DNA of 64,000 nt, taken from NCBI GenBank assembly GCA_964405465.1, contig CAYONZ010000015.1, forward strand, positions 3,721 to 67,720, in the 5' to 3' direction. Shown here in pieces: positions 1-64,000 of the stretch. The DNA is from an uncultured Bdellovibrionales bacterium (GTDB taxonomy: Bacteria > Bdellovibrionota > Bdellovibrionia > Bdellovibrionales > JAMPXM01). Positions within the stretch are counted from its first letter, which is position 1. Each line of letters begins with the position of its first letter. The translations under genes and the position numbers were made by a program. The notes beneath the pieces were generated by a model. It ran no database searches and was not told the DNA's origin. It was given only the letters and a program-made list of their open reading frames with translations.

Positions 1-47
1 ACTTTGGCTTAAATTGGTTCGGATCTCACTCCACCAAATCGCTTCGA

Positions 48-695
48 TTACTTAATCGAAGCGATTTTTCCAGTGGCAATTCGCAATTCAATCTGTCCAA
101 GCGAGAGAAATACAGAAGAACTTGAGCCGCGGTCCAAAATAATGCCGCTGTTGTCTGAAGCAACAGAAACCCCAGTGACAGTTGTATAGGCCCCACCTTT
201 TGAATCGGCCAACTCATAAAGTTTTCCATCGAGTCCGACCATTACAACATGGCCAGTTTCGGTCGGAACAAAGTATCTACCTTTAAACACCTTGCCGTCT
301 TTGTCGAGATCCACTTTCAAAACTGCTGAATTGGCCGGGCAAACACGAGCCAAATGATAACCACGAAGCGATCTGTCTCTAACTTTGGCGATCTTTACTG
401 CAGACTTTCCAACACTCACCGTGATCAACTGATCTGAGCTTTGGCCTGCTGTAAGCAAACTGTTTGAAGTAAACACCAAGGTGCGTACACCAGGCGCAAT
501 CGCTTGTTTGCAATCTTTTAGATCACTAGTTTTAAGCTCGAGGTAATCATTTGAATTACCCAGCGCGAGTACATCGCATGCTGCCATCTGGCGCTCGAGG
601 CACGAATTGATTCTCGCTGAAACTTCAGATGCATGTGCCGCACCTGTTGCGAACACCATCAAGAACGAAAGAACTGCCAATTTCGACTTCGACAT
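48..695 (-). CDS. hypothetical secreted protein
   Basis: 215-aa ORF with a signal-peptide-like N-terminus (MSKSKLAVLSFLMVFATGAAHA/SE). No family recognised. Confidence 0.5.
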   Translation of the reverse strand: MSKSKLAVLSFLMVFATGAAHASEVSARINSCLERQMAACDVLALGNSNDYLELKTSDLKDCKQAIAPGVRTLVFTSNSLLTAGQSSDQLITVSVGKSAVKIAKVRDRSLRGYHLARVCPANSAVLKVDLDKDGKVFKGRYFVPTETGHVVMVGLDGKLYELADSKGGAYTTVTGVSVASDNSGIILDRGSSSSVFLSLGQIELRIATGKIASIK

Positions 696-807
696 AATTA
701 CTCCTAACCGGCTCCTAAAAAATAGAAGCTTTTGATTATTGCGTTAAAAACCAAAAGGACGCCCCAACTAACTAAAACAGTTCTTGTTTAGACGCAACCC
801 TAAGGCC

Positions 808-878
808 CTCCGTCCCCCTCGGTTAGCAAGATTTTCTCTATGTAGACTCCGATTTAAAGAGTGTTTGAGGGGACGGAG
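808..878. repeat. inverted doublet of the GGGGACGGAG word (CTCCGTCCCC at 808-817, GGGGACGGAG at 869-878, 51-nt spacer)
   Basis: Both 10-mers read directly. Intergenic, between the divergent hypothetical gene and flagellin 1. Confidence 0.9.
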
Positions 879-1015
879 CCGACAAAAGTTGCACCAACTT
901 CAGGTCCCATCGCGAATCATTACGACACATCTTCATGTTCAAATCTGATAAAATCGATATGATTGAGATTTTACAGTTCCTTTGTCCAGAACTTGATCAA
1001 AATGAGAAAAAGTTC

Positions 1016-1042
1016 TCAAGCTTCAGAATGAGACGCCGATCA
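1016..1042 (+). promoter_or_regulatory. candidate sigma-28 (FliA) promoter of flagellin 1
   Basis: TCAA-N15-GCCGATCA compared with the consensus TAAA-N15-GCCGATAA, about 90 nt upstream of the ATG. Confidence 0.35.
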
Positions 1043-1083
1043 GTTAGGCATGAAGTAAGCCCATCGAGCTTTAACCGGCTCAC

Positions 1084-1105
1084 GGAACCTCAAGGAATGA
1101 GGTCC
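1084..1105 (+). promoter_or_regulatory. 5' leader hairpin presenting AGGAA in its loop (CsrA-type site candidate)
   Basis: GGAACCTCA / TGAGGTCC stem with one bulge and loop AGGAA. A second GGA lies in the SD AAGGAGGAGG at 1115-1124. Confidence 0.3.
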
Positions 1106-1128
1106 TGTATCTTCAAGGAGGAGGAAAT

Positions 1129-1974
1129 ATGGGTCTGCGTATTAACACGAACACCGCTTCGCTCAATGCCCAAAGAAATTTAATGGGCACGAAGTGGGGT
1201 CTCGATAAGAGTTTGGAACGATTGTCTTCGGGATACCGAATCAATCGCGCAGGGGACGACGCCGCGGGGCTGGCGATCTCAGAAAACCTGCGAGCCCAAA
1301 CAAGGGGTCTAAAACAAGCCTCACGAAACGCACAAGATGGTGTCTCGATGGTGCAGGTTGCGGAAGGTGGACTGAATGAAGTCAGTTCGATTCTCATCCG
1401 ACTACGAGAACTAGCGGTGCAAGCGGCTTCAGATACGATCGGGCCAGTTGAGAGACAATTCCTCAACGTGGAATACGATCAGCTGGTCTCGGAGGTTGAT
1501 AGGATCGCCGACAGCACTGAATTCAACGGCACACCACTCTTGAGTGGAACGGGATCGATTCTCGACTTTCAAGTCGGTACACGAAACGATCCGAATATTG
1601 ACCGTCTCTCATTTGACGCTTCGAAAGCAGATGCCAACACGGCGGCATTAGGTGTGAACCTAACGAGTGTTGCAGACAAAGCTTCGGCGCAAAATAGTTT
1701 GTCAGCGATTGACCAAGCGATTGTGAGCGTTTCTGCGATGCGAGCCGATTTCGGTGCGATTCAGAACCGTCTACAATCAACCATCGGAAACCTAGCTGTA
1801 TCGGTTGAGAACCTCTCTGCCGCAAACAGCCGAATCCGAGATGTGGATGTCGCTGAAGAGACTGCGGAATTGACTAAGAATAATATCTTACTCAGCGCCG
1901 GCACCTCAGTGTTAGCACAGGCGAATTCGTCGGCTAACACAGCATTGCAGCTCTTGAACAAGTCGATGCAGTAA
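1129..1974 (+). CDS. fliC: flagellin
   Basis: N-terminus MGLRINTNTASLNAQRNL and C-terminus LSAANSRIRDVDVAEETAELTKNNILLSAGTSVLAQAN are canonical flagellin D0/D1 segments. Strong SD upstream. Confidence 0.92.
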   Translation: MGLRINTNTASLNAQRNLMGTKWGLDKSLERLSSGYRINRAGDDAAGLAISENLRAQTRGLKQASRNAQDGVSMVQVAEGGLNEVSSILIRLRELAVQAASDTIGPVERQFLNVEYDQLVSEVDRIADSTEFNGTPLLSGTGSILDFQVGTRNDPNIDRLSFDASKADANTAALGVNLTSVADKASAQNSLSAIDQAIVSVSAMRADFGAIQNRLQSTIGNLAVSVENLSAANSRIRDVDVAEETAELTKNNILLSAGTSVLAQANSSANTALQLLNKSMQ

Positions 1975-2510
1975 GGATTGTACGCAATCTTTAACTGAAG
2001 GGTACGATCCTAACCACCCTCAATAGCGCGACTTGCTCAGAGAACTGAGCGCTGAATTGATGCTATTAAAACGCCATGTCTTAGGACTGGTGGATGACCA
2101 ACACTGTTTCCTGCTCGACGGGGTCTGAAAGACGGCTCCGTTATTCTGCAGTTTCGGCGAGTGTCAACTTCGTTTTCCGAACCTACAGAAAGAGGAACCA
2201 AAAACTGAATATGTTTTCACGTTGAACGTAAGGATTCGATCAACCTTTGTATTTTGAAAAGATTGAATTCAGACACTTTGCACCTGCCTTTGGCTAAAAT
2301 TCAACTCGTGAAGAAAATGATGGAGTTCTGATGAGCGCTCCAATGCCCACCAACACAATCACCCGATTCTGTTTTTCGAAAAAATATCCTGCTACACAAA
2401 CTGAATTTTTGATTTTGAACTCTTTCTCCAAATGCCAGGCATCAAGCTGCAGATCATAGATTCATGGTATTCATCTATACTATATTTGATCCATCCATCC
2501 ACCTCAACGA

Positions 2511-2539
2511 CAAATACAAAATAGATTTTTTCCGATAAA
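2511..2539 (+). promoter_or_regulatory. weak candidate sigma-28 promoter of flagellin 2
   Basis: CAAA-N16-TCCGATAA. The -10 matches 7 of 8 positions but the -35 is poor. It would give a leader of about 200 nt. Confidence 0.22.
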
Positions 2540-2751
2540 TTCCCACAAAATTTGTGTAAACAATATTTGTTTTTTACAAAACTCTAGACTCTATTTTTTT
2601 GTTGGTGTTCCGAAAAGAGATTAGGTGGAGAATAAAAAATATTTTGTCGCACAGGCATCCACCCCTGACGACGCAAATCGCGGTGCACGACGCACCCGTA
2701 GCCCAAGGAAGGCAACATTCAAGGAGGATTAGGTTATGCAGGGAGGATAAA

Positions 2752-3585
2752 GTGGCTTTAAGAATTACAACAAACGTGGCGTCACTGAACGCTCAAAAGA
2801 ATCTCGGGGCAACCCAACACTTGATGGAAAGATCGATGGCACGACTCAGTTCGGGTTTTCGAATCAATCAAGCGGCAGACGACGCCGCGGGATTGGCCAT
2901 CAGCGAAAACTTGAAAGCGCAAATTCGCGGACTCCGTCAGGCTTCACGAAACGCCAACGACGGTATCTCACTTGTGCAAGTCGCGGAAGGTGGTCTCAAC
3001 GAGGTCTCGAATATGCTCATTCGTTTACGCGAACTAGCTGTTCAAGCGTCTTCAGATACTATAGGTGATACCGAGAGAAAATTTACCGACGTCGAATATC
3101 AACAGTTGAAGTCGGAAATTCAACGGATCACTGAAGTGACGTCTTTTAACGGACGCGATTTATTGAACGGAACTGGTGGTTTGATTGATGTACAGGTCGG
3201 AACTCATAATGATGCTTTTAAAGACCGTATCTCTTTCAACGCTTCGGCTGCCAATGCAAGCCTTGAAGCACTTGGAATCACAGTCAACACTGTTGCAACA
3301 AAAGAGATGGCGCAACAGAGTATCGATGTGGTCGACAAAGCATTAGTTTCGGTCAATGCCATTCGCGCCAACTTTGGTGCTCTACAAAACAGGCTTCAGT
3401 CGACGACTGCTAACTTAGCTATCAGCGATGAAAACCTGTCAGCAGCCAACAGCCGCGTACGTGATGCAGACGTCGCAGCAGAAACAGCGGAAATGACTCG
3501 AAACAATATCTTGCTTCAAGCTGGAGTATCAGTCTTGGGACAAGCGAATCAGCAGAGTCAAATCGCGCTTAAGCTCTTGGGTTGA
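2752..3585 (+). CDS. fliC: flagellin (tandem paralog)
   Basis: A GTG start after GGGAGGA gives (M)ALRITTNVASLNAQKNL, which aligns with the start of flagellin 1. The track ORF from 2599 is an unsupported N-terminal extension. The C-terminus LSAANSRVRDADVAAETAEMTRNNILLQAG is conserved. Confidence 0.9.
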   Translation: MALRITTNVASLNAQKNLGATQHLMERSMARLSSGFRINQAADDAAGLAISENLKAQIRGLRQASRNANDGISLVQVAEGGLNEVSNMLIRLRELAVQASSDTIGDTERKFTDVEYQQLKSEIQRITEVTSFNGRDLLNGTGGLIDVQVGTHNDAFKDRISFNASAANASLEALGITVNTVATKEMAQQSIDVVDKALVSVNAIRANFGALQNRLQSTTANLAISDENLSAANSRVRDADVAAETAEMTRNNILLQAGVSVLGQANQQSQIALKLLG

Positions 3586-3610
3586 TGGAAATAGCACTAA
3601 GGAGAAACTT

Positions 3611-3691
3611 ATGAAGGCAATGATCATTGAGTGGTCTGGTTCAGTTCTCACAGTTGCTCTCTCGGGAGCAGCGCTGTACCTTTCACTCTAG
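3611..3691 (+). CDS. candidate 26-aa hydrophobic small protein (MKAMIIEWSGSVLTVALSGAALYLSL)
   Basis: ATG preceded by AAGGAGA at 3598-3604. It lies between the flagellin stop and the terminator. Too short for the ORF track. Confidence 0.3.
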   Translation: MKAMIIEWSGSVLTVALSGAALYLSL

Positions 3692-3701
3692 TCTATCAAG
3701 G

Positions 3702-3727
3702 AGGCCCCTTAGGGGGGCCTTTTTTTA
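3702..3727 (+). terminator. rho-independent terminator
   Basis: AGGCCCC-ttagg-GGGGCCT stem-loop followed by TTTTTT. Confidence 0.8.
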
Positions 3728-3864
3728 CTAAACTAAACCTAGCGAGCCACTTCCCACCACATTCTAAGCACTCAACAGGTGAATTCCTGCGCTTCGACTG
3801 CCAGATCTGAGCTTCATCGGCTTTTTTTTCTTGCAGAATCCGCAACTCAATCGTAAAAAAAATT

Positions 3865-4155
3865 ATGAAAAAAGATTATTCACCACTCGGACAACTCCTA
3901 AAAGACGGTCGTGTTGCTGCTGGCCTTACACAAGCTGAAGTTTCAGCAAAGCTTGGCCATGCAACTCCCCAATATCTTTCCAATTGCGAACGTGGACTTT
4001 GCGGCCTGCCATTACAAGCAATTCGCAAGCTCATTGATCTTTACAACTTGGATCAGACTCAAGTTCTTAAAATTTTGATGGATGAACAAGAGCGTATTAT
4101 CAAGGCGCAGTTGTTTAAAAAAGAAGTATCGAGAGTAAAAAAAGCCAAAGCTTAA
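3865..4155 (+). CDS. XRE-family helix-turn-helix transcriptional regulator
   Basis: GLTQAEVSAKLGHATPQYLSNCERG is a typical Cro/C1 HTH. Confidence 0.75.
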   Translation: MKKDYSPLGQLLKDGRVAAGLTQAEVSAKLGHATPQYLSNCERGLCGLPLQAIRKLIDLYNLDQTQVLKILMDEQERIIKAQLFKKEVSRVKKAKA

Positions 4156-4201
4156 ATATAGATTGGGCAAATCTGCTCGATCTCTTTCTCCGGGAGGGTC
4201 C

Positions 4202-4900
4202 ATGCTTTCGACGGCAACCGAAACACAGAGCTTCGACCAGGAACTAGTCGATCTACTTCAAGATGTGGCAAGGCTCGCTAAAGCATATAGAGCCCCAATC
4301 AGAGCCGTTCCTCTCAACTTCAAAGAAACATTAAAGAATCTCTCCCTTGAGCAAGTTGCCGCAATGAAGACCTGTCTTCGCTTTGTACGGGACACAACTC
4401 TGCGCGCTTGCGGACCTGGCGGTGAGCTTCCATCCGAGCAAACGCTTTTAAAGTCGGCTCTAGAAAGCCTTGGTCTGGAACCGATGTCTGATGATCTTTA
4501 TTCTACGCTTGAACATGAAGACATTATCGAGGTTCATGATCTTTCAGGAACACAGATCTATCGAAATTTCGAGGCCTTCAATCTCATTAGCTTCACCCTT
4601 TTTGATTTGATGGCAAACCCTTGGTACACGCTTTATTCACGACCGCAGTTGGCCAGCGAAGCCATTCAGCGCCGAATGCTAGAGCTTATGAGTAGTCCCA
4701 AAGGTGTAGAGGATGCCAAAATTCCAGATCACTTGATCACGGAACTTGAGGTTGAAATGCCCCGGTCCATTTTACTGAGCTTTAAAAAAGTGGCCCCTCT
4801 GCGTAGCAAGGCCACTGGAGAAATCGCTGCATTTTTTTCGACGAAATCAGCTCGCTTGATTGCTCACGGAGAAGAAACGAGCAAGATTGCCTTTATTTAA
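4202..4900 (+). CDS. hypothetical protein
   Basis: ORF with GGGAGGG before the ATG at 4202 (the track ORF starts at 4163). No family recognised. Confidence 0.5.
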   Translation: MLSTATETQSFDQELVDLLQDVARLAKAYRAPIRAVPLNFKETLKNLSLEQVAAMKTCLRFVRDTTLRACGPGGELPSEQTLLKSALESLGLEPMSDDLYSTLEHEDIIEVHDLSGTQIYRNFEAFNLISFTLFDLMANPWYTLYSRPQLASEAIQRRMLELMSSPKGVEDAKIPDHLITELEVEMPRSILLSFKKVAPLRSKATGEIAAFFSTKSARLIAHGEETSKIAFI

Positions 4901-5533
4901 TTCTTCACGAACCGCGGGATCAGCAGCTTGTAATAAGACCTCTCTATACAATACAAGAGACTGATCGAAATTTTTCTTCACAATTTCTTGGGTTTCAGCC
5001 GGGAGTCCTTGTAGAAACTGAAGGGCATGAGGAAAATGGTCTTGATCCACTTCTTCATGAAGAGCAAGAAACTTACAAGCCTTTCCCATTCCGGCGGCAT
5101 TTACCTTTTTTAAAATTTGTTTTGAGTAAAGATAAGTTAACCCCTCAAGCACTGTGATGTATCCAAACATTGCCATTGGATTGACGTGTTGAATTTGAAA
5201 AAATTGGATTTCATAGAAGTTTCTCGTCTGGGGAGCTTCAGGGTATTGGTCAAGTCGAGCCCCCAAGCAATGCAGATCTTGCTTCAAAAGATGCTCATGC
5301 CCCTTTTCTTCTGTCGCATGGTCAATAAAGCGAACTCTAATTTTTTCGAGAGATTTATCGCAGTTTCCAGCAACCAAACAAAGCAGCTGGTGAGTGTGAT
5401 CTACATAATGGTAGGTTTGGGCTAGATAATTAATATAGAACTCTCGATTTTCCCAAGGCAGGCTTAATGCAAACTTTCCGAAATCGGCCAATTGACTCTC
5501 TATATATTCTCTTAAAATCATAGACACCCCCAT
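4847..5533 (-). CDS. heme-oxygenase-like fold diiron oxidase / iron-containing redox enzyme family protein (tentative)
   Basis: All-helical protein with paired carboxylate/His motifs (HATEEKGHEHL and LALHEEVDQDH), as in HO-like diiron enzymes. The start is at 5533 or 5521. Confidence 0.45.
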   Translation of the reverse strand: MGVSMILREYIESQLADFGKFALSLPWENREFYINYLAQTYHYVDHTHQLLCLVAGNCDKSLEKIRVRFIDHATEEKGHEHLLKQDLHCLGARLDQYPEAPQTRNFYEIQFFQIQHVNPMAMFGYITVLEGLTYLYSKQILKKVNAAGMGKACKFLALHEEVDQDHFPHALQFLQGLPAETQEIVKKNFDQSLVLYREVLLQAADPAVREELNKGNLARFFSVSNQAS

Positions 5534-5579
5534 ATTCGTTTTGTGCAATCCGGCCATTAGAAAAATCCAGTTCAATCGC

Positions 5580-6302
5580 TTAGGAAGCTCGGGCAAATAC
5601 CGGACGATCTATATTGACCGCGTATTTTCGCTTTCGCCAAATTTCCATTACAGCCATTCTGGCCTTTGGGTGTTCAATTGGCTTGTGGTTCTCTTTGGTC
5701 AAAACGATCAAATCAATTTCAAGTTTCGAGGGTTCATGAAAAAATGTATGTAGCACTCTTGCGCCCAAATTTTCTGCCATTTTCGTTACACCAAGATTTT
5801 GCCGGGTCGACCCTAACAAAGCCTCCGCATCACTTTCAAGAAATCTTTCACACAAGAGTGCACCAAGCAGATCCTTTACTGAAACTCCCCCAGTCCGCCC
5901 ACGCCAATTCGGATGAACCGTTGTATGGCTCGAAACCAAAAACTTTTTCCCAAACTTTTCTAAAACACCGTGAGCTTCTGGACGCCAGAGTGTCGAAAAA
6001 TAGCCGTCCTCTCGGTTTGCTGGAAGAGAGAAATCGACAAAGTCCATGAGCATGACCGCAACACACTCTGCTCCGTAAAATATGGCAAGAATTTCATCTT
6101 GTCGGAGAAATGAGTCGGACGTTTGTTGATGATTGGGTTTGCGCTCTTGCCAAAATTCTTGCCAGACATTCTTCCACATAGAATAGGCACTATTGTAGTC
6201 GCGAACAAACTCATTTGACGGATTTTTTCCAGGAAGAATCACAACTCTAAATAGCGACATATTCAATCTAAACACCTTAGACTCAGTGGAAATCTCACTC
6301 AT
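5580..6302 (-). CDS. GNAT-fold acyltransferase, N-acyl amino acid synthase / LuxI-like (tentative)
   Basis: Start at MSEIST after GGAGG. Overall resemblance to Acetyltransf_5 / autoinducer-synthase-like proteins. Not a confident family call. Confidence 0.35.
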   Translation of the reverse strand: MSEISTESKVFRLNMSLFRVVILPGKNPSNEFVRDYNSAYSMWKNVWQEFWQERKPNHQQTSDSFLRQDEILAIFYGAECVAVMLMDFVDFSLPANREDGYFSTLWRPEAHGVLEKFGKKFLVSSHTTVHPNWRGRTGGVSVKDLLGALLCERFLESDAEALLGSTRQNLGVTKMAENLGARVLHTFFHEPSKLEIDLIVLTKENHKPIEHPKARMAVMEIWRKRKYAVNIDRPVFARAS

Positions 6303-6633
6303 ATTTTCCTCCGAATGCATACGTCTCCATTTAGCGCACAACACAAACGTTGGCACACCACTATGCAGACAATTGACACATTCTTAACTAAATAGTTTTT
6401 ATTGATACAGCTCACTATCGATTCTGAGTCACTCGATCATAAGATTCAAGAGTCAGTGTTAAAATTCCCAAAATTTCTTCACATATTGACAAGCTTTATT
6501 TATAACTATTTTTTATTTAGACGTAGGTATTTTAAGGACTTAGTAAAATCATATTTTAAAAAAACTGACTAATTTTTGATATCTCATCTAGAGACTTCGA
6601 TAGAGGCATTGTGCCAATTCGACACAATTCGAA

Positions 6634-7389
6634 CTAGAATTTCATAAACTTTATTAAATCCGCCATCGCTTGCGGATTATCCCAAGGAACTCGGTGGCCA
6701 GCTCCAGATACAATTGATAACCGCTGAGTCGCAGGTTTATCTATTTCGGAGAGAACTTTGGTGAACTTTTGATCTCGCTCGCCACATATCCAATGAATTG
6801 GCACTGAAACCGATTGAAGTTCTTTTCGTAGGTCTCTCTGCAAACCAAGCGACCAATTCTTCAGCGCCCAAGACAAGGTCAGCCTATCAAAATCGGCCTC
6901 ATCGCGACGCAAGTGCCTTTCACTTGCTACTGACGAGGCAAGTACCTCTTGCGAATTCCACTCATCAACGATCTCATGCCACTGCGATGAACAAAATTTA
7001 TTTGCCCAATTCGCGTCATTGTCTCGGCGCTGCTTTCGCAGCTGTTCATCCCATTCTGCAAGACCAGGATGTGCTGATATGAAGACTGCTTCAACAAAAC
7101 GCGACGGCGCCATGAGGAGAATATGCATCGCGAGCCGTCCACCCAGAGAGTAACCCACTAGTAATGGTTTGACCGGGTCTTCAACAATCTCAAGTGTCTT
7201 CAAAAAACTTTGTGCAAAAAAATCGAAAGCATTGTCTTCTGAGGAACACTGAAATGAACTGGCATTGGTCTTTATCCATTGCCATAGATCAATCGCTTCG
7301 ACCTGAACATCCTTGCCCCACTCGAGCCGGTTCCAGTCGGAAGGCAATCCCAAAAAACCATGAATGACTACAATGCGACGTTTTTCCAA
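6634..7389 (-). CDS. menH: 2-succinyl-6-hydroxy-2,4-cyclohexadiene-1-carboxylate synthase (alpha/beta hydrolase)
   Basis: HGFLG and GYSLGG nucleophile elbow. Overlaps the menD 3' end by 22 nt. Confidence 0.75.
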   Translation of the reverse strand: MEKRRIVVIHGFLGLPSDWNRLEWGKDVQVEAIDLWQWIKTNASSFQCSSEDNAFDFFAQSFLKTLEIVEDPVKPLLVGYSLGGRLAMHILLMAPSRFVEAVFISAHPGLAEWDEQLRKQRRDNDANWANKFCSSQWHEIVDEWNSQEVLASSVASERHLRRDEADFDRLTLSWALKNWSLGLQRDLRKELQSVSVPIHWICGERDQKFTKVLSEIDKPATQRLSIVSGAGHRVPWDNPQAMADLIKFMKF

Positions 7390-9089
7390 AGGGCCTCAAA
7401 TTGCGAGTTGAAGTTTTTAGATTGTTGCGCGTCTGGGCGAATTTCAACAACACGCCATCCACGATGGCCTCGCCCCTCGATCTCCCCTTGGCGACAGACG
7501 TTTTCCACTGACTGCCAACACTCGTAAGAAAGATTCCACATTTCTGCCCATTTTCGAAAATCTAGCTGATGATTATTTTGAAAAAGCTCACTTCGAAATA
7601 TTCCTTCGAAGATCTTGCCGCCAGCATTATTCATCACCACAATTGTTCCACTATCTGCTTCAAGACATGGCAAGATCCAAGGCGCCTCTAAATTGTAAAG
7701 TGTCGTGAGGTCACCAAACAAACCCCAGTTATGAACCTTGGCGCGAGCTAAACCCAAAAATGTCGAGATCTGGCCATCGATACCATTCACTCCCCGATTT
7801 GCATCGACCACTATACGTTTCACTCGTTGGCCAAAATTATCCCACTGGCGAATGGAGAGGCTGTTGCCAACATACATAATGTCGTCGCACCCAACCAATT
7901 TGGATAAATGGAAAACCATGGAAGCTTCCGAATTAGAATATCGCTGCAGCAAATCTTTCACTTGTTTTTCAATACGCGAGTCAAGCGCCAGAAGATCTGA
8001 ACTGGACGAATCCGTTGGAGCCTCAGCCAGAGACATTCTCAGCGGAATTGCACCTTCCAACATCATCGCCGAAATGGCGCTCAATGGGGTTTGCAAAAAC
8101 CATCCTCGCCCCAAGCCAGCAAACTCAAGATGGTGAATCGAAAGAACTGAAACAGGACAATTGGCATTGTCCAAATCACGCCAAACCCTTACCGTTGGAA
8201 CTCCCCCCAAACGGAGAACCCCATCATAAAGACGCTTATGCAAGCCAAGACTAAGAAGTCGGTCGCCCGATTTTATTGCGAAAGGATTTAGGTCTGGATC
8301 CTCCCGCAGTCCTGACGTACCTTCCAGGTAAACAGGAAGTTTAAGACTCAATAATATTTGTTTACATGCGGCCTGCTCTACAGCAGAGCACAACGTCCCC
8401 ACAATCACCACAGGTGATTTTGAACCGTTGAAAAAATCTTGAAAAGAATCCACTATCGTTTTTGCCGGGATTTTTTTTTGTTTTACAAAATCGACAGCAA
8501 CCGAAAACTCCTCTGCCAGCGAGACTAAGTCTAGAGGTTCAATTGGACCATCAAGCAAGGGTTCATCAAAGCAAATATTGACATGAACTGGGCGAGACGA
8601 TTCCAAGTCGGCCAAACTCAAATTCAACGGCTCATTTTCAAGATCAAAAGCTTGGGCTACATAATGGCTAAAAATTCCAGGCTGCACGATGGACTGAGGA
8701 GCTCCCGTTCCCCGCAAACGTTTCGGCCTGTCTGCCGTCAATAACACCAGTGGAACGCCTGAATAAAATGCCTCGACTGTTGCCGGAAGTAGCTCTGCCA
8801 CCGCAGTGCCACTCGTGGTAATAACGGCCACCGGGCGTTGGGTCGCTCGAGCTCTACCTAATGCAAAAAATCCAGCCGAACGCTCTTCAAAAAATGACCA
8901 GATTTTGAAGCCTTGAGTTTTTTCGAGTTGCATGATCAGCGGAGCATTGCGAGCTCCAGCACAGAAGATCACATCGCGAACGCCAGTCCGATAAAGTTCC
9001 TGCAGTACCTGTCTCGCCAATTCAATATTTGAATTTGGACCGCACCTCAAATCACCCGATGCTAAATTTGGAACTACTTGATTGGTCAT
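7368..9089 (-). CDS. menD: SEPHCHC synthase (ThDP-dependent)
   Basis: Length and sequence are typical of MenD (GVRDVIFCAGARNAPL, TSGTAVAELLPA). It sits between menF and menH. Start taken at MTNQVV. Confidence 0.88.
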   Translation of the reverse strand: MTNQVVPNLASGDLRCGPNSNIELARQVLQELYRTGVRDVIFCAGARNAPLIMQLEKTQGFKIWSFFEERSAGFFALGRARATQRPVAVITTSGTAVAELLPATVEAFYSGVPLVLLTADRPKRLRGTGAPQSIVQPGIFSHYVAQAFDLENEPLNLSLADLESSRPVHVNICFDEPLLDGPIEPLDLVSLAEEFSVAVDFVKQKKIPAKTIVDSFQDFFNGSKSPVVIVGTLCSAVEQAACKQILLSLKLPVYLEGTSGLREDPDLNPFAIKSGDRLLSLGLHKRLYDGVLRLGGVPTVRVWRDLDNANCPVSVLSIHHLEFAGLGRGWFLQTPLSAISAMMLEGAIPLRMSLAEAPTDSSSSDLLALDSRIEKQVKDLLQRYSNSEASMVFHLSKLVGCDDIMYVGNSLSIRQWDNFGQRVKRIVVDANRGVNGIDGQISTFLGLARAKVHNWGLFGDLTTLYNLEAPWILPCLEADSGTIVVMNNAGGKIFEGIFRSELFQNNHQLDFRKWAEMWNLSYECWQSVENVCRQGEIEGRGHRGWRVVEIRPDAQQSKNFNSQFEALWKNVAL

Positions 9090-9131
9090 TCTATTTCGCC
9101 ATCTCACGATCCGTTTCAACTTCAAAAAATA

Positions 9132-10241
9132 CTACACATCGAGCATTCGACGAATGGCATGTCGTTTTGCCTGCAGTTCGACCCATTCTTTTTCGAGAAC
9201 GCTTTTTCCTACAACACCACAACCTGAATTCAATAGTATTTGTTTATCCTGCCATTGCACGTTGCGAATCGCGACCCAACACTCAGCATTCACCTTGGAG
9301 TCTTCAGTCCACAAAACACCAAATGGTGCACCAAAGCGAAAGCGAGTGCTAACGGAATCCCATGTGCTCATCCATTGCAATCCCCCTCCTCGCGGAGAAA
9401 CCCCCAATGCTGGAGTGGGATGTAAATCAGCAACCAAGTCTGAAAATGAAAATTCTCGAGTCAGTTGCAAGCGCAAATCAGTTTTGAGATGCAAAAGGTG
9501 AGGTAACTCTAAAATCTCAACGGCTTTCTTTTCAACATGGCCCCAGCGATTCAAAACCGCAATTATATCATCCACTACAAGTTGATGCTCTTCTTGCTCT
9601 TTGGGATCCATAATGAAAAAATCGCGCTCCGCTTGACTCGCCGGCAACGGCAGAGTTCCCGCAAGAGCCATCGTATTCAGAGTGCCCCCTGCCCGGTATG
9701 AAAACAGGCACTCTGGGGTTAGACCTAGCATTCCCTCTTGATCATTCCAAAAACCATAAACGCAACCTCTTTGGGCTTTTTCGCGAGATTTCAATGCTGC
9801 CAAAATCACTCTTGCTCGCCAATGATCAGAGGTCAAAGCTTCAGCCTTTGCCGTGACCATTGGAACGGCCTTCATAACCTGGCGATTCGAAATAGAGTTT
9901 TGAATCACATGAAATGCGGACGCAAAGTCATCAAACTCTGGTTCTTTCCAAGACAAAAACAGCTCTGGTCTAGAAACCTCGGTTTGCAACCAAGCCTCCA
10001 ATACCGAAATCAAACTCGAAGTCGATACCGGCTGCCAGTGCCTGGTGATCCACCAAGGCTTTTTGCTCTTAAGGTAAAAATCAGGGGCAAAAATCGAAGC
10101 CGTCTCAGCATCTGCGAAATCGCTCCACCGACCATCGCCCCAGCCCAGCAAAACACGATCGGCAGACGACGACAAAATCCAACCGGAACGCAAGAATACG
10201 CCCACCTGACTCGCTGCAAAAGTGTCTGACCAACGGCTCAT
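9132..10241 (-). CDS. menF: isochorismate synthase
   Basis: Chorismate-binding enzyme C-terminal region (GTLPLPAS, HPTPALGVSPR, GAPFGVLW) in men-operon context. Confidence 0.85.
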   Translation of the reverse strand: MSRWSDTFAASQVGVFLRSGWILSSSADRVLLGWGDGRWSDFADAETASIFAPDFYLKSKKPWWITRHWQPVSTSSLISVLEAWLQTEVSRPELFLSWKEPEFDDFASAFHVIQNSISNRQVMKAVPMVTAKAEALTSDHWRARVILAALKSREKAQRGCVYGFWNDQEGMLGLTPECLFSYRAGGTLNTMALAGTLPLPASQAERDFFIMDPKEQEEHQLVVDDIIAVLNRWGHVEKKAVEILELPHLLHLKTDLRLQLTREFSFSDLVADLHPTPALGVSPRGGGLQWMSTWDSVSTRFRFGAPFGVLWTEDSKVNAECWVAIRNVQWQDKQILLNSGCGVVGKSVLEKEWVELQAKRHAIRRMLDV

Positions 10242-10319
10242 TATTTATCCTCTAGAGTTGACTTCAAAATTGACTTGTAATCTGGTACTTTCACTCTGTC
10301 ACTAAGGAATAAAGCAGTT

Positions 10320-11174
10320 ATGAAGAAGTCGTCGTCGAGTGTGGAAATTCAATTGCCACACATCGCATCTGTCAAAATTGGTGGAGAATTGGAGCGCCGC
10401 GAATTTGCGGTCATCGCCGGCCCCTGTTCAATTGAATCACGCGATCAATTTCGCAATGCTGCCCTTTCTGTTAAAGCCGCTGGAGCTACCGTTTTACGTG
10501 GTGGAATTTTTAAAATGCGCACCAATCCCAACGCTTTTCAAGGGCTAGGCACAACGTCGTTTGCGTTGATCAAAGAGGTCAAAAACGAAACACAGATGCC
10601 TTTGTGTTCTGAGGTTATGGATCCAAGACAAATTTCAGATCTTATGGAAGTGGTCGATTGTTTTCAGGTCGGCTCACGCAACATGTATAATTACTCGCTG
10701 CTTTTGGAACTCGGGCAGACCAAAAAGCCGGTGATGCTCAAGCGTGGCCTCTCGGCAACAGTGGAAGAGTGGGTCTTAGCTGCTGAATATATTATGAAGG
10801 GTGGAGGCACAGACATTATCATGTGCGAACGTGGTATTCGTACATTTGAAACAATCACCCGCAATACCCTTGACCTAAATGCAGTGGCTTATCTTAAAGC
10901 CCACACGCACTTTCCTGTAATTGTGGATCCTTCACATGGCACAGGTCGCCCAGAACTGATTGCTCCAATGGCTCTCGCCGCTGCTGCAGCTGGAGCGGAT
11001 GGTATCATGATTGAAGTTCATCCAAATCCCAAGGAGGCCCTGTCTGATGGATTTCAGGCACTTACTCCGCAACAGTTTTCAGATCTCATGGGACCGTTGC
11101 AAGCCGTAGTCGAAGCCACTGGTCGAAAACTTTCAATTTCTCGCAAACCCGAAATATCGCTATCGTTGCCTTAG
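10320..11174 (+). CDS. 3-deoxy-7-phosphoheptulonate (DAHP) synthase, type I-beta
   Basis: [25 protein letters not shown] and VDPSHGTGR motifs of the KDO8P/DAHP I-beta family. Confidence 0.85.
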
Positions 11175-11217
11175 AGAAAAACATGCTTAGTGATACAAAA
11201 ATAAATAGGACTTATTT

Positions 11218-11979
11218 ATGAATACTGAATTACAACCTACTGACCCAACACAATACTCCACTCGTACCTCTGCCGAGCATGGCCCACAAGCCGAAAAAAT
11301 TCGCTCGATGTTTAGTGAGATTGCTGGACGCTATGACCTTGCCAACACAGTGATGTCTCTGGGTGTCCATCACCTTTGGAGGAAAGAGCTGGTTCGTTGG
11401 AGTGGTGCACGACCAGGTCAAAAAACACTTGATTGCGCAACAGGCACTGGCGATTTGGCTATTGAATTTAAACGAGCCGTGAGTTCGTTGGGTGATGTCA
11501 TTGGAACCGACTTCTGCAAGGAAATGATGCTTCCTGCCCCTGCTAAAGCCAAAGAGGCGGGTTTTGATATTCGCTTTGAACAAGCAGATGTCACACAGCT
11601 CCCCTATGACAAGGCTCGTTTTGATATTTCAAGTATTTCATTCGGAATTCGCAATGTGCAGGAGCCAACTAAAGGATTGAGTGAATTGGCCCGAGTTGTA
11701 AAACCAGGTGGCAAGGTGATGGTTCTCGAGTTTGGCCAACCTTCATTTCCGATATTGAGCCAACTCTACAAATGGTATTCCCGAAACATTTTGCCTAAGA
11801 TCGGTGGATGGATCACAGGCAAACCGCAACACTATAGCTATTTGCAAAACTCATCAGCTGAGTTTCCATGTGGTCAAAAATTTGTCGACCTCATGATGTC
11901 GACAGGCCGATACACTAAAGTGGAGTATCGGGAACTTACTTTTGGCATCGCTTACATCTACCGCGGCACCGTAAGATAG
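11218..11979 (+). CDS. ubiE: demethylmenaquinone / ubiquinone C-methyltransferase
   Basis: FSEIAGRYDLANTVMSLGVHHLWRKE, LDCATGTGD and FGIRNV are UbiE/MenG hallmarks. Confidence 0.9.
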   Translation: MNTELQPTDPTQYSTRTSAEHGPQAEKIRSMFSEIAGRYDLANTVMSLGVHHLWRKELVRWSGARPGQKTLDCATGTGDLAIEFKRAVSSLGDVIGTDFCKEMMLPAPAKAKEAGFDIRFEQADVTQLPYDKARFDISSISFGIRNVQEPTKGLSELARVVKPGGKVMVLEFGQPSFPILSQLYKWYSRNILPKIGGWITGKPQHYSYLQNSSAEFPCGQKFVDLMMSTGRYTKVEYRELTFGIAYIYRGTVR

Positions 11980-12063
11980 AGCTGCGAAATAGCTTTGAAA
12001 CAAATGTGAAATGGGCATTTATAAATTGTTTGTGCGACATCACGGCTCGAGTGAAGCCAAAAA

Positions 12064-13902
12064 TTAATCCAGGCTCGCACGGTAACGAGCTTGCTTACCC
12101 TTTCCCATTTGGAAAATTTTCTTTTGGTTCTTTAAAAGTTGCAACTGCCGAGAGGCTGTCGCACGCGACACCGAAAAGGCGCGCTCAAAATCCAGTCTTG
12201 AAATCTCGTGTCGAGCAAGAATGAACTCTATCAATTCAGAACCAAGATCCACTTTTTCTTTTGCGTTCGCTGAGATACTATCTCCATCCGATGTCCAATT
12301 TAATTCTTCGACGAATCTCTCGCGTGCATCCATTGGAAGGACCACCAGCCTTTGGGTGTCAATTTCGAAATGAAGTACGCCATGACTAAGACTGACTTTT
12401 TTCACAACCTGAGTGTAGGACTTAAAACGATTCAATAAATTGAAAATTCGACGATAGTCCTCCTGATCTCCGAGATATTTTTTTTGTTCAAAAGTAAATT
12501 GATAAAACTCATCTAAACCAATTGGACTTCCGAATTCATTGGCTACCAAAAAAAATGCTCGACTCAATGGTTTCGATTTGCATGAAATCCCTTGGTATTC
12601 GATTATCGAACTTCCCATCGAAATGAAGATTTGATCCCGTTCCTGCACGGCGCTTTTGCTCACCAAAAAACGATGGAGGTCAAACAACGGATGGCTCGGA
12701 TCAAGTGTGGATTTCAGCAAATCAGCCAGCAGAAGTTGATTGGAACCAAAGAGAGAGTGATTCTCAAGTGGTCGTAAAAATTTCTGCCCAACCCAACGAT
12801 CTTTCAAGTGTTGAATCAAAAGATACTCAAATTCATATAGCGGAAAAAGTTGCCGATTTAAAACGCCCAATTGAGAAACCAAAGAATCAACAATTGCCGA
12901 TACCTTGGGAGAAACCAATGCCAACCAATGGAGCGCGTTGGCCACCAGAACACGATCCTCAGATGACATTGATCGAGACTGCCGCGGAAGGTCTAAGTTG
13001 CGTAATACCATCATCCACATTGAACAAGGGACTCGATGTGGGTCCACCAGCCAATTCCAAACCCAAAGATAAAATCGATCACATAAAAGTGGGAGATAAG
13101 GATTAATAAAGTCACGTTCATCCACAATAAAATTAATTGTGTTCTGTTTGAATACTTTAAAAGTTGCAATTTTGTCATTTAGAGTAAAATTATCAATACC
13201 ACTTTGCCTATTAAATTTTGGTGCACCAGTCGCGACAAAAGGCAGTGAGCAAACCCACGAGGCATAGCCAACATATCCTCTTTGCTGATCGAACTCCGTT
13301 ATTGAAGCAACCAAACTCGAAAATTCACCTGAGCGGAATAGAATTCTTTGCTTGAATTCTGCAAAACCATAGTAGGCCAACGGTACCAAAGACCGATTTT
13401 TTTCTTTGCTAAAAAAATTTGTTAATTGGTCTTCTGTTTCTTTGTTTCGCATGCCTAGACTTTCACAGACACCAAGTAAATTGACCTGGGCTGATATCCG
13501 ACACCAATCGTCTTGCGCATGCCCTACCGCTCGAAGGCACAGATCTAACGCTAAGGAAAGATCAAGTTTCTGTAATGCCTGACATGAACCTTCGAAAAGA
13601 AAAAAGAAATCATACTCAAGCTCCGACTTGGACATGAAGTCTTTTATGGCCTCATAGAGACGATAAGCTTTTGGTAGGTTCTGCTCACGTCTTGCTACCC
13701 ATGCACGAAGTAAAATTGAGTGGGCAATATTTCGGCGAAATACAAACGGCTGGTTCTGAATATCAAACGCCGAAACATTCAACATATATTGATGTTCGAA
13801 TTTCTCAAGGCACTGGAGAGCAAATACGAAATCTTGTTCAAACCTCGCCTGCCATGCTGTGCGAACAAGTGTGTCCATTTCGATGTCATCACTGTAACTC
13901 AT
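12064..13902 (-). CDS. hypothetical protein with a C-terminal winged-helix-like segment
   Basis: 612-aa ORF. The C-terminal SRATASRQLQLLKNQKKIFQMGKGKQARY looks like a wHTH. The rest is unrecognised. Confidence 0.45.
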   Translation of the reverse strand: MSYSDDIEMDTLVRTAWQARFEQDFVFALQCLEKFEHQYMLNVSAFDIQNQPFVFRRNIAHSILLRAWVARREQNLPKAYRLYEAIKDFMSKSELEYDFFFLFEGSCQALQKLDLSLALDLCLRAVGHAQDDWCRISAQVNLLGVCESLGMRNKETEDQLTNFFSKEKNRSLVPLAYYGFAEFKQRILFRSGEFSSLVASITEFDQQRGYVGYASWVCSLPFVATGAPKFNRQSGIDNFTLNDKIATFKVFKQNTINFIVDERDFINPYLPLLCDRFYLWVWNWLVDPHRVPCSMWMMVLRNLDLPRQSRSMSSEDRVLVANALHWLALVSPKVSAIVDSLVSQLGVLNRQLFPLYEFEYLLIQHLKDRWVGQKFLRPLENHSLFGSNQLLLADLLKSTLDPSHPLFDLHRFLVSKSAVQERDQIFISMGSSIIEYQGISCKSKPLSRAFFLVANEFGSPIGLDEFYQFTFEQKKYLGDQEDYRRIFNLLNRFKSYTQVVKKVSLSHGVLHFEIDTQRLVVLPMDARERFVEELNWTSDGDSISANAKEKVDLGSELIEFILARHEISRLDFERAFSVSRATASRQLQLLKNQKKIFQMGKGKQARYRASLD

Positions 13903-14049
13903 GTGCCCTCACATTCGACTCATTTGCTACTCAAATAATAATAGACCCCAGTTTCAAGAAAAAAGGCAAGTCGATATAGTTTGATTTGCCCTCGATCAGC
14001 ACTTTGAATGCCAGACAATTTACAGCTCAATAGAAAAAGGAGATTCAAG

Positions 14050-15099
14050 ATGAATGCACAGCCCTTACAATACGATTTCGATTATGAAAGACTCATTCTG
14101 ATCTGCGGTGGACACATTTTTTTTCAAACAGTTGCTGCCGCGGTCGAACTCGAACTATTTGATAAAATTGAGGTGAGAAAAACGGCAACCATGGAAGAAC
14201 TTGCCAGTGATCTTAAACTTCAGAGTAAGCCAGTCCGAATATTGTTGTTAGGTTTGAGTTCGCTTAAGCTTGTGGAAAAAAAAGGCCATCTTTATGAAAA
14301 TAGTCCTTTGGCAAAAATGTTTTTGTTAAAAGGCAGCCCTCGTACACTGGTGAATTTAATCAAGTGGCAACACCACATCAATTACAAGGCCATGTTCCAC
14401 TTCACCGAAGCACTTATCGCCAACGATAACGTTGGCCTCAAAGAATTTTCAGGTTCCGAAAAAACTCTCTATGAAAGACTTGTACACACACCGCATCTCG
14501 AAAAAATATTTCAAGATGCAATGAAGGACATATCAGACCAGTCAAATTCTGCCTTTGCAAAATCGGTCAACTTAAACGGAGTCAAACATTTGATTGATGT
14601 TGGTGGCGGAAATGGAACAAACATTGTGAATCTGGCCAAGATTCACCCCAACACCAAATTCTCTATTTTTGATTCACCTAGTGTTTGCGAAGAGGCCAAA
14701 AGAAATTTTGCGAATTTTCCTGAACTGAGTGGGCGACTTGGAACCTTTGTGGGAAACTGCTTTGAGAATGAATTTCCGAGCGAAGCAGATTGCATTTTGT
14801 TTTGCCACTTTTTCACCATTTGGAGCGAAAACGAAAACCTCACTCTTCTTAAAAAGTGTTTCAATTCGTTGAAGTCTGGAGGTCGCGCCATGATTTTCAA
14901 TATGATGCAATTTGATTCAGAGGATGGTCCGCTAACTGCAGCGATGGGATCTCCCTATTTTTTAACTTTGGCGACGGGTAAAGGGATGCTTTATACCAGA
15001 AATGAATATATGAAATGGTTTCGTGAGGCTGGTTTTGTTGATGTCACAATACAAGAACTGCCAACTGACCATGCCCTAATCTATGGATTCAAGCCTTAG
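14050..15099 (+). CDS. class I SAM-dependent O-methyltransferase (Methyltransf_2-like)
   Basis: LIDVGGGNGT SAM motif with an N-terminal dimerisation-like region. AAGGAG lies before the ATG at 14050. Confidence 0.7.
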   Translation: MNAQPLQYDFDYERLILICGGHIFFQTVAAAVELELFDKIEVRKTATMEELASDLKLQSKPVRILLLGLSSLKLVEKKGHLYENSPLAKMFLLKGSPRTLVNLIKWQHHINYKAMFHFTEALIANDNVGLKEFSGSEKTLYERLVHTPHLEKIFQDAMKDISDQSNSAFAKSVNLNGVKHLIDVGGGNGTNIVNLAKIHPNTKFSIFDSPSVCEEAKRNFANFPELSGRLGTFVGNCFENEFPSEADCILFCHFFTIWSENENLTLLKKCFNSLKSGGRAMIFNMMQFDSEDGPLTAAMGSPYFLTLATGKGMLYTRNEYMKWFREAGFVDVTIQELPTDHALIYGFKP

Positions 15100-16686
15100 T
15101 TTTTTTGCAAGTGCCACTCTATCTAGCTTGCCATTTGCATTGATAGGTCGCTCGAAGACGATATGCACCTGTTTGGGGACCAATGTTCCGGCGAGATGTT
15201 TGGCACATTCTAGTATGGCGGCCTCTTTTTGTAGTTGAGTTATAGGTCTAAACACCACGGCCAATAGGCTTATGACATGGCCATCAATATCTTTCTGCCC
15301 AGGCAAAACAACCACTTCTTGTCCATCCAGTGCGCGTGAAAAATGCGTCTCAACCTCTTCAAGACAAACCCGTTGCCCAGCGACTTTCACCTGCAAATCT
15401 GACCGACCCACAAAAAAGTATTCACCATTATCCAGGCATCTGGCTAGGTCACCTGTTTTGAACCAACGCACCTGATCTAATTCGAAAAATTTATCTTTAC
15501 TCAACTCAGACTTCTTTAAATACCCACGAACCACCTGGGAACCGCCTATCCATATTTCCCCAACTTCTCCCGGCATGACCTTGCAACCTTCCTGATCGCG
15601 CAAATCAATTTGTACATTTGCATATGGTTTCCCTAGTGAAATCATGAGGAAAGATTGATCCTCGGCGAAATCCTGTGGCAGAGCTTTTGAAATTGGTACT
15701 GAGATAGATTCGACTTGCTTTAGATCTACTATCTTTCGCATCACACTAATCGTGGTCTCTGCTGGGCCATACAGATTTTCAATTCGAGAAATGGGCGCGA
15801 TGCGATGCCACTCACGCACAAGGCTTAGAGACAACGATTCCCCAATAAACGTGGTCAATCGAATATTGCCGAAACTACCATCTAAAATGGTTCGAATTGA
15901 TAAACACAATCGTGCCATCGAGGGCGATGAATTCCAAATGGTGACTCGCTCGCGACCCACAAAATCAATAATGTTTACCATATCAAAAGAAGTAAATGGA
16001 CACAGGCAGGCCCCTTTGGTCCATGCCCAAAGCAAATCTCCAATTGATGGGTCAAAACTCAACTCAAATACTTGAGCAATACGATCGCTTGGATTGATGT
16101 CATAGAGCCCCTGGATGTTTTCATAATAGGTCTGTAGATTGAACTGTGAGACTGGAATTCCTTTAGGCACGCCAGTTGTTCCAGATGTAAAGATAATATA
16201 AGCCAACGACAAAGGCATAAAACCTATTTCTGCCGTTAAAAGATCAGTCAATTTGGCACGAGATTTTTCTTTTGCGGGACCTTGAAAATTGAACTCCGCA
16301 AACTGAGGTGGATGACTCCATTTACGCGCAAGCAGATCTTGCGCAACTGACTTCCCAACACGGTCAAAGATCACAAATTTTAGATCTGCCTCCGCAATAA
16401 TGGTAGCCGTTTTTTCTACCGGCCACCGTGGGTTAAGAGGCACAAAGGAAATTCCCAAAGCCCAACACGACACCATCGCTGCATAAGATGTCTCGGTTTT
16501 TTGAGTCAAAATTCCTATGGCGTTTTGCTCTGACTTTCGAAAAATTTCATACAGTTCGCCACAAATTCTATCAATCTCGCGAAATGTGAGGCGCACTTGT
16601 TTTTTTTGAATTTGATCGAAATAGGAAACTGCGGTTTGGTCAGGGAACAAGCGAAATGCCATCAAAATATCGTCTAGATATCTCAA
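15076..16686 (-). CDS. AMP-dependent adenylating enzyme (stand-alone A-domain / DltA-like)
   Basis: IIFTSGTTGVPKG, YGPAETT, WFKTGDLAR and GRSDLQVKVAGQRV core motifs. Confidence 0.8.
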   Translation of the reverse strand: MRYLDDILMAFRLFPDQTAVSYFDQIQKKQVRLTFREIDRICGELYEIFRKSEQNAIGILTQKTETSYAAMVSCWALGISFVPLNPRWPVEKTATIIAEADLKFVIFDRVGKSVAQDLLARKWSHPPQFAEFNFQGPAKEKSRAKLTDLLTAEIGFMPLSLAYIIFTSGTTGVPKGIPVSQFNLQTYYENIQGLYDINPSDRIAQVFELSFDPSIGDLLWAWTKGACLCPFTSFDMVNIIDFVGRERVTIWNSSPSMARLCLSIRTILDGSFGNIRLTTFIGESLSLSLVREWHRIAPISRIENLYGPAETTISVMRKIVDLKQVESISVPISKALPQDFAEDQSFLMISLGKPYANVQIDLRDQEGCKVMPGEVGEIWIGGSQVVRGYLKKSELSKDKFFELDQVRWFKTGDLARCLDNGEYFFVGRSDLQVKVAGQRVCLEEVETHFSRALDGQEVVVLPGQKDIDGHVISLLAVVFRPITQLQKEAAILECAKHLAGTLVPKQVHIVFERPINANGKLDRVALAKKLRLESID

Positions 16687-18530
16687 AGCCGCCCCTCGCG
16701 CTCCATCTTTTGCCAGAATTCTCTCTGCCCCAACGCCTGTGCTTTGAACATTTTAATTCCAGAAACATAACGTGAACCAGTCTTTTGAGCGTATTCTAAT
16801 CCGGGTGAATCTTCTGCATAATTTAAATCGAAAATCACATCTGGCTTCCAACTCGGATCTGGCCAAATATTGGATTTTTCAAACTGCGCTCGTCCAACCC
16901 CCCAAATAAGTAAACGTGGAAATTCACATGGAAGTTCATTGTTTCGGGGCAGACCAGACTGAGCAGAATACGAGGACGCCGCAGGAAACACCCGCCGAAT
17001 CACCTCTAGTGTTCCTCCGCCACCCCAAATGACAACTTGCTCGAGAGACAAGAGCTGCTCTTCTTCCGCCGAATAGCTAAGCCCAAACAAATCCGTATTG
17101 GTTGAAAGCCAGGACTTTTTCTGCTGACTCCACACTAATGTATTCGAGGCCCCAAGTTCCTGGGTAATGGAGTCATAAACTATGCTCGAATCAAAACAGA
17201 TTGTCTTGAGTGGCGACGTGACTGCGGCCCACTTGAGTCCGAGTGAACCCAAAAATTCCAAGGCTCCGTTTTTCCATTCCTGTTCAGTCATACGAATGGA
17301 AAAAACAGGTGCACCAAGTTTTTTAAAAAATTCAAACTGTTCTGCAGGAGTCCGGCTATGTGCCACTGGATCCCCCAAAATGGCTGCAAAACACATGGCA
17401 TTGGCCATTTTTTTTCGACGAGTCCATTCAATAAGTGTTGGTTGATCAATTGCCGATCCGTCGCCCTCACGCCAAAACTGCAAAGGTGACCTCGTACTCA
17501 TCCAAAGCCGGTACCACTTCCATCGACCATCGGTAGACATCGGTAAAAAGCTGCGATTTGCAGGGTCTTGTCGAACCCAGTTATGTACTTCTTCCAGTTC
17601 CCTAAAGTCATCGATCATCAGCGCAAGTTTGATTGTCGATTTTGGCAGACCAGGTGAGACAGCGTTCAGATTCTCAAGTGTTTCAGTCAACGATCCAGAT
17701 TTTGTGTGCAGTGACAGAACTGTAGGAGCGAGGTCTTTTGTTGGCAAACCCCGCTCGAGAGGCCAATCAAAATTAAGTTTGTATTTTCTGATCAGACCGA
17801 GTGACCTGTCCGTTTCACTTTGGTTCCTCAAGCTAAACAAAATTTGTCTACCGAATCCCCACTCCTCACAGAGAATTTTTAGCGTGAGTTGAAGATTCTC
17901 AAATGAAAGTAAGTCGTCCCGTAACTCCAGCCACTTAACTCCCCTTTGGATTTGCCGTTGTAGCCAAATTCGATCATTGTATCGAGAACCAGGAACGGTA
18001 ACGGCACCACCGACCTGTTGAATGTCCCCCAGTAACCATTCTCGTTCCTCATCATTAATGAAATCAAATCCTTCTTGTGTTTCCAGAATCTGATCTGCCA
18101 TCTGCATATATCTTTTGGTGCGAGTATCAACCCGCTGCAAATACTCTTCCAAAGGACCAAGACCTGCAGTCAATCTTGGTCGATTCAAAAACACTCTTCC
18201 TTTAGTGTCAGTGGGTCTCTTTACCCACAAATACTCCCAACCCGATTTCTTTGGGCCCTCGAACCCACCGCCCAACGATACAAAACAGTCCTCAGTTCTC
18301 TTGGAAAGTTCTCGATCAAGACGATCGAAATGGCTTTGTTCAAGCTGACGAAATGCCGACTCACCTTTCGTCGAAAAAATTTCTGCTACGCTGATGCCTT
18401 CTGCTTTTGCGATCTCTTGATCCAAATCGAAAAAACTGGCTGCCCGTCCTGCACGCTCATAATAAAACTTGGCCCTCTCTAGAAAACTAGTTTTTCCAGT
18501 TCCTCGGTGGCCAATAATCGCATATTTCAC
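16683..18530 (-). CDS. trifunctional shikimate kinase / type I 3-dehydroquinate dehydratase-like / shikimate dehydrogenase fusion
   Basis: N-terminal GHRGTGKTS Walker A; central VKWLELRDDLL and TVLSLHT (AroD-like); C-terminal ILGDPVAHSRTP, TSPLK and NTD (AroE). Confidence 0.7.
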   Translation of the reverse strand: MKYAIIGHRGTGKTSFLERAKFYYERAGRAASFFDLDQEIAKAEGISVAEIFSTKGESAFRQLEQSHFDRLDRELSKRTEDCFVSLGGGFEGPKKSGWEYLWVKRPTDTKGRVFLNRPRLTAGLGPLEEYLQRVDTRTKRYMQMADQILETQEGFDFINDEEREWLLGDIQQVGGAVTVPGSRYNDRIWLQRQIQRGVKWLELRDDLLSFENLQLTLKILCEEWGFGRQILFSLRNQSETDRSLGLIRKYKLNFDWPLERGLPTKDLAPTVLSLHTKSGSLTETLENLNAVSPGLPKSTIKLALMIDDFRELEEVHNWVRQDPANRSFLPMSTDGRWKWYRLWMSTRSPLQFWREGDGSAIDQPTLIEWTRRKKMANAMCFAAILGDPVAHSRTPAEQFEFFKKLGAPVFSIRMTEQEWKNGALEFLGSLGLKWAAVTSPLKTICFDSSIVYDSITQELGASNTLVWSQQKKSWLSTNTDLFGLSYSAEEEQLLSLEQVVIWGGGGTLEVIRRVFPAASSYSAQSGLPRNNELPCEFPRLLIWGVGRAQFEKSNIWPDPSWKPDVIFDLNYAEDSPGLEYAQKTGSRYVSGIKMFKAQALGQREFWQKMEREGRL

Positions 18531-19612
18531 TTCATCCAGCCTTGGGCACGAGCCTCAACAATGACTTCGGCGACACGGACTTTCTCACGTTTGACCTTGC
18601 CCCACCCATGCACAAAAAGAAATGTAACTGTGTCTCCCCTTTTTGTGTCACCTTTTTCACGTTTTTTATCCTTAAGCAAAAGGTTCTGAACGCGTTTTTC
18701 AGTAAGTGCTTTTTGATTCCATTGCGAATCAACATTCCAACTCGCAAAACCGCAGACGTCTTCTAGCAAAATCAGAAAATCAAAAAGTTCATGCTCTTTA
18801 ATATATTTTTTTTCAAAGCTCCAATTGAGCGCGAAAAAAGTTCCTTGAGCAACTGCCATCCCATGCGCAACCCCTAACTCTGCCTCAAGTACATGACCAA
18901 AAGTGTGCCCAAGATTTAGAATCTGACGAACACCTGTTTTTTCATAAGGATCGCGATTAACAACTCGATACTTTGAATCGATAGCAGACTTTAGTGTTTT
19001 CCAAATCATTTCAGCAGGCGCCATTCCCTCACGCATTTTTTTGCGCCAAGGTCCACCATCGATAATTGCAATTTTAGCCAGTTCACCTAAAGCCTCAAGG
19101 GCACGCGCTTCAGGCTGGTTTTTTAAAAAATCGTAGCAAATCACAATCTCTTTTGCAGGATAAAACGTGCCTATTTGATTCTTTGCACTGGCCACATTCA
19201 TAGCAGTCTTCCCGCCATGAGAAGAATCGACGGCCGCCAGCCAAGTGGTTGGCACATGAATGAGTCCAACACCACGCTTAAGAATACTTGCTACAAAGCC
19301 AGCAAAATCACCTACCGAACCTCCGCCAGCCGCAACCACAGTGAGCTCTCTTGAGTTCAGATGCGCAACTTTCTCAATAATTTTAGCAATGTGAACAGGA
19401 AAGCCGTTAATGTCCTTCAGAGATTCACCAGCTTCAACACCATATGTACAAGTGAAACCTTTCATCCATGAACGAAAACTTGGCGATACTTTTCCAAGAT
19501 GCTTGTCATAAATAAGAATTGTTTGTTCGCCAAATCGAGAAGGTTTGAGAATTTTTCTAGTAAATGTAATTTTTGATTTTTTCATAGTTTCTATTATAGG
19601 CTCGATGCCCAC
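18527..19612 (-). CDS. aroB: 3-dehydroquinate synthase
   Basis: GGGSVGDFAGFVA, HGGKTA and LNLGHTFGHVLE. Confidence 0.9.
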   Translation of the reverse strand: MGIEPIIETMKKSKITFTRKILKPSRFGEQTILIYDKHLGKVSPSFRSWMKGFTCTYGVEAGESLKDINGFPVHIAKIIEKVAHLNSRELTVVAAGGGSVGDFAGFVASILKRGVGLIHVPTTWLAAVDSSHGGKTAMNVASAKNQIGTFYPAKEIVICYDFLKNQPEARALEALGELAKIAIIDGGPWRKKMREGMAPAEMIWKTLKSAIDSKYRVVNRDPYEKTGVRQILNLGHTFGHVLEAELGVAHGMAVAQGTFFALNWSFEKKYIKEHELFDFLILLEDVCGFASWNVDSQWNQKALTEKRVQNLLLKDKKREKGDTKRGDTVTFLFVHGWGKVKREKVRVAEVIVEARAQGWMK

Positions 19613-19647
19613 AACAGAGAAGACCTAAATAAACTCTTGTATTGAGT

Positions 19648-20532
19648 TTAGGACCGATTTTTAAGTCTTGGATCAAGTGCATCGCGAAGACCATCGCCTA
19701 AAAGATTGAAAGCAATGACTACCATCAAGATACAAAGTCCAGGTAGTGTCACCAGCCAAGGAGAGGTCTCGATAAAAGACCTGGCATCGGCTAGCATTAC
19801 GCCCCACTCAGGAGTGGGTGCCTGTGCACCAAGACCCAAGAAACCGAGTGCCGCAACACTCAATATACCATCACTAAAACCAAGAGCCATTTGCACAAGA
19901 ATCGGCCCTAAACAATTTGGCAGTATGGTCAACACGGCCAAGCGAAAGTCGGTGGCACCAAACGAGCGTGAGGCTTGGACATAAGCTTTTTCTTTCTCAG
20001 CCAAAACGCTTGCTCTCACCAAACGAACAAACGAGGGGATTAATGTGACCGAGACTGCCAAAAGAGCATTTACAAAACTCTGTCCTAATACCGCAACAAC
20101 AACAATCGAAAGTAAAATACTCGGAAGCGACATCAAAATATCGGTCAAACGTGAAATGACAGCGTCGATTCGCCCTTCGCGAAAACCAGCCCAAAGTCCC
20201 AGGGAGACGCCGACGGCACCAGAAAGCAGCACCACTACAAATCCAGCGAGCAGAGATACTCTTGCCCCGTAAATTAGCCTCGACAGGAGATCGCGACCGA
20301 CATCATCTGTTCCCAGAAGAAAACGTGTATTGCTATTAGGGGCCTGTAGCTCTGGGCTCAATGTGCTTGACCAAATTGGATTGAGTTTCAATTGCCCATC
20401 AAAAATTTCGGTCGGATCATGAGGAGCCAAAATTGGAGCCAATAGAGCAACTATCACAAAAAACAAAACCACTCCAAGACCCAGGAGTGCTGCCCGATTT
20501 CTTTTTAAAAGATTCCAAAATACCACCATCAA
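19648..20532 (-). CDS. dppC: dipeptide ABC transporter permease
   Basis: OppC/DppC-type permease with N-terminal oligopeptide-transport segment and an EAA-like loop. Confidence 0.85.
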   Translation of the reverse strand: MMVVFWNLLKRNRAALLGLGVVLFFVIVALLAPILAPHDPTEIFDGQLKLNPIWSSTLSPELQAPNSNTRFLLGTDDVGRDLLSRLIYGARVSLLAGFVVVLLSGAVGVSLGLWAGFREGRIDAVISRLTDILMSLPSILLSIVVVAVLGQSFVNALLAVSVTLIPSFVRLVRASVLAEKEKAYVQASRSFGATDFRLAVLTILPNCLGPILVQMALGFSDGILSVAALGFLGLGAQAPTPEWGVMLADARSFIETSPWLVTLPGLCILMVVIAFNLLGDGLRDALDPRLKNRS

Positions 20533-20539
20533 AATATTC

Positions 20540-21553
20540 TCACAGTTTTGCTCGCATTTGTGGATTCACCCAAAAATAGGCGACGTCGACCAAAAGATTC
20601 GTCAATACGACAAGCAGGGCAATCAACAACACACCCCCCTGAATAACAGGGTAATCACGGGACAAGACACTTTGCACGATCCACTTTCCGATTCCTGGCC
20701 AAGAAAATAATGTTTCGGTTAAAACGGCTCCCGTCAAAAGACTCCCCAATGTCAAACCAATCACCGTTACGATAGGAATGAGTGCATTTCGTAAAGCATG
20801 TACAAAATAAACACGCCAACTCGCAACGCCCTTTGCTTTTGCCGTTCGAATATAATCTTCATGTAAAACCTCAAGTAGGCTTGAGCGAGTCATTCGTGCT
20901 ATCACGGCGAGAGGAATTGTTCCCAACACGATTGAGGGCAAAACCAAATGTGCAAGCGCACTTTTAAACGCAAGCCAAGCCTCATCACTTTTCCAAACAT
21001 CGATTAACATCAAGCCCGACCATTGAGGTACATCGAATTCAGCTGCAATTCTCCCTGAAACCGGAGTCAGGCCGAGTTGGACCGAAAAAAACATAATCAA
21101 TAGCAATCCCCACCAAAAAACTGGCATCGAAAATCCGACCAATGAACTTGTCATGACAAGATAGTCTGCAAGTTTATTGCGCCTCAAAGCTGCCCAAATG
21201 CCCAGAGGAATTCCAAAAATCACGGCAATTGCAAGCGCCACCGTCGACAATTCGATCGTGGCAGGAAACCGATCAAGAAATTCTTCAGACACTGGACGTT
21301 TCGAAGATATAGATGTGCCAAGATCCCCGCGTATGGCCCCCCAAACAAATTTTATGTATTGTTCAGGCAATGGGCGATCCAGCCCCATGGAAGCTTTCAT
21401 TTCTTGGTAAGCTTGTTCAGATGAACCTCGCTCACCGAGCATCAAAAGCACTGGGTCGCCAGGGATCATTCGAATCAAGAAGAACGACAATAGTGTGACA
21501 CCAATTAATGTTGGAATACCCATGGCTAAACGGCGAACAATAAAAATCAGCAT
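20540..21553 (-). CDS. dppB: dipeptide ABC transporter permease
   Basis: The MLIFIVRRL..IPTLIGVTLLSFFLI..PGDPV start is typical of DppB/OppB. Confidence 0.85.
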   Translation of the reverse strand: MLIFIVRRLAMGIPTLIGVTLLSFFLIRMIPGDPVLLMLGERGSSEQAYQEMKASMGLDRPLPEQYIKFVWGAIRGDLGTSISSKRPVSEEFLDRFPATIELSTVALAIAVIFGIPLGIWAALRRNKLADYLVMTSSLVGFSMPVFWWGLLLIMFFSVQLGLTPVSGRIAAEFDVPQWSGLMLIDVWKSDEAWLAFKSALAHLVLPSIVLGTIPLAVIARMTRSSLLEVLHEDYIRTAKAKGVASWRVYFVHALRNALIPIVTVIGLTLGSLLTGAVLTETLFSWPGIGKWIVQSVLSRDYPVIQGGVLLIALLVVLTNLLVDVAYFWVNPQMRAKL

Positions 21554-23151
21554 TACTTCAAATCAACTCCATAAAAAGAGTCTGTCCCAAGTGGACTAAT
21601 TTTAAATCCAGTCACATTCTTCGCCATTGCCCTAAATACTTTGGCATGGGCAAGTGTCACCCAAGGAGCCTGTTCCTTAAAAATCCTCTGAGCCTCTTCA
21701 TAAAACTTAGTTCGCTTTTTAATATCGTTGGTCGTCTTCGCCTGCTCCATGAGTTTATCATACGCTTTGTCGCACCAACGTGAATAATTGCTCCCACTCT
21801 CGACTGCTGCACAACCCAAGAGAGTGTTCATAAAATTATCAGGATCGCCAATATCGGCGGTCCAACCAGCGAGCAACATTTCATGTTCACCTTTTCGAGC
21901 CTTTGCAAGATAAGTCGCCCACTCAAACGTAACTAAATTTAGTTTAATGCCAATCTTAGCTAAATCGGCTTGCATCATTTCGGCCATTTTCTTGGCCGCT
22001 GGATTGTATGGGCGAGAGACAGGTAAATACCAAAGAGTTGTCTCAAACCCTTTCTCAAAACCTGCTTTCTTCAACAAGGCTTTGGCTTTCTCAACATTAT
22101 ACTCGTAATCTTTTATGGATTTATTATAGCCCCATAGTGAGGGCGGCAACGGATTTTTCGCAATAGATGCAAAACCTAAATAGACGGCCTCTAGGTAAGC
22201 CGCGCGATTGAGTGCCATGTGAATGGCCTGGCGAACTTCGAGTTTATCGAACGGAGCCTTTTGCGTGTTGAATGCCAAGTACCCAACATTCAAACCTTCT
22301 TGCTCAAGCACTAAAAGCTTTGGATCTTTCTTCATAGCACCCAAATCACTGGGCTGTGGCTCGGCGATAAGATGGCACTCTCCTGCCTTCAATTTCTGCG
22401 TTCGCACACTCGCATCTTTAGTGATCGCAAAAACCAATTTATCGATTGCGGCTCTTCCCGCAAAATAATTTGCATTGGCTTCATAGCGAATTTGCGTGTC
22501 TTTAGAATAACTCTGAAAAACAAACGGGCCAGTTCCAATCGGCTCGAAATCAATTTTCTCGGGAGTTTTATTCGCCAATAATTTTTGCCCGTATTCTGCA
22601 GACAAAATGCTTGCGAAATCCATTGCCATATCAACTAAGAATGGAGCTTCAGCCTTAGCCAAAATAAATTTGACCGTTTGTTCATCGACTTTAACAACCT
22701 CTTTGATCAGCGTATCGAGCTCCATAGATTTGAAATACTCATACACTCCACCATTCACTTTGTTGTAAGGATGACTAACCTTCAACATTCTCTCGAAGCT
22801 AAACACGACATCGTCAGCATTAAACTCTCGCGTCGGCGTAAAATATTTTGTCGTATGAAACTTCACACCTTTTCGAAGTTTAAAAGTATAGACCTTCCCA
22901 CCGTCTGAAATGGTCCATGATTCTGCTAATGAGGGAACAACCTCAGTAGTTCCAGCCTTAAAGTCGGCCAAGCGATTGTAGATCGCACGCGAACTCGCAT
23001 TGAACGTCGGACCGTCGCTTCCCATCTGGGGATTAAATGTGGAAGGACTCGCCTCTGAGCAATAAATCAAAGTCTTTGTCGCATTTGCTGAGGCAACTCC
23101 CAAGATCGACACCATCAAACCAATAAACAATTTTAATTGAGATCGAAACAT
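21553..23151 (-). CDS. dppA: dipeptide ABC transporter substrate-binding protein (family 5)
   Basis: Signal peptide, then TLIYCSEASPSTFNPQ..YNRL..GTTEVVPSLAESW, closely like enterobacterial DppA. Confidence 0.85.
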   Translation of the reverse strand: MFRSQLKLFIGLMVSILGVASANATKTLIYCSEASPSTFNPQMGSDGPTFNASSRAIYNRLADFKAGTTEVVPSLAESWTISDGGKVYTFKLRKGVKFHTTKYFTPTREFNADDVVFSFERMLKVSHPYNKVNGGVYEYFKSMELDTLIKEVVKVDEQTVKFILAKAEAPFLVDMAMDFASILSAEYGQKLLANKTPEKIDFEPIGTGPFVFQSYSKDTQIRYEANANYFAGRAAIDKLVFAITKDASVRTQKLKAGECHLIAEPQPSDLGAMKKDPKLLVLEQEGLNVGYLAFNTQKAPFDKLEVRQAIHMALNRAAYLEAVYLGFASIAKNPLPPSLWGYNKSIKDYEYNVEKAKALLKKAGFEKGFETTLWYLPVSRPYNPAAKKMAEMMQADLAKIGIKLNLVTFEWATYLAKARKGEHEMLLAGWTADIGDPDNFMNTLLGCAAVESGSNYSRWCDKAYDKLMEQAKTTNDIKKRTKFYEEAQRIFKEQAPWVTLAHAKVFRAMAKNVTGFKISPLGTDSFYGVDLK

Positions 23152-23193
23152 GAAGCCTCCCCGAGAAATTTAGAAAATTATCGGCACTAATGG

Positions 23194-24036
23194 CTACCGA
23201 AGCAAGCTTGCATCTAAGCTTTTGCGAGGCGGCAGGGTCCAATCGATCGGTGCGATTCCCTTCTTTTCCAAATACGAATTAATTTTGGAAAACGGTCGAC
23301 TCCCAAGAAATCCCCTGGAGGCTGACAGTGGCGAAGGATGAACTGATTCAATAACGAGATGTTTACTTCGATCAATAAACTGACCCTTTTTTTGTGCATA
23401 TGCACCCCAAAGAACGAAAACCAAATTTTCTCTTTGAGTATTCAATCGGTCGATCACTTGGTCTGTGAATTTCTCCCAACCACGATTTTGGTGTGAGGCG
23501 GGACGCCCATCCTCTACCGTCAACACGGCGTTCAATAGCAAAACACCTTGATCAGCCCACGACAATAGGCAACCGTGGTCAGCCCGTGGAATGCCGAGGT
23601 CTGCTTGAAGCTCCTTGTAGATGTTCAGCAACGATGGAGGAAGCTTCACATCAGGACGTACGGAAAAACACAATCCATGTGCTTGCCCAGGCCCATGATA
23701 GGGATCTTGCCCAAGAATTACGACTTTCACATTTTGAAATTTCGTATGATCAAATGCCGCGAATATCTCAGATGATTTTGGATAGATTTGTTTTTTTTCC
23801 TTCTTCTCGCTCTGCAAAAATGCTCGCAAACTGTGCATATAGGGCTTCTCGAATTCTTCGTTTAATTGAAGCAACCAACCCGGCTCCATCTTCACTCGAT
23901 TGCCATTGTCCAGTGCTGACTTCTGCAAATTTTCCGCTGCAGACAACGCTGTCATACCATACTTGGTCCTGTCACCTTCTGAGTCGCACCCTTTAAACGC
24001 TTGAGAGACTTGCTTCTCAGGTAATTCATCGTTCAT
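23194..24036 (-). CDS. ung: uracil-DNA glycosylase, family 1, with an N-terminal extension
   Basis: [22 protein letters not shown] and HPSPLSA motifs. The start is uncertain (24036, 24057 or 24117). Confidence 0.85.
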
Positions 24037-24247
24037 CTCAATTCCCCATCTTGACATTAATAACTTCGAACACACATTAAAGTTGAGTATTAGAACGCGA
24101 ACCACAGAGTTGTTCACTGCAAAGCAGGAATCGATTTTAAGTTCTCAATATGTGGTTCCTGATCTAGCAGGTGACGAAGCGCGCTCAGACTGATGTCAAA
24201 ATGACATGCCACCGTCAACAAACTAACATCAACGAACGGAGACGATC

Positions 24248-24649
24248 GTGCAAAATCCAAAAGAAAACAAGACGCAAGTTGGTCCACAAGTTGATGTTTC
24301 AAAATTAAGCGGGTCGTCAACAACTGAGGTAAGAGCTTATATTTTGCAAAAACTTGTAGAGGCCGAAAGGCACAACACGGTTGCCCTCGAGATTTCGGTC
24401 AATATTGAGAATTTTGAGGGACAGATAAATGGCAAAACGCAGAAGGGTTTTGTGGCGTTCATTGCTGCTGATTCGAAGGAATTCAATATTCGAGTTAAGG
24501 GGAGAAGCCTAAACATTTACAAGGCGATTGATCGCGCCAACGAGAAATTCTTATCGGCTCTCGGAAATGTGCAAGAATTTATGAACGACAACCCGTCGCG
24601 TGAAGCACTCCTTGCTGCGCTTGAAAACGGCCAAAGTCTGATCCATTAA
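24248..24649 (+). CDS. RaiA/HPF-like ribosome-associated protein (tentative)
   Basis: GTG start. NIYKAIDRANEKFLSALGNVQ resembles the conserved C-terminal helix of the YfiA/HPF family. Confidence 0.45.
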   Translation: MQNPKENKTQVGPQVDVSKLSGSSTTEVRAYILQKLVEAERHNTVALEISVNIENFEGQINGKTQKGFVAFIAADSKEFNIRVKGRSLNIYKAIDRANEKFLSALGNVQEFMNDNPSREALLAALENGQSLIH

Positions 24650-24663
24650 AGGCCGGCAAATTG

Positions 24664-24688
24664 GAGGGGACGGAGCCCCTCTTTTTTT
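24664..24688 (+). terminator. rho-independent terminator built from a GGGGACGGAG copy
   Basis: GAGGGG-acggag-CCCCTC stem-loop followed by TTTTTTT. The motif copy at 24666-24675 supplies one arm and the loop. Confidence 0.75.
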
Positions 24689-24828
24689 ATCTTTTATCCC
24701 AAAACCATAAATGCAAGTGATTGATTTTACTTTTGATTATTAAATTGCATACAATTTAATTGAAAACAATTCGTATTCCGTGTATTCTGATCTCACTGCA
24801 TCAGTTTTTGGGCAGCAAAGGAGAACTC

Positions 24829-25254
24829 ATGAAAGCACTCTATACCACAATTGCCACAGCCACCGGAGGCCGCGAAGGCCGAGCACGAAGTTCCGATGGA
24901 ACCCTTGATTTAGTGCTCGCCCTCCCTAAGGAGCTCGGTGGATCTGGTAAGACACAGGCCACCAATCCCGAGCAACTATTTGCGGCTGGATACGCCGCCT
25001 GTTTTGAAAACGCTGTTCGACATTTAGCTCGAGCCAAAAAAATTGCCATCTCGCAATCAGCAGTGACAGCCCGGGTGGGAATTGGTCCAAACGAGTCCGG
25101 CGGATTTGCTCTCGATGTTGAGCTCGATGTTTCCCTTCCAGAAGTTGACCCTAAAATTGCCGAAGAGTTGATCCAACAGGCTCACTCAGAAGTTTGCCCC
25201 TACTCCAATGCCACTCGAGGCAACATCGACGTGCGGGTAAAATTAATTAAATAG
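24829..25254 (+). CDS. ohr: organic hydroperoxide resistance protein (Ohr/OsmC family)
   Basis: MKALYTTIATATGGREGRA start after GGAGAA, and the two conserved Cys contexts (AAGYAACFENA and EVCPYSNATRGNI). Confidence 0.85.
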   Translation: MKALYTTIATATGGREGRARSSDGTLDLVLALPKELGGSGKTQATNPEQLFAAGYAACFENAVRHLARAKKIAISQSAVTARVGIGPNESGGFALDVELDVSLPEVDPKIAEELIQQAHSEVCPYSNATRGNIDVRVKLIK

Positions 25255-25261
25255 CATTTAT

Positions 25262-26077
25262 TTATGCGGGATTGTCCGATTCAATATAGTGGCACTCAAG
25301 CTGGGGAAAATCTTTCCGCAGCTTGTTCATAACAGCCAAAACTCCGAATCGTTCAGTCGCGTGATGACCCCCAGCGTACATATGTATTCCCGACTCCCGA
25401 CTCTCATGATAGTCGTGCTCGCTCATTTCACCAGTCAGATAGGCGTCGAGCCCCAAGCTCAGACTTTCGGTCCACTGCGAATTCGCACCACCCGTAATAA
25501 TACCTATCGATTGAATTTTACTCACGCCAAACCCAAGCCCATTGGGATTAGAATAATAGACCTCATGGTTCAAAATTTTAACCAACCTATTTCGCAATTC
25601 AATTGGATCCTGCGGAGTCAAAAATCTTCCATAAACTCCAGTGGACATTTTTTTGTACAATCCAAACGGTGCAATACCGCTCAGCTGAAGTTGTTCTGCT
25701 AAAGTCGAAGCATTGCCGACTTCGAGATGCCCATCTAATGGCAAATGATATCCATACAAATTGATTTTGTTTTCAATCAAGGGCAACACTCTTCTCGCAA
25801 ACGCCCCGGTCAAAGTTCTCGGGCCATGAAATTTCCAAAAAAGCCCATGGTGCACAAAGAGCGCATCTGCCTTCAACTCCACTGCCTTTTTCACCGAATG
25901 ACTTGTCGCTGACACGGCAAACGCTACACGAGCGATTCGTGGGGCCCCCTCAACTTGCAAACCATTCGGACAATAATCATCGAAAAGACTTGGTTGAAAC
26001 ATGGTTTCAAAATACTCATCCAAATCTTCTCGACTCACTCCTTGATTTTCTGGCGAATTATCAGTCGGTGCTGGCAC
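25262..26077 (-). CDS. Nif3-like dinuclear metal centre protein (YbgI family)
   Basis: NGLQVEG, FVHHGLFW and GGHHATE motifs. Confidence 0.8.
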   Translation of the reverse strand: MPAPTDNSPENQGVSREDLDEYFETMFQPSLFDDYCPNGLQVEGAPRIARVAFAVSATSHSVKKAVELKADALFVHHGLFWKFHGPRTLTGAFARRVLPLIENKINLYGYHLPLDGHLEVGNASTLAEQLQLSGIAPFGLYKKMSTGVYGRFLTPQDPIELRNRLVKILNHEVYYSNPNGLGFGVSKIQSIGIITGGANSQWTESLSLGLDAYLTGEMSEHDYHESRESGIHMYAGGHHATERFGVLAVMNKLRKDFPQLECHYIESDNPA

Positions 26078-26100
26078 GGCCTCACTCCTTCATCAAATTT

Positions 26101-27771
26101 CTATTTCCTAATGTAGTTATAAAAAGCTACTGCGCTTAAAACAACGGCAAGCCCATAAGAAATTGCACTCATAAACGGAAGGTTTAATAGCTTTGGCTCT
26201 TTGTCTACTATTTGTAAAATCGAAGCACTTAAAATGAGACTGCCAATGACAAAACCTAGAAAGATAATATTCGAACCCGTCTCGACAGATCTCTTGAGTT
26301 CATCCACCCCGTGTATTTTGTGTTTCAAAGAAAAATCTGGATGATTGATCTTGCGGACCATTTGCTTAAGCTGCTTAGGCAAAATAGCAAGCAGAGACGC
26401 GGAATCACGCGCCAAATATAAAAGATCTTCTTTCACTCTTTCCGGTTCATACCGCGTTTTGACCAACTCCGAGGCAAAGGCCATTGCTTGAGCCAGGAAA
26501 TCAAAGTCCTTCAGCACCAACCGACCCATACCCTCAACCGTAACTATAGACTTAAAAAACAACATCAACTCACTCGGCATAACCAAATGGTATCGCGCCG
26601 CTATTGCCGTACTCTCCATCAGCAATTTTCCAAAATCCACATTCTTCGTCGAGAGTCCAAAGTAGGGAGCCAATAAATCCCTTAGGTCTTTTGCGAAACG
26701 ATCCAAATCTACCCGGTCATTAAATGGTGCCAACTCTACATACTCATAGGCCATTCGCTCATAGTCCTCTGTGTATAGTGCCACAAACATATTGGCGATC
26801 GTATTTTGAGACTTGCGATTCAGTCGCCCCACAATTCCAAAATCAATCAAACCAATGCGGCCATCTGCCATCACAAAAAGATTTCCAGCATGAAGGTCAC
26901 CATGAAATAGTCCATCCTTGAAAACCATTTTTAAATAACATCGAAGGCCCTCATTCATGAATTTTTCTCGATCAATTCCCTCCTGCAAAAGGGCCGCACG
27001 ATTGCTAAGGGGAATTCCCTGTAAAGCTTCTAGCACTAGAATTCGACGTGTTGAGCACTCGAGATAGACCTGGGGTATTTTGATCGACGATTCATTCCGA
27101 AAGTTTTCAGAAACCCTTCTGATGTTATTTGCTTCGATAATAAAATTTGTTTCTAATTCGAGTGTTTTAAAAAACTCATCAACAATCCCAACGGGATTGA
27201 AAGCTCTGGTTTCTGGAGCATATTTCTCAAGTAGATCAGCAATGAAATAAAGAATTCCTACGTCTTGCTGGATCGTCTCAACGATTCCTGGACGCTGAAC
27301 CTTGACGACTACCGCCTCTCCATTCTTTAGAGTCGCACGATGTACCTGCGCAATACTAGCCGCACCCAAAGGCAAGGGTTCGAAAACTTCAAAGGTTTCA
27401 TGCAGATCACAACCCAGCTCTCCTTCGATGACTTTCCGAATATCTCCAAATGGAAGTGCAGATACTTGATCATGAAGTTTTTTAAACTCATCAACAAAAT
27501 CACTTGGAACTAGATCGGGCCTAGTCGCAAGCAATTGCCCCAACTTGACAAATGTGGGTCCAAGCTCCTCGAAGCTTAAACGCATTCGCTCCGCAGGGGT
27601 CAAATTTTCGACCCCTGAACGGTTCATACGATCTAAGACAAACCTTCCAAGATTAATTTTTTCGGCGACGCTTCGAAACCCGTTCTTTGCGAACACGCCC
27701 ACGATTGTTTTCAGTCTTGCCGCGTTTTTGAACGTATTTCCGATTTTCATCGGAGCCCTTAGAAGATTCAA
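26101..27771 (-). CDS. ubiB: ABC1/UbiB family kinase-like protein
   Basis: AASIAQVHRATL..VVKVQRPG, HGDLHAGNL and IDFG, plus C-terminal TM helices. Confidence 0.85.
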   Translation of the reverse strand: MNLLRAPMKIGNTFKNAARLKTIVGVFAKNGFRSVAEKINLGRFVLDRMNRSGVENLTPAERMRLSFEELGPTFVKLGQLLATRPDLVPSDFVDEFKKLHDQVSALPFGDIRKVIEGELGCDLHETFEVFEPLPLGAASIAQVHRATLKNGEAVVVKVQRPGIVETIQQDVGILYFIADLLEKYAPETRAFNPVGIVDEFFKTLELETNFIIEANNIRRVSENFRNESSIKIPQVYLECSTRRILVLEALQGIPLSNRAALLQEGIDREKFMNEGLRCYLKMVFKDGLFHGDLHAGNLFVMADGRIGLIDFGIVGRLNRKSQNTIANMFVALYTEDYERMAYEYVELAPFNDRVDLDRFAKDLRDLLAPYFGLSTKNVDFGKLLMESTAIAARYHLVMPSELMLFFKSIVTVEGMGRLVLKDFDFLAQAMAFASELVKTRYEPERVKEDLLYLARDSASLLAILPKQLKQMVRKINHPDFSLKHKIHGVDELKRSVETGSNIIFLGFVIGSLILSASILQIVDKEPKLLNLPFMSAISYGLAVVLSAVAFYNYIRK

Positions 27772-30232
27772 TTTCTACTCCTACCAATTCAAAATCGACT
27801 TTGCCTGCCTCAGGGTCGGCAGCCACCACTCGCACCTTCAAAATGTCACCCAATGAAAATGATTGTCCAGTACGTTTGCCCACCAGTCGCAAGTTTTGCT
27901 GATCAAATTCAAAACGATCATTGCCAAGTCTTTCAATCTTGATCAGTCCATCAACATCATAGGCGCGAAGTTGAACAAAGATACCAAACTTCGTGACCGA
28001 ACTGACCATACCCTCAAACTCACTTCCTACAAATTGCTTGATGAACCTCGCTTTTTTTATTGAAATCAATTGCCTCTCGGCCTTTGCTGATCTCTGTTCA
28101 CAAGCGCTTAACATTACACCTGCGGTTTCCAGCTCTTCGATGCGAAGCTTGTCTCTGTTGTATTTTGGGTACAAAACACTTTTGGTCAACCGATGGACGA
28201 TTAAATCTGGGTATCGCCGAATCGGAGAAGTAAAATGTGCGTAGTGAGAAAATCCCAATCCAAAGTGACCTACGTTCTCTGGACTATATTTCGCCTGATT
28301 CATTGATCGAAGTGTTAAAATATTCAATATCGTAGCTTCTGGTTTTCCTGCAAACGACTCAAGTGCTCGAGTGATTTTCTTTTGCAACTTGCCACCCTCA
28401 AGACTTCTTGGCCCCCCAAAATTAAAGAGAAAGCGCTCGAGAGATTTGAGATTCTCATCCATTGGTGGTTCATGAACACGATAAAGAGCAGGGACCTGCT
28501 TTTCATCCAAAAATTCAGCCACAGAAATATTGGCTGCCAACATTAACTCCTCGATCAGACGATGCGCGAATAGCCGTTCTGTCTTGATGATATCAGTTGT
28601 GTTTCCTGATGGATCAACGACAACTTGGGTTTCTGGAATTTCAAGATCAAGTGAACCCTCTCGAAATCTTTTTGCCATCAGGATTTTTGCCAAACCTGCG
28701 GCAGCGCGAATATGCTCGGCCACATGTTTGATTTTTTCGGGTGGATTTCCATCAATCGCCTCTTGTGCCTCTCCATATGTCACTCGCGCCTTTGACTCCA
28801 TCACAGCTTCGTAAAACTTCTTGCTTTGAATTTCTCCCTCAAAGCTGATTTGCATTTCACAAACAAAGCAAAGGCGAACGACATGGGGTTTGAGCGAACA
28901 CAGTTCATTACTCAATTCCTCTGGTAACATCGGAACCACATAGTTTGGAAAATAAGTGCTCGTACCTCGCTCGAAAGCTTCTATGTCTAACGCTGTCTCT
29001 GCTATGACATAGTGACTGACATCTGCAATGGCTACCCAGAGTTTGAAGCCACTCGGAGTTTGCTCCACATAAATGGCATCGTCAAAATCACGCGCCGTTG
29101 CTCCGTCAATCGTTATCAAACTTTTTTCTCTGAGGTCCACTCGTCCGGCTATGTCTTCTGGCCTGACCTCCGTCCCCCATTTTCGGGCATCACGAAGAGC
29201 ATTTTGGGAAAACTCATGTGGGATATGATGGTGAAATATCATGCGTTTCACATCGTTAATCGGATCATCGGCGTCACCCAAAATCTGCACAACACGTCCG
29301 GTAAAATCGTCCGTCTCACTCGGATAGGTCAGCACATCCACTGCAACCATATCACCCTCTTTAGCTCCACCACTATCGGCAGCGGCAATGCGGAGGTCAG
29401 CTCCCCATCCCCGCCCCTCATCCAAAATCACACCGTATTTCAAGTCGACAGGAAGATACCGACCGACGATGCGCTGATGTGCTCGACTGATCACTCGCGT
29501 GATTTCTCCAGCTAATCTGTCCTGGGAATCTTTTTTATAAACACGGACCTCAACCTTGTCGTTTGTCATTACCGCAGACATATACTGGCGAGGAACATAA
29601 ACGTCCGGATAGGCCTTATCATCACAGAGTAAGAAACCAAAACCATCCGGATGGCGTTTAATCGTCCCGATCAACAAGTCTTTACGCCCCGCCTGTGGCT
29701 TTTCTGCACTCGGTTTCACCGGCATTTGATATTTTCCTGCGCTTCGCCGAGGGGACTCCGTCCCCTGCTTTGGGGACGGAGTCCCCCTTGGGGAAGTGGA
29801 GGCGGAAGAACTTTTTGATACTCCCCTTGAATTCTGATTCTCATGATTTTCACGGTATTTCCCACCGCTTTTTCGTTTTGATTTGCGACCGACTAAATCC
29901 TCTTCTTTTCGCGACACTTGGCGATCATCTTTTGTCGTACTCTTCTGCGATCGATTTTTTTTCGATGTTTTCTTATAAGTCTTTCCACTTCCCACTTCGG
30001 ACTTTGCTTTTTCTTCGGAGGTTCTCGTTAGCCCAAAGCTTGTCTGATTTTTTCTTGGCTCGGTCTTTCCGCTTCCACCAAAAAGACTAGAGAGACTTCG
30101 CGACGAAGACGCTTTGATCTGTAAACCACTCCGTCCCACTGACTTTTCAGCCCTTGAAACGATTTCAGATTTACTATTTGACCCGCCGGCCGATTCATTA
30201 CGAGACTTTTGTTTTTTTCTGTTATTTCTCAT
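27653..30232 (-). CDS. rnr: ribonuclease R with a roughly 200-aa Ser/Lys/Arg-rich N-terminal extension
   Basis: CSD (HPDGFGFL), RNB core and C-terminal S1 (GMVSSVTKFGIFVQL) followed by a basic tail. The ORF is open to 30322, so the start is uncertain. Confidence 0.9.
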   Translation of the reverse strand: MRNNRKKQKSRNESAGGSNSKSEIVSRAEKSVGRSGLQIKASSSRSLSSLFGGSGKTEPRKNQTSFGLTRTSEEKAKSEVGSGKTYKKTSKKNRSQKSTTKDDRQVSRKEEDLVGRKSKRKSGGKYRENHENQNSRGVSKSSSASTSPRGTPSPKQGTESPRRSAGKYQMPVKPSAEKPQAGRKDLLIGTIKRHPDGFGFLLCDDKAYPDVYVPRQYMSAVMTNDKVEVRVYKKDSQDRLAGEITRVISRAHQRIVGRYLPVDLKYGVILDEGRGWGADLRIAAADSGGAKEGDMVAVDVLTYPSETDDFTGRVVQILGDADDPINDVKRMIFHHHIPHEFSQNALRDARKWGTEVRPEDIAGRVDLREKSLITIDGATARDFDDAIYVEQTPSGFKLWVAIADVSHYVIAETALDIEAFERGTSTYFPNYVVPMLPEELSNELCSLKPHVVRLCFVCEMQISFEGEIQSKKFYEAVMESKARVTYGEAQEAIDGNPPEKIKHVAEHIRAAAGLAKILMAKRFREGSLDLEIPETQVVVDPSGNTTDIIKTERLFAHRLIEELMLAANISVAEFLDEKQVPALYRVHEPPMDENLKSLERFLFNFGGPRSLEGGKLQKKITRALESFAGKPEATILNILTLRSMNQAKYSPENVGHFGLGFSHYAHFTSPIRRYPDLIVHRLTKSVLYPKYNRDKLRIEELETAGVMLSACEQRSAKAERQLISIKKARFIKQFVGSEFEGMVSSVTKFGIFVQLRAYDVDGLIKIERLGNDRFEFDQQNLRLVGKRTGQSFSLGDILKVRVVAADPEAGKVDFELVGVEIESSKGSDENRKYVQKRGKTENNRGRVRKERVSKRRRKN
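29168..29177 (-). repeat. GGGGACGGAG motif copy (exact)
   Basis: CTCCGTCCCC on the + strand. Inside rnr; the sense strand reads W-G-T-E-V. Confidence 0.9.
29751..29786. repeat. perfect 15-bp inverted repeat made of two motif copies (GGGGACTCCGTCCCC-tgcttt-GGGGACGGAGTCCCC)
   Basis: Read directly. Motif copies at 29756-29765 and 29772-29781. It lies inside the rnr N-terminal extension (codons R-G-T-P-S-P-K-Q-G-T-E-S-P). Confidence 0.95.
30129..30138 (-). repeat. GGGGACGGAG motif, 9/10 copy
   Basis: CTCCGTCCCa on the + strand. In the rnr N-terminal extension (V-G-R-S-G). Confidence 0.6.
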
Positions 30233-30352
30233 TACCCAAAACGCTAACACACGCCCCATACCGAAGGAATCTTTAGTCAGCCCCACCAAGCACATCGCGT
30301 TACATACACTTTGATTTTCCAACCGACCTCATCTACCATCAGAGGTCGTTGG

Positions 30353-30439
30353 GCCCGGATGGCGGAACTGGTAGACGCGCTAGATTCAGGTTCTAGTCCT
30401 CGCAAGGGGGTGGAGGTTCAAGTCCTCTTTCGGGCACCA
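30353..30439 (+). tRNA. tRNA-Leu (anticodon CAG), encoded CCA
   Basis: Hand-folded cloverleaf. Acceptor GCCCGGA/TTCGGGC, anticodon stem CTAGA/TCTAG with loop TTCAGGT, long variable arm, T-arm GGAGG-TTCAAGT-CCTCT, and 3' ACCA. Confidence 0.9.
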
Positions 30440-30853
30440 TCTTTTAACAATCATCAATCACTCTGTCTGATCACGGTTTTTGATATTTATCCCAATTACT
30501 AACATTCGATTTCAAAATTCACCCACTGTGTTCGATACAGATTGCGATCTGGCCATTTAAAAAATTAATTAAAATAAAAAAATCAAATGCGAAAGTTTTA
30601 ATCCCATAATATTTCAGCTTGAGACTCCGGCTAAATATTTCGACCCACTCTCTATCTGACAAGAAGACAATCGGAACTTAAAAATGGCCCACCCCGGACA
30701 GAGGAGGAATAGTGATTTTAGTTTGATAGAAATATGTCACAATTTACTTTTCAGTTCGAATTCGTCTGTGAAATTGCGGTTCAGGTCTTCATTTTGAAAA
30801 TCGAAATTTCTACAGTTCACGACTCCATCAGAATGTCTTACGCCAACCACGAA

Positions 30854-32245
30854 CTAGCCGAAAACAACACCCGTGACCTCGGTGTTCAGCTTAAAGAGAG
30901 AATCTCCAAGTCGTGCTACCAATATCTTTTTTGCTTCGTCCAGTGGTAGCCAATAGTAGTGAAAATTGAGACTCTTATCTGCATCGGTCCCAGTAACTTT
31001 ATGTGTCCACCTGTCCTTAATTTGAAAGTCTCCAACCAAGTGGTACACATGCCGTTTTGTGTACCTTTGGGACCATTCAGCAAAAAAGAGATACTCATCT
31101 ATTTTGTTTATTGAAAATGGACCACATAGACCTGATTCTTCAAAGACCTCCCTTAACAGCTCCTGCTCAGTGTCTGTTCCACATTCAATGATCCCCGCTG
31201 GAACCTGAGTTCCCGCATCTGCAAAATGCTTGTCATGGTCAAACACCAAAAGTTCAGGTCTATTCTGGCCCTTTCGAGTTCGAGTAATGTATGCAACAAC
31301 TTTTGTCGAAATTTTTTGTTTGGAGGAATCGTGGACTTTCATGACCTGATCCCTCGCCTCCCCCAGAGCATCAGCAAGAGTCACCCAGTATCGCCGAACA
31401 TATTCATTTTTGATTTTATCAAAAAATCTATTTTCCAGATGAGCAGAATACCCCTCAACGATTCTCCACGACGGTGTATTCTGATCTCCGCATGTGATCA
31501 GAACTTTTTCTAAGCCAAGCTTTTGGCAAATTCCCAATCCCTGGCGATAGATTTCGAATCCATATCCACGCCCTCGGTACTTTGGGTTCACGGCATATCC
31601 GATGTGCCCGCCTCGCTCCATGAGCGCCGTGTTTAATTCGTGACGAATGTTGATTCTCCCCACAATTTTTTCTCTTACAAAAGCATAAAGCATTGTCGAC
31701 GCCACTTGACCCGAGCCAACTGAAATGGGGTTTTTCTGAAGATCGAGAAGCTGGAGGTGCTCTCCAAAAGACATCCCAGAGGACCACAGAAATGTGAACC
31801 AAGAAACTCCCTCTTTTTTCCACTCCTCTAGCCCCTCAAAAAATGCAACCTCGTCGTCAGCGTTAAGTTCACGTAGAATCAATTCCTCCATAAACATTTC
31901 CTCATTTTCATTTAAATTTTTTCCAGAATTCAACGATCGAACATGTTCGCACACCGAGAAAGAACGGGGGTAATCCAAAATTTTTTTCGATAATAGTATT
32001 TCGCAGTCCTCTTGTTCCGGACAACCGATAGTCTCTTCCAAAGCGAGATAGCGCAACCAGTTAGGGAATCTTTGAGCTCTTACCTTTAAACCAGGGGTCC
32101 GGAAGGAGTGCAAAAGGTAGATCATGAACCGCGTCCAATACCCCTGGAGGCACTCACTTTGGGGGGACGGAGTACTACTTTCTGAATTTGTTTTCTTATT
32201 TGAAAAAGCCAACAACAAAGTGCCAATTATATGGCCGGATCGCAA
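30854..32245 (-). CDS. GNAT N-acetyltransferase / NUDIX hydrolase fusion protein
   Basis: GNAT core (YRGRGYGFEIYRQG) followed by a Nudix box GIIECGTDTEQELLREVFEESGL. The N-terminal ~130 aa are unrecognised and the start is uncertain. Confidence 0.65.
   Translation of the reverse strand: MRSGHIIGTLLLAFSNKKTNSESSTPSPQSECLQGYWTRFMIYLLHSFRTPGLKVRAQRFPNWLRYLALEETIGCPEQEDCEILLSKKILDYPRSFSVCEHVRSLNSGKNLNENEEMFMEELILRELNADDEVAFFEGLEEWKKEGVSWFTFLWSSGMSFGEHLQLLDLQKNPISVGSGQVASTMLYAFVREKIVGRINIRHELNTALMERGGHIGYAVNPKYRGRGYGFEIYRQGLGICQKLGLEKVLITCGDQNTPSWRIVEGYSAHLENRFFDKIKNEYVRRYWVTLADALGEARDQVMKVHDSSKQKISTKVVAYITRTRKGQNRPELLVFDHDKHFADAGTQVPAGIIECGTDTEQELLREVFEESGLCGPFSINKIDEYLFFAEWSQRYTKRHVYHLVGDFQIKDRWTHKVTGTDADKSLNFHYYWLPLDEAKKILVARLGDSLFKLNTEVTGVVFG
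32163..32172 (+). repeat. GGGGACGGAG motif copy (exact)
   Basis: In the N-terminal region of the GNAT-Nudix ORF. The sense strand carries the C-rich complement (T-P-S-P). Confidence 0.9.
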
Positions 32246-32288
32246 AAGAATCTGTATTTATTGAGCCTTTACCAATACGCTTGTACTC

Positions 32289-32666
32289 GTGATTACTAAA
32301 ACTAAAAATTTCGTCTTTCTAATTATTGGTTGGATCTTCGTGGCTCTGGGGATCATTGGACTCTTTCTTCCCGTAATGCCTACGACTCCCTTTCTAATTG
32401 CTGCTGCCTATTTTTTTTCACGAGGTTCTCCTAAATACCACCAATGGCTGTTGGAACGCCCAATTCTAGGCAAACAATTGAGCGATTGGGAGAGAGACGG
32501 AATTATTTCCAGACGCACTAAGGTCCTCGCGGTGTCCATGATTGCTGTTTCGTTCTCAAGTATTTTCGTACTGGTAGATGCTCCATCATGGGCAAAAACG
32601 GCAATGCTGTTTGTCGGCTTAGTTGTCTCTATCTTTATACTGTCTCGCCCTTCGAGTAAGCCTTGA
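32289..32666 (+). CDS. ybaN: DUF454 inner-membrane protein (YbaN family)
   Basis: LGIIGLFLPVMPTTPFLIAAAYFFSRGSPKYHQWLL is the YbaN signature. GTG start. Confidence 0.75.
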   Translation: MITKTKNFVFLIIGWIFVALGIIGLFLPVMPTTPFLIAAAYFFSRGSPKYHQWLLERPILGKQLSDWERDGIISRRTKVLAVSMIAVSFSSIFVLVDAPSWAKTAMLFVGLVVSIFILSRPSSKP

Positions 32667-32711
32667 AAAGGTTTGAAACCTAATATCCATTGCTACTATT
32701 TTCCTATGGTA

Positions 32712-33596
32712 TTAGGAGGCTCCGTCCCCTTTTATCGCCTCTTCCTGGGGAAGTTTGCGGCCAACAGCCATTAAGGTGCGACCCGATCCCAGGAGAACTG
32801 GATCACTCGAATAATCAAAGAGAAAGTCAGCCCACTTCTTTTTCAATCTCTCAGGTAAACGGTTAAAAATTTCGTCAAAAGCACCGATACATGGATCAGT
32901 TACATGTAGTGCTTCGAGTTCGAGATCCGCCACGTTGTGCAACGACCGGACATCCTCAAAGGAACTAAAATATCCACGAAACATTCCATTCCTGGGATGA
33001 TCCTTTACAAAACCAGATTGCATCATTTCTTTTGCCTGCTCCGGTACACGCTCAAGCCATTCCGGAAATAGTGCCAATTGATACGACATCAATCCCATCC
33101 TAGTTAAAAAAGAACTAAAGATTTTCCCATTTGGAGAGAGCAGCATTTCGATGTCTTTCATCAATTTGTGCCTATCATCACTTTTTACCAGGTGATACAA
33201 TGGGCCCATAACTAAAATTGCATCAAATTTTTCAGGAACCAACGATCTTACCTCCCTGGCGTCCCCCACTACAAAGCTGACTTGCGAACCAAACTCTGAA
33301 ACCCTTCTTCGATTTTCGTCAATTAATTCCTCTGTCAAATCTAGCGCGGTCACCTTGTGTCCGGCCTCAAGCAAATATTGAGTATATCGTCCGGAACCTG
33401 CTCCCAACTCGAGTACATTTTGAGGAGATTTTAAATAAGAATCCAAAACCTTTTTTGTGATCGCAAATTCCAACTGCTGAGTCTGTAACCTCCCACTCTC
33501 TCCGTTTTTTCTGTAATACTGAGCAATATCCGCCAGATCTTCGAACTCCGTCCCCTCATTTTTGACGCTCTTTTTGTCACTGCCTTCATTTTTCAT
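32712..33596 (-). CDS. class I SAM-dependent methyltransferase
   Basis: VLELGAGSGRYT..KVTALDL motifs. Confidence 0.75.
   Translation of the reverse strand: MKNEGSDKKSVKNEGTEFEDLADIAQYYRKNGESGRLQTQQLEFAITKKVLDSYLKSPQNVLELGAGSGRYTQYLLEAGHKVTALDLTEELIDENRRRVSEFGSQVSFVVGDAREVRSLVPEKFDAILVMGPLYHLVKSDDRHKLMKDIEMLLSPNGKIFSSFLTRMGLMSYQLALFPEWLERVPEQAKEMMQSGFVKDHPRNGMFRGYFSSFEDVRSLHNVADLELEALHVTDPCIGAFDEIFNRLPERLKKKWADFLFDYSSDPVLLGSGRTLMAVGRKLPQEEAIKGDGAS
32720..32729 (-). repeat. GGGGACGGAG motif copy (exact)
   Basis: Covers the last codons of the methyltransferase (K-G-D-G-A-S-stop). Confidence 0.9.
33546..33555 (-). repeat. GGGGACGGAG motif copy (exact)
   Basis: At the methyltransferase N-terminus (N-E-G-T-E-F). 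Confidence 0.9.
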
Positions 33597-34824
33597 CGCA
33601 ACATGCTCTCCTACCCTCTATGCCGTCGACCTTTTCAATCAATCGAAAAACTACCAATGCTCCAGCCGAAACTATCGCAGCCATTGTATAGGCCGCCCCA
33701 GGGAAAAACATCACAGAACGTGACCCTGCAAAATGCGCAAATAAATTTGAATACAACAAAGGAGCAATTATCGCTGTCAAACTCGCAATTGAATTCAGTG
33801 TTCCCTGCAACTTCCCCTGTTGCTTCGTCTGAACTTTTCGCGCAATCAATGACTGAATAGACGGCCCTGCCAGACCTGATACACATGTCGCTGTCACTAT
33901 CGCATACATCATCCACCCCTTGGTCGCCAACGCGAAGCCCAAGAATCCCAGACAATTTATCAATATTGAAATCTTCAGGGCACGTACCTCTCCAATTTTT
34001 GGAACCAACAATCCCGTCAAAATTCCCTGCGAAATCGACATTACCAAACCTACATATGCCAAAGAAAAACCAACCTCTCTCGCCCCCCAACCAAACTTCG
34101 ATTGAGTATAAAGGGTCCAATTGCTAGGATGAACCTGCCCTGCCAAAAACATCAAAAAATAAATCAACAACAAACCAGAAATATTTTGCATCACAAAAAT
34201 CGATTTCAGCGCTGAAAAAGGATTCACCTTTTTAAAGGCCAGTGAATTGCGTTTTTCCATTGGAAGTGACTCAGGAAGAACAAAAAATCCCCAAACAAAA
34301 TTCAAGAAATTCATCAAAGCAGCCGCAATAAACGGATAGGTGTACCCATAGCTTCCCAAAGCACCACCAATTGAGGGACCAATGATAAATCCCAATCCAA
34401 ATCCAACGCCAATAAAACCGAAATTTTTCGTTCGATTTTTATCATCTGAAATATCAGCAATATATGAACTAGCCACCGTCATCCCAGCTCCTGTGAGTCC
34501 AGATAACACTCTTCCAAAAAACAGCAGAGGCAGGCTAGGTGCAAATCCCATAAACAAATAATCCAAACTTGCTCCCAATAAGGAGACCAACAGTACAGGC
34601 CTTCGACCAAATCGATCCGAAATCGCCCCAAGCACAGGAGATGCAAGAAACTGCATCAATGCATACACCGCCACAAAGTATCCAAAATACCTCGTTACAA
34701 AATCCTCACTATTCCCGAATCTTCGAATTGCCTCCGGTAGAACCGGAATAACAATGCCCACTCCAATCCACTCTAATAAAACCGTCACAAAAACAAATTG
34801 TATAGTTGCTCTCGAACTCTTCAT
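33586..34824 (-). CDS. MFS transporter (DHA1 / TetA-like)
   Basis: 12-TM pattern with motif A GAISDRFGRRPVLL. Confidence 0.85.
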   Translation of the reverse strand: MKSSRATIQFVFVTVLLEWIGVGIVIPVLPEAIRRFGNSEDFVTRYFGYFVAVYALMQFLASPVLGAISDRFGRRPVLLVSLLGASLDYLFMGFAPSLPLLFFGRVLSGLTGAGMTVASSYIADISDDKNRTKNFGFIGVGFGLGFIIGPSIGGALGSYGYTYPFIAAALMNFLNFVWGFFVLPESLPMEKRNSLAFKKVNPFSALKSIFVMQNISGLLLIYFLMFLAGQVHPSNWTLYTQSKFGWGAREVGFSLAYVGLVMSISQGILTGLLVPKIGEVRALKISILINCLGFLGFALATKGWMMYAIVTATCVSGLAGPSIQSLIARKVQTKQQGKLQGTLNSIASLTAIIAPLLYSNLFAHFAGSRSVMFFPGAAYTMAAIVSAGALVVFRLIEKVDGIEGRRACCDEK

Positions 34825-35179
34825 TTAAAACGCACCCGCTCTTCCCTTATTATTTCGATGGCCAGCACCACACACCAAGATCCCAAATACAATTAAATCA
34901 TCACTATGTCGGATATAGGAAACCGAATAATTCCTTGGATTCCTGTGTACCAAATCCCAAAAGGTCCGATTTGGATGCCCCAGGTTACTACCAGAACTGC
35001 CACTCGAAATGCGAAAGGTACATCCCGATCTTGAATTCTAATCGACTTGTCAATGACTAGGTTTTTCCCAAAAAACCCAGCCAGAATCTTGAAAAGAATA
35101 TACCTACGCTGTTAGCATCAGACGATTATTTCTGCATGAAAGTTTTAAAGTCGAGTACTTTCCAAACCCACAAAGCATT

Positions 35180-35208
35180 CTCATTCATAACGAAACCGTG
35201 TGAATGAG
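35180..35208 (+). repeat. 8-bp hairpin (CTCATTCA-N13-TGAATGAG) just upstream of the RAYT gene
   Basis: Read directly. A motif copy at 35220 follows 11 nt later. Confidence 0.5.
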
Positions 35209-36049
35209 TAATTGGGGCCGGGGACGGAGACTTGAGCAGAAAATAAATACGGTCGCAATTCGGATGATTCAGACGACCAACTTGTCTTTAATCAGATTTC
35301 AACGTTGTCCCCGAATTGCACGATTCGACCACATGAGAATATCGAGGACACAACAACTTCACCCTTTTTCCGCTAGCACACATATGTACTGGAAATGCCA
35401 CAATCACGAATACTATCTCCAAAAGAACTCAATAAAAGATCTTTACATAAAATGCATAAATGAATCACTAAATCGAAAAAGCTCATATCACTCTAAAATC
35501 ACCATTTCCTCCTTCTGCGTAATGAGTAACCATTTTCACCAAATCGCTTCATATAGAAATTCATCTATTCACCTTTCCAATCACATGCGATACAGCCAGG
35601 GGTTATTTGGCGCTCGTTACAATCGCATGAATAGTCGAGCTGGAAAGGTTTCGATCGGACGACCAAAGACTCCGCTTATTCAAAATAGCACCCATGAGAT
35701 GAAAGTTCATTTATACATCGAAGCAAATCCAATTAGAGCAGGCATATGTAAAATACAGGATCTTAAATATTTCAAACATTGCTCATTTAGATTCTATGCC
35801 TTTGGAATTGAAGATCAAATCACAAAAATTCTGACGATACCTCAATGGTACCTAGACTTAGGAAGAACTTCTTTGGAAAGACAGAAAAAATATAGGGAAC
35901 TTTTTTTGGCAGCTCTCAAGTCTTACGCATTTTCCCCGGCAAAATACCTAAGGTTTCAATTGCCGTTTATTGGTTCACAAAAATGGATAAAATCTCAGCA
36001 TTGCCGTCTAGCAAAAATAAAAAAGTTAAATTCGCTCAACGACTCCTAG
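35204..36049 (+). CDS. REP-associated tyrosine transposase (RAYT) / IS200-like Y1 HUH transposase
   Basis: HUH motif in VMSNHFHQIA and the catalytic-Tyr helix HLYIEANPIRAGICK. The spacing and the LFGARYNRMNSRAGKV segment fit the Y1_Tnp (COG1943) family. There is no tnpB partner. The start is uncertain (35204, 35264 or 35333). Confidence 0.75.
   Translation: MSNWGRGRRLEQKINTVAIRMIQTTNLSLIRFQRCPRIARFDHMRISRTQQLHPFSASTHMYWKCHNHEYYLQKNSIKDLYIKCINESLNRKSSYHSKITISSFCVMSNHFHQIASYRNSSIHLSNHMRYSQGLFGARYNRMNSRAGKVSIGRPKTPLIQNSTHEMKVHLYIEANPIRAGICKIQDLKYFKHCSFRFYAFGIEDQITKILTIPQWYLDLGRTSLERQKKYRELFLAALKSYAFSPAKYLRFQLPFIGSQKWIKSQHCRLAKIKKLNSLNDS
35220..35229 (+). repeat. GGGGACGGAG motif copy (exact) at the 5' edge of the RAYT ORF
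   Basis: Context GGGGCCGGGGACGGAGAC. It lies upstream of the internal Met codons at 35264 and 35333 that may be the real start. Confidence 0.9.
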
Positions 36050-36052
36050 ATT

Positions 36053-36700
36053 CTATTTACCTTTATCGATAATTCGCCCCTCATACATATAAAACACATC
36101 TCCGCCAAATACTTCGACATCTCCTGGGTCATGTGTAATCAGCATTGTTGGAATTTTATTTCTCTCAATCAGTGATTTTATCAATGATCTGGCCTCTGCT
36201 TTATTTTCAGCATCCAACGCTGAAAATGGCTCGTCCAACAGCAATATCCTTGGCTGTCTAGCAATCGCTCTTGCTATTGCGACTCGCTGTTTTTCACCTC
36301 CAGACAATTCTCCACCCTTTCGATCGGCACATCCACTCAAACGCAATTGATCTATTAAACTCTGAACACGGAGGCTCCGTCCCTTTTTGTCGCCTCCGAC
36401 TAAAGTCAGGGGAAATTCTATATTTTCTCTGACTGTCATATGTGGAAATATTTCTAAACTCTGAAAAACTACACCAATATTTCTTTCCAAATGACTAATT
36501 TTTAAAAGGTCCGTCCCCTTCCATTCCCAAGTCCATTCTTGCTGTGGTATTTCCAAACCAATTAGAGAACGAAAAAGAGTTGTCTTGCCGGATCCCGAAG
36601 GTCCCAGCAAACAAGTAGCTCCAATATCTGACAAAAACAATTCGGGTACATTCAAACAGAAACTACCCAACCTAACCTTAAGGTTTCTTATAACCGACAT
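36053..36700 (-). CDS. thiQ: thiamine-type ABC transporter ATP-binding protein
   Basis: Walker A GPSGSGKTT, signature LSGGEKQRV and Walker B LLLDEPFSALD. Last gene of the thiB-thiP-thiQ arrangement. Confidence 0.7.
   Translation of the reverse strand: MSVIRNLKVRLGSFCLNVPELFLSDIGATCLLGPSGSGKTTLFRSLIGLEIPQQEWTWEWKGTDLLKISHLERNIGVVFQSLEIFPHMTVRENIEFPLTLVGGDKKGRSLRVQSLIDQLRLSGCADRKGGELSGGEKQRVAIARAIARQPRILLLDEPFSALDAENKAEARSLIKSLIERNKIPTMLITHDPGDVEVFGGDVFYMYEGRIIDKGK
36375..36384 (-). repeat. GGGGACGGAG motif, 9/10 copy
   Basis: CTCCGTCCCt on the + strand. In thiQ (K-G-R-S-L). Confidence 0.6.
36509..36518 (-). repeat. GGGGACGGAG motif, 9/10 copy
   Basis: gTCCGTCCCC on the + strand. In thiQ (K-G-T-D-L). 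Confidence 0.6.
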
Positions 36701-38141
36701 TTCCCATCCCTTTGAACAAAAAGAACGTGACTAACCCCCCACATACTAGAACCCATACCTCAGCAGTTGCCACCGACAGTCGATAGCTTTCCATCAAACC
36801 TGCCACTTGAAGCGATAATGTTAGTGGCTTCGCAAGTACCATCTTTGACAAGGAAATATCCCCCCAGGCCCAAAAACTTGCAAATGCAGCTATCCCACAG
36901 CAACGACTCCAGGCTTGCGGCAATACAATTCTTGTAAGAATTGTTAGGGGCCCTCCCCCCATCGTGCGCACTAACTGAACCTGTGAATTTATTTGGCCTA
37001 AAAAAGAATCCAAATAAAATCGATAGAGAAACGGAAAAAAAAGTACGCTTAGACCTATAATTAGACTGAATTTGCCAGTTAGATTGAAGCTGATCATTGC
37101 AAAGCCAACTACAACCATACTAGGTGCCAAGTGCCCTAAAAGAACTTTTCGAACTGCTCCGGTTGGGAATACGTAAAGTATCAATATGCAAAGCCCCAAG
37201 GAGGCTAGTCCAACTCCCATTCCTATAAAAATCGATCCAATGAGTCCATCGAGGATTCCGTCGAGTATGGCTGGGTTGCTCAAAATTAATTGAACTCCGT
37301 CCCCAAAACCAACGCTTAGGCCAACGAATAGACAACTCACTGGCAGAAGTACCGGAACCAAACCAAGTGGACTTGAAAGAAGACTCAGACCCATGCCTTT
37401 GGGACGTCCCTCTATCTGAAAATGAACACGTCTTTGCGTAAGCATCAAAGAAAGTCCAAGAACCAATACGCTCTGTATGAAAGAATACGACGCAGCCAGC
37501 CCCCAATTTTGGTCCACCCGAAGTTTTTCATAAATCAATACTTCAAGCGTTGTCGCCCCCCTTCCCCCGAGAATCAAAGGGATTGAGAAGCTAGTCAAAC
37601 ATATCGCAAATATCGACAATCCAATTATCCTCACGTCCTTCTCAATGTTGCCATACACAACCCTTCGAAAAAACGTCCACTTCCCTGCTCCCATCACCTC
37701 AGCCACTGCGGAATACCTAGCAACTACCGAAACTAGCAAATCCTCCAGGGCAACAGCCACTATTCCGACGTTTATCAGAGAATGGACAACCACTATGGAT
37801 GCCAGCGGAGCAATATTTCTTGGTGCCAAATTCAAATAGGCCAAAATCAATAGAAGCGATGGAAAAACATTAGGAACTATCGACAGAAATCGAGCTGCTG
37901 ATACCAAACCAGACGAGTAATGTCGACTCAGATAAATCAACCCATAAGCACCCAATAAACCGAAAGTCATCGTAACGAATGCGCTTAAAAACGATTGGGC
38001 CAACGTAAAACCCAACGCTCTCCAAAAATCCTGGCCAACTAAAAAACTGCTTACATCGAAGTGAAGGCCTAAAACTAAATAAGGAAAAATCAGAAATGTG
38101 AGGAGTATCAGCAGAATAAATACTCGAAAGGGATCCCTCAT
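36678..38141 (-). CDS. thiP: thiamine-type ABC transporter permease (duplicated domain)
   Basis: 487-aa two-module permease between the ThiB-like binding protein and the ATPase. Confidence 0.7.
   Translation of the reverse strand: MRDPFRVFILLILLTFLIFPYLVLGLHFDVSSFLVGQDFWRALGFTLAQSFLSAFVTMTFGLLGAYGLIYLSRHYSSGLVSAARFLSIVPNVFPSLLLILAYLNLAPRNIAPLASIVVVHSLINVGIVAVALEDLLVSVVARYSAVAEVMGAGKWTFFRRVVYGNIEKDVRIIGLSIFAICLTSFSIPLILGGRGATTLEVLIYEKLRVDQNWGLAASYSFIQSVLVLGLSLMLTQRRVHFQIEGRPKGMGLSLLSSPLGLVPVLLPVSCLFVGLSVGFGDGVQLILSNPAILDGILDGLIGSIFIGMGVGLASLGLCILILYVFPTGAVRKVLLGHLAPSMVVVGFAMISFNLTGKFSLIIGLSVLFFPFLYRFYLDSFLGQINSQVQLVRTMGGGPLTILTRIVLPQAWSRCCGIAAFASFWAWGDISLSKMVLAKPLTLSLQVAGLMESYRLSVATAEVWVLVCGGLVTFFLFKGMGNVGYKKP
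37295..37304 (-). repeat. GGGGACGGAG motif copy (exact)
   Basis: In thiP (F-G-D-G-V-Q). Confidence 0.9.
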
Positions 38142-38168
38142 CGTTTTAACTCTAGTTGGAATTTTTGC

Positions 38169-39182
38169 TCAAAACCCATCAATCCGTTTCCATATCTCCA
38201 ACATCTCATGTTTTCGATCGCCCAACCTAAGGTTAATTGAACCTTCAATTAATTTGAGCTCTGGAATTTTGTCGAACTCCGTCCCCTTTTTAACAGAATC
38301 TACAACAGGCAGCATATAGTTCTTCTTCATGATTATAGACTGAGACTCTGGTTCTAGTAGGAAACTCAAAAACAACAGTGCAGCTTCTTTCTGTAAACTG
38401 CCCGCAGGAACCCCCGCAAACTCAACCTGAATTGGATGGCCCTCTTTGAATACTGAAGCCCGATACTCGGACTTCCCTTCCTCAATCAAATGATACAACG
38501 GTGAGGTTAAATACGACATCACCAATTTTGCATGCCCAGATTGAAATAAGCCGTAGGCCTGGGACCAAGAACTCGAAATGCTTTGAATATTTGGAGCCAA
38601 TTGGGTTAAAAAACCACGAGCTCCGTCCCCCTTTTCACCCATTGGAAAGCCTTTTTGAGCAAAAACCCAGAAGAGAAACTGTTGTCCCGGTGAACTAATC
38701 CTGGGGTCCTGCAAAGCAATCTGACCCCTAAATCGAGAACTCAATAAATCATCCATCGACTCCGGTGGAACAATTTCTTTATCCCGATAAATAAAAGCCA
38801 TCGGAGCCCAATCAAATGCGTAAAACTCATCACGGGCAAATCGTGCAGTTGTTCCCTGAAGCCTCTCCCACTTAAACTGTTTCGCGGCTTCTTCCACCGA
38901 AAACTGATCCAAACCCACCACCACATCAGCTTTCCGAATCTTTAGCCTTTCCAAGAGCAGTGCTCCGTCCCCACCATCCTGAAAACTAACGGCGATTTGG
39001 TATTTCTCCTCAAATCGCTTTGCCAACTCCGGACCCGGCCCCCATGAATTCATAAATGACCCATAGGTCAGGACCTCGATCGATTTCCCCACAGAGCTCC
39101 GTCCCCGTGCCATGTTCCAATAGATCGCAATGCCCACCAAAATCGACACCATTGTAACCAACAGAATTACAACCCTCTTCAT
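38169..39182 (-). CDS. thiB: thiamine ABC transporter substrate-binding protein
   Basis: VLTYGSFMNSWGPGP, QDPRISSPG, SWSQAYGLF and SYLTSPLYHLIEE match ThiB/TbpA as I recall it. Confidence 0.8.
   Translation of the reverse strand: MKRVVILLVTMVSILVGIAIYWNMARGRSSVGKSIEVLTYGSFMNSWGPGPELAKRFEEKYQIAVSFQDGGDGALLLERLKIRKADVVVGLDQFSVEEAAKQFKWERLQGTTARFARDEFYAFDWAPMAFIYRDKEIVPPESMDDLLSSRFRGQIALQDPRISSPGQQFLFWVFAQKGFPMGEKGDGARGFLTQLAPNIQSISSSWSQAYGLFQSGHAKLVMSYLTSPLYHLIEEGKSEYRASVFKEGHPIQVEFAGVPAGSLQKEAALLFLSFLLEPESQSIIMKKNYMLPVVDSVKKGTEFDKIPELKLIEGSINLRLGDRKHEMLEIWKRIDGF
38277..38286 (-). repeat. GGGGACGGAG motif copy (exact)
   Basis: In thiB (K-G-T-E-F). Confidence 0.9.
38621..38630 (-). repeat. GGGGACGGAG motif copy (exact)
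   Basis: In thiB (K-G-D-G-A). Part of the 13-mer GAGCTCCGTCCCC. Confidence 0.9.
38963..38972 (-). repeat. GGGGACGGAG motif copy (exact)
   Basis: In thiB (G-G-D-G-A-L). Confidence 0.9.
39097..39106 (-). repeat. GGGGACGGAG motif copy (exact)
   Basis: In thiB (R-G-R-S-S). Part of the 13-mer GAGCTCCGTCCCC. Confidence 0.9.
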
Positions 39183-39186
39183 TCAA

Positions 39187-39666
39187 CTACCACCAAATGC
39201 CTCGATGGCGTTTATAAAAGTAATAATCTAGCCCAAGACACCGACCTGCCCCCATCCATCCCAAAGTAAGGTGGACCATCAAAACAAAAGTTGTTTGTAA
39301 ATCCGTTGTAGTCTGAACCATCAATAACAAAACACACGCCAGCATTCCCAACATCGCAAACGGACGCACCAAATACCCAAGAATATACGCCAAGCCCATG
39401 ACGATTTGAAAAATCACAAAGATATGTGCAAATACCTGCCAGTTCGGTATCACAACATTCTCCAAGAAAAATCGCATAGCTTCGGGGACAGCCGATTGCG
39501 GTAAAAAATTTCTAATATCCTCTGCTAAATAGGCATGCTCCAAATATCCACTTTTAAGATGCGAAATACCCAAGTTAAAATAATAGTAGCCTAAAAAAAT
39601 ACGCAGAAATGAAATCGGTAAAAAATGCCCAACGTATTTGATGCTCTCAACGAATGCAATAATCAT
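39187..39666 (-). CDS. small integral membrane protein (DoxX-like, tentative)
   Basis: Four hydrophobic helices. AAGGAGA lies about 10 nt before the ATG at 39666. The family call is a guess. Confidence 0.4.
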   Translation of the reverse strand: MIIAFVESIKYVGHFLPISFLRIFLGYYYFNLGISHLKSGYLEHAYLAEDIRNFLPQSAVPEAMRFFLENVVIPNWQVFAHIFVIFQIVMGLAYILGYLVRPFAMLGMLACVLLLMVQTTTDLQTTFVLMVHLTLGWMGAGRCLGLDYYFYKRHRGIWW

Positions 39667-39709
39667 AAAACTCATTCTCCTTGAGGGAACTACCCTGGTC
39701 AACTCTGCC

Positions 39710-40447
39710 TCAGAGTTTTTTCATACACAATTCATTTAGAAAACAAGAGCCACACTGAGGGCTTCGTGCCTTACATACCTTTCTTCCATGCCAGATCAAT
39801 TGATGGGAAAACGCAATCCACTTTTCCTGCGGCAACAACTCCATGATTTCCCTTTCGATTTTTACTGGATCATCTTCCTTAGTGAGTCCCATCCTCTGAC
39901 ACAGTCTCCTGACATGAGTATCCACCACTACTCCAGAGGGAATTCCAAATGCCACACCTAAAACTACATTCGCTGTCTTTCTACCCACACCGGCCAACTC
40001 AACCAGCTTGTCTAAACTTTTGGGAATCTCACCGTCATATTTCTCAACCAAAGTCTGGCAGCATCGCTGAATATTTTTAGCCTTGTTCTTATAAAAACCA
40101 GTCGATCGAATAATTTCTTCCAGATTTTTTAACGGAGCCCTGCTCAATGAAAATGCATCCGGGTACTCCTCAAACAAAATTGGAGTCACCATATTAACAC
40201 GCTCATCCGTACACTGCGCCGACAAAATTGTCGCCACCAAAAGCTCCAGCGTACTCCTGTGGTTTAATGCACACTCCGCTTCCGGATAATATTTTTCTAA
40301 CAAGGCCACAGCTTTCGCGATCCGATTCGTCTTTTCTCCTACAGATTCACCTCTAGAAAATGAGGTCGCTCGCTCACCCGGCTTAGTGCTCTTGCCCGAC
40401 AGCTTGTGGTTCTTTTTTGAATTCTGAAGTTTTCTCTTTTTCTTCAT
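39710..40447 (-). CDS. nth: endonuclease III with a basic N-terminal extension
   Basis: HhH (LVELAGVGRKTANVVL) and the 4Fe-4S cluster loop CKARSPQCGSCFLNELC. Confidence 0.9.
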   Translation of the reverse strand: MKKKRKLQNSKKNHKLSGKSTKPGERATSFSRGESVGEKTNRIAKAVALLEKYYPEAECALNHRSTLELLVATILSAQCTDERVNMVTPILFEEYPDAFSLSRAPLKNLEEIIRSTGFYKNKAKNIQRCCQTLVEKYDGEIPKSLDKLVELAGVGRKTANVVLGVAFGIPSGVVVDTHVRRLCQRMGLTKEDDPVKIEREIMELLPQEKWIAFSHQLIWHGRKVCKARSPQCGSCFLNELCMKKL

Positions 40448-40606
40448 TTTGATGTTGTTCCCCTTGAGATTTCACACTGTCCCTAAGTGTTAGGACTAAA
40501 GTCAAGTCATCCAGACTCGCACTGGGTCTGGATTTAAAGAGACCATACATTTTTATCTCATTTCCTGCTCAGTATTTTCGTACACTAATCTTATAAGGAG
40601 GGCCCC

Positions 40607-41695
40607 ATGGAAGGACCACGTCCACCACAGGATCACGAAATTAATGGTGTATTTTCGTTTCTCAATACGCACCTCCGTCCCCAAGAAAAATGGTCGATCA
40701 CGGCAGAATATCCGATCGCTTTTGCTTCGGGAAACTATGGCAACATGAGGATAATTAAAGAAAACAACGAGGTTCTCTCACACGCTGTAATGCGCCCCTT
40801 GATCGTAAAGTCCACCTGCGGCCTCTTTAAAGTTGGAGCGATCGGAAGTGTCGTCACCTCAACAGACCATCGCAACCAAGGTCTCAGTCGCCAAATTCTT
40901 GAGAGCTGTGTTTCCGCTGCGCGAGATCACGGTTGTGATATCGCAATCCTTTGGACCAACCTCTACGATTTCTATCGAAAGCTCGGTTTTGAACTCGCGG
41001 GTTCAGAGGTAAGTCTTGTAATTGATCGAGAGCTCAAGCTCGAAACCAATTACAAAATCGTTGAGGGAACCAAAGTTGATCCCGAAGCAATTCACAAGCT
41101 TTTTCTAAGTCACACAGTCTGTTCACTTCGAAATCTCGATGAAACTCGGCGCTACATGCAAATTCCCAATACACGGATGTACACGGCATGGGATGCTAAT
41201 GGATCCATCAAAGCTTTTGCCGTAGAGGGAAAGGGCGCTGATCTCGACGGTTACATTCATGAGTGGGCAGGATCAGTGAGCGCCCTCATGTCCCTGTTTG
41301 ACCATATTCGAAAAGCTCAGAAACGAAATATTACGGTCATTTCCCCTAGGCACTCGATCAATTTAATTCAGCAGCTAAAAGCACAGGGGATTCGCTCACA
41401 CGAGGGATTTTTGGGAATGGTAAAGATTCTCAACCACAATAATCTCTTCAGCAAACTGAAGAGATATGCCCGAGCTATGGGTGTCGGCGAGCTGGTCCTC
41501 GAAAAACAAGGCGACTACTATTACTTTGGGTCCGAAGACAATATTTTCAAAACAGACTCAGATGTGGATCTCATTCGGTTGATTTTCGGTCCCCAACGCC
41601 CTTCAGAGATTCACAAATTCGATCCTTCAACAACAAAGATGTTTGAGCAGATTTTTCCGATCGATATGTGGATTTGGGGTTGGGACTCAATATGA
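40607..41695 (+). CDS. GNAT acetyltransferase with an Eis-like C-terminal domain (tentative)
   Basis: GNAT core (HRNQGLSRQILESCV..YRKLGFE) plus a roughly 200-aa C-terminal extension. Confidence 0.55.
   Translation: MEGPRPPQDHEINGVFSFLNTHLRPQEKWSITAEYPIAFASGNYGNMRIIKENNEVLSHAVMRPLIVKSTCGLFKVGAIGSVVTSTDHRNQGLSRQILESCVSAARDHGCDIAILWTNLYDFYRKLGFELAGSEVSLVIDRELKLETNYKIVEGTKVDPEAIHKLFLSHTVCSLRNLDETRRYMQIPNTRMYTAWDANGSIKAFAVEGKGADLDGYIHEWAGSVSALMSLFDHIRKAQKRNITVISPRHSINLIQQLKAQGIRSHEGFLGMVKILNHNNLFSKLKRYARAMGVGELVLEKQGDYYYFGSEDNIFKTDSDVDLIRLIFGPQRPSEIHKFDPSTTKMFEQIFPIDMWIWGWDSI
40673..40682 (-). repeat. GGGGACGGAG motif copy (exact)
   Basis: CTCCGTCCCC on the sense strand of the GNAT gene (H-L-R-P-Q). 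Confidence 0.9.
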
Positions 41696-42609
41696 AGAGT
41701 GAATCCTCCGCAAACTTCCGACCTGGTAAAACCATCTCTAGGCAAACCAATCTGACTCGAGCTCCGTCCCCTGCAAAAATGGTCGGAGAGATGGTCGAAT
41801 GGGTCGGACTGCGGATAACTCTATTGTCAGCACTTCTGCTCTGTGCGTGCGTAAAACACGAACAACCCAAACAAGACTTTGGACCAGAATCTGACCCGCA
41901 GGAAATCCTCAACACAATCAAAAAAGTTAGATCTTCAAGCAATCCATTTTCGATGAAAGTCGGCGAATTTGTCCACCTTGAGGAGAACCAGACCGTGGCC
42001 AACACTGTTCACTCCATCACTGCCGACACCGGAATTACTGTGACCAATCGTGAAGAAAACGATGTCGCCGTCCGATATTCGTTCACCCAACGGCGATTCA
42101 CATACTATGAGCAAAAGCCCCGAGAGGTCGCTACAGAACTTCCTCCCCTTGTCCTAAAAAAGCCGCAGAAGTCTTCCTCCAGTATCGCAGACATGATTTT
42201 CTCTTTTGGTATTTCAGTAACTCCGTCCCCGAACCCCTTGGCTCCGTCCCCTTTGTCGGGACCCCAGACCCACCTCACTATGAGCGCGTCCGAGCCCTCT
42301 CAAGTAACCTTTCACAATTTTAAATTTTCTGAACAAACCGAACCAGCCCCTGACCTGGTCGCCCAACGCCCAGACTGCCTCAATATCGAAGGTTGTAAGT
42401 ACAAGGTCTCGCGCATTTCATTCGATGAAGTCGCTTGGATCAACAACCAACCCGAACTCACACAATACTCCTATGCATTCAGCGACCGCGTTCCCTACAT
42501 CGCCAGTCAACTCGAAAACTGTGCCACTCGCATGGTCGAACTCTCCAGTGGCAGCAAAGCTCCCGTTAAGTTCTGTAGTGTTGTTCGAGACTTCAAGTCA
42601 GGCAACTGA
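41692..42609 (+). CDS. putative lipoprotein
   Basis: ATGA start/stop overlap with the upstream gene. Lipobox-like LLSALLLCAC. No family recognised. Confidence 0.5.
   Translation: MKSESSANFRPGKTISRQTNLTRAPSPAKMVGEMVEWVGLRITLLSALLLCACVKHEQPKQDFGPESDPQEILNTIKKVRSSSNPFSMKVGEFVHLEENQTVANTVHSITADTGITVTNREENDVAVRYSFTQRRFTYYEQKPREVATELPPLVLKKPQKSSSSIADMIFSFGISVTPSPNPLAPSPLSGPQTHLTMSASEPSQVTFHNFKFSEQTEPAPDLVAQRPDCLNIEGCKYKVSRISFDEVAWINNQPELTQYSYAFSDRVPYIASQLENCATRMVELSSGSKAPVKFCSVVRDFKSGN
41762..41771 (-). repeat. GGGGACGGAG motif copy (exact)
   Basis: C-rich strand in the sense of the lipoprotein gene (A-P-S-P). Part of the 13-mer GAGCTCCGTCCCC. Confidence 0.9.
42221..42230 (-). repeat. GGGGACGGAG motif copy (exact)
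   Basis: In the lipoprotein gene (T-P-S-P). Direct repeat with the copy 21 bp downstream. Confidence 0.9.
42242..42251 (-). repeat. GGGGACGGAG motif copy (exact)
   Basis: In the lipoprotein gene (A-P-S-P). Confidence 0.9.
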
Positions 42610-42692
42610 TCCATTCCCACTTGCCATCTGAATTCTATCGAGTCACAATTCTTAAAGTCGAAGTGTTTTGGCACAATTTATGAGGAGGGAAA

Positions 42693-43343
42693 ATGCGAAG
42701 AGTTGCAGTCATATTGTCAGGCTGTGGCTTTCGAGATGGGGCCGAAATAACCGAATCCATTAGTACCCTTATTTGTTTATCCGAACTCAAAGCCGAGGTG
42801 GAGTGTTTCGCACCCAAACTCGATTTTTCTCCCACTAATCATCTGAATAGTAGCCAAAGTTCCGAGGTCCGAAATACTTTGTTTGAAGCAGCGAGAATTT
42901 CTCGCGGCCACATATCAGATCTCGACACGCTTGATGAAAAAAAATTTGATGCCATTGTTCTCCCCGGAGGATTTGGAGTTGCTCAACATCTGAGTGATTT
43001 CGCAAAAAATGGCGCCAAGGCGAAGGTACTACCCTCCCTTGAATCAAGACTTCGCGCATTTCACAAAAACTCTAAGCCAATTGGCGGAATCTGTATCGCA
43101 CCCGCCGTGATCGCTCTTACTCTAGCCCAATACAGGGTCACAGTGACAATTGGAAATGATCCAGAGACAATAAAAGAAATTGAAAAAACCGGGGCCCAAC
43201 ATGTTGTTTGCTCTGCAACAGATTACATTAGTGATCGTGACAACAAAGTTCTTACAACCCCGGCATACATGTTTGATGCAAAACCACACGAAGTTTTCAC
43301 TGGAGTGCGAGCCATGTTGCGTGAACTGGTGGAAATGGCGTAA
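42693..43343 (+). CDS. elbB: ElbB-type DJ-1/PfpI family protein
   Basis: VAVILSGCGFRDGAEITE start and ICIAP nucleophile-elbow context. Confidence 0.75.
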   Translation: MRRVAVILSGCGFRDGAEITESISTLICLSELKAEVECFAPKLDFSPTNHLNSSQSSEVRNTLFEAARISRGHISDLDTLDEKKFDAIVLPGGFGVAQHLSDFAKNGAKAKVLPSLESRLRAFHKNSKPIGGICIAPAVIALTLAQYRVTVTIGNDPETIKEIEKTGAQHVVCSATDYISDRDNKVLTTPAYMFDAKPHEVFTGVRAMLRELVEMA

Positions 43344-43359
43344 TAACTAAGGATTGTTT

Positions 43360-44445
43360 ATGAATAAAAAAAATCTAGTTCTTCTTTTTGGCGGCCGCTC
43401 CTCCGAGCACAACGTTTCACTTGAGTCCGCAAAAAACGTGGCAAGTGCCATAGATCCCCAACAGTTTCAACTCCATTTAATTGGCATTGATCGCAACGGC
43501 ATTTGGCACGCAGTCGACGCCGAGTTGCTCCAAAAAACCGACGTCGCAAAACCCATTCAGCTTGAGAACAGTGGTCCCCAGGTGTTTATTGTTCCCTCTC
43601 CTAGTGGTGCGAAAATTATTCGACTCGACAATGGGGAATCTATTGGACAGGCCGATGTCGTTTTTCCTGTAATGCATGGAACGCTCGGTGAAGATGGCGC
43701 CATTCAGGGATTTCTCCGTATGCTAGATCTTCCATTTGTCGGATGTGGAATTTTGGCATCGTCAGTTGGGATGGACAAGGACTTCACCAAACGAATTCTT
43801 CGCGATGCCGGAATTCCCGTTGCTGACTTTGTAACATTACAAAAAGACACGGCCAGCTCGTCAGATTTTGCTCGGCTTACCACTCGCCTTGGTCTTCCAT
43901 TTTTCTTAAAACCAGCCAACCAGGGGTCATCTGTAGGCGTTCATAAAGTAGCAGATGCCAACAAATTTGCGAGTGCCCTTCAAGACGCTTTCAAATATGA
44001 CACCAAACTTATGGTTGAAAAGTTTGTTAAAGGTAGAGAAATTGAATGCTCAGTTCTCGGAAACCGCCTACCAAAAGTATCGGCTCCGGGAGAAGTGATG
44101 CCGCAACACGATTTTTATTCCTACGAAGCCAAATACCTCGACGAAAACGGCGCGCTCCTGAAAATCCCTGCCGACCTTTCTGAGGCTCTCACAAAAAAAG
44201 TTCAAGCCCTCGCCTTAAGAACATACGAAGTTCTGGGTTGCGAAGGACTTGCAAGGGTTGATTTCTTTTTGACCGAAAATGGCGAAGTTTATGTAAATGA
44301 AATTAACACTATTCCGGGATTCACAAAAATCAGTATGTATCCAAAAATGTGGAGTCAGTCCGGATTGAACTACACAGAACTGATCAATAAGTTGATCTCT
44401 CTTGCAATTGAGCGCACCGTAGAAGATCGCACTCTGGTTCGCTAA
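43360..44445 (+). CDS. ddl: D-alanine--D-alanine ligase
   Basis: LLFGGRSSEHNVSL, KPANQGSSVGV and EINTIPGFT. Confidence 0.9.
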   Translation: MNKKNLVLLFGGRSSEHNVSLESAKNVASAIDPQQFQLHLIGIDRNGIWHAVDAELLQKTDVAKPIQLENSGPQVFIVPSPSGAKIIRLDNGESIGQADVVFPVMHGTLGEDGAIQGFLRMLDLPFVGCGILASSVGMDKDFTKRILRDAGIPVADFVTLQKDTASSSDFARLTTRLGLPFFLKPANQGSSVGVHKVADANKFASALQDAFKYDTKLMVEKFVKGREIECSVLGNRLPKVSAPGEVMPQHDFYSYEAKYLDENGALLKIPADLSEALTKKVQALALRTYEVLGCEGLARVDFFLTENGEVYVNEINTIPGFTKISMYPKMWSQSGLNYTELINKLISLAIERTVEDRTLVR

Positions 44446-44459
44446 ACTGAATGGTTTTA

Positions 44460-45359
44460 TCACTTTTTGCGACTTTGCAAAATAGCTTGATGCTCCTGGC
44501 TCCACCAGTGTTTTTCAAATAGTTTGGCTTCATTGGTGTTGGTCATTTTTTTAATGGAGCCGATAGGCTGCTGTGGGCCCTTTGTCGCAAAATCAAGCCA
44601 TTGTCGTGCCCGCTTTTCTGCAAAACTTTTATTGAAAGCCAATTCGTCGACAAGACCCATGGATTGTGCCTCATATGCATTTATTTGATCGGTTGATACC
44701 GCAAGTAATCGAAATGCAGATTTGGAGATTCGATTTTGTAACCGCTCTCCTCCACCCCAACCTGTCGTAAGCCCGTTCTTTCGCTGCCACAACCCAAAAT
44801 ACACGTGTGGAGTGGCCACTACAAAGTCAAAGCAACTCAATAGCTCCAGCCCACCACCCCAGCAATCACCATCGACCACAACAGCTGTTGGAAATTGTAT
44901 TAAATAAATATAATTTAGTATTCGCTGTATCTCACTATTTACTTGTCTGCCTTCGAGTGCGGTTTTCATTCGTGCATAGTTCTTGAGATTCCCGCCCGAA
45001 CAAAAAATTCGATAATTGCTTTTGAATAAAAGCGCCCGACAAGAAGACTGGTTTTCTCGAATGATCTTCTCGAGGAGCTGCGCCGTCTCCAGACTAAAGC
45101 TATTACCATTTGTATGATCCCGAAATGTGATCTCAAGTACCCCATTTCGCAATTCTGAGTTCAGCGAAGGTACTTGACCATCTTGGTTTTCAATCAGAAG
45201 CGAGCTCTGGGAATCAATCCCGACGGTCGAATTTCTATGCAAAGGATTGGTACGCTCGCTATTTTGACTTTTCATTTTTTTCGTTTGCTCAATTCGCTTT
45301 TTTAGCGGCGTTTTCTTTACGACTTTCTTATGCGGCACCGTGGTCTCCACGCTTTGCAC
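44460..45359 (-). CDS. enoyl-CoA hydratase/isomerase (crotonase) family protein
   Basis: FCSGGNLKNY oxyanion-hole segment, with an N-terminal ~70-aa low-complexity extension. The start may be at 45275. Confidence 0.6.
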   Translation of the reverse strand: MQSVETTVPHKKVVKKTPLKKRIEQTKKMKSQNSERTNPLHRNSTVGIDSQSSLLIENQDGQVPSLNSELRNGVLEITFRDHTNGNSFSLETAQLLEKIIRENQSSCRALLFKSNYRIFCSGGNLKNYARMKTALEGRQVNSEIQRILNYIYLIQFPTAVVVDGDCWGGGLELLSCFDFVVATPHVYFGLWQRKNGLTTGWGGGERLQNRISKSAFRLLAVSTDQINAYEAQSMGLVDELAFNKSFAEKRARQWLDFATKGPQQPIGSIKKMTNTNEAKLFEKHWWSQEHQAILQSRKK

Positions 45360-46029
45360 GTGTCATATGAATCTTTCCGACAAACTCCACCCCAACACCG
45401 GTTTCTCCCGGCTGCATTTCCGGAGAAATCCAAACTGCCTTACAAGGCATAACATAGGTTTTATTGACGTCGTCAAGTGTAACGGTCACAGTCATCTGGT
45501 CTCCGATTTTTACTTCGACCACTTCTGGAATCAAAACGAAGGCCCCCCCCTTGGAGAGATTCAGCATTGTTGAATGGGTAAGCCCTGACTTTCCAGAAAA
45601 CGAAACCTTTGCCTCTTGTTCGGTAGCAAATCTTTTGTGAATTCGTTTTGCAATCTTGTCTTCAAACAATACCTTGCGCATCAATCCTATCAGATCCCGA
45701 ATCTGATAGGGCTTTTCTAAAAAAAAGACGTTTTCTAGGGACCGTAGAATTGTTCTCGCCTCTAGCGAGTCCGCTTTGGACAATACCAAAATCGGACCGC
45801 GGTAGCCTATCTTACGCGTCTCAACAATTGCCTGGTGAAAGACTTCGTTGAAAATGTTGGAGTTCAAAACCACGATACTCACATCTTTATCCACAGATTG
45901 GGGCAATAGCTGGGGACGGACCCCCACAAAAGCCAAAGCTTCTCCACCTCGCATGAGGGGCTCAACTTTTCTCTTTAAAAGGTGATTCTCTTCTTCGGTT
46001 TGACTTACCAAAAAAATCTTTGTCATCAC
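45328..46029 (-). CDS. receiver-like domain / PilZ domain protein
   Basis: C-terminal KRIHKRF and NLSKGGAF resemble the PilZ RxxxR and DxSxxG motifs. The N-terminal half has a CheY-like pattern. Confidence 0.55.
   Translation of the reverse strand: MMTKIFLVSQTEEENHLLKRKVEPLMRGGEALAFVGVRPQLLPQSVDKDVSIVVLNSNIFNEVFHQAIVETRKIGYRGPILVLSKADSLEARTILRSLENVFFLEKPYQIRDLIGLMRKVLFEDKIAKRIHKRFATEQEAKVSFSGKSGLTHSTMLNLSKGGAFVLIPEVVEVKIGDQMTVTVTLDDVNKTYVMPCKAVWISPEMQPGETGVGVEFVGKIHMTRAKRGDHGAA
45912..45921 (+). repeat. GGGGACGGAG motif, 9/10 copy
   Basis: GGGGACGGAc. In the REC/PilZ gene (sense strand V-R-P-Q). Confidence 0.6.
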
Positions 46030-46092
46030 TGTCTTATCGGCCTATCCGGGCCTCACTAAACAAGACAATCGCCCCACTTGGACCATAGCCCT

Positions 46093-46127
46093 GATTGTCC
46101 GAGCTATGACAAACCTCTCGGACAATC
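46093..46127. repeat. perfect 11-bp inverted repeat GATTGTCCGAG-N13-CTCGGACAATC
   Basis: Read directly in the 415-bp intergenic region upstream of nadE. Confidence 0.85.
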
Positions 46128-46171
46128 AATTTCACTCCGGCGAAATCCTCCCCCTTAACTCAAACTGGGAC

Positions 46172-46195
46172 CTCCAAATTTGGAGCTCCGTCCCC
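46172..46195. repeat. 14-bp palindrome CTCCAAATTTGGAG abutting an exact motif copy (CTCCGTCCCC at 46186-46195)
   Basis: Read directly. Intergenic. Confidence 0.9.
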
Positions 46196-46444
46196 CTTGG
46201 GTAAATTGGATCATGGGCGCAACTTACTAGAATGGTTGAATTAATTTGGAGCAACCAAAGAATTTGTGCGGCACCAGTACTAGTTCTTCAGTCAAGAAAT
46301 GTAGGTTCCATTTTCAATCAAAGACCAACGAGCCCTGGAGACATTTTGAATTCGCAACAGAATATGATCGATAGATTTTTCAACAAATGATAAATTGCCA
46401 CTAGACAATGAGCTTCGAGAATAAAATTAATTCGGAGAAAATAC

Positions 46445-48427
46445 ATGAAATACGTAAAAGTGGCGGCAGGTGTGGTCAACCAGACCCCACTCGACTGGAC
46501 TGGAAACAAGAATCGGATCCTGCAAACCATTGCGCATGCCCAAAAGAGTTCAGCATCGATTCTCTGCCTGCCTGAACTCTGTATTACCGGTTACGGGTGC
46601 GAGGACGCTTTTTTTTCTCCCTTCGTACATGACAAAGCTCTCCAGATATTAAAACAAATTCTGCCCCACACAGTGGGACTCGTGGTCACCCTAGGCTTAC
46701 CCATTTTTCACCAAGGTGCCATTTTCAACACCACGGCCGTCATCGCAAATGGGCAAATTCTCGGGTTCATTCCCAAGAAACAGCTCGCTGGGGACGGAGT
46801 CCACTACGAGAACCGATGGTTTAAGACCTGGCCAAACGATGTCTATGATTCACTCAAGCTCGATGGTTTAGATTACCCATTTGGAGATTTCTTTTTTGAG
46901 ATCGGCGACATCCGAATTGGCCTCGAAATCTGCGAAGAAGCTTGGGTCGCCAAACGCACAGGGGCGCAGCTCGCGCAGAAGGCAACAGACATCATTCTGA
47001 ATCCCAGTGCAAGTCACTTCGCCTTTGGAAAACACGAAGTTCGCAAACGATTTGTCCTCGAGGGCTCGCGAGCTTTTGGCGTGGCATACGTGTACACGAA
47101 TTTGGTAGGCAACGAATCGGGACGAATTATATTTGATGGTGGAGCGCTTATTGCCTCAAATGGTCAGATCGTGCTGCAATCTCCGCGTTTTTCTTTTGCC
47201 GACTCGGCCATTTATACTGCCGTAATTGATGTTGAGATGAATCGAACCAAACGCGCACAGACCGCAAGTTTCACACCTCTGATGGGGACGGACCCCTCGC
47301 TGATTCGAGTACCGTTTTCTTGGCTCGAGTGTAAACCCGAAATTTCTCATGCCGAGGTCCACGCTTGGGAACAAAGTGCTGATATTAAAAATGAAGAATT
47401 CTATCGTGCCGAGGTGCTAGCCCTATTCGACTATTTGAGAAAAAGCCGTTCTTCCGGATTTGCGGTTTCACTCTCTGGCGGAGTGGATTCTGCGGTTTGC
47501 GCTACCCTCGCCGCTAAGTGTTTCGAGTGCGCGGCCAAAGAAATTGGCCTAGATCAATTGAAAACTCGCCTCGCATACATCCCCAAGATCGACCGACACC
47601 TTTCCCTTCAATCCCTGACAAAACAAATGGTCCTGACTCTCTACCAAAGCACCCAAAACAGCTCCAATGACACCCGAAATGCAGCAACAAAAGTTGCTTT
47701 CGAGCTGGGGACGGAGCACCACCAGTGGAACATTGATGGCCTTCTCAAGGAGTATCACTCTCGGGTAGAAACCATTATTGGACGTCCTCTTTCCTGGGCC
47801 ACCGATGACATCGCCTTACAAAATGTCCAAGCTCGAGTGCGATCCCCAGGTGTCTGGATGCTCGCCAATCTCAGGGGTGCACTCTTGTTGGCAACCAGCA
47901 ATCGCAGTGAAGCCGCGGTCGGATACGCAACAATGGACGGCGACACCTCCGGGGGACTGAGCCCGATTGCGGGTGTCGATAAAGCATTTCTGCAAACATG
48001 GATTCGATGGATGGCAGAACACGGGCCAGCGGATGGAAACAAAGTGGCCTCCCTAGCTGAGGTCTATAAAGTGCCGCCCTCAGCCGAGCTCCGTCCCCCA
48101 GAAAAGCATCAAACCGATGAGGCAGATTTGATGCCTTACTCTGTTCTTGATGCTATTGAGCGGGCGTTTATTCGGGATCGCAAAGCACCACTCGAAATTT
48201 TGTCACTATTAAAAATACATTTCCCACAGTTTCCACCAGAGATGCTTCGCAATTGGACGTCTCGCTTTCTTCGACTCTGGGCACAGAATCAGTGGAAGCG
48301 TGAGCGATATGCTCCAGCATTTCACCTTGATGACGAGAGCCTAGACCCCAAAACCTGGTGCAGATTCCCGATATTATCCAATGGATTCATTGATGAAATA
48401 GAGGACATTAAAAATTGGAACCCTTAG
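46445..48427 (+). CDS. nadE: glutamine-dependent NAD+ synthetase
   Basis: N-terminal CN-hydrolase domain (LEICEEAW) and C-terminal NAD synthetase domain with P-loop SLSGGVDSAV. Confidence 0.9.
   Translation: MKYVKVAAGVVNQTPLDWTGNKNRILQTIAHAQKSSASILCLPELCITGYGCEDAFFSPFVHDKALQILKQILPHTVGLVVTLGLPIFHQGAIFNTTAVIANGQILGFIPKKQLAGDGVHYENRWFKTWPNDVYDSLKLDGLDYPFGDFFFEIGDIRIGLEICEEAWVAKRTGAQLAQKATDIILNPSASHFAFGKHEVRKRFVLEGSRAFGVAYVYTNLVGNESGRIIFDGGALIASNGQIVLQSPRFSFADSAIYTAVIDVEMNRTKRAQTASFTPLMGTDPSLIRVPFSWLECKPEISHAEVHAWEQSADIKNEEFYRAEVLALFDYLRKSRSSGFAVSLSGGVDSAVCATLAAKCFECAAKEIGLDQLKTRLAYIPKIDRHLSLQSLTKQMVLTLYQSTQNSSNDTRNAATKVAFELGTEHHQWNIDGLLKEYHSRVETIIGRPLSWATDDIALQNVQARVRSPGVWMLANLRGALLLATSNRSEAAVGYATMDGDTSGGLSPIAGVDKAFLQTWIRWMAEHGPADGNKVASLAEVYKVPPSAELRPPEKHQTDEADLMPYSVLDAIERAFIRDRKAPLEILSLLKIHFPQFPPEMLRNWTSRFLRLWAQNQWKRERYAPAFHLDDESLDPKTWCRFPILSNGFIDEIEDIKNWNP
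46790..46799 (+). repeat. GGGGACGGAG motif copy (exact)
   Basis: In nadE (A-G-D-G-V-H). Confidence 0.9.
47284..47293 (+). repeat. GGGGACGGAG motif, 9/10 copy
   Basis: GGGGACGGAc. In nadE (M-G-T-D-P). Confidence 0.6.
47707..47716 (+). repeat. GGGGACGGAG motif copy (exact)
   Basis: In nadE (L-G-T-E-H). Confidence 0.9.
48089..48098 (-). repeat. GGGGACGGAG motif copy (exact)
   Basis: CTCCGTCCCC in the sense of nadE (E-L-R-P-P). Part of the 13-mer GAGCTCCGTCCCC. Confidence 0.9.
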
Positions 48428-48665
48428 AGTTATACCTGTAGGCGTACAAGGCAATTGTCGCTGTCTCTAGATCACTGGAACACAATGGATCTATACCTCA
48501 ACCTACTGATTGAGTGTCCCGATTTCCACTGCCCAAAGTTTTCACGTTTTTGAGCAGTGTATAAGCCATCGACACTCAGGAAGAAATTCTAGAGCTACAA
48601 AAATTTAGCCATCCACTTTCGAGATGATCATTTTTCTGGCTCCGATTACAGGGTAAGATGCGGCG

Positions 48666-49847
48666 ATGGCGAGAATCTTCAATAGAAAATTCTATTTCGA
48701 GCTAATCTTAAGCGTCCTAATAGGTACACTTTTACCCAAAGTTTCACTGGCAAGAGCAGAATCGATTTCTATCAAGGCAGACCAAGTTGTGTCGCACGTT
48801 AATCGTGTTTGGTATGGACGAATTCATAAAATTCTAGAATTCAGAGTTTTTGATCTCCGACATTGCTCTACATCCTTTCGGCAAATGACTCTCCAGCGTT
48901 TCAATCAAATGAGTCTCGATTCCTCAGACTCGATCGCTCTGACACAGCTTCTTGAGTTCTACCAACATACTCACTCTCCACAAATTGAGATGAACTGCCA
49001 AATGCAACTCGATAAGAACGAAAATCTTTTTTGGAAACATGAGACAAGGGCCTTTAAAATTCCTAAATTAATTTTTCCTATGTCAACAGTACTTCAAGAG
49101 CTCAATCCACATTGCATCTCAAGGCAAGTGCCATCACTCAATGGCAAATATGACTCTAATCCGTGTTTGGCCGCAGACGAAATGATTGGTCGCGGACTTA
49201 TGACCGACCTCGAACTGTGGCATTCCCAAATGTCACAAATCAACACTGAACTTCGAGTTCGATTTTCCGAAAGGACAGACAAAAATCCCTCTATAGATCT
49301 CTATGCGGTATTTCTATCGGCCACTTCCACAAGAGATACGCCTGAAAATCGGGAGCGAGCGATCGCGATGGTGGCAGGGGCACTGGCCTCGGCTCCAAGT
49401 TGGTCGGCCTACTTTGACGGAATCACCGATGTAGTTTGGAGAGACCAAATGAAGGACAGTAGGTATTCATTGTCCCCCCGCGAAATCCAAAAACTCGTGG
49501 AATTCATCCCTGCGCTTCGTTTACAGATCGACGAACTCAGCCAACTTTTCAAGTGGGGACGGAGCAATGTCGAAGGAATGAATTGGCAGGGGATCGACCT
49601 CTCGGATAGCAATCACCACAACATGATGTCCGCATATTTAGCATGCCATTACCGAGAGCGGACGGCACTGACCCATGAATTTCTTCCTAAGCTAATGGGA
49701 CAGATCTACGAAGCAAAAGACTTTGCCTCACACCTTCTTGTCGACAAAGACAGTTGGCCGATTGCCGTCCAAAATTTTACGACAGACACAAATCGCTACT
49801 CCGCTGGCGCCGAATGGGGCTACCGCTTTTGTAAAATGAGGCTTTAG
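48666..49847 (+). CDS. hypothetical secreted protein
   Basis: 393-aa ORF with a signal-peptide-like N-terminus. No family recognised. Confidence 0.45.
   Translation: MARIFNRKFYFELILSVLIGTLLPKVSLARAESISIKADQVVSHVNRVWYGRIHKILEFRVFDLRHCSTSFRQMTLQRFNQMSLDSSDSIALTQLLEFYQHTHSPQIEMNCQMQLDKNENLFWKHETRAFKIPKLIFPMSTVLQELNPHCISRQVPSLNGKYDSNPCLAADEMIGRGLMTDLELWHSQMSQINTELRVRFSERTDKNPSIDLYAVFLSATSTRDTPENRERAIAMVAGALASAPSWSAYFDGITDVVWRDQMKDSRYSLSPREIQKLVEFIPALRLQIDELSQLFKWGRSNVEGMNWQGIDLSDSNHHNMMSAYLACHYRERTALTHEFLPKLMGQIYEAKDFASHLLVDKDSWPIAVQNFTTDTNRYSAGAEWGYRFCKMRL
49555..49564 (+). repeat. GGGGACGGAG motif copy (exact)
   Basis: In the hypothetical gene (K-W-G-R-S-N). Confidence 0.9.
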
Positions 49848-49903
49848 CGGCAACGCCCAAATACTCCAAATTTGTTTGGGCCAACTCGGCTCGATACGAC
49901 CGA

Positions 49904-49940
49904 GGCTCCGTCCCCCGGTCTTTGATTAGGGGACGGAGCC
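49904..49940. repeat. perfect 12-bp inverted repeat GGCTCCGTCCCC-N13-GGGGACGGAGCC (motif doublet)
   Basis: Read directly. Intergenic, between the hypothetical gene and menB. No T-run follows it. Confidence 0.95.
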
Positions 49941-50132
49941 CAGTGATTGCGGGCACAAGAGATCTAAGCCGTGGACCGGGCGCGCGAGGCGTTAGATGGA
50001 ACTGTCCGGGATTCCGGCTACATTTTTTTTTGTAATTCTGCTAAACCCTCAGGCACACTAAGTCGCACCATTTTTCTAATCACCTGCAGGAGGATTCGCG
50101 TGGGCACATCAAAATCAGAAGTTTGGATAAAA

Positions 50133-50933
50133 ATGAAAGACTACACCGACATCAAGCTTGAAAAAACAGCCGATGGCGTGGCCAAGGTAACCATAAATCG
50201 ACCCGAAGTTCGCAATGCATTTCGCCCACTCACGGTGCAGGAACTTCAAGATGCATTTAATATTTGCCGAGATGACGGCTCAGTTGGCGTTGTGATTCTC
50301 ACCGGAGCTGGTGATTTAGCTTTTTGTTCAGGTGGAGACCAACGAGTTCGTGGCACTGGCGGCTATGTCGGTGGGGACGGAGTCCCTCGGTTAAACGTAC
50401 TTGATCTTCAAAAACAAATTCGCAGCATCCCAAAACCCGTGATTGCCATGGTTGCCGGATACGCAGTTGGCGGAGGACACGTACTCCACGTCGTCTGTGA
50501 TCTTTCAATTGCCGCCGACAACGCTCGCTTCGGACAAACCGGACCAAAAGTTGGATCATTCGATGGCGGTCTCGGCAGCAGTTATCTCGCCAGAATTGTG
50601 GGCCAAAAGAAAGCTCGTGAAATTTGGTACCTCTGCCGTCAATACGACGCCCAACAGGCTCTCGACATGGGACTCGTCAATGCCGTTGTTCCTCTGGCAG
50701 AGCTTGAAACCGAAACTCTCAAATGGTGCCGCGAAATTCTCGAACACTCACCGCTTGCGCTTCGCTGCTTAAAGGCCTCACTCAACGCAGATTGCGATGG
50801 GCAAATGGGTCTTCTCGATTTGGCCGGTAACGCCACACTTTTGTATTATCTCTCAGAAGAAGCAAAAGAAGGAAAACAGGCCTATTTGGAAAAGCGTCAG
50901 CCTGATTTTTCTAAGTTTCCACGATTACCATAA
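50133..50933 (+). CDS. menB: 1,4-dihydroxy-2-naphthoyl-CoA synthase
   Basis: Near-full-length similarity to MenB ([41 protein letters not shown]). The track ORF from 49971 is an unsupported N-terminal extension. Confidence 0.92.
50373..50382 (+). repeat. GGGGACGGAG motif copy (exact)
   Basis: In a variable loop of menB (V-G-G-D-G-V-P). Confidence 0.9.
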
Positions 50934-50939
50934 TTTTAA

Positions 50940-51950
50940 GTGGAAGATATCGTGACAGAAACTCAAAGTTCCCTTCGCGCATCACCACCAGTTCACTCGG
51001 GCCCAACAGGAAATGCTGTTGGCCCCTGGCTTTTGGCTTTAAGGCCAAAGACTCTCACTGCAGCATTGGTTCCCGTGGTGGTTGCCTCCGCACTTTGCTA
51101 CTCAAACTGGAAAACCACCTGTGGCATTGACAGTGCCAATTCTTCGATTCTCTCTCTAAACCATCCGTGCGTTCCATTTGCCTGGTGGATTTCGATCTTT
51201 GCTCTACTCAGCTCGGTATTTATTCAAATCGGCACTAATCTGGTAAACGATGCCCTTGACTTCAAAAAAGGCGCCGACACCGAATCACGCATTGGACCCA
51301 AGAGAGTTACCCAAACCGGTCTTCTCACTGATAAACAGGTTTTATTTGGTGCCATGATCTGCTTTTTATTGGCAACGCTTTTCGGAGTTCCCCTCGTATT
51401 AACCGGTGGATGGCCGATTGCCTTAGTGGGACTCATTTCTATCGCATGTGCTTACGGTTACACTGGAGGCCCATTTCCACTCGCCTACCGTGGCCTCGGT
51501 GACTTGTTTGTGATTATTTTTTTTGGTTGGGTTGCGGTTTTAGGTATGCAGTTTCTATTTATGAAATCAATCAACATTGATGGATTCATCGTTGGAACAC
51601 AGATCGGCTTTCTCGCAACGGTTTTAATTGCAATCAATAATTTGCGCGACCGAGATCAAGATGTTCATGTAAACAAAAAGACATTAGCCGTGCGCTTCGG
51701 AAAAAATTTCGCAAGAACCGAAATTGCAGTTCTTGCCTTTGCGCCTTTTATTCTGGGTGCATATTGGATAATGACCCATCGGGTGCTCATGGGCACAGTC
51801 CCGTTCATCGCGATTCCCCTAGCTATAAAAGTGGTAAACGGAATTTTCTCTAACGAACCCAGCTCGCTCTATAATCAGTTTCTCGGCAAAGCTGCCGGCC
51901 TACATCTGCTCTTCGGGATAGGCCTAGCAATCGCGGCGGTATTTTCGTGA
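50940..51950 (+). CDS. menA: 1,4-dihydroxy-2-naphthoate polyprenyltransferase
   Basis: UbiA-family Asp-rich motifs NDALDFKKGAD and NNLRDRDQD, multiple TM helices, men-operon context. Confidence 0.85.
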   Translation: MEDIVTETQSSLRASPPVHSGPTGNAVGPWLLALRPKTLTAALVPVVVASALCYSNWKTTCGIDSANSSILSLNHPCVPFAWWISIFALLSSVFIQIGTNLVNDALDFKKGADTESRIGPKRVTQTGLLTDKQVLFGAMICFLLATLFGVPLVLTGGWPIALVGLISIACAYGYTGGPFPLAYRGLGDLFVIIFFGWVAVLGMQFLFMKSINIDGFIVGTQIGFLATVLIAINNLRDRDQDVHVNKKTLAVRFGKNFARTEIAVLAFAPFILGAYWIMTHRVLMGTVPFIAIPLAIKVVNGIFSNEPSSLYNQFLGKAAGLHLLFGIGLAIAAVFS

Positions 51951-53056
51951 ACATCTCGGACCACCCAAGTCGTAACGTAGCGATTTGGAGCGCACCCTAC
52001 ATATTAGAGCGCCGCAATTCCTCTGGTTCAGATGATGTTCGCTACGGCACACTTTTGAAATTCAATTTTCCTGATGGCGTGGGCTATGCAGATCTTCACC
52101 CCTGGCCAGAACTCGGGGACCTCGACTTAAAAACTCAACTCGAGGCTCTCGCTTCAGGAAAACTTCAAACACAACAACTGAAAAACAGCTTTCTTTTTGC
52201 AACAATTGACGCAAAAAATCGTTCGCAAAATCTCAATGCGTTTGCTGGAGCAACGGTGCCTCAAAGTCACTTTCTTTTGGCAAATACAAATCATCTTCAC
52301 CTTACAACCCTTATGCTCATCACTGAAGACTCGTTTCGAGCAATAAAAATCAAGGTCGGAAGAAATCTCGAACAGGAGATGAAGTGTTTTAAAAAGATCT
52401 CAGAGGAATGGCCCGAAGATTTGGCAATTCGACTAGACTTCAACGCAATAGCGCCTCTGAACGATGTCTGTGCTTTTTTTAAAAGTCTTCCAAAAAATAT
52501 TCGAGATAAAATTGAATTTGTCGAGGATCCAATTTCCTTGCGTGGATTACGTCCTGACCAACAAAGTGATTTAATGCAATTACTAGATCGTGAAGTTGGG
52601 CACACCATCACCTGGGCCCAAGACTTCGAACCCATCATTGGAAACTCTAGCCATGCTAAAGTGCAAATTTTGAAGCCTGCCGTCGATATAGTAACAATGC
52701 AAGTGGCATCAACAAATGAAACTCAGATTCTAACAAATTTATCCAAACATGACATCGTCGTATCGAGCTATCTCGATCATCCGCTCGCACAAACACAAGC
52801 CGCTTATATAGCCACTCGCCTCATGCAACTCGCCCCCGAAAAAATTCGAACTTGTGGCTTACTATCACACACGATTTACCAACCGTCAGAATTTTCTGAG
52901 GAGCTCGTCGCGAAGGGTCCCTACTTTCAAATCCCTTCCGGAGTGGGCTTCGGATTCGATTTACCTCTTGCTCGACAAAATTGGAAACTGCTCTCTGCAG
53001 TTTCCTGCTCCGACTTGTCTCAACAAGTTGGGAACCATGATGGTTTGGTGCAATGA
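51947..53056 (+). CDS. menC: o-succinylbenzoate synthase (enolase superfamily), divergent
   Basis: KIKVGRN, RLDFNA and FVEDP metal-ligand contexts. GTGA overlap with menA and ATGA overlap with menE. Confidence 0.65.
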   Translation: MNISDHPSRNVAIWSAPYILERRNSSGSDDVRYGTLLKFNFPDGVGYADLHPWPELGDLDLKTQLEALASGKLQTQQLKNSFLFATIDAKNRSQNLNAFAGATVPQSHFLLANTNHLHLTTLMLITEDSFRAIKIKVGRNLEQEMKCFKKISEEWPEDLAIRLDFNAIAPLNDVCAFFKSLPKNIRDKIEFVEDPISLRGLRPDQQSDLMQLLDREVGHTITWAQDFEPIIGNSSHAKVQILKPAVDIVTMQVASTNETQILTNLSKHDIVVSSYLDHPLAQTQAAYIATRLMQLAPEKIRTCGLLSHTIYQPSEFSEELVAKGPYFQIPSGVGFGFDLPLARQNWKLLSAVSCSDLSQQVGNHDGLVQ

Positions 53057-54471
53057 TGCCACAATTAAAACATTTCTCTGACCAACTTTCCAAAACCTGC
53101 GATTTCTATACAACCGATGGGAATGTCGAATGGCTAGGCAAATCCACCCATGTGATTCTGAATTCGCGTATGCCCTCGGAGACAAAAGAGCAAATCATTC
53201 GTACACTAAATAAAAACTGTTTTAGTGGAAATGGCAAAGATCATTGTCTTCCCGAAGAAAGCGTAGTGCTGCAAACTTCCGGATCTACCACTCCGATTAC
53301 GCCACTTGGAAAATCAGCTCAAACAAAACTTGTTGTACTTTCGAAGTCTGCATTTTTAGCATCTGCAGCTGCCGTCAATAAACACTTTTCTATTTCAGCA
53401 GAAGATCGATGGCTACAAGTGCTCCCACGATTTCATGTTGGTGGACTGGCAATTTATGCACGTGCATTTCTATCTAAATCTCCTGTGGTTGAGTCCTCAC
53501 TTATTGAAAACAAATGGGACGTTCACACCTTTTTGCGGGAGCTCACTCAAGCGAAAGCAACCCTGGTCTCACTTGTACCGACTCAGATATTTGACCTTTG
53601 TTCGCATGATCTTTCTCCGCCTGAAGATCTAAGAGCAGTGATTGTAGGTGGATCCAAACTAAGTGCATCTCTCTATCGAAGAGCCCGGCAACTAGGGTGG
53701 CCCATTTACCCTAGCTTCGGGGCGACTGAGCTCTGTTCACAAATCGCGACTGCACCCTATTCAATGACTTTCGATCCCACGAGTTGTGAATGGACCGGGA
53801 GGAGTGTCGCCCCTTTAGTGTCTGCGGACCGAGCTTTGCTAGATTTTAAATTTCCAGATCTTGAACTCTTGCCACATATTGAATGTCAAGTCGAAGCCAC
53901 AGGTCGGCTTCTATTTCGTGGACCTTCTTTGTTCTCAGGATACATTTTTGTGAGCAGTTCTCCCGAGTGGGGTGAATCAATGAATGCAGATGGCTGGTTT
54001 GCCTCAGAAGACTTTGGAAGCCTCAATGAAAAGACTCTTCGTATAAACGGACGAGGTGCTGACTATCTCAAAATAGGTGGTGAAGCTGTATCTTTGATCG
54101 AGCTGAATGAAATATTTGAGATCGCACGCGACAGAACACGTTTTGTTTATGACTGCTCACTATTGAGTCTTGCCGATGATCGCCTAGGAGAAAAAATTGT
54201 TTTGGCGGTGGCCTGTCCCATGGAATATTGGCCTACAGAACAGCAAGATGAAAATGACACTAAACCCACTGACCTCAGAAAAACTGCCCAAGCTTCTATC
54301 GAAAATTTAGTCGCCTGTTACAATTCAAATGTTTTACCTGTGGCAAAAATTCGTGAGGTCATTTGCATTAATAAAATTCCACGCTCGCCGCTCGGAAAAG
54401 TTTTGCGCGAAGAGCTTAAGACTTTGTGTTCAAAGAATAGCTCAAAGAGTGGTTCGCGAAAATTGTATTGA
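53053..54471 (+). CDS. menE: o-succinylbenzoate--CoA ligase, divergent
   Basis: Degenerate AMP-binding motif (LQTSGSTT) and size. The call rests mainly on operon position after menB, menA and menC. Confidence 0.65.
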   Translation: MMPQLKHFSDQLSKTCDFYTTDGNVEWLGKSTHVILNSRMPSETKEQIIRTLNKNCFSGNGKDHCLPEESVVLQTSGSTTPITPLGKSAQTKLVVLSKSAFLASAAAVNKHFSISAEDRWLQVLPRFHVGGLAIYARAFLSKSPVVESSLIENKWDVHTFLRELTQAKATLVSLVPTQIFDLCSHDLSPPEDLRAVIVGGSKLSASLYRRARQLGWPIYPSFGATELCSQIATAPYSMTFDPTSCEWTGRSVAPLVSADRALLDFKFPDLELLPHIECQVEATGRLLFRGPSLFSGYIFVSSSPEWGESMNADGWFASEDFGSLNEKTLRINGRGADYLKIGGEAVSLIELNEIFEIARDRTRFVYDCSLLSLADDRLGEKIVLAVACPMEYWPTEQQDENDTKPTDLRKTAQASIENLVACYNSNVLPVAKIREVICINKIPRSPLGKVLREELKTLCSKNSSKSGSRKLY

Positions 54472-54522
54472 ACGCCGATTCCTAATTCGGAAAAAAATGA
54501 TTTCACTAAAAAAGAAATTTGC

Positions 54523-57357
54523 CTAACGAACCTGTTGTTGCCACTCCGTATGAGGTCGCATGAACTCTTGTTGCTTGCGTATTTCTTCTATGGTCAACAC
54601 CATTTTCTTTGCTGCATTCGGATCGCCGCCTGAGCCTTTTAGCGAAATACTCTCAATTCTCTTAGTCAACTCTGCTTCGAAAGCAACCGATCTTTCAATT
54701 TGCTTCTTCAACGCACGACGCTTGAACAGGTTTTTCAGTCCACCCAAGCGTGCCATCTCAGTCATAGCCGAAGTACGTGCAGCCTGGACTGCATTTCTTG
54801 TTGAAACCAAATCATCGAGTACTTCGGACTTCAGGATGGTTTTCTTTTCGGCCCAAATTTTCGGAAGCTCACCAGCATCAGATCTAGCCACTACCTCTTT
54901 GCTTTTTTGATACTTTTTCGGATTAAACTTAGGAATTCCTGACCACCGACCAGGTCGCTCTATTGCTTCTAGCGCCTTCAATTCTCCTTGCAGTACGGCT
55001 CGATTTCCAACCATCTCACTTCTTTGCAAAGCCATGCCTACGTCACCCAATAGAGGATGCGCTGTTTTACCCATCTCTGCGATTGTGCGATCAAGCCGCT
55101 CAAGTTCCAATCGTTTCTTCGCCAATTCCGCCTGAATTTCCTCTTTCGTTCCGTGCGAAGATCGTAATGTTTTTTGGTATCCAATTTCCTCTCGACTAAC
55201 CAATTCTTTTTTTGTTGGCTCAAATCTTCGCGAGACCGTCTCTCGCTGCTTCAGCGCCCGGCGGCCCAAGACCGAATTCCCTGGGATCTCAGATTTGATA
55301 TTCAAGCCAAATTTCGAACTCAGTCGTCTTGCAGAATTAACGACTGGAGTCGCCGCAAATTTTGCTGCTCGACTCATTTTATCACGCACGCTCTGTCTTA
55401 CCGTCTTTTCAAACAGTTCTTTGGATTTGGAAAGAGCAACCTTCAACACCTGCGCGCTTCGAGCCTTGGTTTCCTCAACCATGATCGCACGTCCCACTCG
55501 CGCAGTTTTTTGTTTCGCGGCCAAAGTCGTTTTCAATTTGGTGGCCACATTCTTGGTGATACTCATCGCTTTTTGACCACCCGGAACCTTTCCGAGGGCT
55601 TCAACTGCAAATTTGGCAACAGCTTGCCCAGATTGAGAGGCCTTTAGAAATCCAGCTAGCTTAGTCAATCCAGCTGGAGTTGCCAGGACTCCTAAGATCT
55701 GTCCGGTTTTACGACAGGTGTATTGCGCTGCCTCATAATTATTCAGGCACGTTGACCATCCATTAATTTGTGTAGCTACGGCTTTCTGAATCTGCTCTGC
55801 AATTTTGAAAAGCGAGTCAGGGAGATTGCTCACAAAATTCCAAATCGCCACATAAGTCTCAGTTTGAAAGATACTAGTGAGTGTTTTCCAGAGAGTCTTT
55901 ACGGTTGCCACAATTCCATCTTTAAATCCATTTACCGCTTTGAGTAGACAATCTGATATGCCCGAATTTTTCTTGGTGGGCTGACTACGATCGAAGCACT
56001 CCCTGACCTGTTCAGCTGAATCCCACTTTGAAAAATCCGCAATCTCTGCTTCTAAGATCTGCGCTAAGGGTCCCTTAGTCGCACCCGCCACTCCCACGCC
56101 GGAGCAACAATACTCGGTATTGCCGTATTCAGGATCTTCTTTCTTTTTTGCTTCGACTAAAAGCTTTGCGATCGTCGATGCCTTGCAATTCGCACAAGCT
56201 CCCTGTGCTTCTAATCTTTCTTGGTCCGCAGGACTTGGTGCCTTAACTCCCTCGCCTTGAAACTTTGTAGTCAACTCTTTTGCTTCATTGAGCTCAAGCA
56301 ACACTGCACCCAAGAGCTCAGTGCTCGAATCGAATTCATCCCATGTACTATCTGGACATTCCTCTGGGCGTTCGTCGGGTTTTTGTTCATCTAGCGTACA
56401 TCCGTCAGAAGAGAGACGATTTGCCCAGTAAGAGGTCGAGTTACTATAAGCAGACTCGGTCAACTTCACCAGGCATTGCAGCTTCTCTTTTTGCTTAGGA
56501 GTTTTACCATCTTTTAGGTCTATGGATGCCGCCAGGCTTTTCATGTCTCGAATCATCGTCTCAAATCGAAAGATGGCAGATCCCGGCTTCTCAGTCCATT
56601 CACCCTCTAGCAAATATTTTTCTTTTTCGCTCTCACATGTGGCGTCTTCGGCCCATGCCTGAGTACTTGTTGGCATGCGAGACAATAGCGGCGAAATGAT
56701 TCTACCGATTTGTTTCGATTTAATGTCGTATATAAAATTAGCGATCTTCTCAGCATGCGAGTCCCCAATGCGCCGGGCCTGTTTCGGATCGGTGACGGTC
56801 GTGAAGGTTTGGAGGTCACTCTCCAAACTCGATTGCAATGGCTTCTCAATTGACTGTGGATAAACCAAAACCGCAAATGCAAGACCATCAGTCGTAATTT
56901 CATAAACCTTCGACTCGATCCAATATTCTGTACTTGAAGTGCCAGACTCACTTGCGGATGAGTGTTGTTCTTTGGTTACCACTGAGCGAATCACCACGCG
57001 CGTTTTCGATGGAGAACTGCGCAAAACATGACTGTCCATAACTTTTCGCGATAACCATCCAGAAAGCGAATCGTTCGATTTCGCTTGTGCTACCCATTTG
57101 TCTATCAAATCTTGATCGGCAATTTTTGTTTCAGCAAAAAAGTCAGATCCGGATTTAATTCCGACCAAAAGACGAATTTTTTTGTTGTTAGATAACGTAT
57201 AATTGTCGAGTTCTCCAGGGATAAATGTGTCCTCTTGATGCCATTTCTGTTTGACGTCAATCTGATAATCGAAATCCGCGGCCAAAATCGAAATCGGTGC
57301 AATTGACGACAATAGAATGCCCAGGAACAAAATCAAAATTTTTGAATACTTCTTCAT
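54523..57357 (-). CDS. large secreted hypothetical protein (944 aa)
   Basis: Signal peptide (MKKYSKILILFLGILLSSIAPISILA), a Cys-containing middle region, and a Lys/Arg/Glu-rich helical C-terminal third. No family recognised. Confidence 0.55.
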   Translation of the reverse strand: MKKYSKILILFLGILLSSIAPISILAADFDYQIDVKQKWHQEDTFIPGELDNYTLSNNKKIRLLVGIKSGSDFFAETKIADQDLIDKWVAQAKSNDSLSGWLSRKVMDSHVLRSSPSKTRVVIRSVVTKEQHSSASESGTSSTEYWIESKVYEITTDGLAFAVLVYPQSIEKPLQSSLESDLQTFTTVTDPKQARRIGDSHAEKIANFIYDIKSKQIGRIISPLLSRMPTSTQAWAEDATCESEKEKYLLEGEWTEKPGSAIFRFETMIRDMKSLAASIDLKDGKTPKQKEKLQCLVKLTESAYSNSTSYWANRLSSDGCTLDEQKPDERPEECPDSTWDEFDSSTELLGAVLLELNEAKELTTKFQGEGVKAPSPADQERLEAQGACANCKASTIAKLLVEAKKKEDPEYGNTEYCCSGVGVAGATKGPLAQILEAEIADFSKWDSAEQVRECFDRSQPTKKNSGISDCLLKAVNGFKDGIVATVKTLWKTLTSIFQTETYVAIWNFVSNLPDSLFKIAEQIQKAVATQINGWSTCLNNYEAAQYTCRKTGQILGVLATPAGLTKLAGFLKASQSGQAVAKFAVEALGKVPGGQKAMSITKNVATKLKTTLAAKQKTARVGRAIMVEETKARSAQVLKVALSKSKELFEKTVRQSVRDKMSRAAKFAATPVVNSARRLSSKFGLNIKSEIPGNSVLGRRALKQRETVSRRFEPTKKELVSREEIGYQKTLRSSHGTKEEIQAELAKKRLELERLDRTIAEMGKTAHPLLGDVGMALQRSEMVGNRAVLQGELKALEAIERPGRWSGIPKFNPKKYQKSKEVVARSDAGELPKIWAEKKTILKSEVLDDLVSTRNAVQAARTSAMTEMARLGGLKNLFKRRALKKQIERSVAFEAELTKRIESISLKGSGGDPNAAKKMVLTIEEIRKQQEFMRPHTEWQQQVR

Positions 57358-57546
57358 ATCTTAGCTATCGGGAAAATTCACACATCGCTCAACTCGCCAT
57401 TGGTTGGGTATGCGTTCATTTGATTCAACCCTTGGAACTGGATGACGTTCATATTTGGTTTGAGACTTATCCAGCCCTGCATAACGCATATATAAATAAT
57501 AAATATTTGCAGGCTTTTGGTCCTGAAGGCAAAAGAGTGTGTTAGA

Positions 57547-58368
57547 ATGAGTGACATGAATACTTCGACTTTAGTTCCCAATGGTCAAAAATTTGAATTT
57601 CTTCTTCACTTCATTCACTCTCCTCATGGCATTAGCTGGAGAAGCCCGAGTGCGTTGGCGCTCTCGGCTCTTGCCAATATCATCTCTGGGGAAACCCTAT
57701 TTCCGGGCCATTCGATTGGTCATGTCCATGTCGAGTTGAAAGCGCGCGATTTAAAAAAACGTTTTTTTACTAGTATTACAATCGACAATCAGAATCAGTA
57801 CTATGATGTTTTGGTGAAAAAGAGGATTGGTTTTGGCATTCTCTTTCATCGTTTCAAAGGGCGACTCGAATCACCAGAAGAAATTCAAGCCAGCCTCAAC
57901 CTAGCTCAGCGACAGAGACGATTGCAAACTTTACGGCTGGCGATTTCTGCTGAGGCGTTTGCTCGCGCCGAAGAGTATCTCACTCAACTTCTTCAAATAA
58001 AAAATAGCCTTCAGTATGGATTTCCTTGTGAACCCCGAAAACGCGAAGGAGCAGGATGTACCGCCTTTGCCATGAGCTTTCTTGAGGTGATGGGAGTTTC
58101 TCTACCAGACTTTTCACAGTGGCAACAAACCATTCACGTTCCGCTTGACTTAATTGGTGAAGGCTTCAGGAAGGTTTCGCTTCTCGAAACGGTTGCATCG
58201 CCTCGCGCGTTCTCTTGGGGCAAACCTGAAGAATCCCAGACTCTTCGATTTTGGGATCCAGACCTTATGTTCCATTGGGCAAAGAAAAGAAGCGAAAATC
58301 GAAACACAGTGCTGATCGATGCCAAAGACCAAAAAGTGAGTTCTGATTCAATTTGGCTAGAAAATTAA
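57547..58368 (+). CDS. hypothetical protein
   Basis: ORF with the ATG at 57547 (track start 57517). A conserved-looking His (GHSIGHVHVE) precedes a Cys (GAGCTAFAMSF). No confident family. Confidence 0.4.
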   Translation: MSDMNTSTLVPNGQKFEFLLHFIHSPHGISWRSPSALALSALANIISGETLFPGHSIGHVHVELKARDLKKRFFTSITIDNQNQYYDVLVKKRIGFGILFHRFKGRLESPEEIQASLNLAQRQRRLQTLRLAISAEAFARAEEYLTQLLQIKNSLQYGFPCEPRKREGAGCTAFAMSFLEVMGVSLPDFSQWQQTIHVPLDLIGEGFRKVSLLETVASPRAFSWGKPEESQTLRFWDPDLMFHWAKKRSENRNTVLIDAKDQKVSSDSIWLEN

Positions 58369-58477
58369 GTCCTGTCTTTTGATTTTTCACTTTAACCTTC
58401 TCGACTGAAGTAGTGAGCACCCAAAGGACAATGCATTTCTAATTTAAATATACTGACTCATTTTATAGTATTAAAGA

Positions 58478-59479
58478 ATGCGACGACTTTTCTTATTCAT
58501 TTCAGTCTTGGTTTACTTTCCCTGGACGTCTGCAAATCTCAGTCAGAGCGAATGCCCAAAGTCTGACCTCTCTTCTTGTTTTGGGATAAATCGAGAAAAT
58601 GGAAATGCCGACTGGTGTTGGGCCAATACTGCTGCAGATCTTATTGGTTGCTTTCAAAAGGTGGGACCGCTCAATCGGATCTCAACTCTCGATGTCGCGG
58701 CGGCACAACTCTCAATAGACTCAAATACTCTGCAAAGCACGATCGCTTCGATCGGCAATCACGATTTAAGTGCTTCCACGCACTTTTACCACGAACAAAT
58801 AAAAGAGGATCGTAAACAATTGCAATTTCGTCCATTGCGGTCCAACTTCAACTCCGTTTTGGCATCTATTGTTGGATATCAAAAACGATCAGGGTATTGC
58901 CTTGAGAAAGACTTTGCCATTGATATCAAACCGACAAATCCCAGTTATATTTCAGAATATCTCAATGCAATGGTCGGCAAGCCTTCCACCTTTTTAACAC
59001 AACTCAAAATCAAAAATGATTGCGATCCACTGGCTTCTATTGATGACCTCAATAGCTTTACCTACTTTCTCAATTCAGAACTTCGCGACAAGATCGAGGA
59101 AGATCTCATGCAAAACTGTAAACCCAGAAAAAAAATGAAACCGATGCTGCCTATTTACTATTCCTTCAGCGGTACCCAACAAGATATCTCCCAGGTTCTT
59201 ATTGAAAATCTCAGGAAAGGAGTGCCCTCGGCGATCGGTTACGACCTCAATCTTCTTAGGGAAAAAAAATATTCAAACATTGCCACCCATGCAGGTACGG
59301 TCATTGCTTCTCGTTGGAGTCACGGCCACTGTGAATTTAGAGTTCGCGACGGTAACGGCGCAGACTGCACAATTTATCCGAAGAGACTAAGACAGAAATG
59401 TTCGCTTGGAAATATTTGGCTATCAGAAAACGAGCTCAACAGCTCGGTAGAAAACATAACCTGGATAGCCTCACCCTAG
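58478..59479 (+). CDS. secreted protein, possible papain-like cysteine peptidase
   Basis: Signal peptide. NADWCWANTAADLIG resembles a papain-type Cys helix, and later THAGTVI and NIWLSENE could be the His and Asn. Weak. Confidence 0.35.
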   Translation: MRRLFLFISVLVYFPWTSANLSQSECPKSDLSSCFGINRENGNADWCWANTAADLIGCFQKVGPLNRISTLDVAAAQLSIDSNTLQSTIASIGNHDLSASTHFYHEQIKEDRKQLQFRPLRSNFNSVLASIVGYQKRSGYCLEKDFAIDIKPTNPSYISEYLNAMVGKPSTFLTQLKIKNDCDPLASIDDLNSFTYFLNSELRDKIEEDLMQNCKPRKKMKPMLPIYYSFSGTQQDISQVLIENLRKGVPSAIGYDLNLLREKKYSNIATHAGTVIASRWSHGHCEFRVRDGNGADCTIYPKRLRQKCSLGNIWLSENELNSSVENITWIASP

Positions 59480-59534
59480 CAGTGCACCCTTGAAGCTAGC
59501 TCGACTAAGTCGCCGATTCCGCTCAGACATTGAT

Positions 59535-59885
59535 CTAATAATTCGATTTCTTTTCTGGAGCGGTGGCAACTTTGGCCTTCTTCATCATTTTTGCGCATTC
59601 TTCTTTTTTCATTGTCTCTTCGCATTTACCCATCGCCTCATGATCACAAACCTTTGCATCTTTGTGCATTTTCTTGCATTCGTGCATCATCGCCATCATT
59701 TGATCAGTGTCCATCATGTGCCCCATCATATCAGATTTCATCTGACCGTTAGGAGACCCTTTCGAAACGGTTTCTTGGGATTGCGCCTGTGCGGCCGGTG
59801 CCTCTCCTTCAGCTTGAGAAGCTCTAACCAAGACAAAAATGGTTAACATGAAAACCGACATAATGAACATCCAATTCATTTTCAT
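59535..59885 (-). CDS. secreted Met/His/Cys-rich protein (putative metal-binding)
   Basis: Signal peptide followed by MKSDMMGHMMDTDQMMAMMHECKKMHKD-type composition. Confidence 0.55.
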   Translation of the reverse strand: MKMNWMFIMSVFMLTIFVLVRASQAEGEAPAAQAQSQETVSKGSPNGQMKSDMMGHMMDTDQMMAMMHECKKMHKDAKVCDHEAMGKCEETMKKEECAKMMKKAKVATAPEKKSNY

Positions 59886-60132
59886 ACAAACTCCTTTTAT
59901 TTCTTCAGTTCATCTGAAGACCGAAATGTAATTTCATATCGAAGACTAAGTATTGCGAACCCCATACTCAAAACAATAAATCTTGACATCCTCTTGGCAT
60001 TTGCACGATTCACTCCGACTCTTCCTTCGCATCTGCAAATTTGTCCGGAGATTCTCAAATTGAGAATCTTTGAATCCTTTTGCGGGTTGCTGACTCTAAT
60101 AGAAAACGTTCATTAACCAAAAAGGAAACAAT

Positions 60133-60342
60133 ATGTTTTATATAAAGAATCTACCGACCGGAGAGCGCGTCGCTCGTGTGACTATTTCAATCCTCGCGGC
60201 CATAGCGGGAGCCGCACAGTTTGGGCTGGGTATGTACGGGCTGATGATCATCGCTTCTTCTGCGATGTTCGCTGTTACAGGGTTTGTTGGATGGTGTCCA
60301 ATGTGTGCCATGGCTGGACGAAAGATAGCAAAAAAATCATAG
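60133..60342 (+). CDS. DUF2892 (YgaP-like) small membrane protein
   Basis: Two TM helices ending in GWCPMCAMAG. Confidence 0.6.
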   Translation: MFYIKNLPTGERVARVTISILAAIAGAAQFGLGMYGLMIIASSAMFAVTGFVGWCPMCAMAGRKIAKKS

Positions 60343-60404
60343 TTTGACCTCAAGGAGTTGTGAACTGAAAATCAATTCACAACTCTTTTTGCAAACTTGT
60401 TGAG

Positions 60405-60962
60405 GTGCAATTGCCACTCCAAAATGAAGATGAAATTTTAAAACTCGCAAGTGCCGGAGACGCAGCCGCAATCGCCGTGCTTATTGAACACTATCAACCT
60501 GACCTTAAAAAATTTGCCTCCGGCGTTTGTCAAACTTCAGAGGACGCAGAAGATGCCGTCCAGCACACGCTTTTTGTTATTTCGACTAAAATCTCGGGAT
60601 TTCGCAAAGCTGCGAAGCTCACCTCTTGGCTGTTCACTATTGTGTAGAATGAATGTCTCCGTTTTTTAAACAAACGTCTTCGCCACGTTGAAATTGACGA
60701 TTCGATCGTCGACCCAGATCTTTCGGCTGTTGAAAAACTATCTGAGCACGAACTCCTAGCGAAAGTACAACAAGCCTTCGAAGAGCTAGAACCTCTTTAT
60801 CGAGAGGTATTTATTTTGCGTGACATTGAAGGATTAAGCGCACCTGAGGTGAGCGAAAGACTCGGCATTTCGATCACGGCAGTGAAGTCAAGACTCCACC
60901 GCGCCAGAAACGAAGTGAGACAAAGTTTCATTAATCCCGCAGCGCGTTTGTCTGGAGATTAA
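60405..60962 (+). pseudogene. ECF-family RNA polymerase sigma factor interrupted by an in-frame TAG at 60645-60647
   Basis: Region 2 (DAEDAVQHTLFVISTKISGF..LTSWLFTIV), then TAG, then NECLRFLNKR and region 4 (YREVFILRDIEGLSAPEVSERLGISITAVKSRLHRARNEV) continue in the same frame to the TAA at 60960-60962. Confidence 0.7.
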
Positions 60963-61138
60963 ACATAACTATAAAGTCGAATCTATAAAAAGCGAATGCC
61001 AATAATCGACGATTCCGTGAATGTTTCAGGGGACTGAATGCAATGGTAAACAGCCCCTTGAAAGTTTTTTTTGCGCGTGATGCCGGGACTCAAAACCTGT
61101 CGCTTGCCAAGCACCCGATCTAATTTCATAATTTTGAA

Positions 61139-61714
61139 ATGCAAAACACAAATACAAATTCGCTGGAACAGTCGTTGGGTCCGTTGGCAAAACTCGTTGG
61201 CAAGTGGGAGGGTTCAGTCGGTGACGACACCGCACCCGCTGACGATCGTGGAGTTGAAAAAAACAGCTATAAAGAACTCATGATCTTTACTCCATTTGGC
61301 CCCACAAACAATCACGAGCAAACTTTATTTGGGCTTAGCTACAATCGCACAGCCTGGAGATTGACCGAAGACCAACCCTTTCATGAACAAGTCGGCTATT
61401 GGCTTTGGGATGCTGACGCACAATTGATTATGCATTCATTTATGATACCGAGAGGCATGACCGTTTTAGCTGGAGGGGCCTGTGAGGCAAATGCAAACAC
61501 CTTTAAAGTGAGTGCCACTCTGGGCTCGAGTACGTTTGGCATTTGTTCCAATCCTTTTCTTGATCGTGAATTCAAAACAGTCCAGTACGATTCCACTATA
61601 ACCCTAACAGACCCGACAACTTTGATCTATGAAGAGAACACACAGATCAAAATCAAAGATCAAAACAAAATATTTAACCACATTGACAAAAATATTTTAA
61701 AAAAAATTTGTTAA
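61139..61714 (+). CDS. nitrobindin-like / DUF1794 beta-barrel protein (tentative)
   Basis: N-terminal LAKLVGKWEGSVG and a beta-rich pattern. Confidence 0.45.
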   Translation: MQNTNTNSLEQSLGPLAKLVGKWEGSVGDDTAPADDRGVEKNSYKELMIFTPFGPTNNHEQTLFGLSYNRTAWRLTEDQPFHEQVGYWLWDADAQLIMHSFMIPRGMTVLAGGACEANANTFKVSATLGSSTFGICSNPFLDREFKTVQYDSTITLTDPTTLIYEENTQIKIKDQNKIFNHIDKNILKKIC

Positions 61715-61733
61715 CCGAAAAAAGGAACATCAA

Positions 61734-62108
61734 ATGATTAAAGGGTATCGAGATTTCTATTATAACGTTGCCGACATGAATCGTGCTGTTCGATTTTATA
61801 CTGAGGCACTAGGTTTAAAAAAAGCACATGGCGATGAGTATTGGACTTCGATGACTTTGGGCAACTTGAATCTCGGTTTGCACTGGACTGAGGGCGACTC
61901 TGTTCCTATCTCGCCCAGAGATTCACATGGATGTCATAACGGCGGCACGCTCACTCTTGAGTCAGACAATGTCCCTAACGACAGAAAAAACATTGAGAGT
62001 GCTGGTGGTAAAATTCTGAGTGAGTCTAAACAAGAATGGGGGCACATGCTTGTATTCGAAGACCTCGATGGGAATGTCTTAAAGCTTATGAACCCCACAC
62101 ATTTTTAG
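61734..62108 (+). CDS. VOC (glyoxalase/bleomycin-resistance) family protein
   Basis: 124-aa protein with FYTEALGLK..GGTL..FEDLDGNVLKL, typical of the VOC fold. Confidence 0.75.
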   Translation: MIKGYRDFYYNVADMNRAVRFYTEALGLKKAHGDEYWTSMTLGNLNLGLHWTEGDSVPISPRDSHGCHNGGTLTLESDNVPNDRKNIESAGGKILSESKQEWGHMLVFEDLDGNVLKLMNPTHF

Positions 62109-62170
62109 AATTTTTAAGATCAAGATTTTGATGGCGCCTGTTTTGCAAATTCAAATCTTCAGGAGAATCA

Positions 62171-63457
62171 GTGAAGATGAGATCTGCATTAATTGCAACA
62201 GGCGGAATTTTACTGTCGATTTTTTTGACAGAGACAGGGCACGCTTCGGCAACCAAACCGCTGCCAGTTGCTCTTTCATTATTGAGGAGCCTTGCTGCTC
62301 ACGCAACAGCTTCGACTGAGGTCGATCAAGCGTCAACTGCCCAAGCCTGTATCAGCGTCCCGATCGAAGATCCTTTGGTAAAAGGCCGAGCAAGAATGGT
62401 CAGATTCCCCAACGGACGCTCCGTCACAGTTGTCGGACATGTCCATGGGAGCAGACAGATCTATGAGATTGGTGCGCTCATAAAAAATTCTCGCTTAATG
62501 CAAATGTCAGATGCAGAATTCGACACTCTACTGTTTAGAATCATGAATGAAAATCGCCGGGTTGTTCCAATCGGCGCATCTAAAGAGACGAAACAAAGCG
62601 CTGTCAACTTTTACAAGAAGAAATTCAATATCGATTTTAGTGACTTACTCCATCCAGAAAATGGACTCGATCTACCTGAAGTCACCTTTGAGCGACACGC
62701 CATTGAAGATTTTCGCTATTTGCATCAACTCTTGGGTCAAAAGAACTCGAGTATTCAATTTGTCGGATATGAGGGCACCCAGCGAACTTGGGCGAGCAAT
62801 CTTCCATTTTATTTGCGAACTCGCCAGGTCCTTTTAGAACAGTTCGCGCTTCGAAAGAGTCGAGGCCAAATCAAGTTCAGCGAGTACTACCTTGATCCGC
62901 TCCTTCTATCGAGCTCAAATGGCAATGCCTATACCTACATGGTGAATCCTCAACTCATATTAAAGGTCCCGATGGTTGGAACCGAAGATGAAGCCGTAAC
63001 CAGTGATCCTAAGAATGCAGATCCTCTAGAAAAAATGTCCCAGGCCCTAAATAGGCTTAAGGCTGCGGGCGATACCTACCTTGATTCCCAAACCAAAATA
63101 GAAAAAAAGCGCCTGTTCAATGAGCCGTCACTTATCTCGTTCTTCGTATTGGCCCTCAATGCATACAGCGAGGTGGAAAACATGAGCTTTGTCTCCGAGG
63201 CTGATTTAGAGGTTCAGCTCACCCAATTGCGTGCGAAGACTCCTCATTGGCTCAAAGGCGAAGTGGAAGAATTGATTGAGACATTTAGGGAGCGCGTGAG
63301 AATCAATTTTTTGCGAGATGAGGCCTCAGCCAGAAATCTTGTTGGATTAAATAAAACAGGAATTCACTTTGTCGGTCTCAATCACTTTCGAAACACCGTA
63401 AGAAATCTCGAAAATCTCTGTAAACAAGAACAGAACCACGCACAGATCTTTTATTAG
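62171..63457 (+). CDS. hypothetical secreted protein
   Basis: 428-aa ORF with a signal peptide. No family recognised. Confidence 0.45.
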   Translation: MKMRSALIATGGILLSIFLTETGHASATKPLPVALSLLRSLAAHATASTEVDQASTAQACISVPIEDPLVKGRARMVRFPNGRSVTVVGHVHGSRQIYEIGALIKNSRLMQMSDAEFDTLLFRIMNENRRVVPIGASKETKQSAVNFYKKKFNIDFSDLLHPENGLDLPEVTFERHAIEDFRYLHQLLGQKNSSIQFVGYEGTQRTWASNLPFYLRTRQVLLEQFALRKSRGQIKFSEYYLDPLLLSSSNGNAYTYMVNPQLILKVPMVGTEDEAVTSDPKNADPLEKMSQALNRLKAAGDTYLDSQTKIEKKRLFNEPSLISFFVLALNAYSEVENMSFVSEADLEVQLTQLRAKTPHWLKGEVEELIETFRERVRINFLRDEASARNLVGLNKTGIHFVGLNHFRNTVRNLENLCKQEQNHAQIFY

Positions 63458-63475
63458 ATAGATTGGGAGTATACC

Positions 63476-63811
63476 ATGATTCAAAAATTTTTCTTGTCAC
63501 TGTTATTGATGCTAAATTCCACCTCCGTCTTAGCAGAACAAAAAATCAGCTTGGCAACAGGTGAAAGTCTGGTCCTCTGTGCAAACGACACCGAAGACCG
63601 GCAAACTGGAGTCATGACATCTGGGCTTTCGCGGTTGAATATGGTGTTGCTTCAATCCCAGGTCTCCACTCAAGCTGGGGTAACCGAGCAGGTCACCCTT
63701 AGAATTGATCGGCCATTTTCAGTTTCTGCACCCGCAGTCCTGCTCGTTGAAAAAACGAGCCCCTCAGGAAATACGCTTTTCAACTATTGCGTGACTCTGA
63801 CCAAAAAATAA
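63476..63811 (+). CDS. hypothetical small secreted protein
   Basis: 111-aa ORF with signal peptide (MIQKFFLSLLLMLNSTSVLA). Confidence 0.4.
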   Translation: MIQKFFLSLLLMLNSTSVLAEQKISLATGESLVLCANDTEDRQTGVMTSGLSRLNMVLLQSQVSTQAGVTEQVTLRIDRPFSVSAPAVLLVEKTSPSGNTLFNYCVTLTKK

Positions 63812-63817
63812 GTGGCT

Positions 63818-64000
63818 TCACATCGGAATTTGACCGAGCTGTCGAGCCTTCGCCCTTTCTTTGACTCGCTCCTTGTCACCAGCGCGATTGAGCTTCTCAA
63901 GCATATGGTCAACAATGTCGGCAAGTGCCTTGTACAAATTTGAATCAGACTTAGTGACAACAATGCCACGAAACCGACCATTCGAAACATGAAACTTTAC
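63818..64000 (-). CDS. ribosome hibernation factor (RaiA/HPF family), 3' part; the 5' end lies beyond the window
   Basis: My own translation of the minus strand gives VKFHVSNGRFRGIVVTKSDSNLYKALADIVDHMLEKLNRAGDKERVKERAKARQLGQIPM-stop, which matches the HPF C-terminal beta-strand and helix. This frame is not in the ORF track because it has no start codon inside the window. Confidence 0.6.
   Translation of the reverse strand, partial: VKFHVSNGRFRGIVVTKSDSNLYKALADIVDHMLEKLNRAGDKERVKERAKARQLGQIPM

Follow-up and report, generated by a model that had tools for sequence, protein, structure and literature searches.

Recurrent copies of a 10-bp word in a Bdellovibrionota chromosomal stretch: a candidate REP core linked to a RAYT-type gene

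The 64,000-nt stretch of DNA analysed here (the window) contains 27 exact copies of the word GGGGACGGAG, counted on both strands, and within one 26-kb stretch the word occupies almost every permissive site. Sequence comparisons indicate that the copies in ordinary genes arose via codon changes and not by insertion of DNA, and that the word is kept in related strains while being confined to a narrow lineage. Known repeat-spreading mechanisms do not account for it. Our preferred reading, to which we assign a probability of about 0.4, is that the word is a RAYT-linked REP core that spreads by a drive of the substitution type.

A recount reproduced every coordinate and strand of the 27 sites in the original prediction. 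Dinucleotide shuffles of the window give an expected count of 0.06 with a maximum of 1, and Markov models (order 1-5) fitted to the window after masking give 0.03-0.07. A synonymous-codon shuffle, which preserves each protein and the codon usage of each gene, yields 0.39 +/- 0.62 copies (maximum 4 in 2000 shuffles), versus 21 observed in coding sequence. The over-representation claimed originally is real, but the figure of approximately 200-fold was too low, as recomputation gives at least 400-fold; GGGGACGGAG is the top-ranking 10-mer of the window. Its limits are sharp, with 32 copies of the 8-mer, 30 of the 9-mer, 27 of the 10-mer and only 14 of the best 11-mer. There is a significant 3' extension (Y at +1 in 23/27, Y at +2 in 22/27 and C at +3 in 19/27), giving the extended form GGGGACGGAG-Y-Y-C, which is seen in every reading frame as well as between genes. 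The shared sequence GAGCTCCGTCCCC was again found in five copies, but the T-rich run said to follow CCCC has no significance at positions -1 to -5. The five 9/10 copies listed earlier are present, and a sixth, at 47952 (GGGGACTGAG), had been overlooked; the ratio of exact to one-mismatch copies is approximately 4:1. No longer repeat family was found around the copies in the window, in agreement with the description of a short, non-palindromic word that is not a long mobile element, and a literature search, like the earlier reading, found no described word of this kind. An assembly artefact was rejected: three Logan contigs assembled independently from run SRR12487046 (L001, L122 and L177) are 100% identical to the window at 45273-53684, 1-3250 and 27410-38184, respectively, and together cover 18 word copies.

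Regarding their distribution, 25 of the 27 exact copies lie at 24666..50382 (binomial p = 1.8e-8), a 25.7-kb stretch of housekeeping genes that also carries six one-mismatch copies. The local density is 0.97 per kb, and it does fall, as had been proposed, in the range of the DUS and USS uptake sequences (1471-1892 copies per genome of about 2 Mb; PMC2817400). This density of about 1 per kb is uniform and ungraded right up to the right edge, which is abrupt and lies inside the men operon; the final copy, at 50373, is within menB, and at least the next 17 kb are free of the word. The 50.4-kb boundary is spanned unbroken by contig L001. On the left, a word-poor block of 22.5 kb (block A, 3586-26100) carries menFDH, which complements menBACE, with menB at the right edge of the core and the rest in block C. 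Blocks A and C amount to about 60% of the window (at least 39 kb), and the flanks are indistinguishable from the core in tetranucleotide composition and codon usage. The orientation of the copies is 17:10, a bias that is not significant; coding copies are divided into 14 sense and 7 antisense, and the bias largely tracks gene orientation. Overall, housekeeping ORFs hold 21 of the 27 copies (78%), with every frame and either orientation represented.

All five single copies that can be tested against homologs (three in NadE, one in RNase R and one in MenB) are base substitutions without indel, and two of them fall on invariant residues. In NadE, the copy at 46790..46799 (+) is made by codon choice at the invariant G116-D117-G118, the antisense copy at 48089..48098 (-) covers the invariant L549-R550-P551, and the copy at 47707..47716 (+) encodes GTE where homologs have G[AT][EST]. 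The sense copy in RNase R, at 29168..29177 (-), gives (W)GTE versus YGKH or YGPT in orthologs, and the final copy, in MenB at 50373..50382 (+), gives GDG versus DSG in E. coli and Salmonella MenB. The other sense copies are found in methyltransferase coding sequence at 32720..32729 (-; GDGA at the C-terminal end, inside a 27-nt unit at 32715-32741) and 33546..33555 (-; GTE), in an ABC permease gene at 37295..37304 (-; GDGV), in solute-binding protein coding sequence at 38277..38286 (GTE), 38621..38630 (GDGA), 38963..38972 (GDGA) and 39097..39106 (GRS), all on the minus strand, and in a hypothetical 393-aa gene at 49555..49564 (+; GRS). Antisense copies are carried by a GNAT-NUDIX gene (32163..32172, +; TPSP), a GNAT gene (40673..40682, -; LRP) and a hypothetical gene at 41668-42609, which holds one copy at 41762..41771 (-; PSP) and two in direct orientation at 42221..42251 (-; starts 42221 and 42242; PSP...PSP). 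Outside genes, one copy lies between the PilZ and NadE genes (46186..46195, -) and another is part of a terminator-like hairpin after an HPF-like gene (24666..24675, +; GGAGGGG-ACGGAG-CCCCTCT then T7).

Among the sites where the word could be written synonymously, 21 of 22 carry it in the core, versus none of seven in the flanks, where the permissive sites differ from it at 3-5 positions. The 9/10 copies, in turn, would all (6/6) need an amino-acid change to become exact: V to G in RNase R (30129..30138, -), K to R (36375..36384, -, inside a 27-nt unit at 36370-36396) and D to E (36509..36518, -) in the ABC ATPase gene, V to L in the PilZ gene (45912..45921, +), and D to E (47284..47293, +) and L to R (47952..47961, +, in the invariant GGLSPIAG) in NadE. 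The mode of substitution, the contrast in occupancy and the blocked 9/10 copies argue for a drive that is opposed by selection on proteins. The earlier reading had missed three main points, namely the substitutional origin of the copies and their location in ORFs (78%), the near-saturation of the permissive sites, and the lack of the word in flanks of equal composition.

Comparison with relatives also points to maintenance of the word. The two intergenic copies upstream of fliC1, at 808..817 (-) and 869..878 (+), form an inverted pair 61 bp apart. Related strains (88% and 95% identity) retain both copies exactly, against a divergence of about 50% in the neighbouring DNA. Copy 808 is exact in L121 despite diverged flanks, copy 869 is retained in L121 and L123, and the spacing is nearly constant in the diverged strains (61 vs 60 bp). 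Family-level relatives (L126-L130) have no copies, and their RNase R, ABC1 and NadE orthologs are likewise without any. In two relatives, fliC-fliC-ABC1-RNase R are adjacent, and block A is absent at that position.

The structure of the word suggests what it is. In the REP mini-hairpin GGGGAC-GGA-GTCCCC, it spans one arm of the stem, the loop of 3 nt and a single base, the first, of the opposite arm, and the extension YYC is the beginning of that second arm. RAYT (Y1 HUH) transposases recognise mini-hairpins of this type. A precedent for the word beside such a gene is found in Prosthecobacter (L076), where a bona fide RAYT (87 bits versus the NCBIfam cutoff of 80) is flanked upstream by the doublet GGGGGACTCTGTCCCCC-N9-GGGGGACAGAGTCCCCC and downstream by GTGG-GGGACTCCGTCCCCC-N13-GGGGGACGGAGTCCCCC, which includes the exact word; in the 8 kb around this gene there are no exact copies outside the flanking doublet. 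Because this genome was picked up by a search with the word, it demonstrates only that the word can be a REP. The GTGG head of the downstream doublet corresponds to a variant head reported from a REP family of Verrucomicrobia (PMC3733652). In Pseudohongiella (L044), REP arrays with a GTAG head have stems that start with the word. In the window, the REPIN-like doublet in RNase R at 29751..29786 (GGGGACTCCGTCCCC-TGCTTT-GGGGACGGAGTCCCC, with copies at 29756 (-) and 29772 (+)) repeats the two 15-nt units of Prosthecobacter in the order seen there; it has a 16-bp stem (dG -44, z -5.8) and, within a disordered N-terminal region, looks like an in-frame insertion of 36 nt. An intergenic inverted doublet at 49904..49940 (GGCTCCGTCCCC-N13-GGGGACGGAGCC, copies 49906 (-) and 49929 (+)) has a 12-bp stem (dG -35.8, z -4.4). 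Most window copies are without the second arm and without a GTAG or GTGG head, and therefore cannot form the hairpin recognised by characterised RAYTs.

The word-rich stretch contains a RAYT-type gene (Y1 HUH, IS200-like) at 35333..36049 (+), with a G+C content of 0.38 at every codon position, the HUH motif at H67/H69 and the catalytic tyrosine at Y128. Its product matches the NCBIfam model REP_Tyr_transpos with E 3.8e-8 and 33 bits, below the cutoff of 80, and has 2388 homologs, full-length from residue 1; 23 of 40 members of its family match Pfam Y1_Tnp. One locus only is on record. An exact copy at 35220..35229 (+) precedes the start codon by 113 nt, and the 9/10 copy at 36375 lies 326 nt past the stop codon, in the opposite orientation. 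We roughly estimate, without computing it, a chance of about 1-3% that such a gene falls in a given 26 kb. The ORF and the Prosthecobacter RAYT doublets strengthen the earlier suggestion of a minimal REP recognised by an adjacent RAYT, although the two proteins share only 23% identity, so that shared specificity is not expected.

If the word is such a REP core, the element would exist in this Bdellovibrionota lineage in two forms, a few inverted doublets (REPIN-like) and mostly single half-units, the latter arising by base substitution in housekeeping ORFs, at any position where the protein can accommodate the word. We infer a sequence-specific conversion drive that would turn near-cognate sites into the exact word and be counteracted by purifying selection on proteins. 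Its most plausible agent would be a RAYT-type enzyme acting on single-stranded DNA, which would cleave and rejoin a short patch; we know of no case of short-patch replacement by a RAYT. The drive might act either preferentially near the RAYT-type gene or across one parental lineage, and the abrupt right edge, instead of a gradient, counts against the RAYT reading.

The distribution, but not the mechanism, would also be covered by a mosaic ancestry, in which 26-50 kb and the pair upstream of fliC come from a word-saturated lineage and the flanks from a word-free sister lineage, either by homologous recombination or through a metagenome assembly that is chimeric between strains. We regard this as possible but doubtful. 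Consistent with it are the uniform density up to an abrupt edge inside the conserved menB, the identical composition of flanks and core (as sister lineages would give), the presence of related strains at 88-95% identity in other samples, the origin of the sequence as a metagenome-assembled contig, and the rearrangement at block A as evidence of a reshuffled region. However, the unbroken contig over the 50.4-kb boundary speaks against a branch at that point between strains assembled together. In addition, diverged strains have kept the 808/869 pair exactly, which implies active maintenance, under which long-resident word-free DNA should have begun to gain copies; none of the seven permissive flank sites is close to the word. 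A serious, if unlikely, rival to the RAYT reading is an uptake-signal-like word (an analogue of DUS or USS) or some other drive that acts genome-wide at the level of the population and has no relation to the RAYT. Word-bearing conspecific DNA would be favoured in uptake or recombination, copies would accumulate at protein-tolerated sites of native DNA, and word-free blocks would be DNA acquired or replaced more recently. An asymmetric word of 10-13 bp at this density, in both orientations and all frames, and 78% in ORFs would fit such a signal (USS are 65% and DUS 35% within ORFs; PMC2817400), as would its making by codon choice also at poorly conserved residues, the inverted pairs, the use in a terminator, the ratio of exact to one-mismatch copies and the occurrence in close but not distant relatives. 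Recently transferred genes are known to miss uptake sequences (PMC2817400), and block A is missing here in two relatives; yet the blocks would both have to be recent in spite of a composition indistinguishable from the core, menFDH in block A complements menBACE, and the right edge is inside the men operon. Moreover, no competence genes were found in the window, the literature that we searched describes no sequence-specific uptake for Bdellovibrionota, and the RAYT gene and the identity with a REP unit would be left unexplained.

That identity would equally be left unexplained by an array of binding sites, maintained by host-level selection, for a DNA-binding protein that organises or marks a domain of 26-29 kb (of centromere, anchoring or nucleoid type), which we consider improbable. 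The domain-limited distribution with its sharp edge, the asymmetric site of about 13 bp used in both orientations, and the conserved intergenic copies and spacing are in its favour, and a precedent is the parS cluster of M. xanthus (about 24 clustered sites, mostly within 3 kb; doi 10.1101/2021.05.05.442810). Known arrays are, however, much sparser, or compact and largely palindromic; the window has no parS and no obvious partition or DNA-binding gene, and the small gain from a 27th redundant site would hardly yield near-saturation and amino-acid-changing copies. The earlier proposal of a polar word of Chi or KOPS type, read by RecBCD/AddAB or FtsK, is not supported and seems to us very improbable. 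The word is G-rich, over-represented in chromosomal genes and in weak strand excess, opposite to the C-rich plus strand, but the 17:10 orientation is not polar and mostly reflects gene orientation, the copies are clustered, inverted pairs (avoided by polar words) are present, and the word is too long, no Chi or KOPS of 10-13 bp being known to us.

Among known systems, HIP1 (GCGATCGC) of cyanobacteria is likewise an abundant short word embedded in genes by codon choice and conserved beyond expectation, but it is an 8-bp palindrome, genome-wide and linked to methyltransferase sites, whereas the window word is asymmetric, longer and clustered. The parS cluster of Myxococcus xanthus similarly places about two dozen protein-recognition copies in one chromosomal region, but parS is a 16-bp palindrome and the window copies are spaced by about 1 kb through genes. 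The DUS of Neisseriaceae (10-12 bp) and the USS of Pasteurellaceae (9-bp core) resemble the word in length and density, in running both ways and in every frame, in being installed by codon choice, also where residues are poorly conserved, in a higher frequency of the tripeptides that they encode, in serving in hairpins and terminators, and in being absent from some DNA blocks. In contrast to them, the word is extremely uneven within 67 kb, is limited to a narrow lineage instead of a family, and matches exactly a REP unit that flanks a RAYT. REPs usually lie outside genes. The known intragenic ones, such as the GTAG families of Opitutus terrae and the RPEs of Rickettsia, are inserted in frame and lengthen the protein by 7-30 or more amino acids (PMC3733652). 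The doublet in RNase R, an apparent insertion of 36 nt, is of the same kind, and REPs are likewise tolerated within genes of known proteins, but the five testable single copies insert no residues and recode those already present, even invariant ones. Compared with REP/REPIN systems and their RAYTs, the word differs in being mostly intra-ORF half-units without second arm or GTAG head, in substitution rather than insertion or duplication of an element, in the saturated permissive sites of the 26-kb stretch, and in a protein below the family cutoff and distant from the Prosthecobacter RAYT. It shares with them a short GC-rich mini-hairpin, three inverted doublets, a nearby single-locus RAYT-type gene and a unit identical to that beside a bona fide RAYT with a GTGG head.

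A recount of both strands found 27 exact copies of the word GGGGACGGAG or its complement, each at the position from the original prediction. Dinucleotide shuffles give 0.06 expected copies in the window, and Markov models (orders 1-5, trained after masking the word copies in the window) give 0.03-0.07. When synonymous codons were shuffled with every protein sequence and the per-gene codon usage held constant, 0.39 +/- 0.62 coding copies were expected (largest value 4 in 2000 shuffles) and 21 are observed. At the scale of the window, the over-representation therefore holds against both Markov and codon-shuffled nulls, and GGGGACGGAG ranks first among the 10-mers present. The limits of the word are sharp: the 8-, 9- and 10-mer cores have 32, 30 and 27 copies, respectively, and the best 11-mer has 14. 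The five one-mismatch copies reported earlier were all recovered together with a sixth, at 47952, that had been missed; two-mismatch copies are at background level throughout the window. Comparison of the flanks of the 27 copies revealed no consensus on the 5' side and a significant 3' extension (pyrimidine at +1 in 23 copies, pyrimidine at +2 in 22 and C at +3 in 19), seen in each reading frame and in intergenic DNA, so that the effective site is GGGGACGGAG-Y-Y-C. The word is not its own reverse complement and thus not a palindrome of the HIP1 type; the two orientations were tallied separately. Three Logan contigs from an independent assembly (run SRR12487046) are 100% identical to positions 1-3250, 27410-38184 and 45273-53684 of the window and carry 18 of the copies, which rules out the assembly artefact considered in the original prediction. 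The word is undescribed in the literature searched.

The window represents an ordinary stretch of a Bdellovibrionota chromosome, with a flagellin that matches those of Pseudobdellovibrionaceae and Bdellovibrionales at 91-95% identity. Among its genes are those for two flagellins, menaquinone and shikimate-type functions, an Opp transporter, UDG, RNase R, endonuclease III, Ddl, NadE and MenB. The protein collection has no close relative, the best NadE match being 60% identical, and a homology search with lineage-specific proteins joined into one sequence of 1324 amino acids gave no match. Most copies of the word are intragenic, outside the extragenic location expected of a REP: 21 of the 27 fall within ORFs of at least 80 amino acids with Pfam-supported functions, 14 in sense and seven in antisense orientation. 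Because three sense frames (encoding GDG, GTE and GRS/GRR) and two antisense frames (LRP and PSP) are all in use, we rejected a peptide motif as the explanation and regard the word as a DNA-level one. An RNA family was also rejected, since the RNA-family search of the window found only a tRNA-Leu at 30353-30439. This tRNA-Leu(CAG) lies just upstream of RNase R and is 92% identical to L128:17059-17149, on a contig of a family-level relative where a phage-integrase gene comes next; the site is therefore a likely integration hotspot in the family. A ParB-parS centromere array was rejected as well, as the window contains neither parS (at up to 3 mismatches) nor parAB.

Protein alignments indicate how single copies arose. 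An alignment of NadE with 11 homologs places none of its three copies at an indel: one encodes the invariant L-A-G-D-G-V, the antisense copy encodes the invariant E-L-R-P, and the third encodes G-T-E where homologs show G-[AT]-[EST]. The RNase R copy at 29168 encodes W-G-T-E, compared with Y-G-K-H and Y-G-P-T in two orthologs, again with no indel, and the last copy, in MenB, encodes G-D-G where MenB of E. coli and Salmonella has D-S-G in the same loop. As the NadE, RNase R and MenB alignments are free of indels at these positions, substitution accounts for all five single copies that could be tested, in some cases synonymously at invariant residues and in others with an amino-acid change at variable ones, and an insertion-element origin was rejected for single copies. 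The insertional origin of REP copies is thus not seen here, and a doublet in RNase R alone looks inserted. We defined a permissive site as a coding position where the present protein allows the exact word through synonymous change alone. Such sites bear the word in 21 of 22 cases within the word-rich core (24666-50382) and in none of seven in the flanks, where they are 3-5 positions away from it. All six one-mismatch copies lie in ORFs, and correction would change an amino acid in every one; for instance, in the invariant GGLSPIAG of NadE it would replace L with R. With nearly all permissive sites of the core filled and the one-mismatch copies blocked by their amino acids, the pattern bears the signature of a strong directional pressure on the DNA towards the word, halted only by purifying selection on proteins.

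A few copies have the full GGGGAC-GGA-GTCCCC unit, and in approximately 20 of the 27 a single arm and the loop precede YYC. Three inverted doublets were identified, at 808/869, 29751-29786 and 49904-49940. The one in RNase R (29751-29786), GGGGACTCCGTCCCC-TGCTTT-GGGGACGGAGTCCCC, is an apparent 36-nt in-frame insertion in comparison with L128, the comparison with a second family-level relative, L129, being ambiguous. It lies in the region coding for the disordered N-terminus and is predicted to form a perfect 16-bp stem (dG -44 kcal/mol), and this hairpin in the mRNA could affect the translation of an RNA-degrading enzyme. Only two of the 27 copies (32163 and 46790) are followed by the complement of GTAG, so the head of REPs does not characterise the copies of the window. 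At 46790-46807, the invariant G-D-G-V-H-Y of NadE is encoded by GGGGACGGAGTCCACTAC, whose complement, GTAG-TGGAC-TCC-GTCCCC, is a headed REP-like hairpin made wholly of invariant codons. Directly after an HPF-like gene there is a terminator-like hairpin built on the word, GGAGGGG-ACGGAG-CCCCTCT, at 24663-24682, followed by T7 (24663-24689 in all). The sole context longer than the word that is shared among copies is a 27-nt unit, GGAGGCTCCGTCCC(C/T)TTTT(A/G)TCGCCTC, found at 32715-32741 and 36370-36396 with a mutual identity of 93%; these two copies, both in ORFs, are 2.6 kb upstream and 0.3 kb downstream, respectively, of a RAYT-type gene.

An inverted-pair scan of genome contigs gave, among the matches listed, a Prosthecobacter contig (L076), a Pseudohongiella MAG locus (L044) and the Bdellovibrionota MAG ABC1.69 (L073); GC-rich hairpins and a conserved Collinsella hairpin dominated the listed matches. 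When all fetched loci were searched with the RAYT family profile, L076 was the sole match besides the window. It encodes a bona fide RAYT (87 bits, above the cutoff) with inverted doublets of a 17-nt palindromic unit on both sides: GGGGGACTCTGTCCCCC-N9-GGGGGACAGAGTCCCCC upstream and GTGG-GGGACTCCGTCCCCC-N13-GGGGGACGGAGTCCCCC, including the exact word, downstream. GTGG is a variant REP head of a Verrucomicrobia REP family (PMC3733652). The L076 RAYT is only 23% identical to the RAYT-type protein of the window, and the contig, having been retrieved through the word itself, is proof only that the word can be a REP. In the light of its doublets, the 10-mer corresponds to one arm and the 3-nt loop of GGGGAC-GGA-GTCCCC plus the opening base of its other arm. 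The YYC extension would then belong to the beginning of that other arm, and the doublet in RNase R is probably a REPIN (an inverted REP doublet) of the same design as those of L076.

The Pseudohongiella locus has 18 word copies in 8 kb (359-7760), in arrays of GTAG-headed REP hairpins (GTAGGGGACGGAGGGATC-loop-GATCCCTCCGTCCCC, with stems starting with the word) and of hairpins with 10-bp stems, and appears to be a classical REP family sharing the word. In MAG ABC1.69, a genome of 42% GC from the same phylum, an intergenic region has three exact copies inside 180 bp (951-1136), with similar flanks (CTCCGTCCCCAAT); from this locus, the word may occur in other Bdellovibrionota lineages. A conserved hairpin with a 17-bp stem, CCTTTTCCTCCGTCCCC-N20-GGGGACGGAGGAAAACGG, is present at L003 1925-1985 and at least about 60 other Collinsella loci; it represents one locus in dozens of genomes and matches no Rfam family. 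The matches of a metagenome scan with the lineage-specific fliC-upstream pair, and those of two viral scans, were all unrelated, being GC-rich hairpins or tandem coding repeats.

The RAYT-type gene of the window (35333-36049, + strand) is part of ORF 35204-36049, in the core, and is recorded at one locus only. The ORF has no Pfam match; its HUH (SNHFH) and YxxxNP motifs are intact, and it matches the NCBIfam profile REP_Tyr_transpos at a sub-threshold level (E 3.8e-8, 33 bits, cutoff 80). An exhaustive search identified 2,388 representative homologs of approximately 240 amino acids, aligned from the Met at 35333. In an alignment of 40 family members, 23 match Pfam Y1_Tnp, and the tyrosine and HUH histidines hardly vary. 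Membership thus holds at the superfamily level, the subfamily match being sub-threshold. The G+C content of the ORF is 0.38 at all three codon positions, compared with a GC1 of approximately 0.52 in its neighbours, and this atypical composition suggests that the gene was recently acquired or is decaying. An exact word copy lies 113 nt upstream of the gene and a 9/10 copy, inverted, 326 nt downstream, which alone is not significant given the local density of 1 per kb. A hairpin with an 8-bp stem (35181-35209) closely precedes the upstream copy (35220). AlphaFold prediction from the single sequence gave an unusable model (pLDDT 31), and a PDB search with the protein sequence returned no match.

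Regarding distribution, 25 of the 27 copies lie within 24666-50382 (binomial p = 1.8e-8), at a density of 0.97 per kb over 25.7 kb, and the remaining 38 kb of the window contains only the intergenic pair 808/869. Look-ups at the window ends extended the sequence by 3.3 kb, with zero copies; the contigs obtained through exact proteins were all short and overlapped the window, and look-ups of fliC2, the 238-amino-acid RAYT form and ABC1 gave no record. The right edge is abrupt, inside menB, and is followed, in the Logan contig extension, by at least 17 kb without the word. Such an edge, with uniform density up to it, is more suggestive of a block boundary than of a gradient with distance. Candidates are a strain-chimeric assembly, a domain barrier and a mosaic made by recombination, the first being argued against by L001, one of the Logan contigs identical to parts of the window, which spans the right edge unbroken. 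Core and flanks are similar in tetranucleotide frequencies (r = 0.92-0.96), and the correlation of RSCU between blocks (r = 0.79-0.84) is close to that of split halves within blocks (0.77-0.89); these comparisons show no difference between blocks and so give no sign of a chimera or foreign island.

The exact flagellin protein is present on contigs of four further sequencing runs, of which two belong to different strains (87.6% and 94.5% nucleotide identity). In related strains the pair 808/869 upstream of fliC1 is kept exactly (CTCCGTCCCCCT and GGGGACGGAGC), with a spacing of 61 bp in the window and 60 bp in the strain represented by L121. As the DNA immediately around it is approximately half diverged between strains, this argues for active maintenance of the word in the clade. 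The fliC1 promoter and 5' leader (approximately 950-1128) are 100% identical in three strains, and the adjacent 160 bp (790-950) are about half diverged except for the two word copies. Contigs of family-level relatives (L126-L130, GC 0.41-0.62) have zero copies, including in their orthologs of RNase R, the ABC1 kinase and NadE; at the NadE locus of a more distant relative, synteny is absent. The order fliC-fliC-ABC1-RNase R-tRNA is found in two relatives (L128 and L129). In the window, a 22.5-kb block (3586-26100) with one word copy sits between fliC2 and the ABC1 kinase gene, and since the relatives keep these adjacent, the block is probably an insertion or translocation with respect to the older gene order. 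The pair 808/869 would formerly have stood beside the word-rich core, the block having arrived later. With the block taken out, copies reach approximately 12 kb leftwards of the RAYT-type gene, up to the limit of the data, and 14 kb rightwards. The block carries menF/D/H, DAHP synthase, ubiE, shikimate-type, AMP-ligase and O-methyltransferase genes, together with oppABC, UDG, HPF-like, OsmC and NIF3 genes.

The original prediction had suggested, among other roles, a minimal REP recognised by the adjacent RAYT. The identity of the REP unit and the presence of a RAYT-type gene agree with this, whereas the extragenic site, the head and the insertion do not. The RAYT link is the best-supported identity, because a RAYT-type gene lies in the core and the unit is the REP of a RAYT elsewhere; we estimate the chance of such a gene falling in the word-rich stretch at 1-3%. 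Our leading reading, a RAYT-linked drive that is either cis-limited or lineage-wide, is tentative, with a probability of about 40%. The HUH enzyme would cut and rejoin single-stranded DNA on either side of a near-cognate site, swapping in the cognate core, and near-cognate sites (e.g. GGTGATGGTG) would thereby become the exact word. Such a patch swap seems chemically plausible for HUH enzymes, but we know of no RAYT activity that replaces a short patch without a change in length. In a specific version, which we consider distinctly improbable, a RAYT-type HUH enzyme or another sequence-specific machine would paint approximately 13 kb on each side of its gene with its own recognition word, by length-neutral short-patch conversion of near-cognate sequences on single-stranded DNA, until the sites tolerated by the proteins are full. 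If true, this conversion of the surrounding chromosome would be a new cis-acting molecular drive that rewrites housekeeping codons.

A drive resembling that of uptake signals and unrelated to the RAYT is unlikely in our estimate; uptake sequences or competence specificity in Bdellovibrio are not reported in the literature searched, and no competence machinery or sequence-specific receptor (e.g. ComP) was found among the window genes. Any genome-wide drive would require approximately 60% of the region, part of the menaquinone pathway included, to have arrived recently and yet be identical in composition, whereas a local process is without a precedent in mechanism, and three readings were therefore kept. 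The third, in which the copies form a selected array of protein-binding sites, is to us very improbable. A mosaic of ancestries, which would explain the distribution under any of the readings, is somewhat doubtful. A polar word of the Chi/KOPS type, also proposed originally, is disfavoured, since the copies are divided 17 to 10 between the two strands and the inverted pairs contradict strand polarity.

REPs and RAYTs are widespread, and the function of RAYTs and the spread of REPs are still open questions in the field. Classical REPs are extragenic hairpins; most copies here, in contrast, are half-units without a second arm or head, lie in ORFs and were made by substitution. The word thus departs from the definition of a REP in location, head motif and insertional origin, and in most copies in hairpin form, and its likeness to REP/RAYT systems lies in sequence identity and gene neighbourhood. 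Where REPs are known inside genes, they are solely in-frame insertions, by which the protein gains 7-30 or more residues (PMC3733652). Should the RAYT link hold, a drive or activity of the substitution (conversion) type would be indicated for a RAYT for the first time, and scans for extragenic repeats only would overlook part of REP biology. The likeness to the uptake sequences DUS and USS comprises length, density, both orientations, use of all frames and installation at the codon level, as well as enriched encoded tripeptides and use in hairpins and a terminator. DUS and USS are spread fairly evenly over the genome at approximately 1 per kb; the window has 0.97 per kb in the core and two copies elsewhere. 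As an uptake signal, the word would be the first beyond Neisseriaceae and Pasteurellaceae, in a predatory phylum flooded with prey DNA. The identity of the word is accounted for by a known family, and installation by substitution, near-saturation and the sharp boundary remain unexplained. Overall, we rate the word as a REP core whose spread resembles that of an uptake sequence, point substitutions having placed it in RNase R, in MenB and at invariant NadE codons.

Follow-up and report, generated by a model that had tools for sequence, protein, structure and literature searches.

The window analysed here, the whole 64,000-nucleotide stretch from an uncultured Bdellovibrionales bacterium, carries at 35333-36049 on the plus strand a gene for a Y1 (HUH) transposase that resembles the REP-associated tyrosine transposases (RAYTs) and has 238 amino acids. 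The longest open reading frame of the gene begins at 35204, and homologues begin at M44. The protein contains an HUH motif (SNHFHQI) and a tyrosine motif (YIEANPIRAG), both of which are kept across 26 family members. Against NCBIfam REP_Tyr_transpos it scored E=2.7e-8, under the family (equivalog) cut-off, and its homologues exceed the Pfam Y1_Tnp cut-off; some of them bear the JGI label RayT. The top PDB match of an AlphaFold2 model (pLDDT 92.8) was 4ER8, E. coli TnpA-REP, followed by the TnpA proteins of IS608 and ISDra2 as the next best solved structures, and in the model about 90 additional C-terminal residues form a helical extension. The gene lies on neither plasmids nor phages, and a search of the window for further RAYT copies or remnants found none besides this sole copy. 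Its product is a divergent, domesticated RAYT with the Y1/HUH fold.

By k-mer counting, the top 10-mer of the window was GGGGACGGAG (G-form; reverse complement, or C-form, CTCCGTCCCC), which with 27 exact copies is far ahead of all others. A scan allowing at most one mismatch gave a total of 33 copies, 27 exact and six with one mismatch, which are distributed very unevenly: two lie at 808 and 869, a gap follows up to 24666, 31 copies start between 24666 and 50373, and none is found in 50383-64000. The motif-dense halo (24666-50382) reaches from 10.7 kb upstream of the RAYT gene to 14.3 kb downstream of it and holds 25 exact and six 9/10 copies in 25.7 kb, where a third-order Markov model predicts about 0 exact ones. 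In the remaining 37.4 kb of the window (879-24665 and 50383-64000), zero exact and zero one-mismatch copies were detected. An earlier sequence-only reading of this DNA had described the patchiness, and the coordinates it gave for the empty zones are exact; its dense zone stands as well, with 31 copies instead of the 30 reported. It had put the chance of the empty 37.4 kb at about 1e-8, as a post hoc figure. The Poisson chance at the window mean is 4e-9, and an analytic bound allowing for the post hoc choice of interval is about 2e-8. The probability that 33 uniform points all miss a fixed 37.4 kb is 2.6e-13, and in 200,000 simulations 31 of 33 points fell within 25.7 kb 0 times, the smallest span being 28.2 kb.

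The first motif-free zone (zone A, 879-24665) contains two flagellin genes, menH/D/F, the genes for DAHP synthase and UDG, ubiE, aro genes and dpp genes. The second (zone C, 50383-64000) comprises the 3' part of menB, menA, menC, menE and genes for unknown proteins; it extends at least 3.3 kb further, since a Logan contig from this organism (L082) covers ~3.3 kb beyond the window end and has no copy there. On the other side of zone A, the copies at 808-817 (minus strand) and 869-878 (plus) pair up between genes as the left and right arms of an inverted doublet, at a distance of 34 kb from the RAYT gene.

On its left, the halo starts with an intergenic copy at 24666-24675 (plus), which is part of a hairpin (GAGGGGACGGAGCCCCTC) that resembles a terminator and has a T-run after it. 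In the RNase R coding sequence, one copy lies in a conserved, gap-free segment (WGTE; 29168-29177, minus), two form the arms of a perfect 14+14 nt palindrome in a variable linker (29756-29765, minus; 29772-29781, plus), and a 9/10 copy is situated in the N-terminal region (30129-30138, minus). A copy antisense in a GNAT-NUDIX gene (32163-32172, plus) is followed by copies at the 3' end of a methyltransferase coding sequence (32720-32729, minus) and in methyltransferase coding sequence at 33546-33555 (minus). The RAYT gene itself is bracketed by a canonical upstream copy 104 nt before the start codon, with the G-form on the RAYT sense strand (35220-35229, plus), and a canonical downstream 9/10 copy, AGGGACGGAG, 326 nt past the stop codon (36375-36384, minus). 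The latter is located within the ABC ATPase coding sequence, in a GGAGGC/GCCTCC hairpin, and has the flank GAGGCGAYAAAA...GCCTCC in common with the copy at 32720. Further downstream, minus-strand copies are found in the coding sequences of the ABC ATPase (36509-36518, 9/10), the ABC permease (37295-37304) and the solute-binding protein (38277-38286, 38621-38630, 38963-38972 and 39097-39106), and antisense in a GNAT gene (40673-40682) and in an unknown ORF at 41668-42609 (41762-41771, and 42221-42230 with 42242-42251 as a direct pair). A 9/10 copy antisense in a PilZ gene (45912-45921, plus) precedes a second density peak 10-14 kb downstream of the RAYT gene, with 10 copies of mixed orientation in 46.2-50.4 kb. 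Besides copies in nadE, this peak holds an intergenic copy between the PilZ gene and nadE (46186-46195, minus), one in an unknown ORF at 48666-49847 (49555-49564, plus), an intergenic inverted doublet directly upstream of menB (left arm 49906-49915, minus; right arm 49929-49938, plus) and the right edge of the halo in the conserved menB segment VGxDGVPR (50373-50382, plus). The fall-off of density from the RAYT gene is not smooth in the window, and one doublet (808/869) sits far outside.

Of the 31 halo copies, about 26 are intragenic, and all three reading frames are represented among them. The ratio of exact to one-mismatch copies is 4:1 at a rate of ~1.2 per kb in the dense zone, and near-cognate sites in the halo showed no depletion. 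A weak, lineage-specific 3' extension of 2-3 nt was also seen (YYC in the genome of the window). For the origin of the intragenic copies, nine sites could be checked, namely one in menB, one at amino acid 382 of RNase R, four in NadE and three in LigA of another locus (L210). The menB copy showed zero indels across 42 homologues, and in NadE the copies at 46790-46799 (plus; GDGV vs. NEGV in PDB 3ILV), 47707-47716 (plus; LGTE vs. IGAT), 47952-47961 (plus, 9/10; GGLS vs. GGIA) and 48089-48098 (minus; LRPP vs. LRPS) all replace residues without a gap, with a further 9/10 copy in the inter-domain linker (47284-47293, plus) lying outside the indel comparison. Since all nine sites (9/9) stand in gap-free alignments, these copies were born in place by base substitution without indels and not by insertion, and often it was conserved residues that were altered. 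That most copies would be substitutions in coding sequence, and not inserted REP elements, had not been foreseen by the sequence-only reading.

Loci from other genomes revealed the same arrangement. Six loci of other Bdellovibrionota (L208, L210, L212, L214, L218 and L219) were picked by RAYT homology alone; they span ±10 kb around the gene, range in GC from 0.34 to 0.48 and encode RAYTs with 35-54% identity to the window protein. Exact GGGGACGGAG was a top 10-mer beside the RAYT gene in 6/6 of them, at a chance expectation of ~0.002 per locus as estimated from base composition. Conversely, when metagenomes were scanned for the motif alone, the densest contig (L153, with 17 exact copies over 13.6 kb) proved to encode a 42%-identical RAYT, although two of the eight loci, this one and the window, were picked for the motif itself. 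Four further motif-rich metagenome loci (L181, L161, L106 and L183) held no RAYT gene in the stretch covered. Pooled motif density falls from 2.25 per kb within 0.5 kb of RAYT to 0.35 at 5-10 kb and 0.06 beyond 15 kb, and the six RAYT-seeded loci have 40 copies within 5 kb vs. three at 5-10 kb (binomial p = 6e-9). The gene neighbourhood is unlike in all eight loci, with RAYT as the only gene in common; consequently, it is the RAYT gene that the motif tracks, rather than any chromosomal landmark. Orientation is likewise set relative to RAYT: within 500 nt, 9/9 upstream copies are on the RAYT sense strand and 9/9 downstream copies on the opposite strand (at +216 to +349 in the other loci), followed by 29 opposite-strand vs. 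five same-strand copies at 0.5-5 kb downstream. The G-form therefore points toward the RAYT gene from either side, independently of host gene sense, as copies are antisense in ligA and dus of L210 and sense in the window. Moreover, it favours the G-rich strand (57:30), which is presumed to be the lagging-strand template, with GC skew over 14-20 kb being a weak proxy for replication direction.

The association of motif and RAYT across genomes, the inverted flank geometry, the density falling with distance, the location of most copies in neighbouring housekeeping genes in all frames and their origin by substitution without indels are observed directly. We consider it probable (about 0.7) that GGGGACGGAG is the cognate repeat of the window RAYT and that the DNA is patchy because the copies cluster as a local halo around this single gene instead of being scattered over the chromosome. 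Spread from the RAYT locus had been among the options raised earlier, and it is supported by the position of the only RAYT of the window in the dense zone and by 6/6 RAYT-seeded loci in which the same 10-mer is concentrated around RAYT. The organism was covered over ~67 kb, and dense patches far from RAYT genes could exist elsewhere on its chromosome.

An alternative option could be selection by linkage instead of enzymatic writing, with copies being favoured only if genetically linked to the RAYT gene, e.g., by aiding survival or recombination of the RAYT-bearing segment or by shielding its flanks once RAYT has caused a break. In that case the halo would mirror recombination tract length and not RAYT action in cis. 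Bacterial recombination tracts are in fact of the same order of length as the halo radius of ~10-14 kb, the inward orientation near RAYT would be the geometry Chi-like sites need around a break at this locus, and origin by substitution is expected under selection on point mutations. However, 25 exact 10-13-mers in 25 kb by multiple substitutions would need very strong per-site selection, and the required changes include non-conservative ones in LigA, NadE and RNase R. A host Chi would also be genome-wide, whereas ~80 kb of non-halo DNA in the same genomes is nearly motif-free. As the identical motif occurs in genomes of 34-50% GC and is tied to RAYT flanks, it would seem to be a site of the enzyme itself rather than a host Chi. 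We therefore regard selection by linkage as unlikely.

It is far less plausible that the genome carries the motif throughout, like a DUS/USS uptake signal, except in recently acquired or accessory DNA that would make up the motif-free zones. An exact 10-mer in all frames at this rate and exact-to-mismatch ratio, with terminator-like inverted pairs, would suit such a signal, and the closest homologues of menB are from Verrucomicrobia (85% identity), with Bdellovibrionales at 78%. Nevertheless, the zones differ no more in GC, GC3, codon use or tetranucleotides than contiguous-block controls do, and the relatives L035 and L037 have ubiE, DAHP synthase, menFDH and menBACE, which belong to zones A and C here, together in a single uninterrupted cluster adjoining dense-zone genes. 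Decayed copies are likewise absent from the empty zones, with seven two-mismatch matches in zone A and eight in zone C against ~7.6 and ~4.0 expected under the third-order Markov model. With composition as in the halo, no decayed copies and a gene order common to relatives, the empty zones are native and not foreign DNA. The sequence-only reading had already doubted a core-versus-accessory explanation, having remarked that menB (49971-50933) carries a copy and menA, menC and menE (50940-54471) none; both the doubt and the observation hold, with one copy at 50373 and equal zone composition, and relatives keep the men genes of both empty zones in synteny. Finally, the six other genomes hold the motif within a few kb of RAYT, the rest of their 20-kb loci being empty.

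Similarly improbable is that a motif-rich donor supplied the dense zone as a recombination tract or that the zone labels a chromosome domain, as parS/matS/KOPS-like landmarks do, both of which had been proposed before. Its sharp edges would fit, the right one lying within the highly conserved menB, a plausible recombination anchor. Yet a relative with 67% identity in RNase R and an unchanged RNase R-UbiB order has zero copies, none of 80 menB loci is motif-rich, and the motif-free outer parts of the RAYT-seeded loci give no sign of genome-wide motif-rich donors; a domain mark is disfavoured by neighbouring genes that differ in every genome. An assembly chimera joining motif-bearing and motif-free organisms is hardly credible, since, although the source is a MAG contig (71.9 kb) and menB is conserved enough to mislead assemblers at one edge, the pattern of copies at 808/869, empty, dense and empty requires at least three misjoins, composition is uniform, independent SRR12487046 Logan contigs match four window stretches (spanning neither boundary), and the RAYT-centred pattern repeats in other assemblies.

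Compared with the REP/REPIN-RAYT systems, i.e., E. coli TnpA-REP with REP/BIME and the Pseudomonas REPINs (Nunvar 2010; Bertels and Rainey, 2011, PMC3116915; Bertels 2017, PMC5581495), the window shares a single Y1/HUH transposase gene with a fold closest to TnpA-REP that is not on plasmids or phages, a cognate short repeat inverted on both flanks, and some hairpin-capable inverted doublets (808/869, 29756/29772 and 49906/49929). In contrast, its conserved unit is 10-13 nt without a consistent 20-40 nt palindrome or GTAG head, most halo copies are within coding sequence and formed by substitution, the copies are bunched within ~15 kb of the RAYT gene and not dispersed, and the protein bears the C-terminal extension and scores under the NCBIfam cut-off. 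The C-form includes CGTC, as do the CGTC-tagged REPs, in which the tag at one end is followed by an 8-9 bp stem, a 4-5 nt loop and a CCA tail and for which no case flanking a RAYT gene was found (Di Nocera et al., 2013, PMC3733652). REPs in coding regions are documented there too, but these intragenic REPs/RPEs are insertions adding amino acids, whereas the window copies replace existing codons without gaps.

The window RAYT is predicted to have the same catalytic fold as the IS200/IS605 enzymes (IS608 and ISDra2 TnpA) but is a single copy without tnpB or defined subterminal hairpin ends, and its repeats reach far past the ends of any element. The chemistry of this family is single-strand and replication-coupled, which would fit the G-form bias to the G-rich strand. 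DNA uptake sequences, such as the Neisseria DUS GCCGTCTGAA and the Pasteurellaceae USS, are exact 9-12 nt oligomers in all reading frames and on both strands at ~1 per kb, which build up by point substitution at permissive protein positions and form terminator-like hairpins as inverted pairs. The window motif resembles them in exactness, frames, strands, rate, origin by substitution and hairpin-forming inverted pairs, but DUS/USS are genome-wide and depend on a competence receptor, whereas here the motif is restricted to the RAYT neighbourhood.

For the RAYT-centred halo, we propose that the protein could work mainly in cis, on single-stranded DNA close to the gene that encodes it; as with its IS200/IS605 relatives, this DNA would probably be the lagging-strand template. 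Repair or fixation biased toward the recognition sequence would then turn neighbouring near-matches into exact sites, which would amount to a local molecular drive, and occasional REPIN-like inverted doublets may transpose farther off. We know of no HUH chemistry that accounts for the substitution-writing of a 10-mer, and the drive step is therefore a conjecture. A repeat written by substitution into nearby housekeeping genes only is a feature not reported for the known REP/RAYT systems.

The most frequent 10-mer of the window (GC 44.7%) in k-mer counting is CTCCGTCCCC with its reverse complement GGGGACGGAG (G-form and C-form for its two strands), which occurs in 27 exact copies; a scan at up to one mismatch raised the number to 33. 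Of these, 31 (25 exact, six matching at 9/10 positions) lie in a dense zone at 24666-50382, the first copy being located at 24666 and the last at 50373, and the remaining two stand apart at 808 and 869. No copy at up to one mismatch was found in the window at 879-24665 (zone A) or 50383-64000 (zone C), and about 3.3 kb past the window end, read from a Logan contig of this organism, likewise lacked the motif, which brings the native housekeeping DNA with zero copies, inside and outside the window, to 40.7 kb. A search of the empty zones for decayed copies found none, two-mismatch matches being as frequent as expected under a third-order Markov model, which for the dense zone predicts about zero exact copies vs. 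the 25 observed. In 200,000 simulations of 33 uniformly placed points, 31 points within 25.7 kb were never reached, and an analytic bound that takes the post hoc selection of the interval into account amounts to about 2e-8. The patchiness is therefore real, as the sequence-only reading had claimed with agreeing coordinates and a dense-zone count of 30 instead of 31. A literature search for the literal motif returned chance primer matches only.

Within the dense zone, the ORF at 35204-36049 encodes a REP-associated tyrosine transposase (RAYT), identified on the basis of homologues, NCBIfam, conserved motifs and predicted fold. Its translation contains the HUH motif SNHFHQI as well as YIEANPIRAG, and the gene was assigned to 35333-36049 (+, 238 aa) because homologues begin at M44. 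H67/H69 and Y128-x3-N-P are invariant across 26 homologues. The window's own ORF gave no Pfam match even at E=1; two of its homologues passed the Pfam Y1_Tnp cut-off, and the NCBIfam model REP_Tyr_transpos matched the window protein at E=2.7e-8, though below the equivalog cut-off. A PDB profile search yielded 4ER8 as sole, weak match. The best solved Foldseek match of the AlphaFold2 model (pLDDT 92.8) was 4ER8 (E. coli TnpA-REP; target-normalised TM-score 0.69), followed by the TnpA proteins of IS608 and ISDra2. The family is small, with 88 clusters at E<1e-5 in a search of 5.8 billion proteins, and its members come mostly from Bdellovibrionota MAGs, some being named "REP element-mobilizing transposase RayT" by JGI. 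The gene is present in a single copy within the 64-kb window, which contains no second transposase copy, and there is no tnpB gene. Plasmids and phages searched with the protein provided transposases of 23-30% identity at most, or nothing.

Comparison with other genomes links the motif to this gene. Scanning metagenomes for inverted motif pairs yielded 120 loci, mostly chance GC-rich hairpins with the seeded pair alone, and the densest contig (L153; 17 exact copies in 13.6 kb, GC 50.5%) encodes a RAYT 42% identical to that of the window. Moreover, six 20-kb loci were chosen by RAYT homology alone (RAYT 35-54% identical to the window protein, genome GC 34-48%), and in 6/6 of them exact GGGGACGGAG ranks among the top 10-mers and surrounds the RAYT gene. 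The copies number five at up to about 350 nt from the gene in L214, the two upstream ones lying inside a mis-called 5' ORF end; four from -823 to +255 in L219; five from -2.3 kb to -0.17 kb in L208; six from -6.8 kb to +0.44 kb in L218; nine from -1.6 kb to +4.6 kb in L212; and 16 from -1.9 kb to +6.0 kb in L210, where they reach into gatA, ligA and dus. In all six loci, the outer parts are motif-free. Pooled density drops from 2.25/kb at <0.5 kb from the RAYT gene to 0.35/kb at 5-10 kb and 0.06/kb at >15 kb, with 40 copies within 5 kb vs. three at 5-10 kb in the six loci (binomial p = 6e-9). We therefore consider it probable, at about 0.7, that a RAYT-associated 10-13-mer forms a RAYT-centred halo in the window, in support of a spread from the RAYT locus, one of the origins put forward from the sequence alone. 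With a range of -10.7 to +14.3 kb from the gene, the window halo is the largest seen. This reading does not account for a further peak in density at 46-50 kb or for the doublet 808/869; the window was searched for another RAYT gene, intact or degenerate, and for remnants that might lie behind the 46-50 kb peak, and none was found.

Further details of these loci deserve mention. In L214 (10001-10822), as also in L215 and L216, the called RAYT gene begins within the upstream repeats, so that its called N-terminus, MGTEERNGGEMGTKWGRNGDG, results from translation of these repeats; the true protein probably starts at the downstream MRLSRYQ. L214 and L215 encode an identical RAYT protein and differ in the spacing of the downstream repeat (+349 and +335, respectively). 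The 3' extension of the motif varies by lineage, with CTC in L212, GTC in L218, [TC]A in L153 and YYC in the window. The variant GGGGACGCAG occurs five times beside the canonical motif in the L210 halo (8086, 8865, 9795, 12889 and 13905), and AGGGACGGAG is the most frequent variant in L153. Another metagenome contig (L161, Ga0256407_10000453, 412-13673; GC 44.6%) carries ten copies of a 34-nt REP-like palindrome, ATGGTCCCaGGGGACGGAGTCgaGGGACCAT, over 14 kb, each with the motif core in its loop, and contains no RAYT gene in its fetched part; L199 has a similar palindromic element built on TGATCCC...GGGATCA. In the L161 element, the bare 10-mer may have a classical relative that bears a hairpin. 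Short tandem motif arrays with a period of 16-20 nt, e.g., the unit GGGGACGGAGGTC plus 7 nt, were found on metagenome contigs of 63-66% GC (L197, 1776-1902; L106, 2301-2390; L152, 5800-5848).

The halo is directional near the RAYT gene. Across eight loci (the window, L153 and the six seeded ones), the RAYT sense strand carries the G-form in 9/9 copies within 500 nt upstream, and the opposite strand carries it in 9/9 copies within 500 nt downstream, so that orientation switches at the gene; inverted flanking by the cognate repeat is typical of RAYTs. At 0.5-5 kb, the ratio of opposite to same strand is 29:5 downstream and 8:8 upstream, and beyond 5 kb orientation is random. This polarity is independent of the sense of the host gene, the copies being antisense in ligA and dus of L210 and sense in the transporter genes of the window. 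The G-form is found on the locally G-rich strand in 57 vs. 30 cases, canonical flanks excluded, a weak hint that it prefers the lagging-strand template.

The window is densely coding according to Pfam annotation, and about 26 of 31 copies in the halo fall inside ORFs (18 sense, eight antisense), using all three reading frames about equally; seven copies are intergenic, including the one at 35220 upstream of the true RAYT start. When aligned in one orientation, the copies share information only in the ten bases and a weak 3' extension, [CT][CT]C, and no common hairpin or flank was found among the 33. Location in ORFs, use of all frames and unrelated flanks thus mark the motif as a signal at the oligomer level rather than a MITE or classical REP. 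Only few copies, at 32720, at 36375 and on L161, are held in a longer palindrome; three inverted doublets exist (808/869, 29756/29772 and 49906/49929), and a terminator-like hairpin is built from the copy at 24666. A perfect 14+14 nt palindrome, GGGGACTCCGTCCCC...GGGGACGGAGTCCCC (29749-29788, MFE about -34 kcal/mol), lies in frame in the variable N-terminal linker of RNase R. The 313-aa ORF at 41668-42609, a candidate gene in which three antisense copies encode APSP, TPSP and APSP, lacks a family match and has the highest GC3 of the window (0.535).

Intragenic copies arose by substitution in place at 9/9 evaluable sites in menB, RNase R, NadE and the LigA of L210. The menB copy encodes G-D-G-V within the conserved VGxDGVPR, with indels in 0/42 homologues, and the RNase R copy replaces YG(K/G)x by WGTE in a gap-free block. 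Four copies in NadE align to PDB 3ILV, and three in L210 LigA to the E. coli enzyme, without gaps, one of the latter within its DSPTQRV segment. Some of these substitutions are non-conservative. Intragenic REP and RPE insertions described in the literature add residues (PMC3733652), whereas the nine sites evaluated in the window and L210 are gap-free substitutions. The halo reaches into housekeeping genes and is substitution-based.

As to mechanism, the RAYT could act in cis, its target being single-stranded DNA close to its own gene, with GGGGACGGAGYYC and its complement as putative substrate, and could bias repair or fixation toward its site. That a domesticated HUH transposase would in this way rewrite nearby host DNA and coding sequence in cis, by templated or biased substitution and without transposing an element, appears less likely than not: to our knowledge, none of the known HUH reactions writes a site by substitution. 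Near-cognate sites are not depleted in the halo, a result that does not bear on the conversion model either way. Linkage-based selection instead of enzymatic writing is a possible alternative.

An import of recombination tracts from a motif-rich donor, also proposed from the sequence alone, is disfavoured. Nor are the empty zones foreign. GC and GC3 are equal across the three zones, and codon use and tetranucleotides (motif masked) render the dense zone no more distinct than arbitrary contiguous blocks in rotation controls, under which compositional tests for a foreign origin of the zones or a chimera were negative. In two related loci (L035 and L037), ubiE, DAHP synthase and menF, D, H, B, A, C and E form one cluster, which in the window is divided between the two empty zones, and the dense-zone genes for Nth, a solute-binding protein, a permease and an ATPase adjoin menB in four Bdellovibrionales MAGs. 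Because of the uniform composition and this synteny with relatives, empty and dense zones are both native housekeeping DNA. In the RNase R search, the named relatives were Bdellovibrionota or Bdellovibrionales, and the closest genome read (RNase R 67% identical, GC 62%) has the same RNase R-UbiB order and zero motif copies. A menB scan of 185,579 species genomes gave a best match of 85% identity and the motif in 0/80 loci.

A chromosome-domain signal, the third suggestion of that reading, is disfavoured as well: gene neighbourhoods differ across all eight loci, in which the RAYT gene is the sole gene in common, and the motif therefore travels with this gene and not with chromosomal position. 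An assembly chimera of the window would require at least three misjoins within compositionally uniform DNA, and independent Logan contigs reproduce four window stretches, neither zone boundary being within them. Finally, a Chi-like reading, considered for the inward orientation, was rejected because the motif is missing outside halos.

Some observations on gene order stand by themselves. In the window, ubiE, DAHP synthase and menF/D/H (6634-11979) are inverted and about 38 kb from menB/A/C/E (49971-54471), and contiguous with these in L035 and L037; the break beside menB coincides with the inverted doublet 49906/49929, and the other breakpoint (~6.4-6.6 kb) is without motif. The nearest homologues of menB (49971-50933) are in Verrucomicrobia MAGs (83-85%), followed by Bdellovibrionales (~78%), which could reflect an old transfer or merely the high conservation of MenB. 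The first of two tandem flagellins (1129-1974 and 2599-3585) shares 93.6% protein identity with a flagellin of a 62%-GC relative (L206, 5839-8144), whose RNase R and UbiB reach no more than 67% and 63% identity. There the flagellin genes directly adjoin RNase R-UbiB; in the window, about 22 kb (zone A, an OsmC-like gene and a NIF3 gene) lie between. An apparent aroK-aroE fusion beside aroB (16683-18530) encodes 615 aa with shikimate kinase (SKI) and shikimate dehydrogenase N-terminal domains. The sole Rfam or tRNA match of the window, tRNA-Leu(CAG) at 30353-30439, lies within the halo between RNase R and a GNAT-NUDIX gene.

The RAYT-centred halo resembles REP/REPIN-RAYT systems in its Y1 transposase with HUH motif and catalytic Tyr and in a RAYT gene flanked by the cognate repeat in inverted orientation. 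Published REPs and REPINs are palindromic (20-40 nt), mostly extragenic and dispersed over the genome, and CGTC-tagged REPs have been reported without an associated RAYT gene (PMC5581495, PMC3733652, PMC6006769). In contrast, the repeat described here does not form an imperfect palindrome of 20-40 nt headed by GTAG or CGTC and is not extragenic (~26/31 halo copies in ORFs). In the DNA sampled, the copies occur in local clusters and one distant doublet (808/869). As the repeat is neither palindromic nor extragenic and its distribution looks local, the system is set apart from ordinary REP/RAYT members. Within the halo alone it is similar to DUS/USS (exact short oligomer, all frames, both strands, ~1 per kb), which it does not match in genome-wide presence in core genes, given 0 copies in 40.7 kb and the empty outer parts of the six loci. 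Unlike Chi, KOPS, parS or matS, the motif is tied to no chromosomal landmark, its neighbours differing and its orientation switching at the RAYT gene, and unlike IS200/IS605 elements, which are multicopy and bounded by subterminal hairpins, the system lacks tnpB and, in the window, a second copy, and has repeats that reach kilobases into host genes.

We know of no established mechanism by which RAYTs create and spread REPs. In the present case, a core of 10-13 nt is all that the repeat consists of, conserved proteins provide a reference for dating new copies, and any RAYT mechanism must satisfy a local, substitution-based process that is directional near the gene. If the rewriting reading is true, this would be the first RAYT with a bare 10-13-mer cognate repeat containing CGTC, and a local, enzyme-driven molecular drive would be reshaping the protein sequences of neighbouring housekeeping genes. 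Should the writing be enzymatic, it would represent a new mode of host DNA modification by a transposase relative and a new route by which essential genes, such as those of LigA, NadE, RNase R and MenB, change their amino-acid sequence. Where an oligomer is strongly enriched in one part of a bacterial genome, this can flag a nearby RAYT gene and does not necessarily indicate foreign DNA or an uptake signal.

Follow-up and report, generated by a model that had tools for sequence, protein, structure and literature searches.

In RAYT systems, the replicative unit is a doublet of REP sequences that forms a hairpin (Bertels & Rainey 2011, PMC3116915). A second group is made up of the TIRYT genes, or TIRtrons (Di Nocera 2013, PMC3733652), which correspond to TnpA-REP subclass 2.1 (Quentin 2018, PMC6006769). 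Such genes sit between inverted repeats that carry the motif GGGGWSAS (PMC3733652, PMC6006769). Intragenic REP dimers that encode 20-30 aa are also known (PMC3733652).

The locus described here lies in a 64-kb stretch of DNA from an uncultured Bdellovibrionales bacterium (the window). Within its RNase R gene (rnr), two inverted copies of a 10-mer, CTCCGTCCCC, form a hairpin. This hairpin is interpreted as a REPIN-like doublet of the repeat belonging to a Y1 HUH transposase at 35333-36049, with a probability of about 0.7. The locus is unusual in that the copies of the 10-mer are mostly intragenic and free of indels, form a local cloud around the transposase gene, and are co-oriented downstream of it. 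What is new relative to known repeats of this type is a word written without insertions into many neighboring genes.

The hairpin in the RNase R gene

The original prediction placed a perfect 15-bp inverted repeat of two motif copies at 29751-29786, and both its coordinates and its sequence are confirmed. The arms, GGGGACTCCGTCCCC and GGGGACGGAGTCCCC, are perfect reverse complements separated by a 6-nt loop, and the doublet contributes the peptide ...SPRGTPSPKQGTESPRR... to the protein. The ORF at 27653..30322 is RNase R, as identified by the Pfam domains OB_RNB, CSD2, RNB, and S1 and by homologs named ribonuclease R. As also predicted, the doublet lies in a low-complexity N-terminal extension. 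K/R/S-rich and ~200 aa long, this extension is hypervariable in every relative. Identity to the nearest rnr relatives does not exceed 69%, and around the doublet the sequence varies in length and cannot be aligned reliably. The doublet measures 36 bp, or 12 codons, and is in frame.

The predicted fold is strong. The 36-nt doublet RNA reaches -35.3 kcal/mol, and a 96-nt RNA context reaches -48.5 kcal/mol (z = -6.1), which none of 200 shuffles equaled. As ssDNA, the hairpin is predicted to fold at -20.9 kcal/mol (z = -6.1). The region is 100% identical in a Logan assembly made independently from the same sequencing run, so the hairpin is not an error of a single assembly. With the core present 25 times in 26 kb, the chance of finding two copies inverted and no more than 6 nt apart is P ~0.08. 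The two arms share five extra bases, GGGGA, that occur in no other copy in the window, and the doublet is thus one unit rather than two independent hits. The doublet and its motif are absent from all sampled rnr relatives (a contig scan, 120 homologs, and 5 fetched contigs).

A 10-mer centered on a RAYT-like transposase gene

The window holds 27 copies of CTCCGTCCCC, 443-fold more than composition and 810-fold more than a Markov model predicts. Enrichment is confined to the exact word and falls from 810x at 0 mismatches to 5x at 1 and 1x at 2. All but two copies lie at 24.6-50.4 kb, within ~15 kb of ORF 35333-36049 and centered on it (Table 1). The remaining 38 kb has only 2 copies (P = 5e-8 for so few). 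A compositional island was considered and rejected, as motif-rich and motif-free segments are alike in tetranucleotides and GC. Genome coverage amounts to the window plus ~11 kb that probably derive from the same genome, and a genome-wide background density is unlikely but conceivable.

Beyond the 10-nt core, the only consensus is a 3-nt purine-rich flank. The core is not self-complementary, and it holds CGTC internally without an adjoining stem. Three inverted pairs are found in the window, with spacers of 6, 13, and 51 nt, and all are arranged 5'-CTCCGTCCCC...GGGGACGGAG-3'. Inverted doublets are over-represented, with P = 0.011 for two or more pairs with spacers of at most 13 nt given the local density. 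Single copies are not decayed doublets, since remnants of a partner arm do not rise above background. A search of the literature for the motif string did not find CTCCGTCCCC in bacterial papers.

Table 1. Positions of the 10-mer copies, rnr, and the transposase gene in the 64-kb window
Feature	Position	Strand	Remarks
Doublet CTCCGTCCCC-51 nt-GGGGACGGAG	808..878	.	Intergenic, upstream of flagellin gene; sole copies outside 24.6-50.4 kb
Single copy	24666..24675	-	Intergenic; left edge of motif-rich zone
rnr (RNase R)	27653..30295	-	Product P0001, 880 aa; longest ORF 27653..30322; doublet in disordered N-terminal extension
Single copy, rnr conserved body	29168..29177	+	W-GTE-V; relatives GKH, GKT, or GGQ, no indel
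rnr doublet, left arm GGGGACTCCGTCCCC	29751..29765	+	Core CTCCGTCCCC at 29756-29765
rnr doublet, loop/spacer tgcttt, 6 nt	29766..29771	.	
rnr doublet, right arm GGGGACGGAGTCCCC	29772..29786	-	Core on minus strand, 29772-29781
Single copy, GNAT/NUDIX ORF	32163..32172	-	TPSP
Single copy, 3' end of methyltransferase ORF	32720..32729	+	GDGA-S-stop
Single copy near methyltransferase ORF 5' end	33546..33555	+	EGTE
Copy 113 nt upstream of transposase start	35220..35229	-	G-rich form on the gene's sense strand, as in L141 and L143
RAYT/TIRYT-like Y1 HUH transposase gene	35333..36049	+	Intact, 238 aa; HUH (NHFHQ), catalytic Tyr in YIEANPIRAG, ~100-aa helical C-terminal extension
One-mismatch copy CTCCGTCCCT	36375..36384	+	326 nt past transposase stop; variant also downstream of homolog in L143-L146
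One-mismatch copy GTCCGTCCCC	36509..36518	+	460 nt past transposase stop
Single copy, ORF 36678-38141	37295..37304	+	GDGV; opens co-oriented downstream run
Four single copies (38277, 38621, 38963, 39097)	38277..39106	+	Solute-binding-protein ORF 38169-39182; all C-rich form on +
Single copy, GNAT ORF 40607-41695	40673..40682	+	LRPQ
Single copy, ORF 41668-42609	41762..41771	+	APSP
Direct core pair, 21 nt apart, ORF 41668-42609	42221..42251	+	TPSP...APSP
Single copy	46186..46195	+	Intergenic; overlaps palindrome GGAGCTCC
Three copies, NAD synthetase gene	46790..48098	46790 (-), 47707 (-), 48089 (+)	AGDGVH, LGTEHH, AELRPP
Single copy, ORF 48666-49847	49555..49564	-	WGRS
Doublet GGCTCCGTCCCC-13 nt-GGGGACGGAGCC	49904..49940	.	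Intergenic; predicted RNA fold -29.1 kcal/mol
Single copy, enoyl-CoA hydratase/MenB-like ORF	50373..50382	-	GDGV; right edge of motif-rich zone

About 20 of the 27 copies are inside predicted CDS, where they occupy five of the six reading frames and both gene strands. Five copies could be aligned with homologous proteins, and all five arose without indels. In the NAD synthetase gene, for example, the PDB homolog 3ILV reads ANEGVH, IGATFY, and AELRPS at the three copy sites, with no indels. As judged from such alignments, the single copies in conserved genes have replaced earlier codons. Insertion can be ruled out for them, as 10 is not divisible by 3 and the alignments are gapless. Transposition-type spread does not account for this intragenic, indel-free pattern, which counts against the REPIN-like reading.

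The ORF at the center of the cloud, 5.5 kb from the rnr hairpin, encodes a RAYT/TIRYT-like protein. Its homologs are named 'REP element-mobilizing transposase RayT' or carry PF01797, they pass the Pfam Y1_Tnp cut-off, and the HUH and Tyr residues are invariant among them. The protein itself scores below the Pfam curated cut-off, and its match to NCBIfam REP_Tyr_transpos (E = 3.8e-8, 33 bits) is under the curated cut-off of 80 bits. The AlphaFold model has a pLDDT of 94, and the C-terminal helical extension of ~100 aa is confidently modeled. The top PDB fold match is 4ER8, the E. coli RAYT bound to a REP hairpin (E = 1e-6, TM-score 0.73, target-normalized), followed by the IS608 and ISDra2 TnpA structures. 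4ER8 was found by the fold search only; PDB sequence searches with the protein and with its family profile gave no match. The C-terminal part has no Pfam HTH match at E <= 1. The transposase has close variants, P0242 at 79% identity and P0328 at 90% or more.

Inverted copies of the repeat lie on both sides of the gene, with the G-form at -113 and C-form variants at +326 and +460. CTCCGTCCCC also flanks a homolog at a second locus, probably in the same genome, and homologous genes in three other Bdellovibrionota-like organisms with a GC of 34-50%. Three of the motif-flanked loci were fetched by transposase protein similarity alone. One locus (L139) has 5 copies of the 10-mer by the transposase homolog (P = 2e-12), L141/L142 (GC 34%) has 5 copies (P = 6e-16), and L143-L146 (GC 39%) has 3 copies and 1 variant (P = 1e-7). 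A further locus, L081, was found through the motif only and encodes an intact homolog of the same RAYT subfamily. The arrangement is conserved: the G-rich form precedes the transposase gene by 110-250 nt, and the C-rich form follows it. Upstream copies are at -175, -210, and -251 in L141; copies in L143 are at -169, -202, and -832, plus one at +255. All copies are within 2.3 kb (L141) and 0.9 kb (L143) of the RAYT gene, and none occur in the other 12-20 kb. In 4 of 5 loci, the RAYT gene has a C-rich sense strand, a count that does not separate gene-linked from replication-linked polarity.

Control sequences lack this enrichment. In 233 kb of Bdellovibrionota loci without the gene, 1 copy was found versus 0.65 expected. 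Loci whose Y1 transposases are just 28-32% identical have 0 copies, and viral contigs contain only distant Y1 transposases without the motif. A metagenome scan for inverted pairs gave at least 120 matches, which are mostly unrelated GC-rich hairpins, orthologous gut loci, and high-GC soil repeat families.

The 10-mer is most likely the target of this transposase-like gene. The motif cloud, together with the flanking of the RAYT-like gene and of its homologs, identifies the rnr hairpin as a probable REPIN-like doublet of the cognate repeat. In the proposed mechanism, the transposase would recognize the 10-mer and the doublet hairpin on ssDNA, much as TnpA-REP of E. coli recognizes REP hairpins. 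The activity of the enzyme, favoring DNA near its own gene, would make or maintain the copies. The rnr doublet may have arisen as a single 36-bp unit of 12 codons in frame, and would persist because its position in a disordered linker of variable length makes RGTPSPKQGTESP harmless. The stable mRNA hairpin would be a by-product and not an evolved regulator of rnr.

A bolder and more tentative reading is that the enzyme, or a process depending on it, writes the exact 10-nt word around its own gene by short-patch conversion. Codons would be overwritten without indels, in cis over ~15 kb and in one orientation downstream. Such a local 'motif drive' would edit housekeeping genes (RNase R, NAD synthetase, UvrA, PBP1A) and would be neither a cut-and-paste nor a peel-and-paste element. 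On this reading, the drive would also have produced the rnr hairpin.

Alternative explanations

The hairpin could be an RNA element specific to rnr, selected for a role in the rnr mRNA: pausing translation, serving as a site for RNase III or other processing, blocking 3' exonucleases, or attenuation. Its stability (-35 kcal/mol; z = -6) is in keeping with such a role. REP hairpins can stabilize the mRNA that precedes them, and E. coli RNase R breaks down REP-structured RNA, so a feedback loop on rnr is conceivable. Against this, neither strand has a U-tract after the hairpin (CUCGGCG on the rnr strand, CTTGGGG on the other), a terminator scan made no terminator-like call there, and an Rfam search matched only a tRNA. 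The hairpin is unconserved in every sampled rnr relative, and its sequence is wholly that of a repeat also present in unrelated genes and intergenic sites. It lies ~540 nt into the ORF, so a protected upstream fragment would yield no functional product. An rnr-specific role is improbable. Among the roles originally proposed, the internal pause, attenuation, or RNase processing site is unsupported, and the repeat accounts for the sequence. The two other proposals fare better. The idea of a RAYT-type substrate gains support from the nearby Y1 gene and its motif-flanked homologs, and the doublet is probably tolerated because it lies in a disordered linker, given the hypervariable extension.

About equally doubtful is a domesticated array of binding sites, in which the RAYT-like protein with its helical C-terminal extension would have given up transposition and would bind the 10-mer cloud in the service of the host, for instance to structure the chromosome locally, to nick DNA for repair or replication restart, or to regulate. 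Selection would then keep the copies, and the rnr doublet would be one site. The cloud is local and oriented, and its copies are exact, with one-mismatch forms rare. RAYTs are seen as domesticated genes, usually present in single copy (bioRxiv 10.1101/119735), and TIRYT subclass 2.1 has HTH-like C-terminal domains (PMC6006769). However, no function can be named for such an array. A large array is also not always present: in L141 and L143, the flanks contain just a few copies. Selecting 25 exact sites in unrelated CDS would also be costly, and such selection is unneeded for a doublet in a disordered linker.

Still less credible is a word resembling uptake sequences or HIP1, in which CTCCGTCCCC would be hyper-abundant genome-wide and kept by biased uptake and recombination or another drive. 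The rnr hairpin would then be an inverted pair produced by chance plus drive, like the DUS pairs of Neisseria. The degree of over-representation (443-810 fold) and the spread over frames and gene strands are of this kind. Copies arise by substitution at poorly conserved residues, as in USS/DUS (PMC2817400), and the drop from 0 to 1 mismatch is ~160-fold, compared to 92-fold in Haemophilus and 82-fold in Neisseria (PMC1939737). The distribution, however, is local, with the copy-poor 38 kb having the same composition, and the copies in L141 and L143 all lie near the RAYT gene. The motif tracks one transposase subfamily across GC 34-50% and is missing from relatives, and no competence genes were seen among the Pfam matches of the window. 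The local distribution and the RAYT association lead to the rejection of this reading as the main explanation.

A chance palindrome is refuted: S/P/G/T-rich low-complexity coding can yield GC-rich repeats, but perfect 15-bp inverted repeats with spacers of at most 60 nt are expected only ~0.004 times per 64 kb (hand arithmetic), the arms are a word present 27 times, and 0 of 100 shuffles reached 6 matches at two or fewer mismatches.

Significance and comparison with known systems

How RAYT-type transposases make or maintain their repeats, and why hosts keep them, is a standing question. The system in the window offers an unusually compact read-out: an exact 10-nt word, one small enzyme, a density and orientation tied to its gene, and copies that replace codons in conserved proteins. 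The REPIN-like reading also means that a very stable hairpin inside rnr needs no explanation specific to rnr. If the enzyme is the cause, it would represent a natural short-patch DNA-rewriting activity in cis. This would bear on genome evolution, because a selfish drive would shape protein sequences, and would be relevant to HUH-enzyme biotechnology.

HIP1 (GCGATCGC) of cyanobacteria (PMC5861425) is likewise a short word hugely over-represented inside genes by an unexplained mechanism. It differs in being a palindromic 8-mer that is genome-wide and linked to methyltransferases rather than a Y1 transposase. The DUS of Neisseriaceae and USS of Pasteurellaceae are hyper-abundant exact 9-12-mers, with existing inverted pairs, point substitution at permissive codons in several frames, and a steep one-mismatch drop. 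These uptake sequences are genome-wide and family-wide, whereas the 10-mer clusters around a transposase gene and has a patchy distribution among relatives.

Intragenic REPs and Rickettsia palindromic elements (PMC3733652) resemble the rnr doublet as in-frame palindromic dimers in genes, including those for nucleic-acid enzymes, that add a short peptide. Whereas those elements are 20-150 bp insertions, in the window the 36-bp rnr doublet is the sole candidate for an insertion.

REP/REPIN-RAYT systems (Nunvar 2010; PMC3116915; 4ER8) share with this locus a Y1 HUH transposase with the RAYT fold, a gene flanked by its cognate short repeat in inverted orientation, inverted doublets forming ssDNA/RNA hairpins, and the possibility of more than one paralog per genome. 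A REP, however, is 20-40 nt long, imperfectly palindromic, and headed by GTAG (or CGTC), unlike the 10-nt non-palindromic core without a GTAG head, and this difference in anatomy counts against the REPIN-like reading. REPs are extragenic, genome-dispersed, and high in copy number, whereas these copies are mostly intragenic, lack indels, and are concentrated within ~15 kb of the gene. The downstream run co-oriented with the transposase gene is a further difference.

TIRYTs are described with a C-terminal HTH-like domain, for which no Pfam match was detected here, and substitution-embedding in CDS, local clouds, and polarity were not found described for them (PMC3733652, PMC6006769). Like the transposase in the window, they are longer RAYT-like proteins with an extra helical C-terminal region. 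Both have short flanking inverted repeats instead of REP hairpins, and moderately abundant repeats that occur as singles, dimers, and groups. The TIRYT motif GGGG[AT][CG]A[CG] and the GGGGACGG(AG) of the flanks agree at 7 of 8 positions, with G instead of A at position 7.

The hairpin in the RNase R gene

The inverted repeat in the RNase R gene (rnr) is read, with a probability of about 0.7, as a REPIN-like doublet of the cognate repeat of a neighbouring RAYT/TIRYT-like transposase, which RNase R tolerates within a disordered linker. The perfect 15-bp pairing across a 6-nt spacer, described in the original prediction, is confirmed, and L010, an independent assembly from the same run, is identical across the region. 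Pfam domains and homologs annotated as ribonuclease R identify the minus-strand ORF that holds the doublet as RNase R. The doublet is translated as RGTPSPKQGTESP and lies, as predicted, in a low-complexity N-terminal extension. This extension is K/R/S-rich, spans ~200 aa, and is found in all Bdellovibrionota-type relatives, where its length and sequence are hypervariable. Homologs begin MKRS..., so the true rnr start probably lies downstream of both 30322 and 30295. The start of the longest rnr ORF is separated by 30 nt from a tRNA-Leu(CAG) gene.

The predicted stability also held on folding: the 36-nt RNA reaches -35.3 kcal/mol, and the z-score in context is -6.1 for RNA and ssDNA alike. An RNA element specific to rnr would draw on this fold and is compatible with the transposase-linked explanation, and is improbable. 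Neither strand has a U- or T-tract 3' of the hairpin, the terminator scan made no call there, and Rfam gave no match. In E. coli, RNase R helps to degrade REP-structured RNAs, which makes a REP-like hairpin within rnr a curiosity; the present data hold no sign of feedback of the hairpin on RNase R.

The two rnr arms are both extended by GGGGA, five bases absent from every other copy, which argues that the doublet arose as one unit of 36 bp (12 codons). The nearest RNase R relatives (57-69% protein identity) carry no motif copies, nor do relatives of another motif-rich locus. The order rnr-ubiB-flagellin-flagellin is kept in relatives; in the window, ~22 kb of menaquinone, shikimate, and oligopeptide-transport genes, almost without motif, lie between ubiB and the flagellin genes. 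A perfect 15-nt inverted repeat (AAATCGCTTCGATTA/TAATCGAAGCGATTT, 2-nt spacer) at the 3' end of another ORF is AT-rich and unrelated to the motif.

Coordinates of the features (signed positions are relative to the transposase gene)
Feature	Locus	Position	Strand
AT-rich inverted repeat	window	36-67	
ORF with this repeat at its 3' end	window	48-695	-
Intergenic doublet	window	808/869	
Segment between ubiB and flagellin genes	window	3600-26000	
Motif-rich zone	window	24.6-50.4 kb	
RNase R ORF	window	27653..30322	-
rnr doublet, GGGGACTCCGTCCCC-tgcttt-GGGGACGGAGTCCCC	window	29751-29786	
tRNA-Leu(CAG) gene	window	30353-30439	+
Transposase gene	window	35333-36049	+
RAYT paralog	L139	620-1339	
Span downstream of the transposase gene (co-oriented, then mostly reversed)	window	36053-50382	
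Co-orientation span	L139	1762-6745	
Co-orientation span	L081	2163-5851	
Mostly reversed orientation	window	45.9-50.4 kb	
G-rich copy upstream	window	-113	
G-rich copies upstream	L141	-175, -210, -251	
G-rich copies upstream	L143	-169, -202, -832	
G-rich copy upstream	L081	-822	
Variant CTCCGTCCCT downstream	window	+326	
Variant CTCCGTCCCT downstream	L143	+255	
(TGTAGA)n microsatellite	L143	10971-11002	
(TGTAGA)n microsatellite	L145	10971-11025	
REP-like unit (example)	L089	9616-9658	
GACCTCCGTCCCCG copies	L125	1776-1902	
GACCTCCGTCCCCG copies	L034	2301-2390	

The core word and the transposase gene

The doublet is an inverted pair of a 10-mer, CTCCGTCCCC (G-rich form GGGGACGGAG). In an unbiased k-mer count, no other 10-mer in the window comes near its over-representation: it has 27 copies (443-fold above composition and 810-fold above the second-order Markov expectation). 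Six copies with one mismatch are 5-fold over-represented; copies with two mismatches show no over-representation in the window. Outside the core there is a weak purine-rich preference at three 5'-side bases and nothing more; the motif is a short word, not a long repeat unit. About 20 of the 27 copies fall within predicted genes; they use five of the six reading frames, sense and antisense, and encode GDG(V/A/G), GTE, xPSP, LRP, or GRS.

The ORF at the centre of the motif-rich zone is a RAYT-like transposase gene. It is the sole gene common to the window and L081, a motif-rich Bdellovibrionota/Oligoflexia contig found via the motif alone. The ORF has no Pfam match at E <= 1e-5, and as a query it retrieved 87 homologs, several of them with PF01797 (IS200-like Y1 transposase) or the JGI name "REP element-mobilizing transposase RayT"; organism names were given for two, both Bdellovibrionales. 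Of six homologs scanned, three score above the Pfam cut-off, and NCBIfam REP_Tyr_transpos matches the ORF at E = 3.8e-8, under its curated cut-off. By alignment, the true start is 35333 and the product has 238 aa. The HUH motif (NHxHQ) and the Tyr in YIEANPIRAG are invariant. The top PDB fold match of the AlphaFold model (pLDDT 94.4) is 4ER8, in which the REP-associated tyrosine transposase of E. coli is in complex with a REP hairpin (E = 1.2e-6, TM-score 0.73 on target), followed by IS608 and ISDra2 TnpA structures. A helical C-terminal extension of ~100 aa is matched by no HTH model. At E <= 1e-30 a profile search gave 228 representative clusters; they belong to a superfamily that numbers ~16,000 at E <= 1e-10.

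The motif is associated with this gene in four organisms in all. At loci picked solely for encoding homologs, there are 5 copies vs 0.012 expected in L139 (52% aa identity, GC 45%; P = 2e-12), 5 vs 0.002 in L141/L142 (52%, GC 34-36%; P = 6e-16), and 3 plus one one-mismatch copy vs 0.009 in L143-L146 (42%, GC 39%; P = 1e-7). All copies lie within 2.3 kb of the gene in L141 and 0.9 kb in L143, with zero in the remaining 12-20 kb. Control Bdellovibrionota loci without the gene (233 kb) hold 1 copy vs 0.65 expected, and there are zero copies near Y1 transposases of 28-32% identity. The word is conserved across the transposase subfamily at GC 34-50%. L139, with copies in ABC transporter, UvrA, and PBP1A genes, comes from the same run as the window and has a tetranucleotide correlation of r = 0.965, inside the window's own range; the genome therefore probably holds two RAYT paralogs, with a separate local cloud around each.

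The copies are ordered around the gene. Immediately upstream, the sense strand carries the G-rich form; downstream, it carries the C-rich form. Each of the window's three inverted pairs reads 5'-CTCCGTCCCC...GGGGACGGAG-3', with spacers of 6, 13, and 51 nt. Downstream copies are co-oriented with the gene in the window (11/11, to +6.2 kb), L139 (8/8), and L081 (12/12, to +4.1 kb), in runs of 4-10 kb and independently of host-gene direction, as both orientations are crossed. Such order might also be expected of a domesticated array of binding sites, an alternative given little weight; upstream of the gene orientation is mixed, and in the window beyond about +10 kb it is mostly reversed. Because the C-rich strand is the RAYT sense strand in 4/5 loci, gene-linked and replication-linked polarity are inseparable. 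In L143 and L145, the downstream motif copy of the RAYT homolog is directly followed by a (TGTAGA)n microsatellite that includes GTAG, the canonical REP head tetranucleotide. The number of units differs between samples: 5.3 in one, at least 9.2 in the other.

Spread of the word and comparison with known systems

Single copies in conserved genes arose without indels, by replacement of existing codons. NAD synthetase has AGDGVH, LGTEHH, and AELRPP where 3ILV has ANEGVH, IGATFY, and AELRPS; RNase R has W-GTE-V for Y-GKH/GKT/GGQ-V in relatives; and UvrA of L139 has GPEAGDGGGRIVA for GPEGGKEGGYIVA in Thermotoga. A 10-nt insertion would break the reading frame, and no partner-arm remnants lie beside the singletons.

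A DNA uptake sequence was considered because the steep mismatch fall and the placement at permissive codons resemble such words: published uptake sequences drop 92- and 82-fold from zero to one mismatch (PMC1939737), similarly steeply, and build up at permissive codons (PMC2817400). As the main reading it was rejected, since 25 of the 27 copies are local and the distribution is not genome-like; an uptake-like genome-wide word is very unlikely. All six one-mismatch copies share the motif-rich zone, and the cloud spans about +/-15 kb around the transposase gene. Elsewhere the window has one intergenic doublet alone (P = 5e-8 for so few), and GC content and tetranucleotide usage do not differ between motif-rich and motif-free segments. 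Chance can be dismissed given the excess over expectation.

Under the transposase-linked explanation, the enzyme would bind or cleave the core word or hairpin on ssDNA, cis-biased activity would leave a local cloud of copies, and the mRNA hairpin would have no evolved role in rnr. More tentatively, the system may be a "motif drive", a short-patch rewriting of neighbouring genes that acts in cis and depends on the transposase.

In L089 (GC 44.6%), the same 10-mer centres a ~37-nt palindromic REP-like unit, AAAATGGTCCCtcgaCTCCGTCCCCtGGGACCATTTT, at 10 mostly intergenic sites, with no RAYT homolog within the fetched 14 kb. In high-GC soil contigs (L125, L034, L013, L056, L114, L123), GACCTCCGTCCCCG occurs both as inverted clusters and as tandem arrays with a period of 20 or 16; these may be acidobacterial TIRYT-type repeat families. 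L109 (GC 60%) and L111 (GC 46%) have many copies embedded in CDS. In high-GC Bdellovibrionota relatives (rnr and dnaE loci L136, L138, L011), (CG)n words are strikingly abundant, e.g., L136 has 31 copies of GCGCGCGCG in 19.7 kb, a hyper-abundant oligonucleotide of the same phylum distinct from the motif.

There are precedents for RAYT/TIRYT genes flanked by repeats, for hairpins of the REPIN type, and for intragenic REP dimers. The typical inverted flanking arrangement of these genes is the same as here, and the TIRYT flank motif GGGG[AT][CG]A[CG] agrees with GGGGACGG at 7/8 positions (PMC3733652, PMC6006769). The helical C-terminal extension resembles the described architecture of TIRYT/subclass 2.1 proteins (PMC6006769). 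The window's inverted pairs correspond to REPIN doublets, i.e., REP doublets forming hairpins (PMC3116915). For the surrounding system of 10-nt word and cloud, no earlier description was found in the papers searched or read. It combines a 10-nt non-palindromic word, placed in coding sequence through substitutions, with a local cloud of oriented copies. REP/REPIN repeats are known to spread when doublets insert into extragenic space, and known intragenic REPs are insertions (PMC3733652), whereas the single copies in conserved genes here are substitutions.
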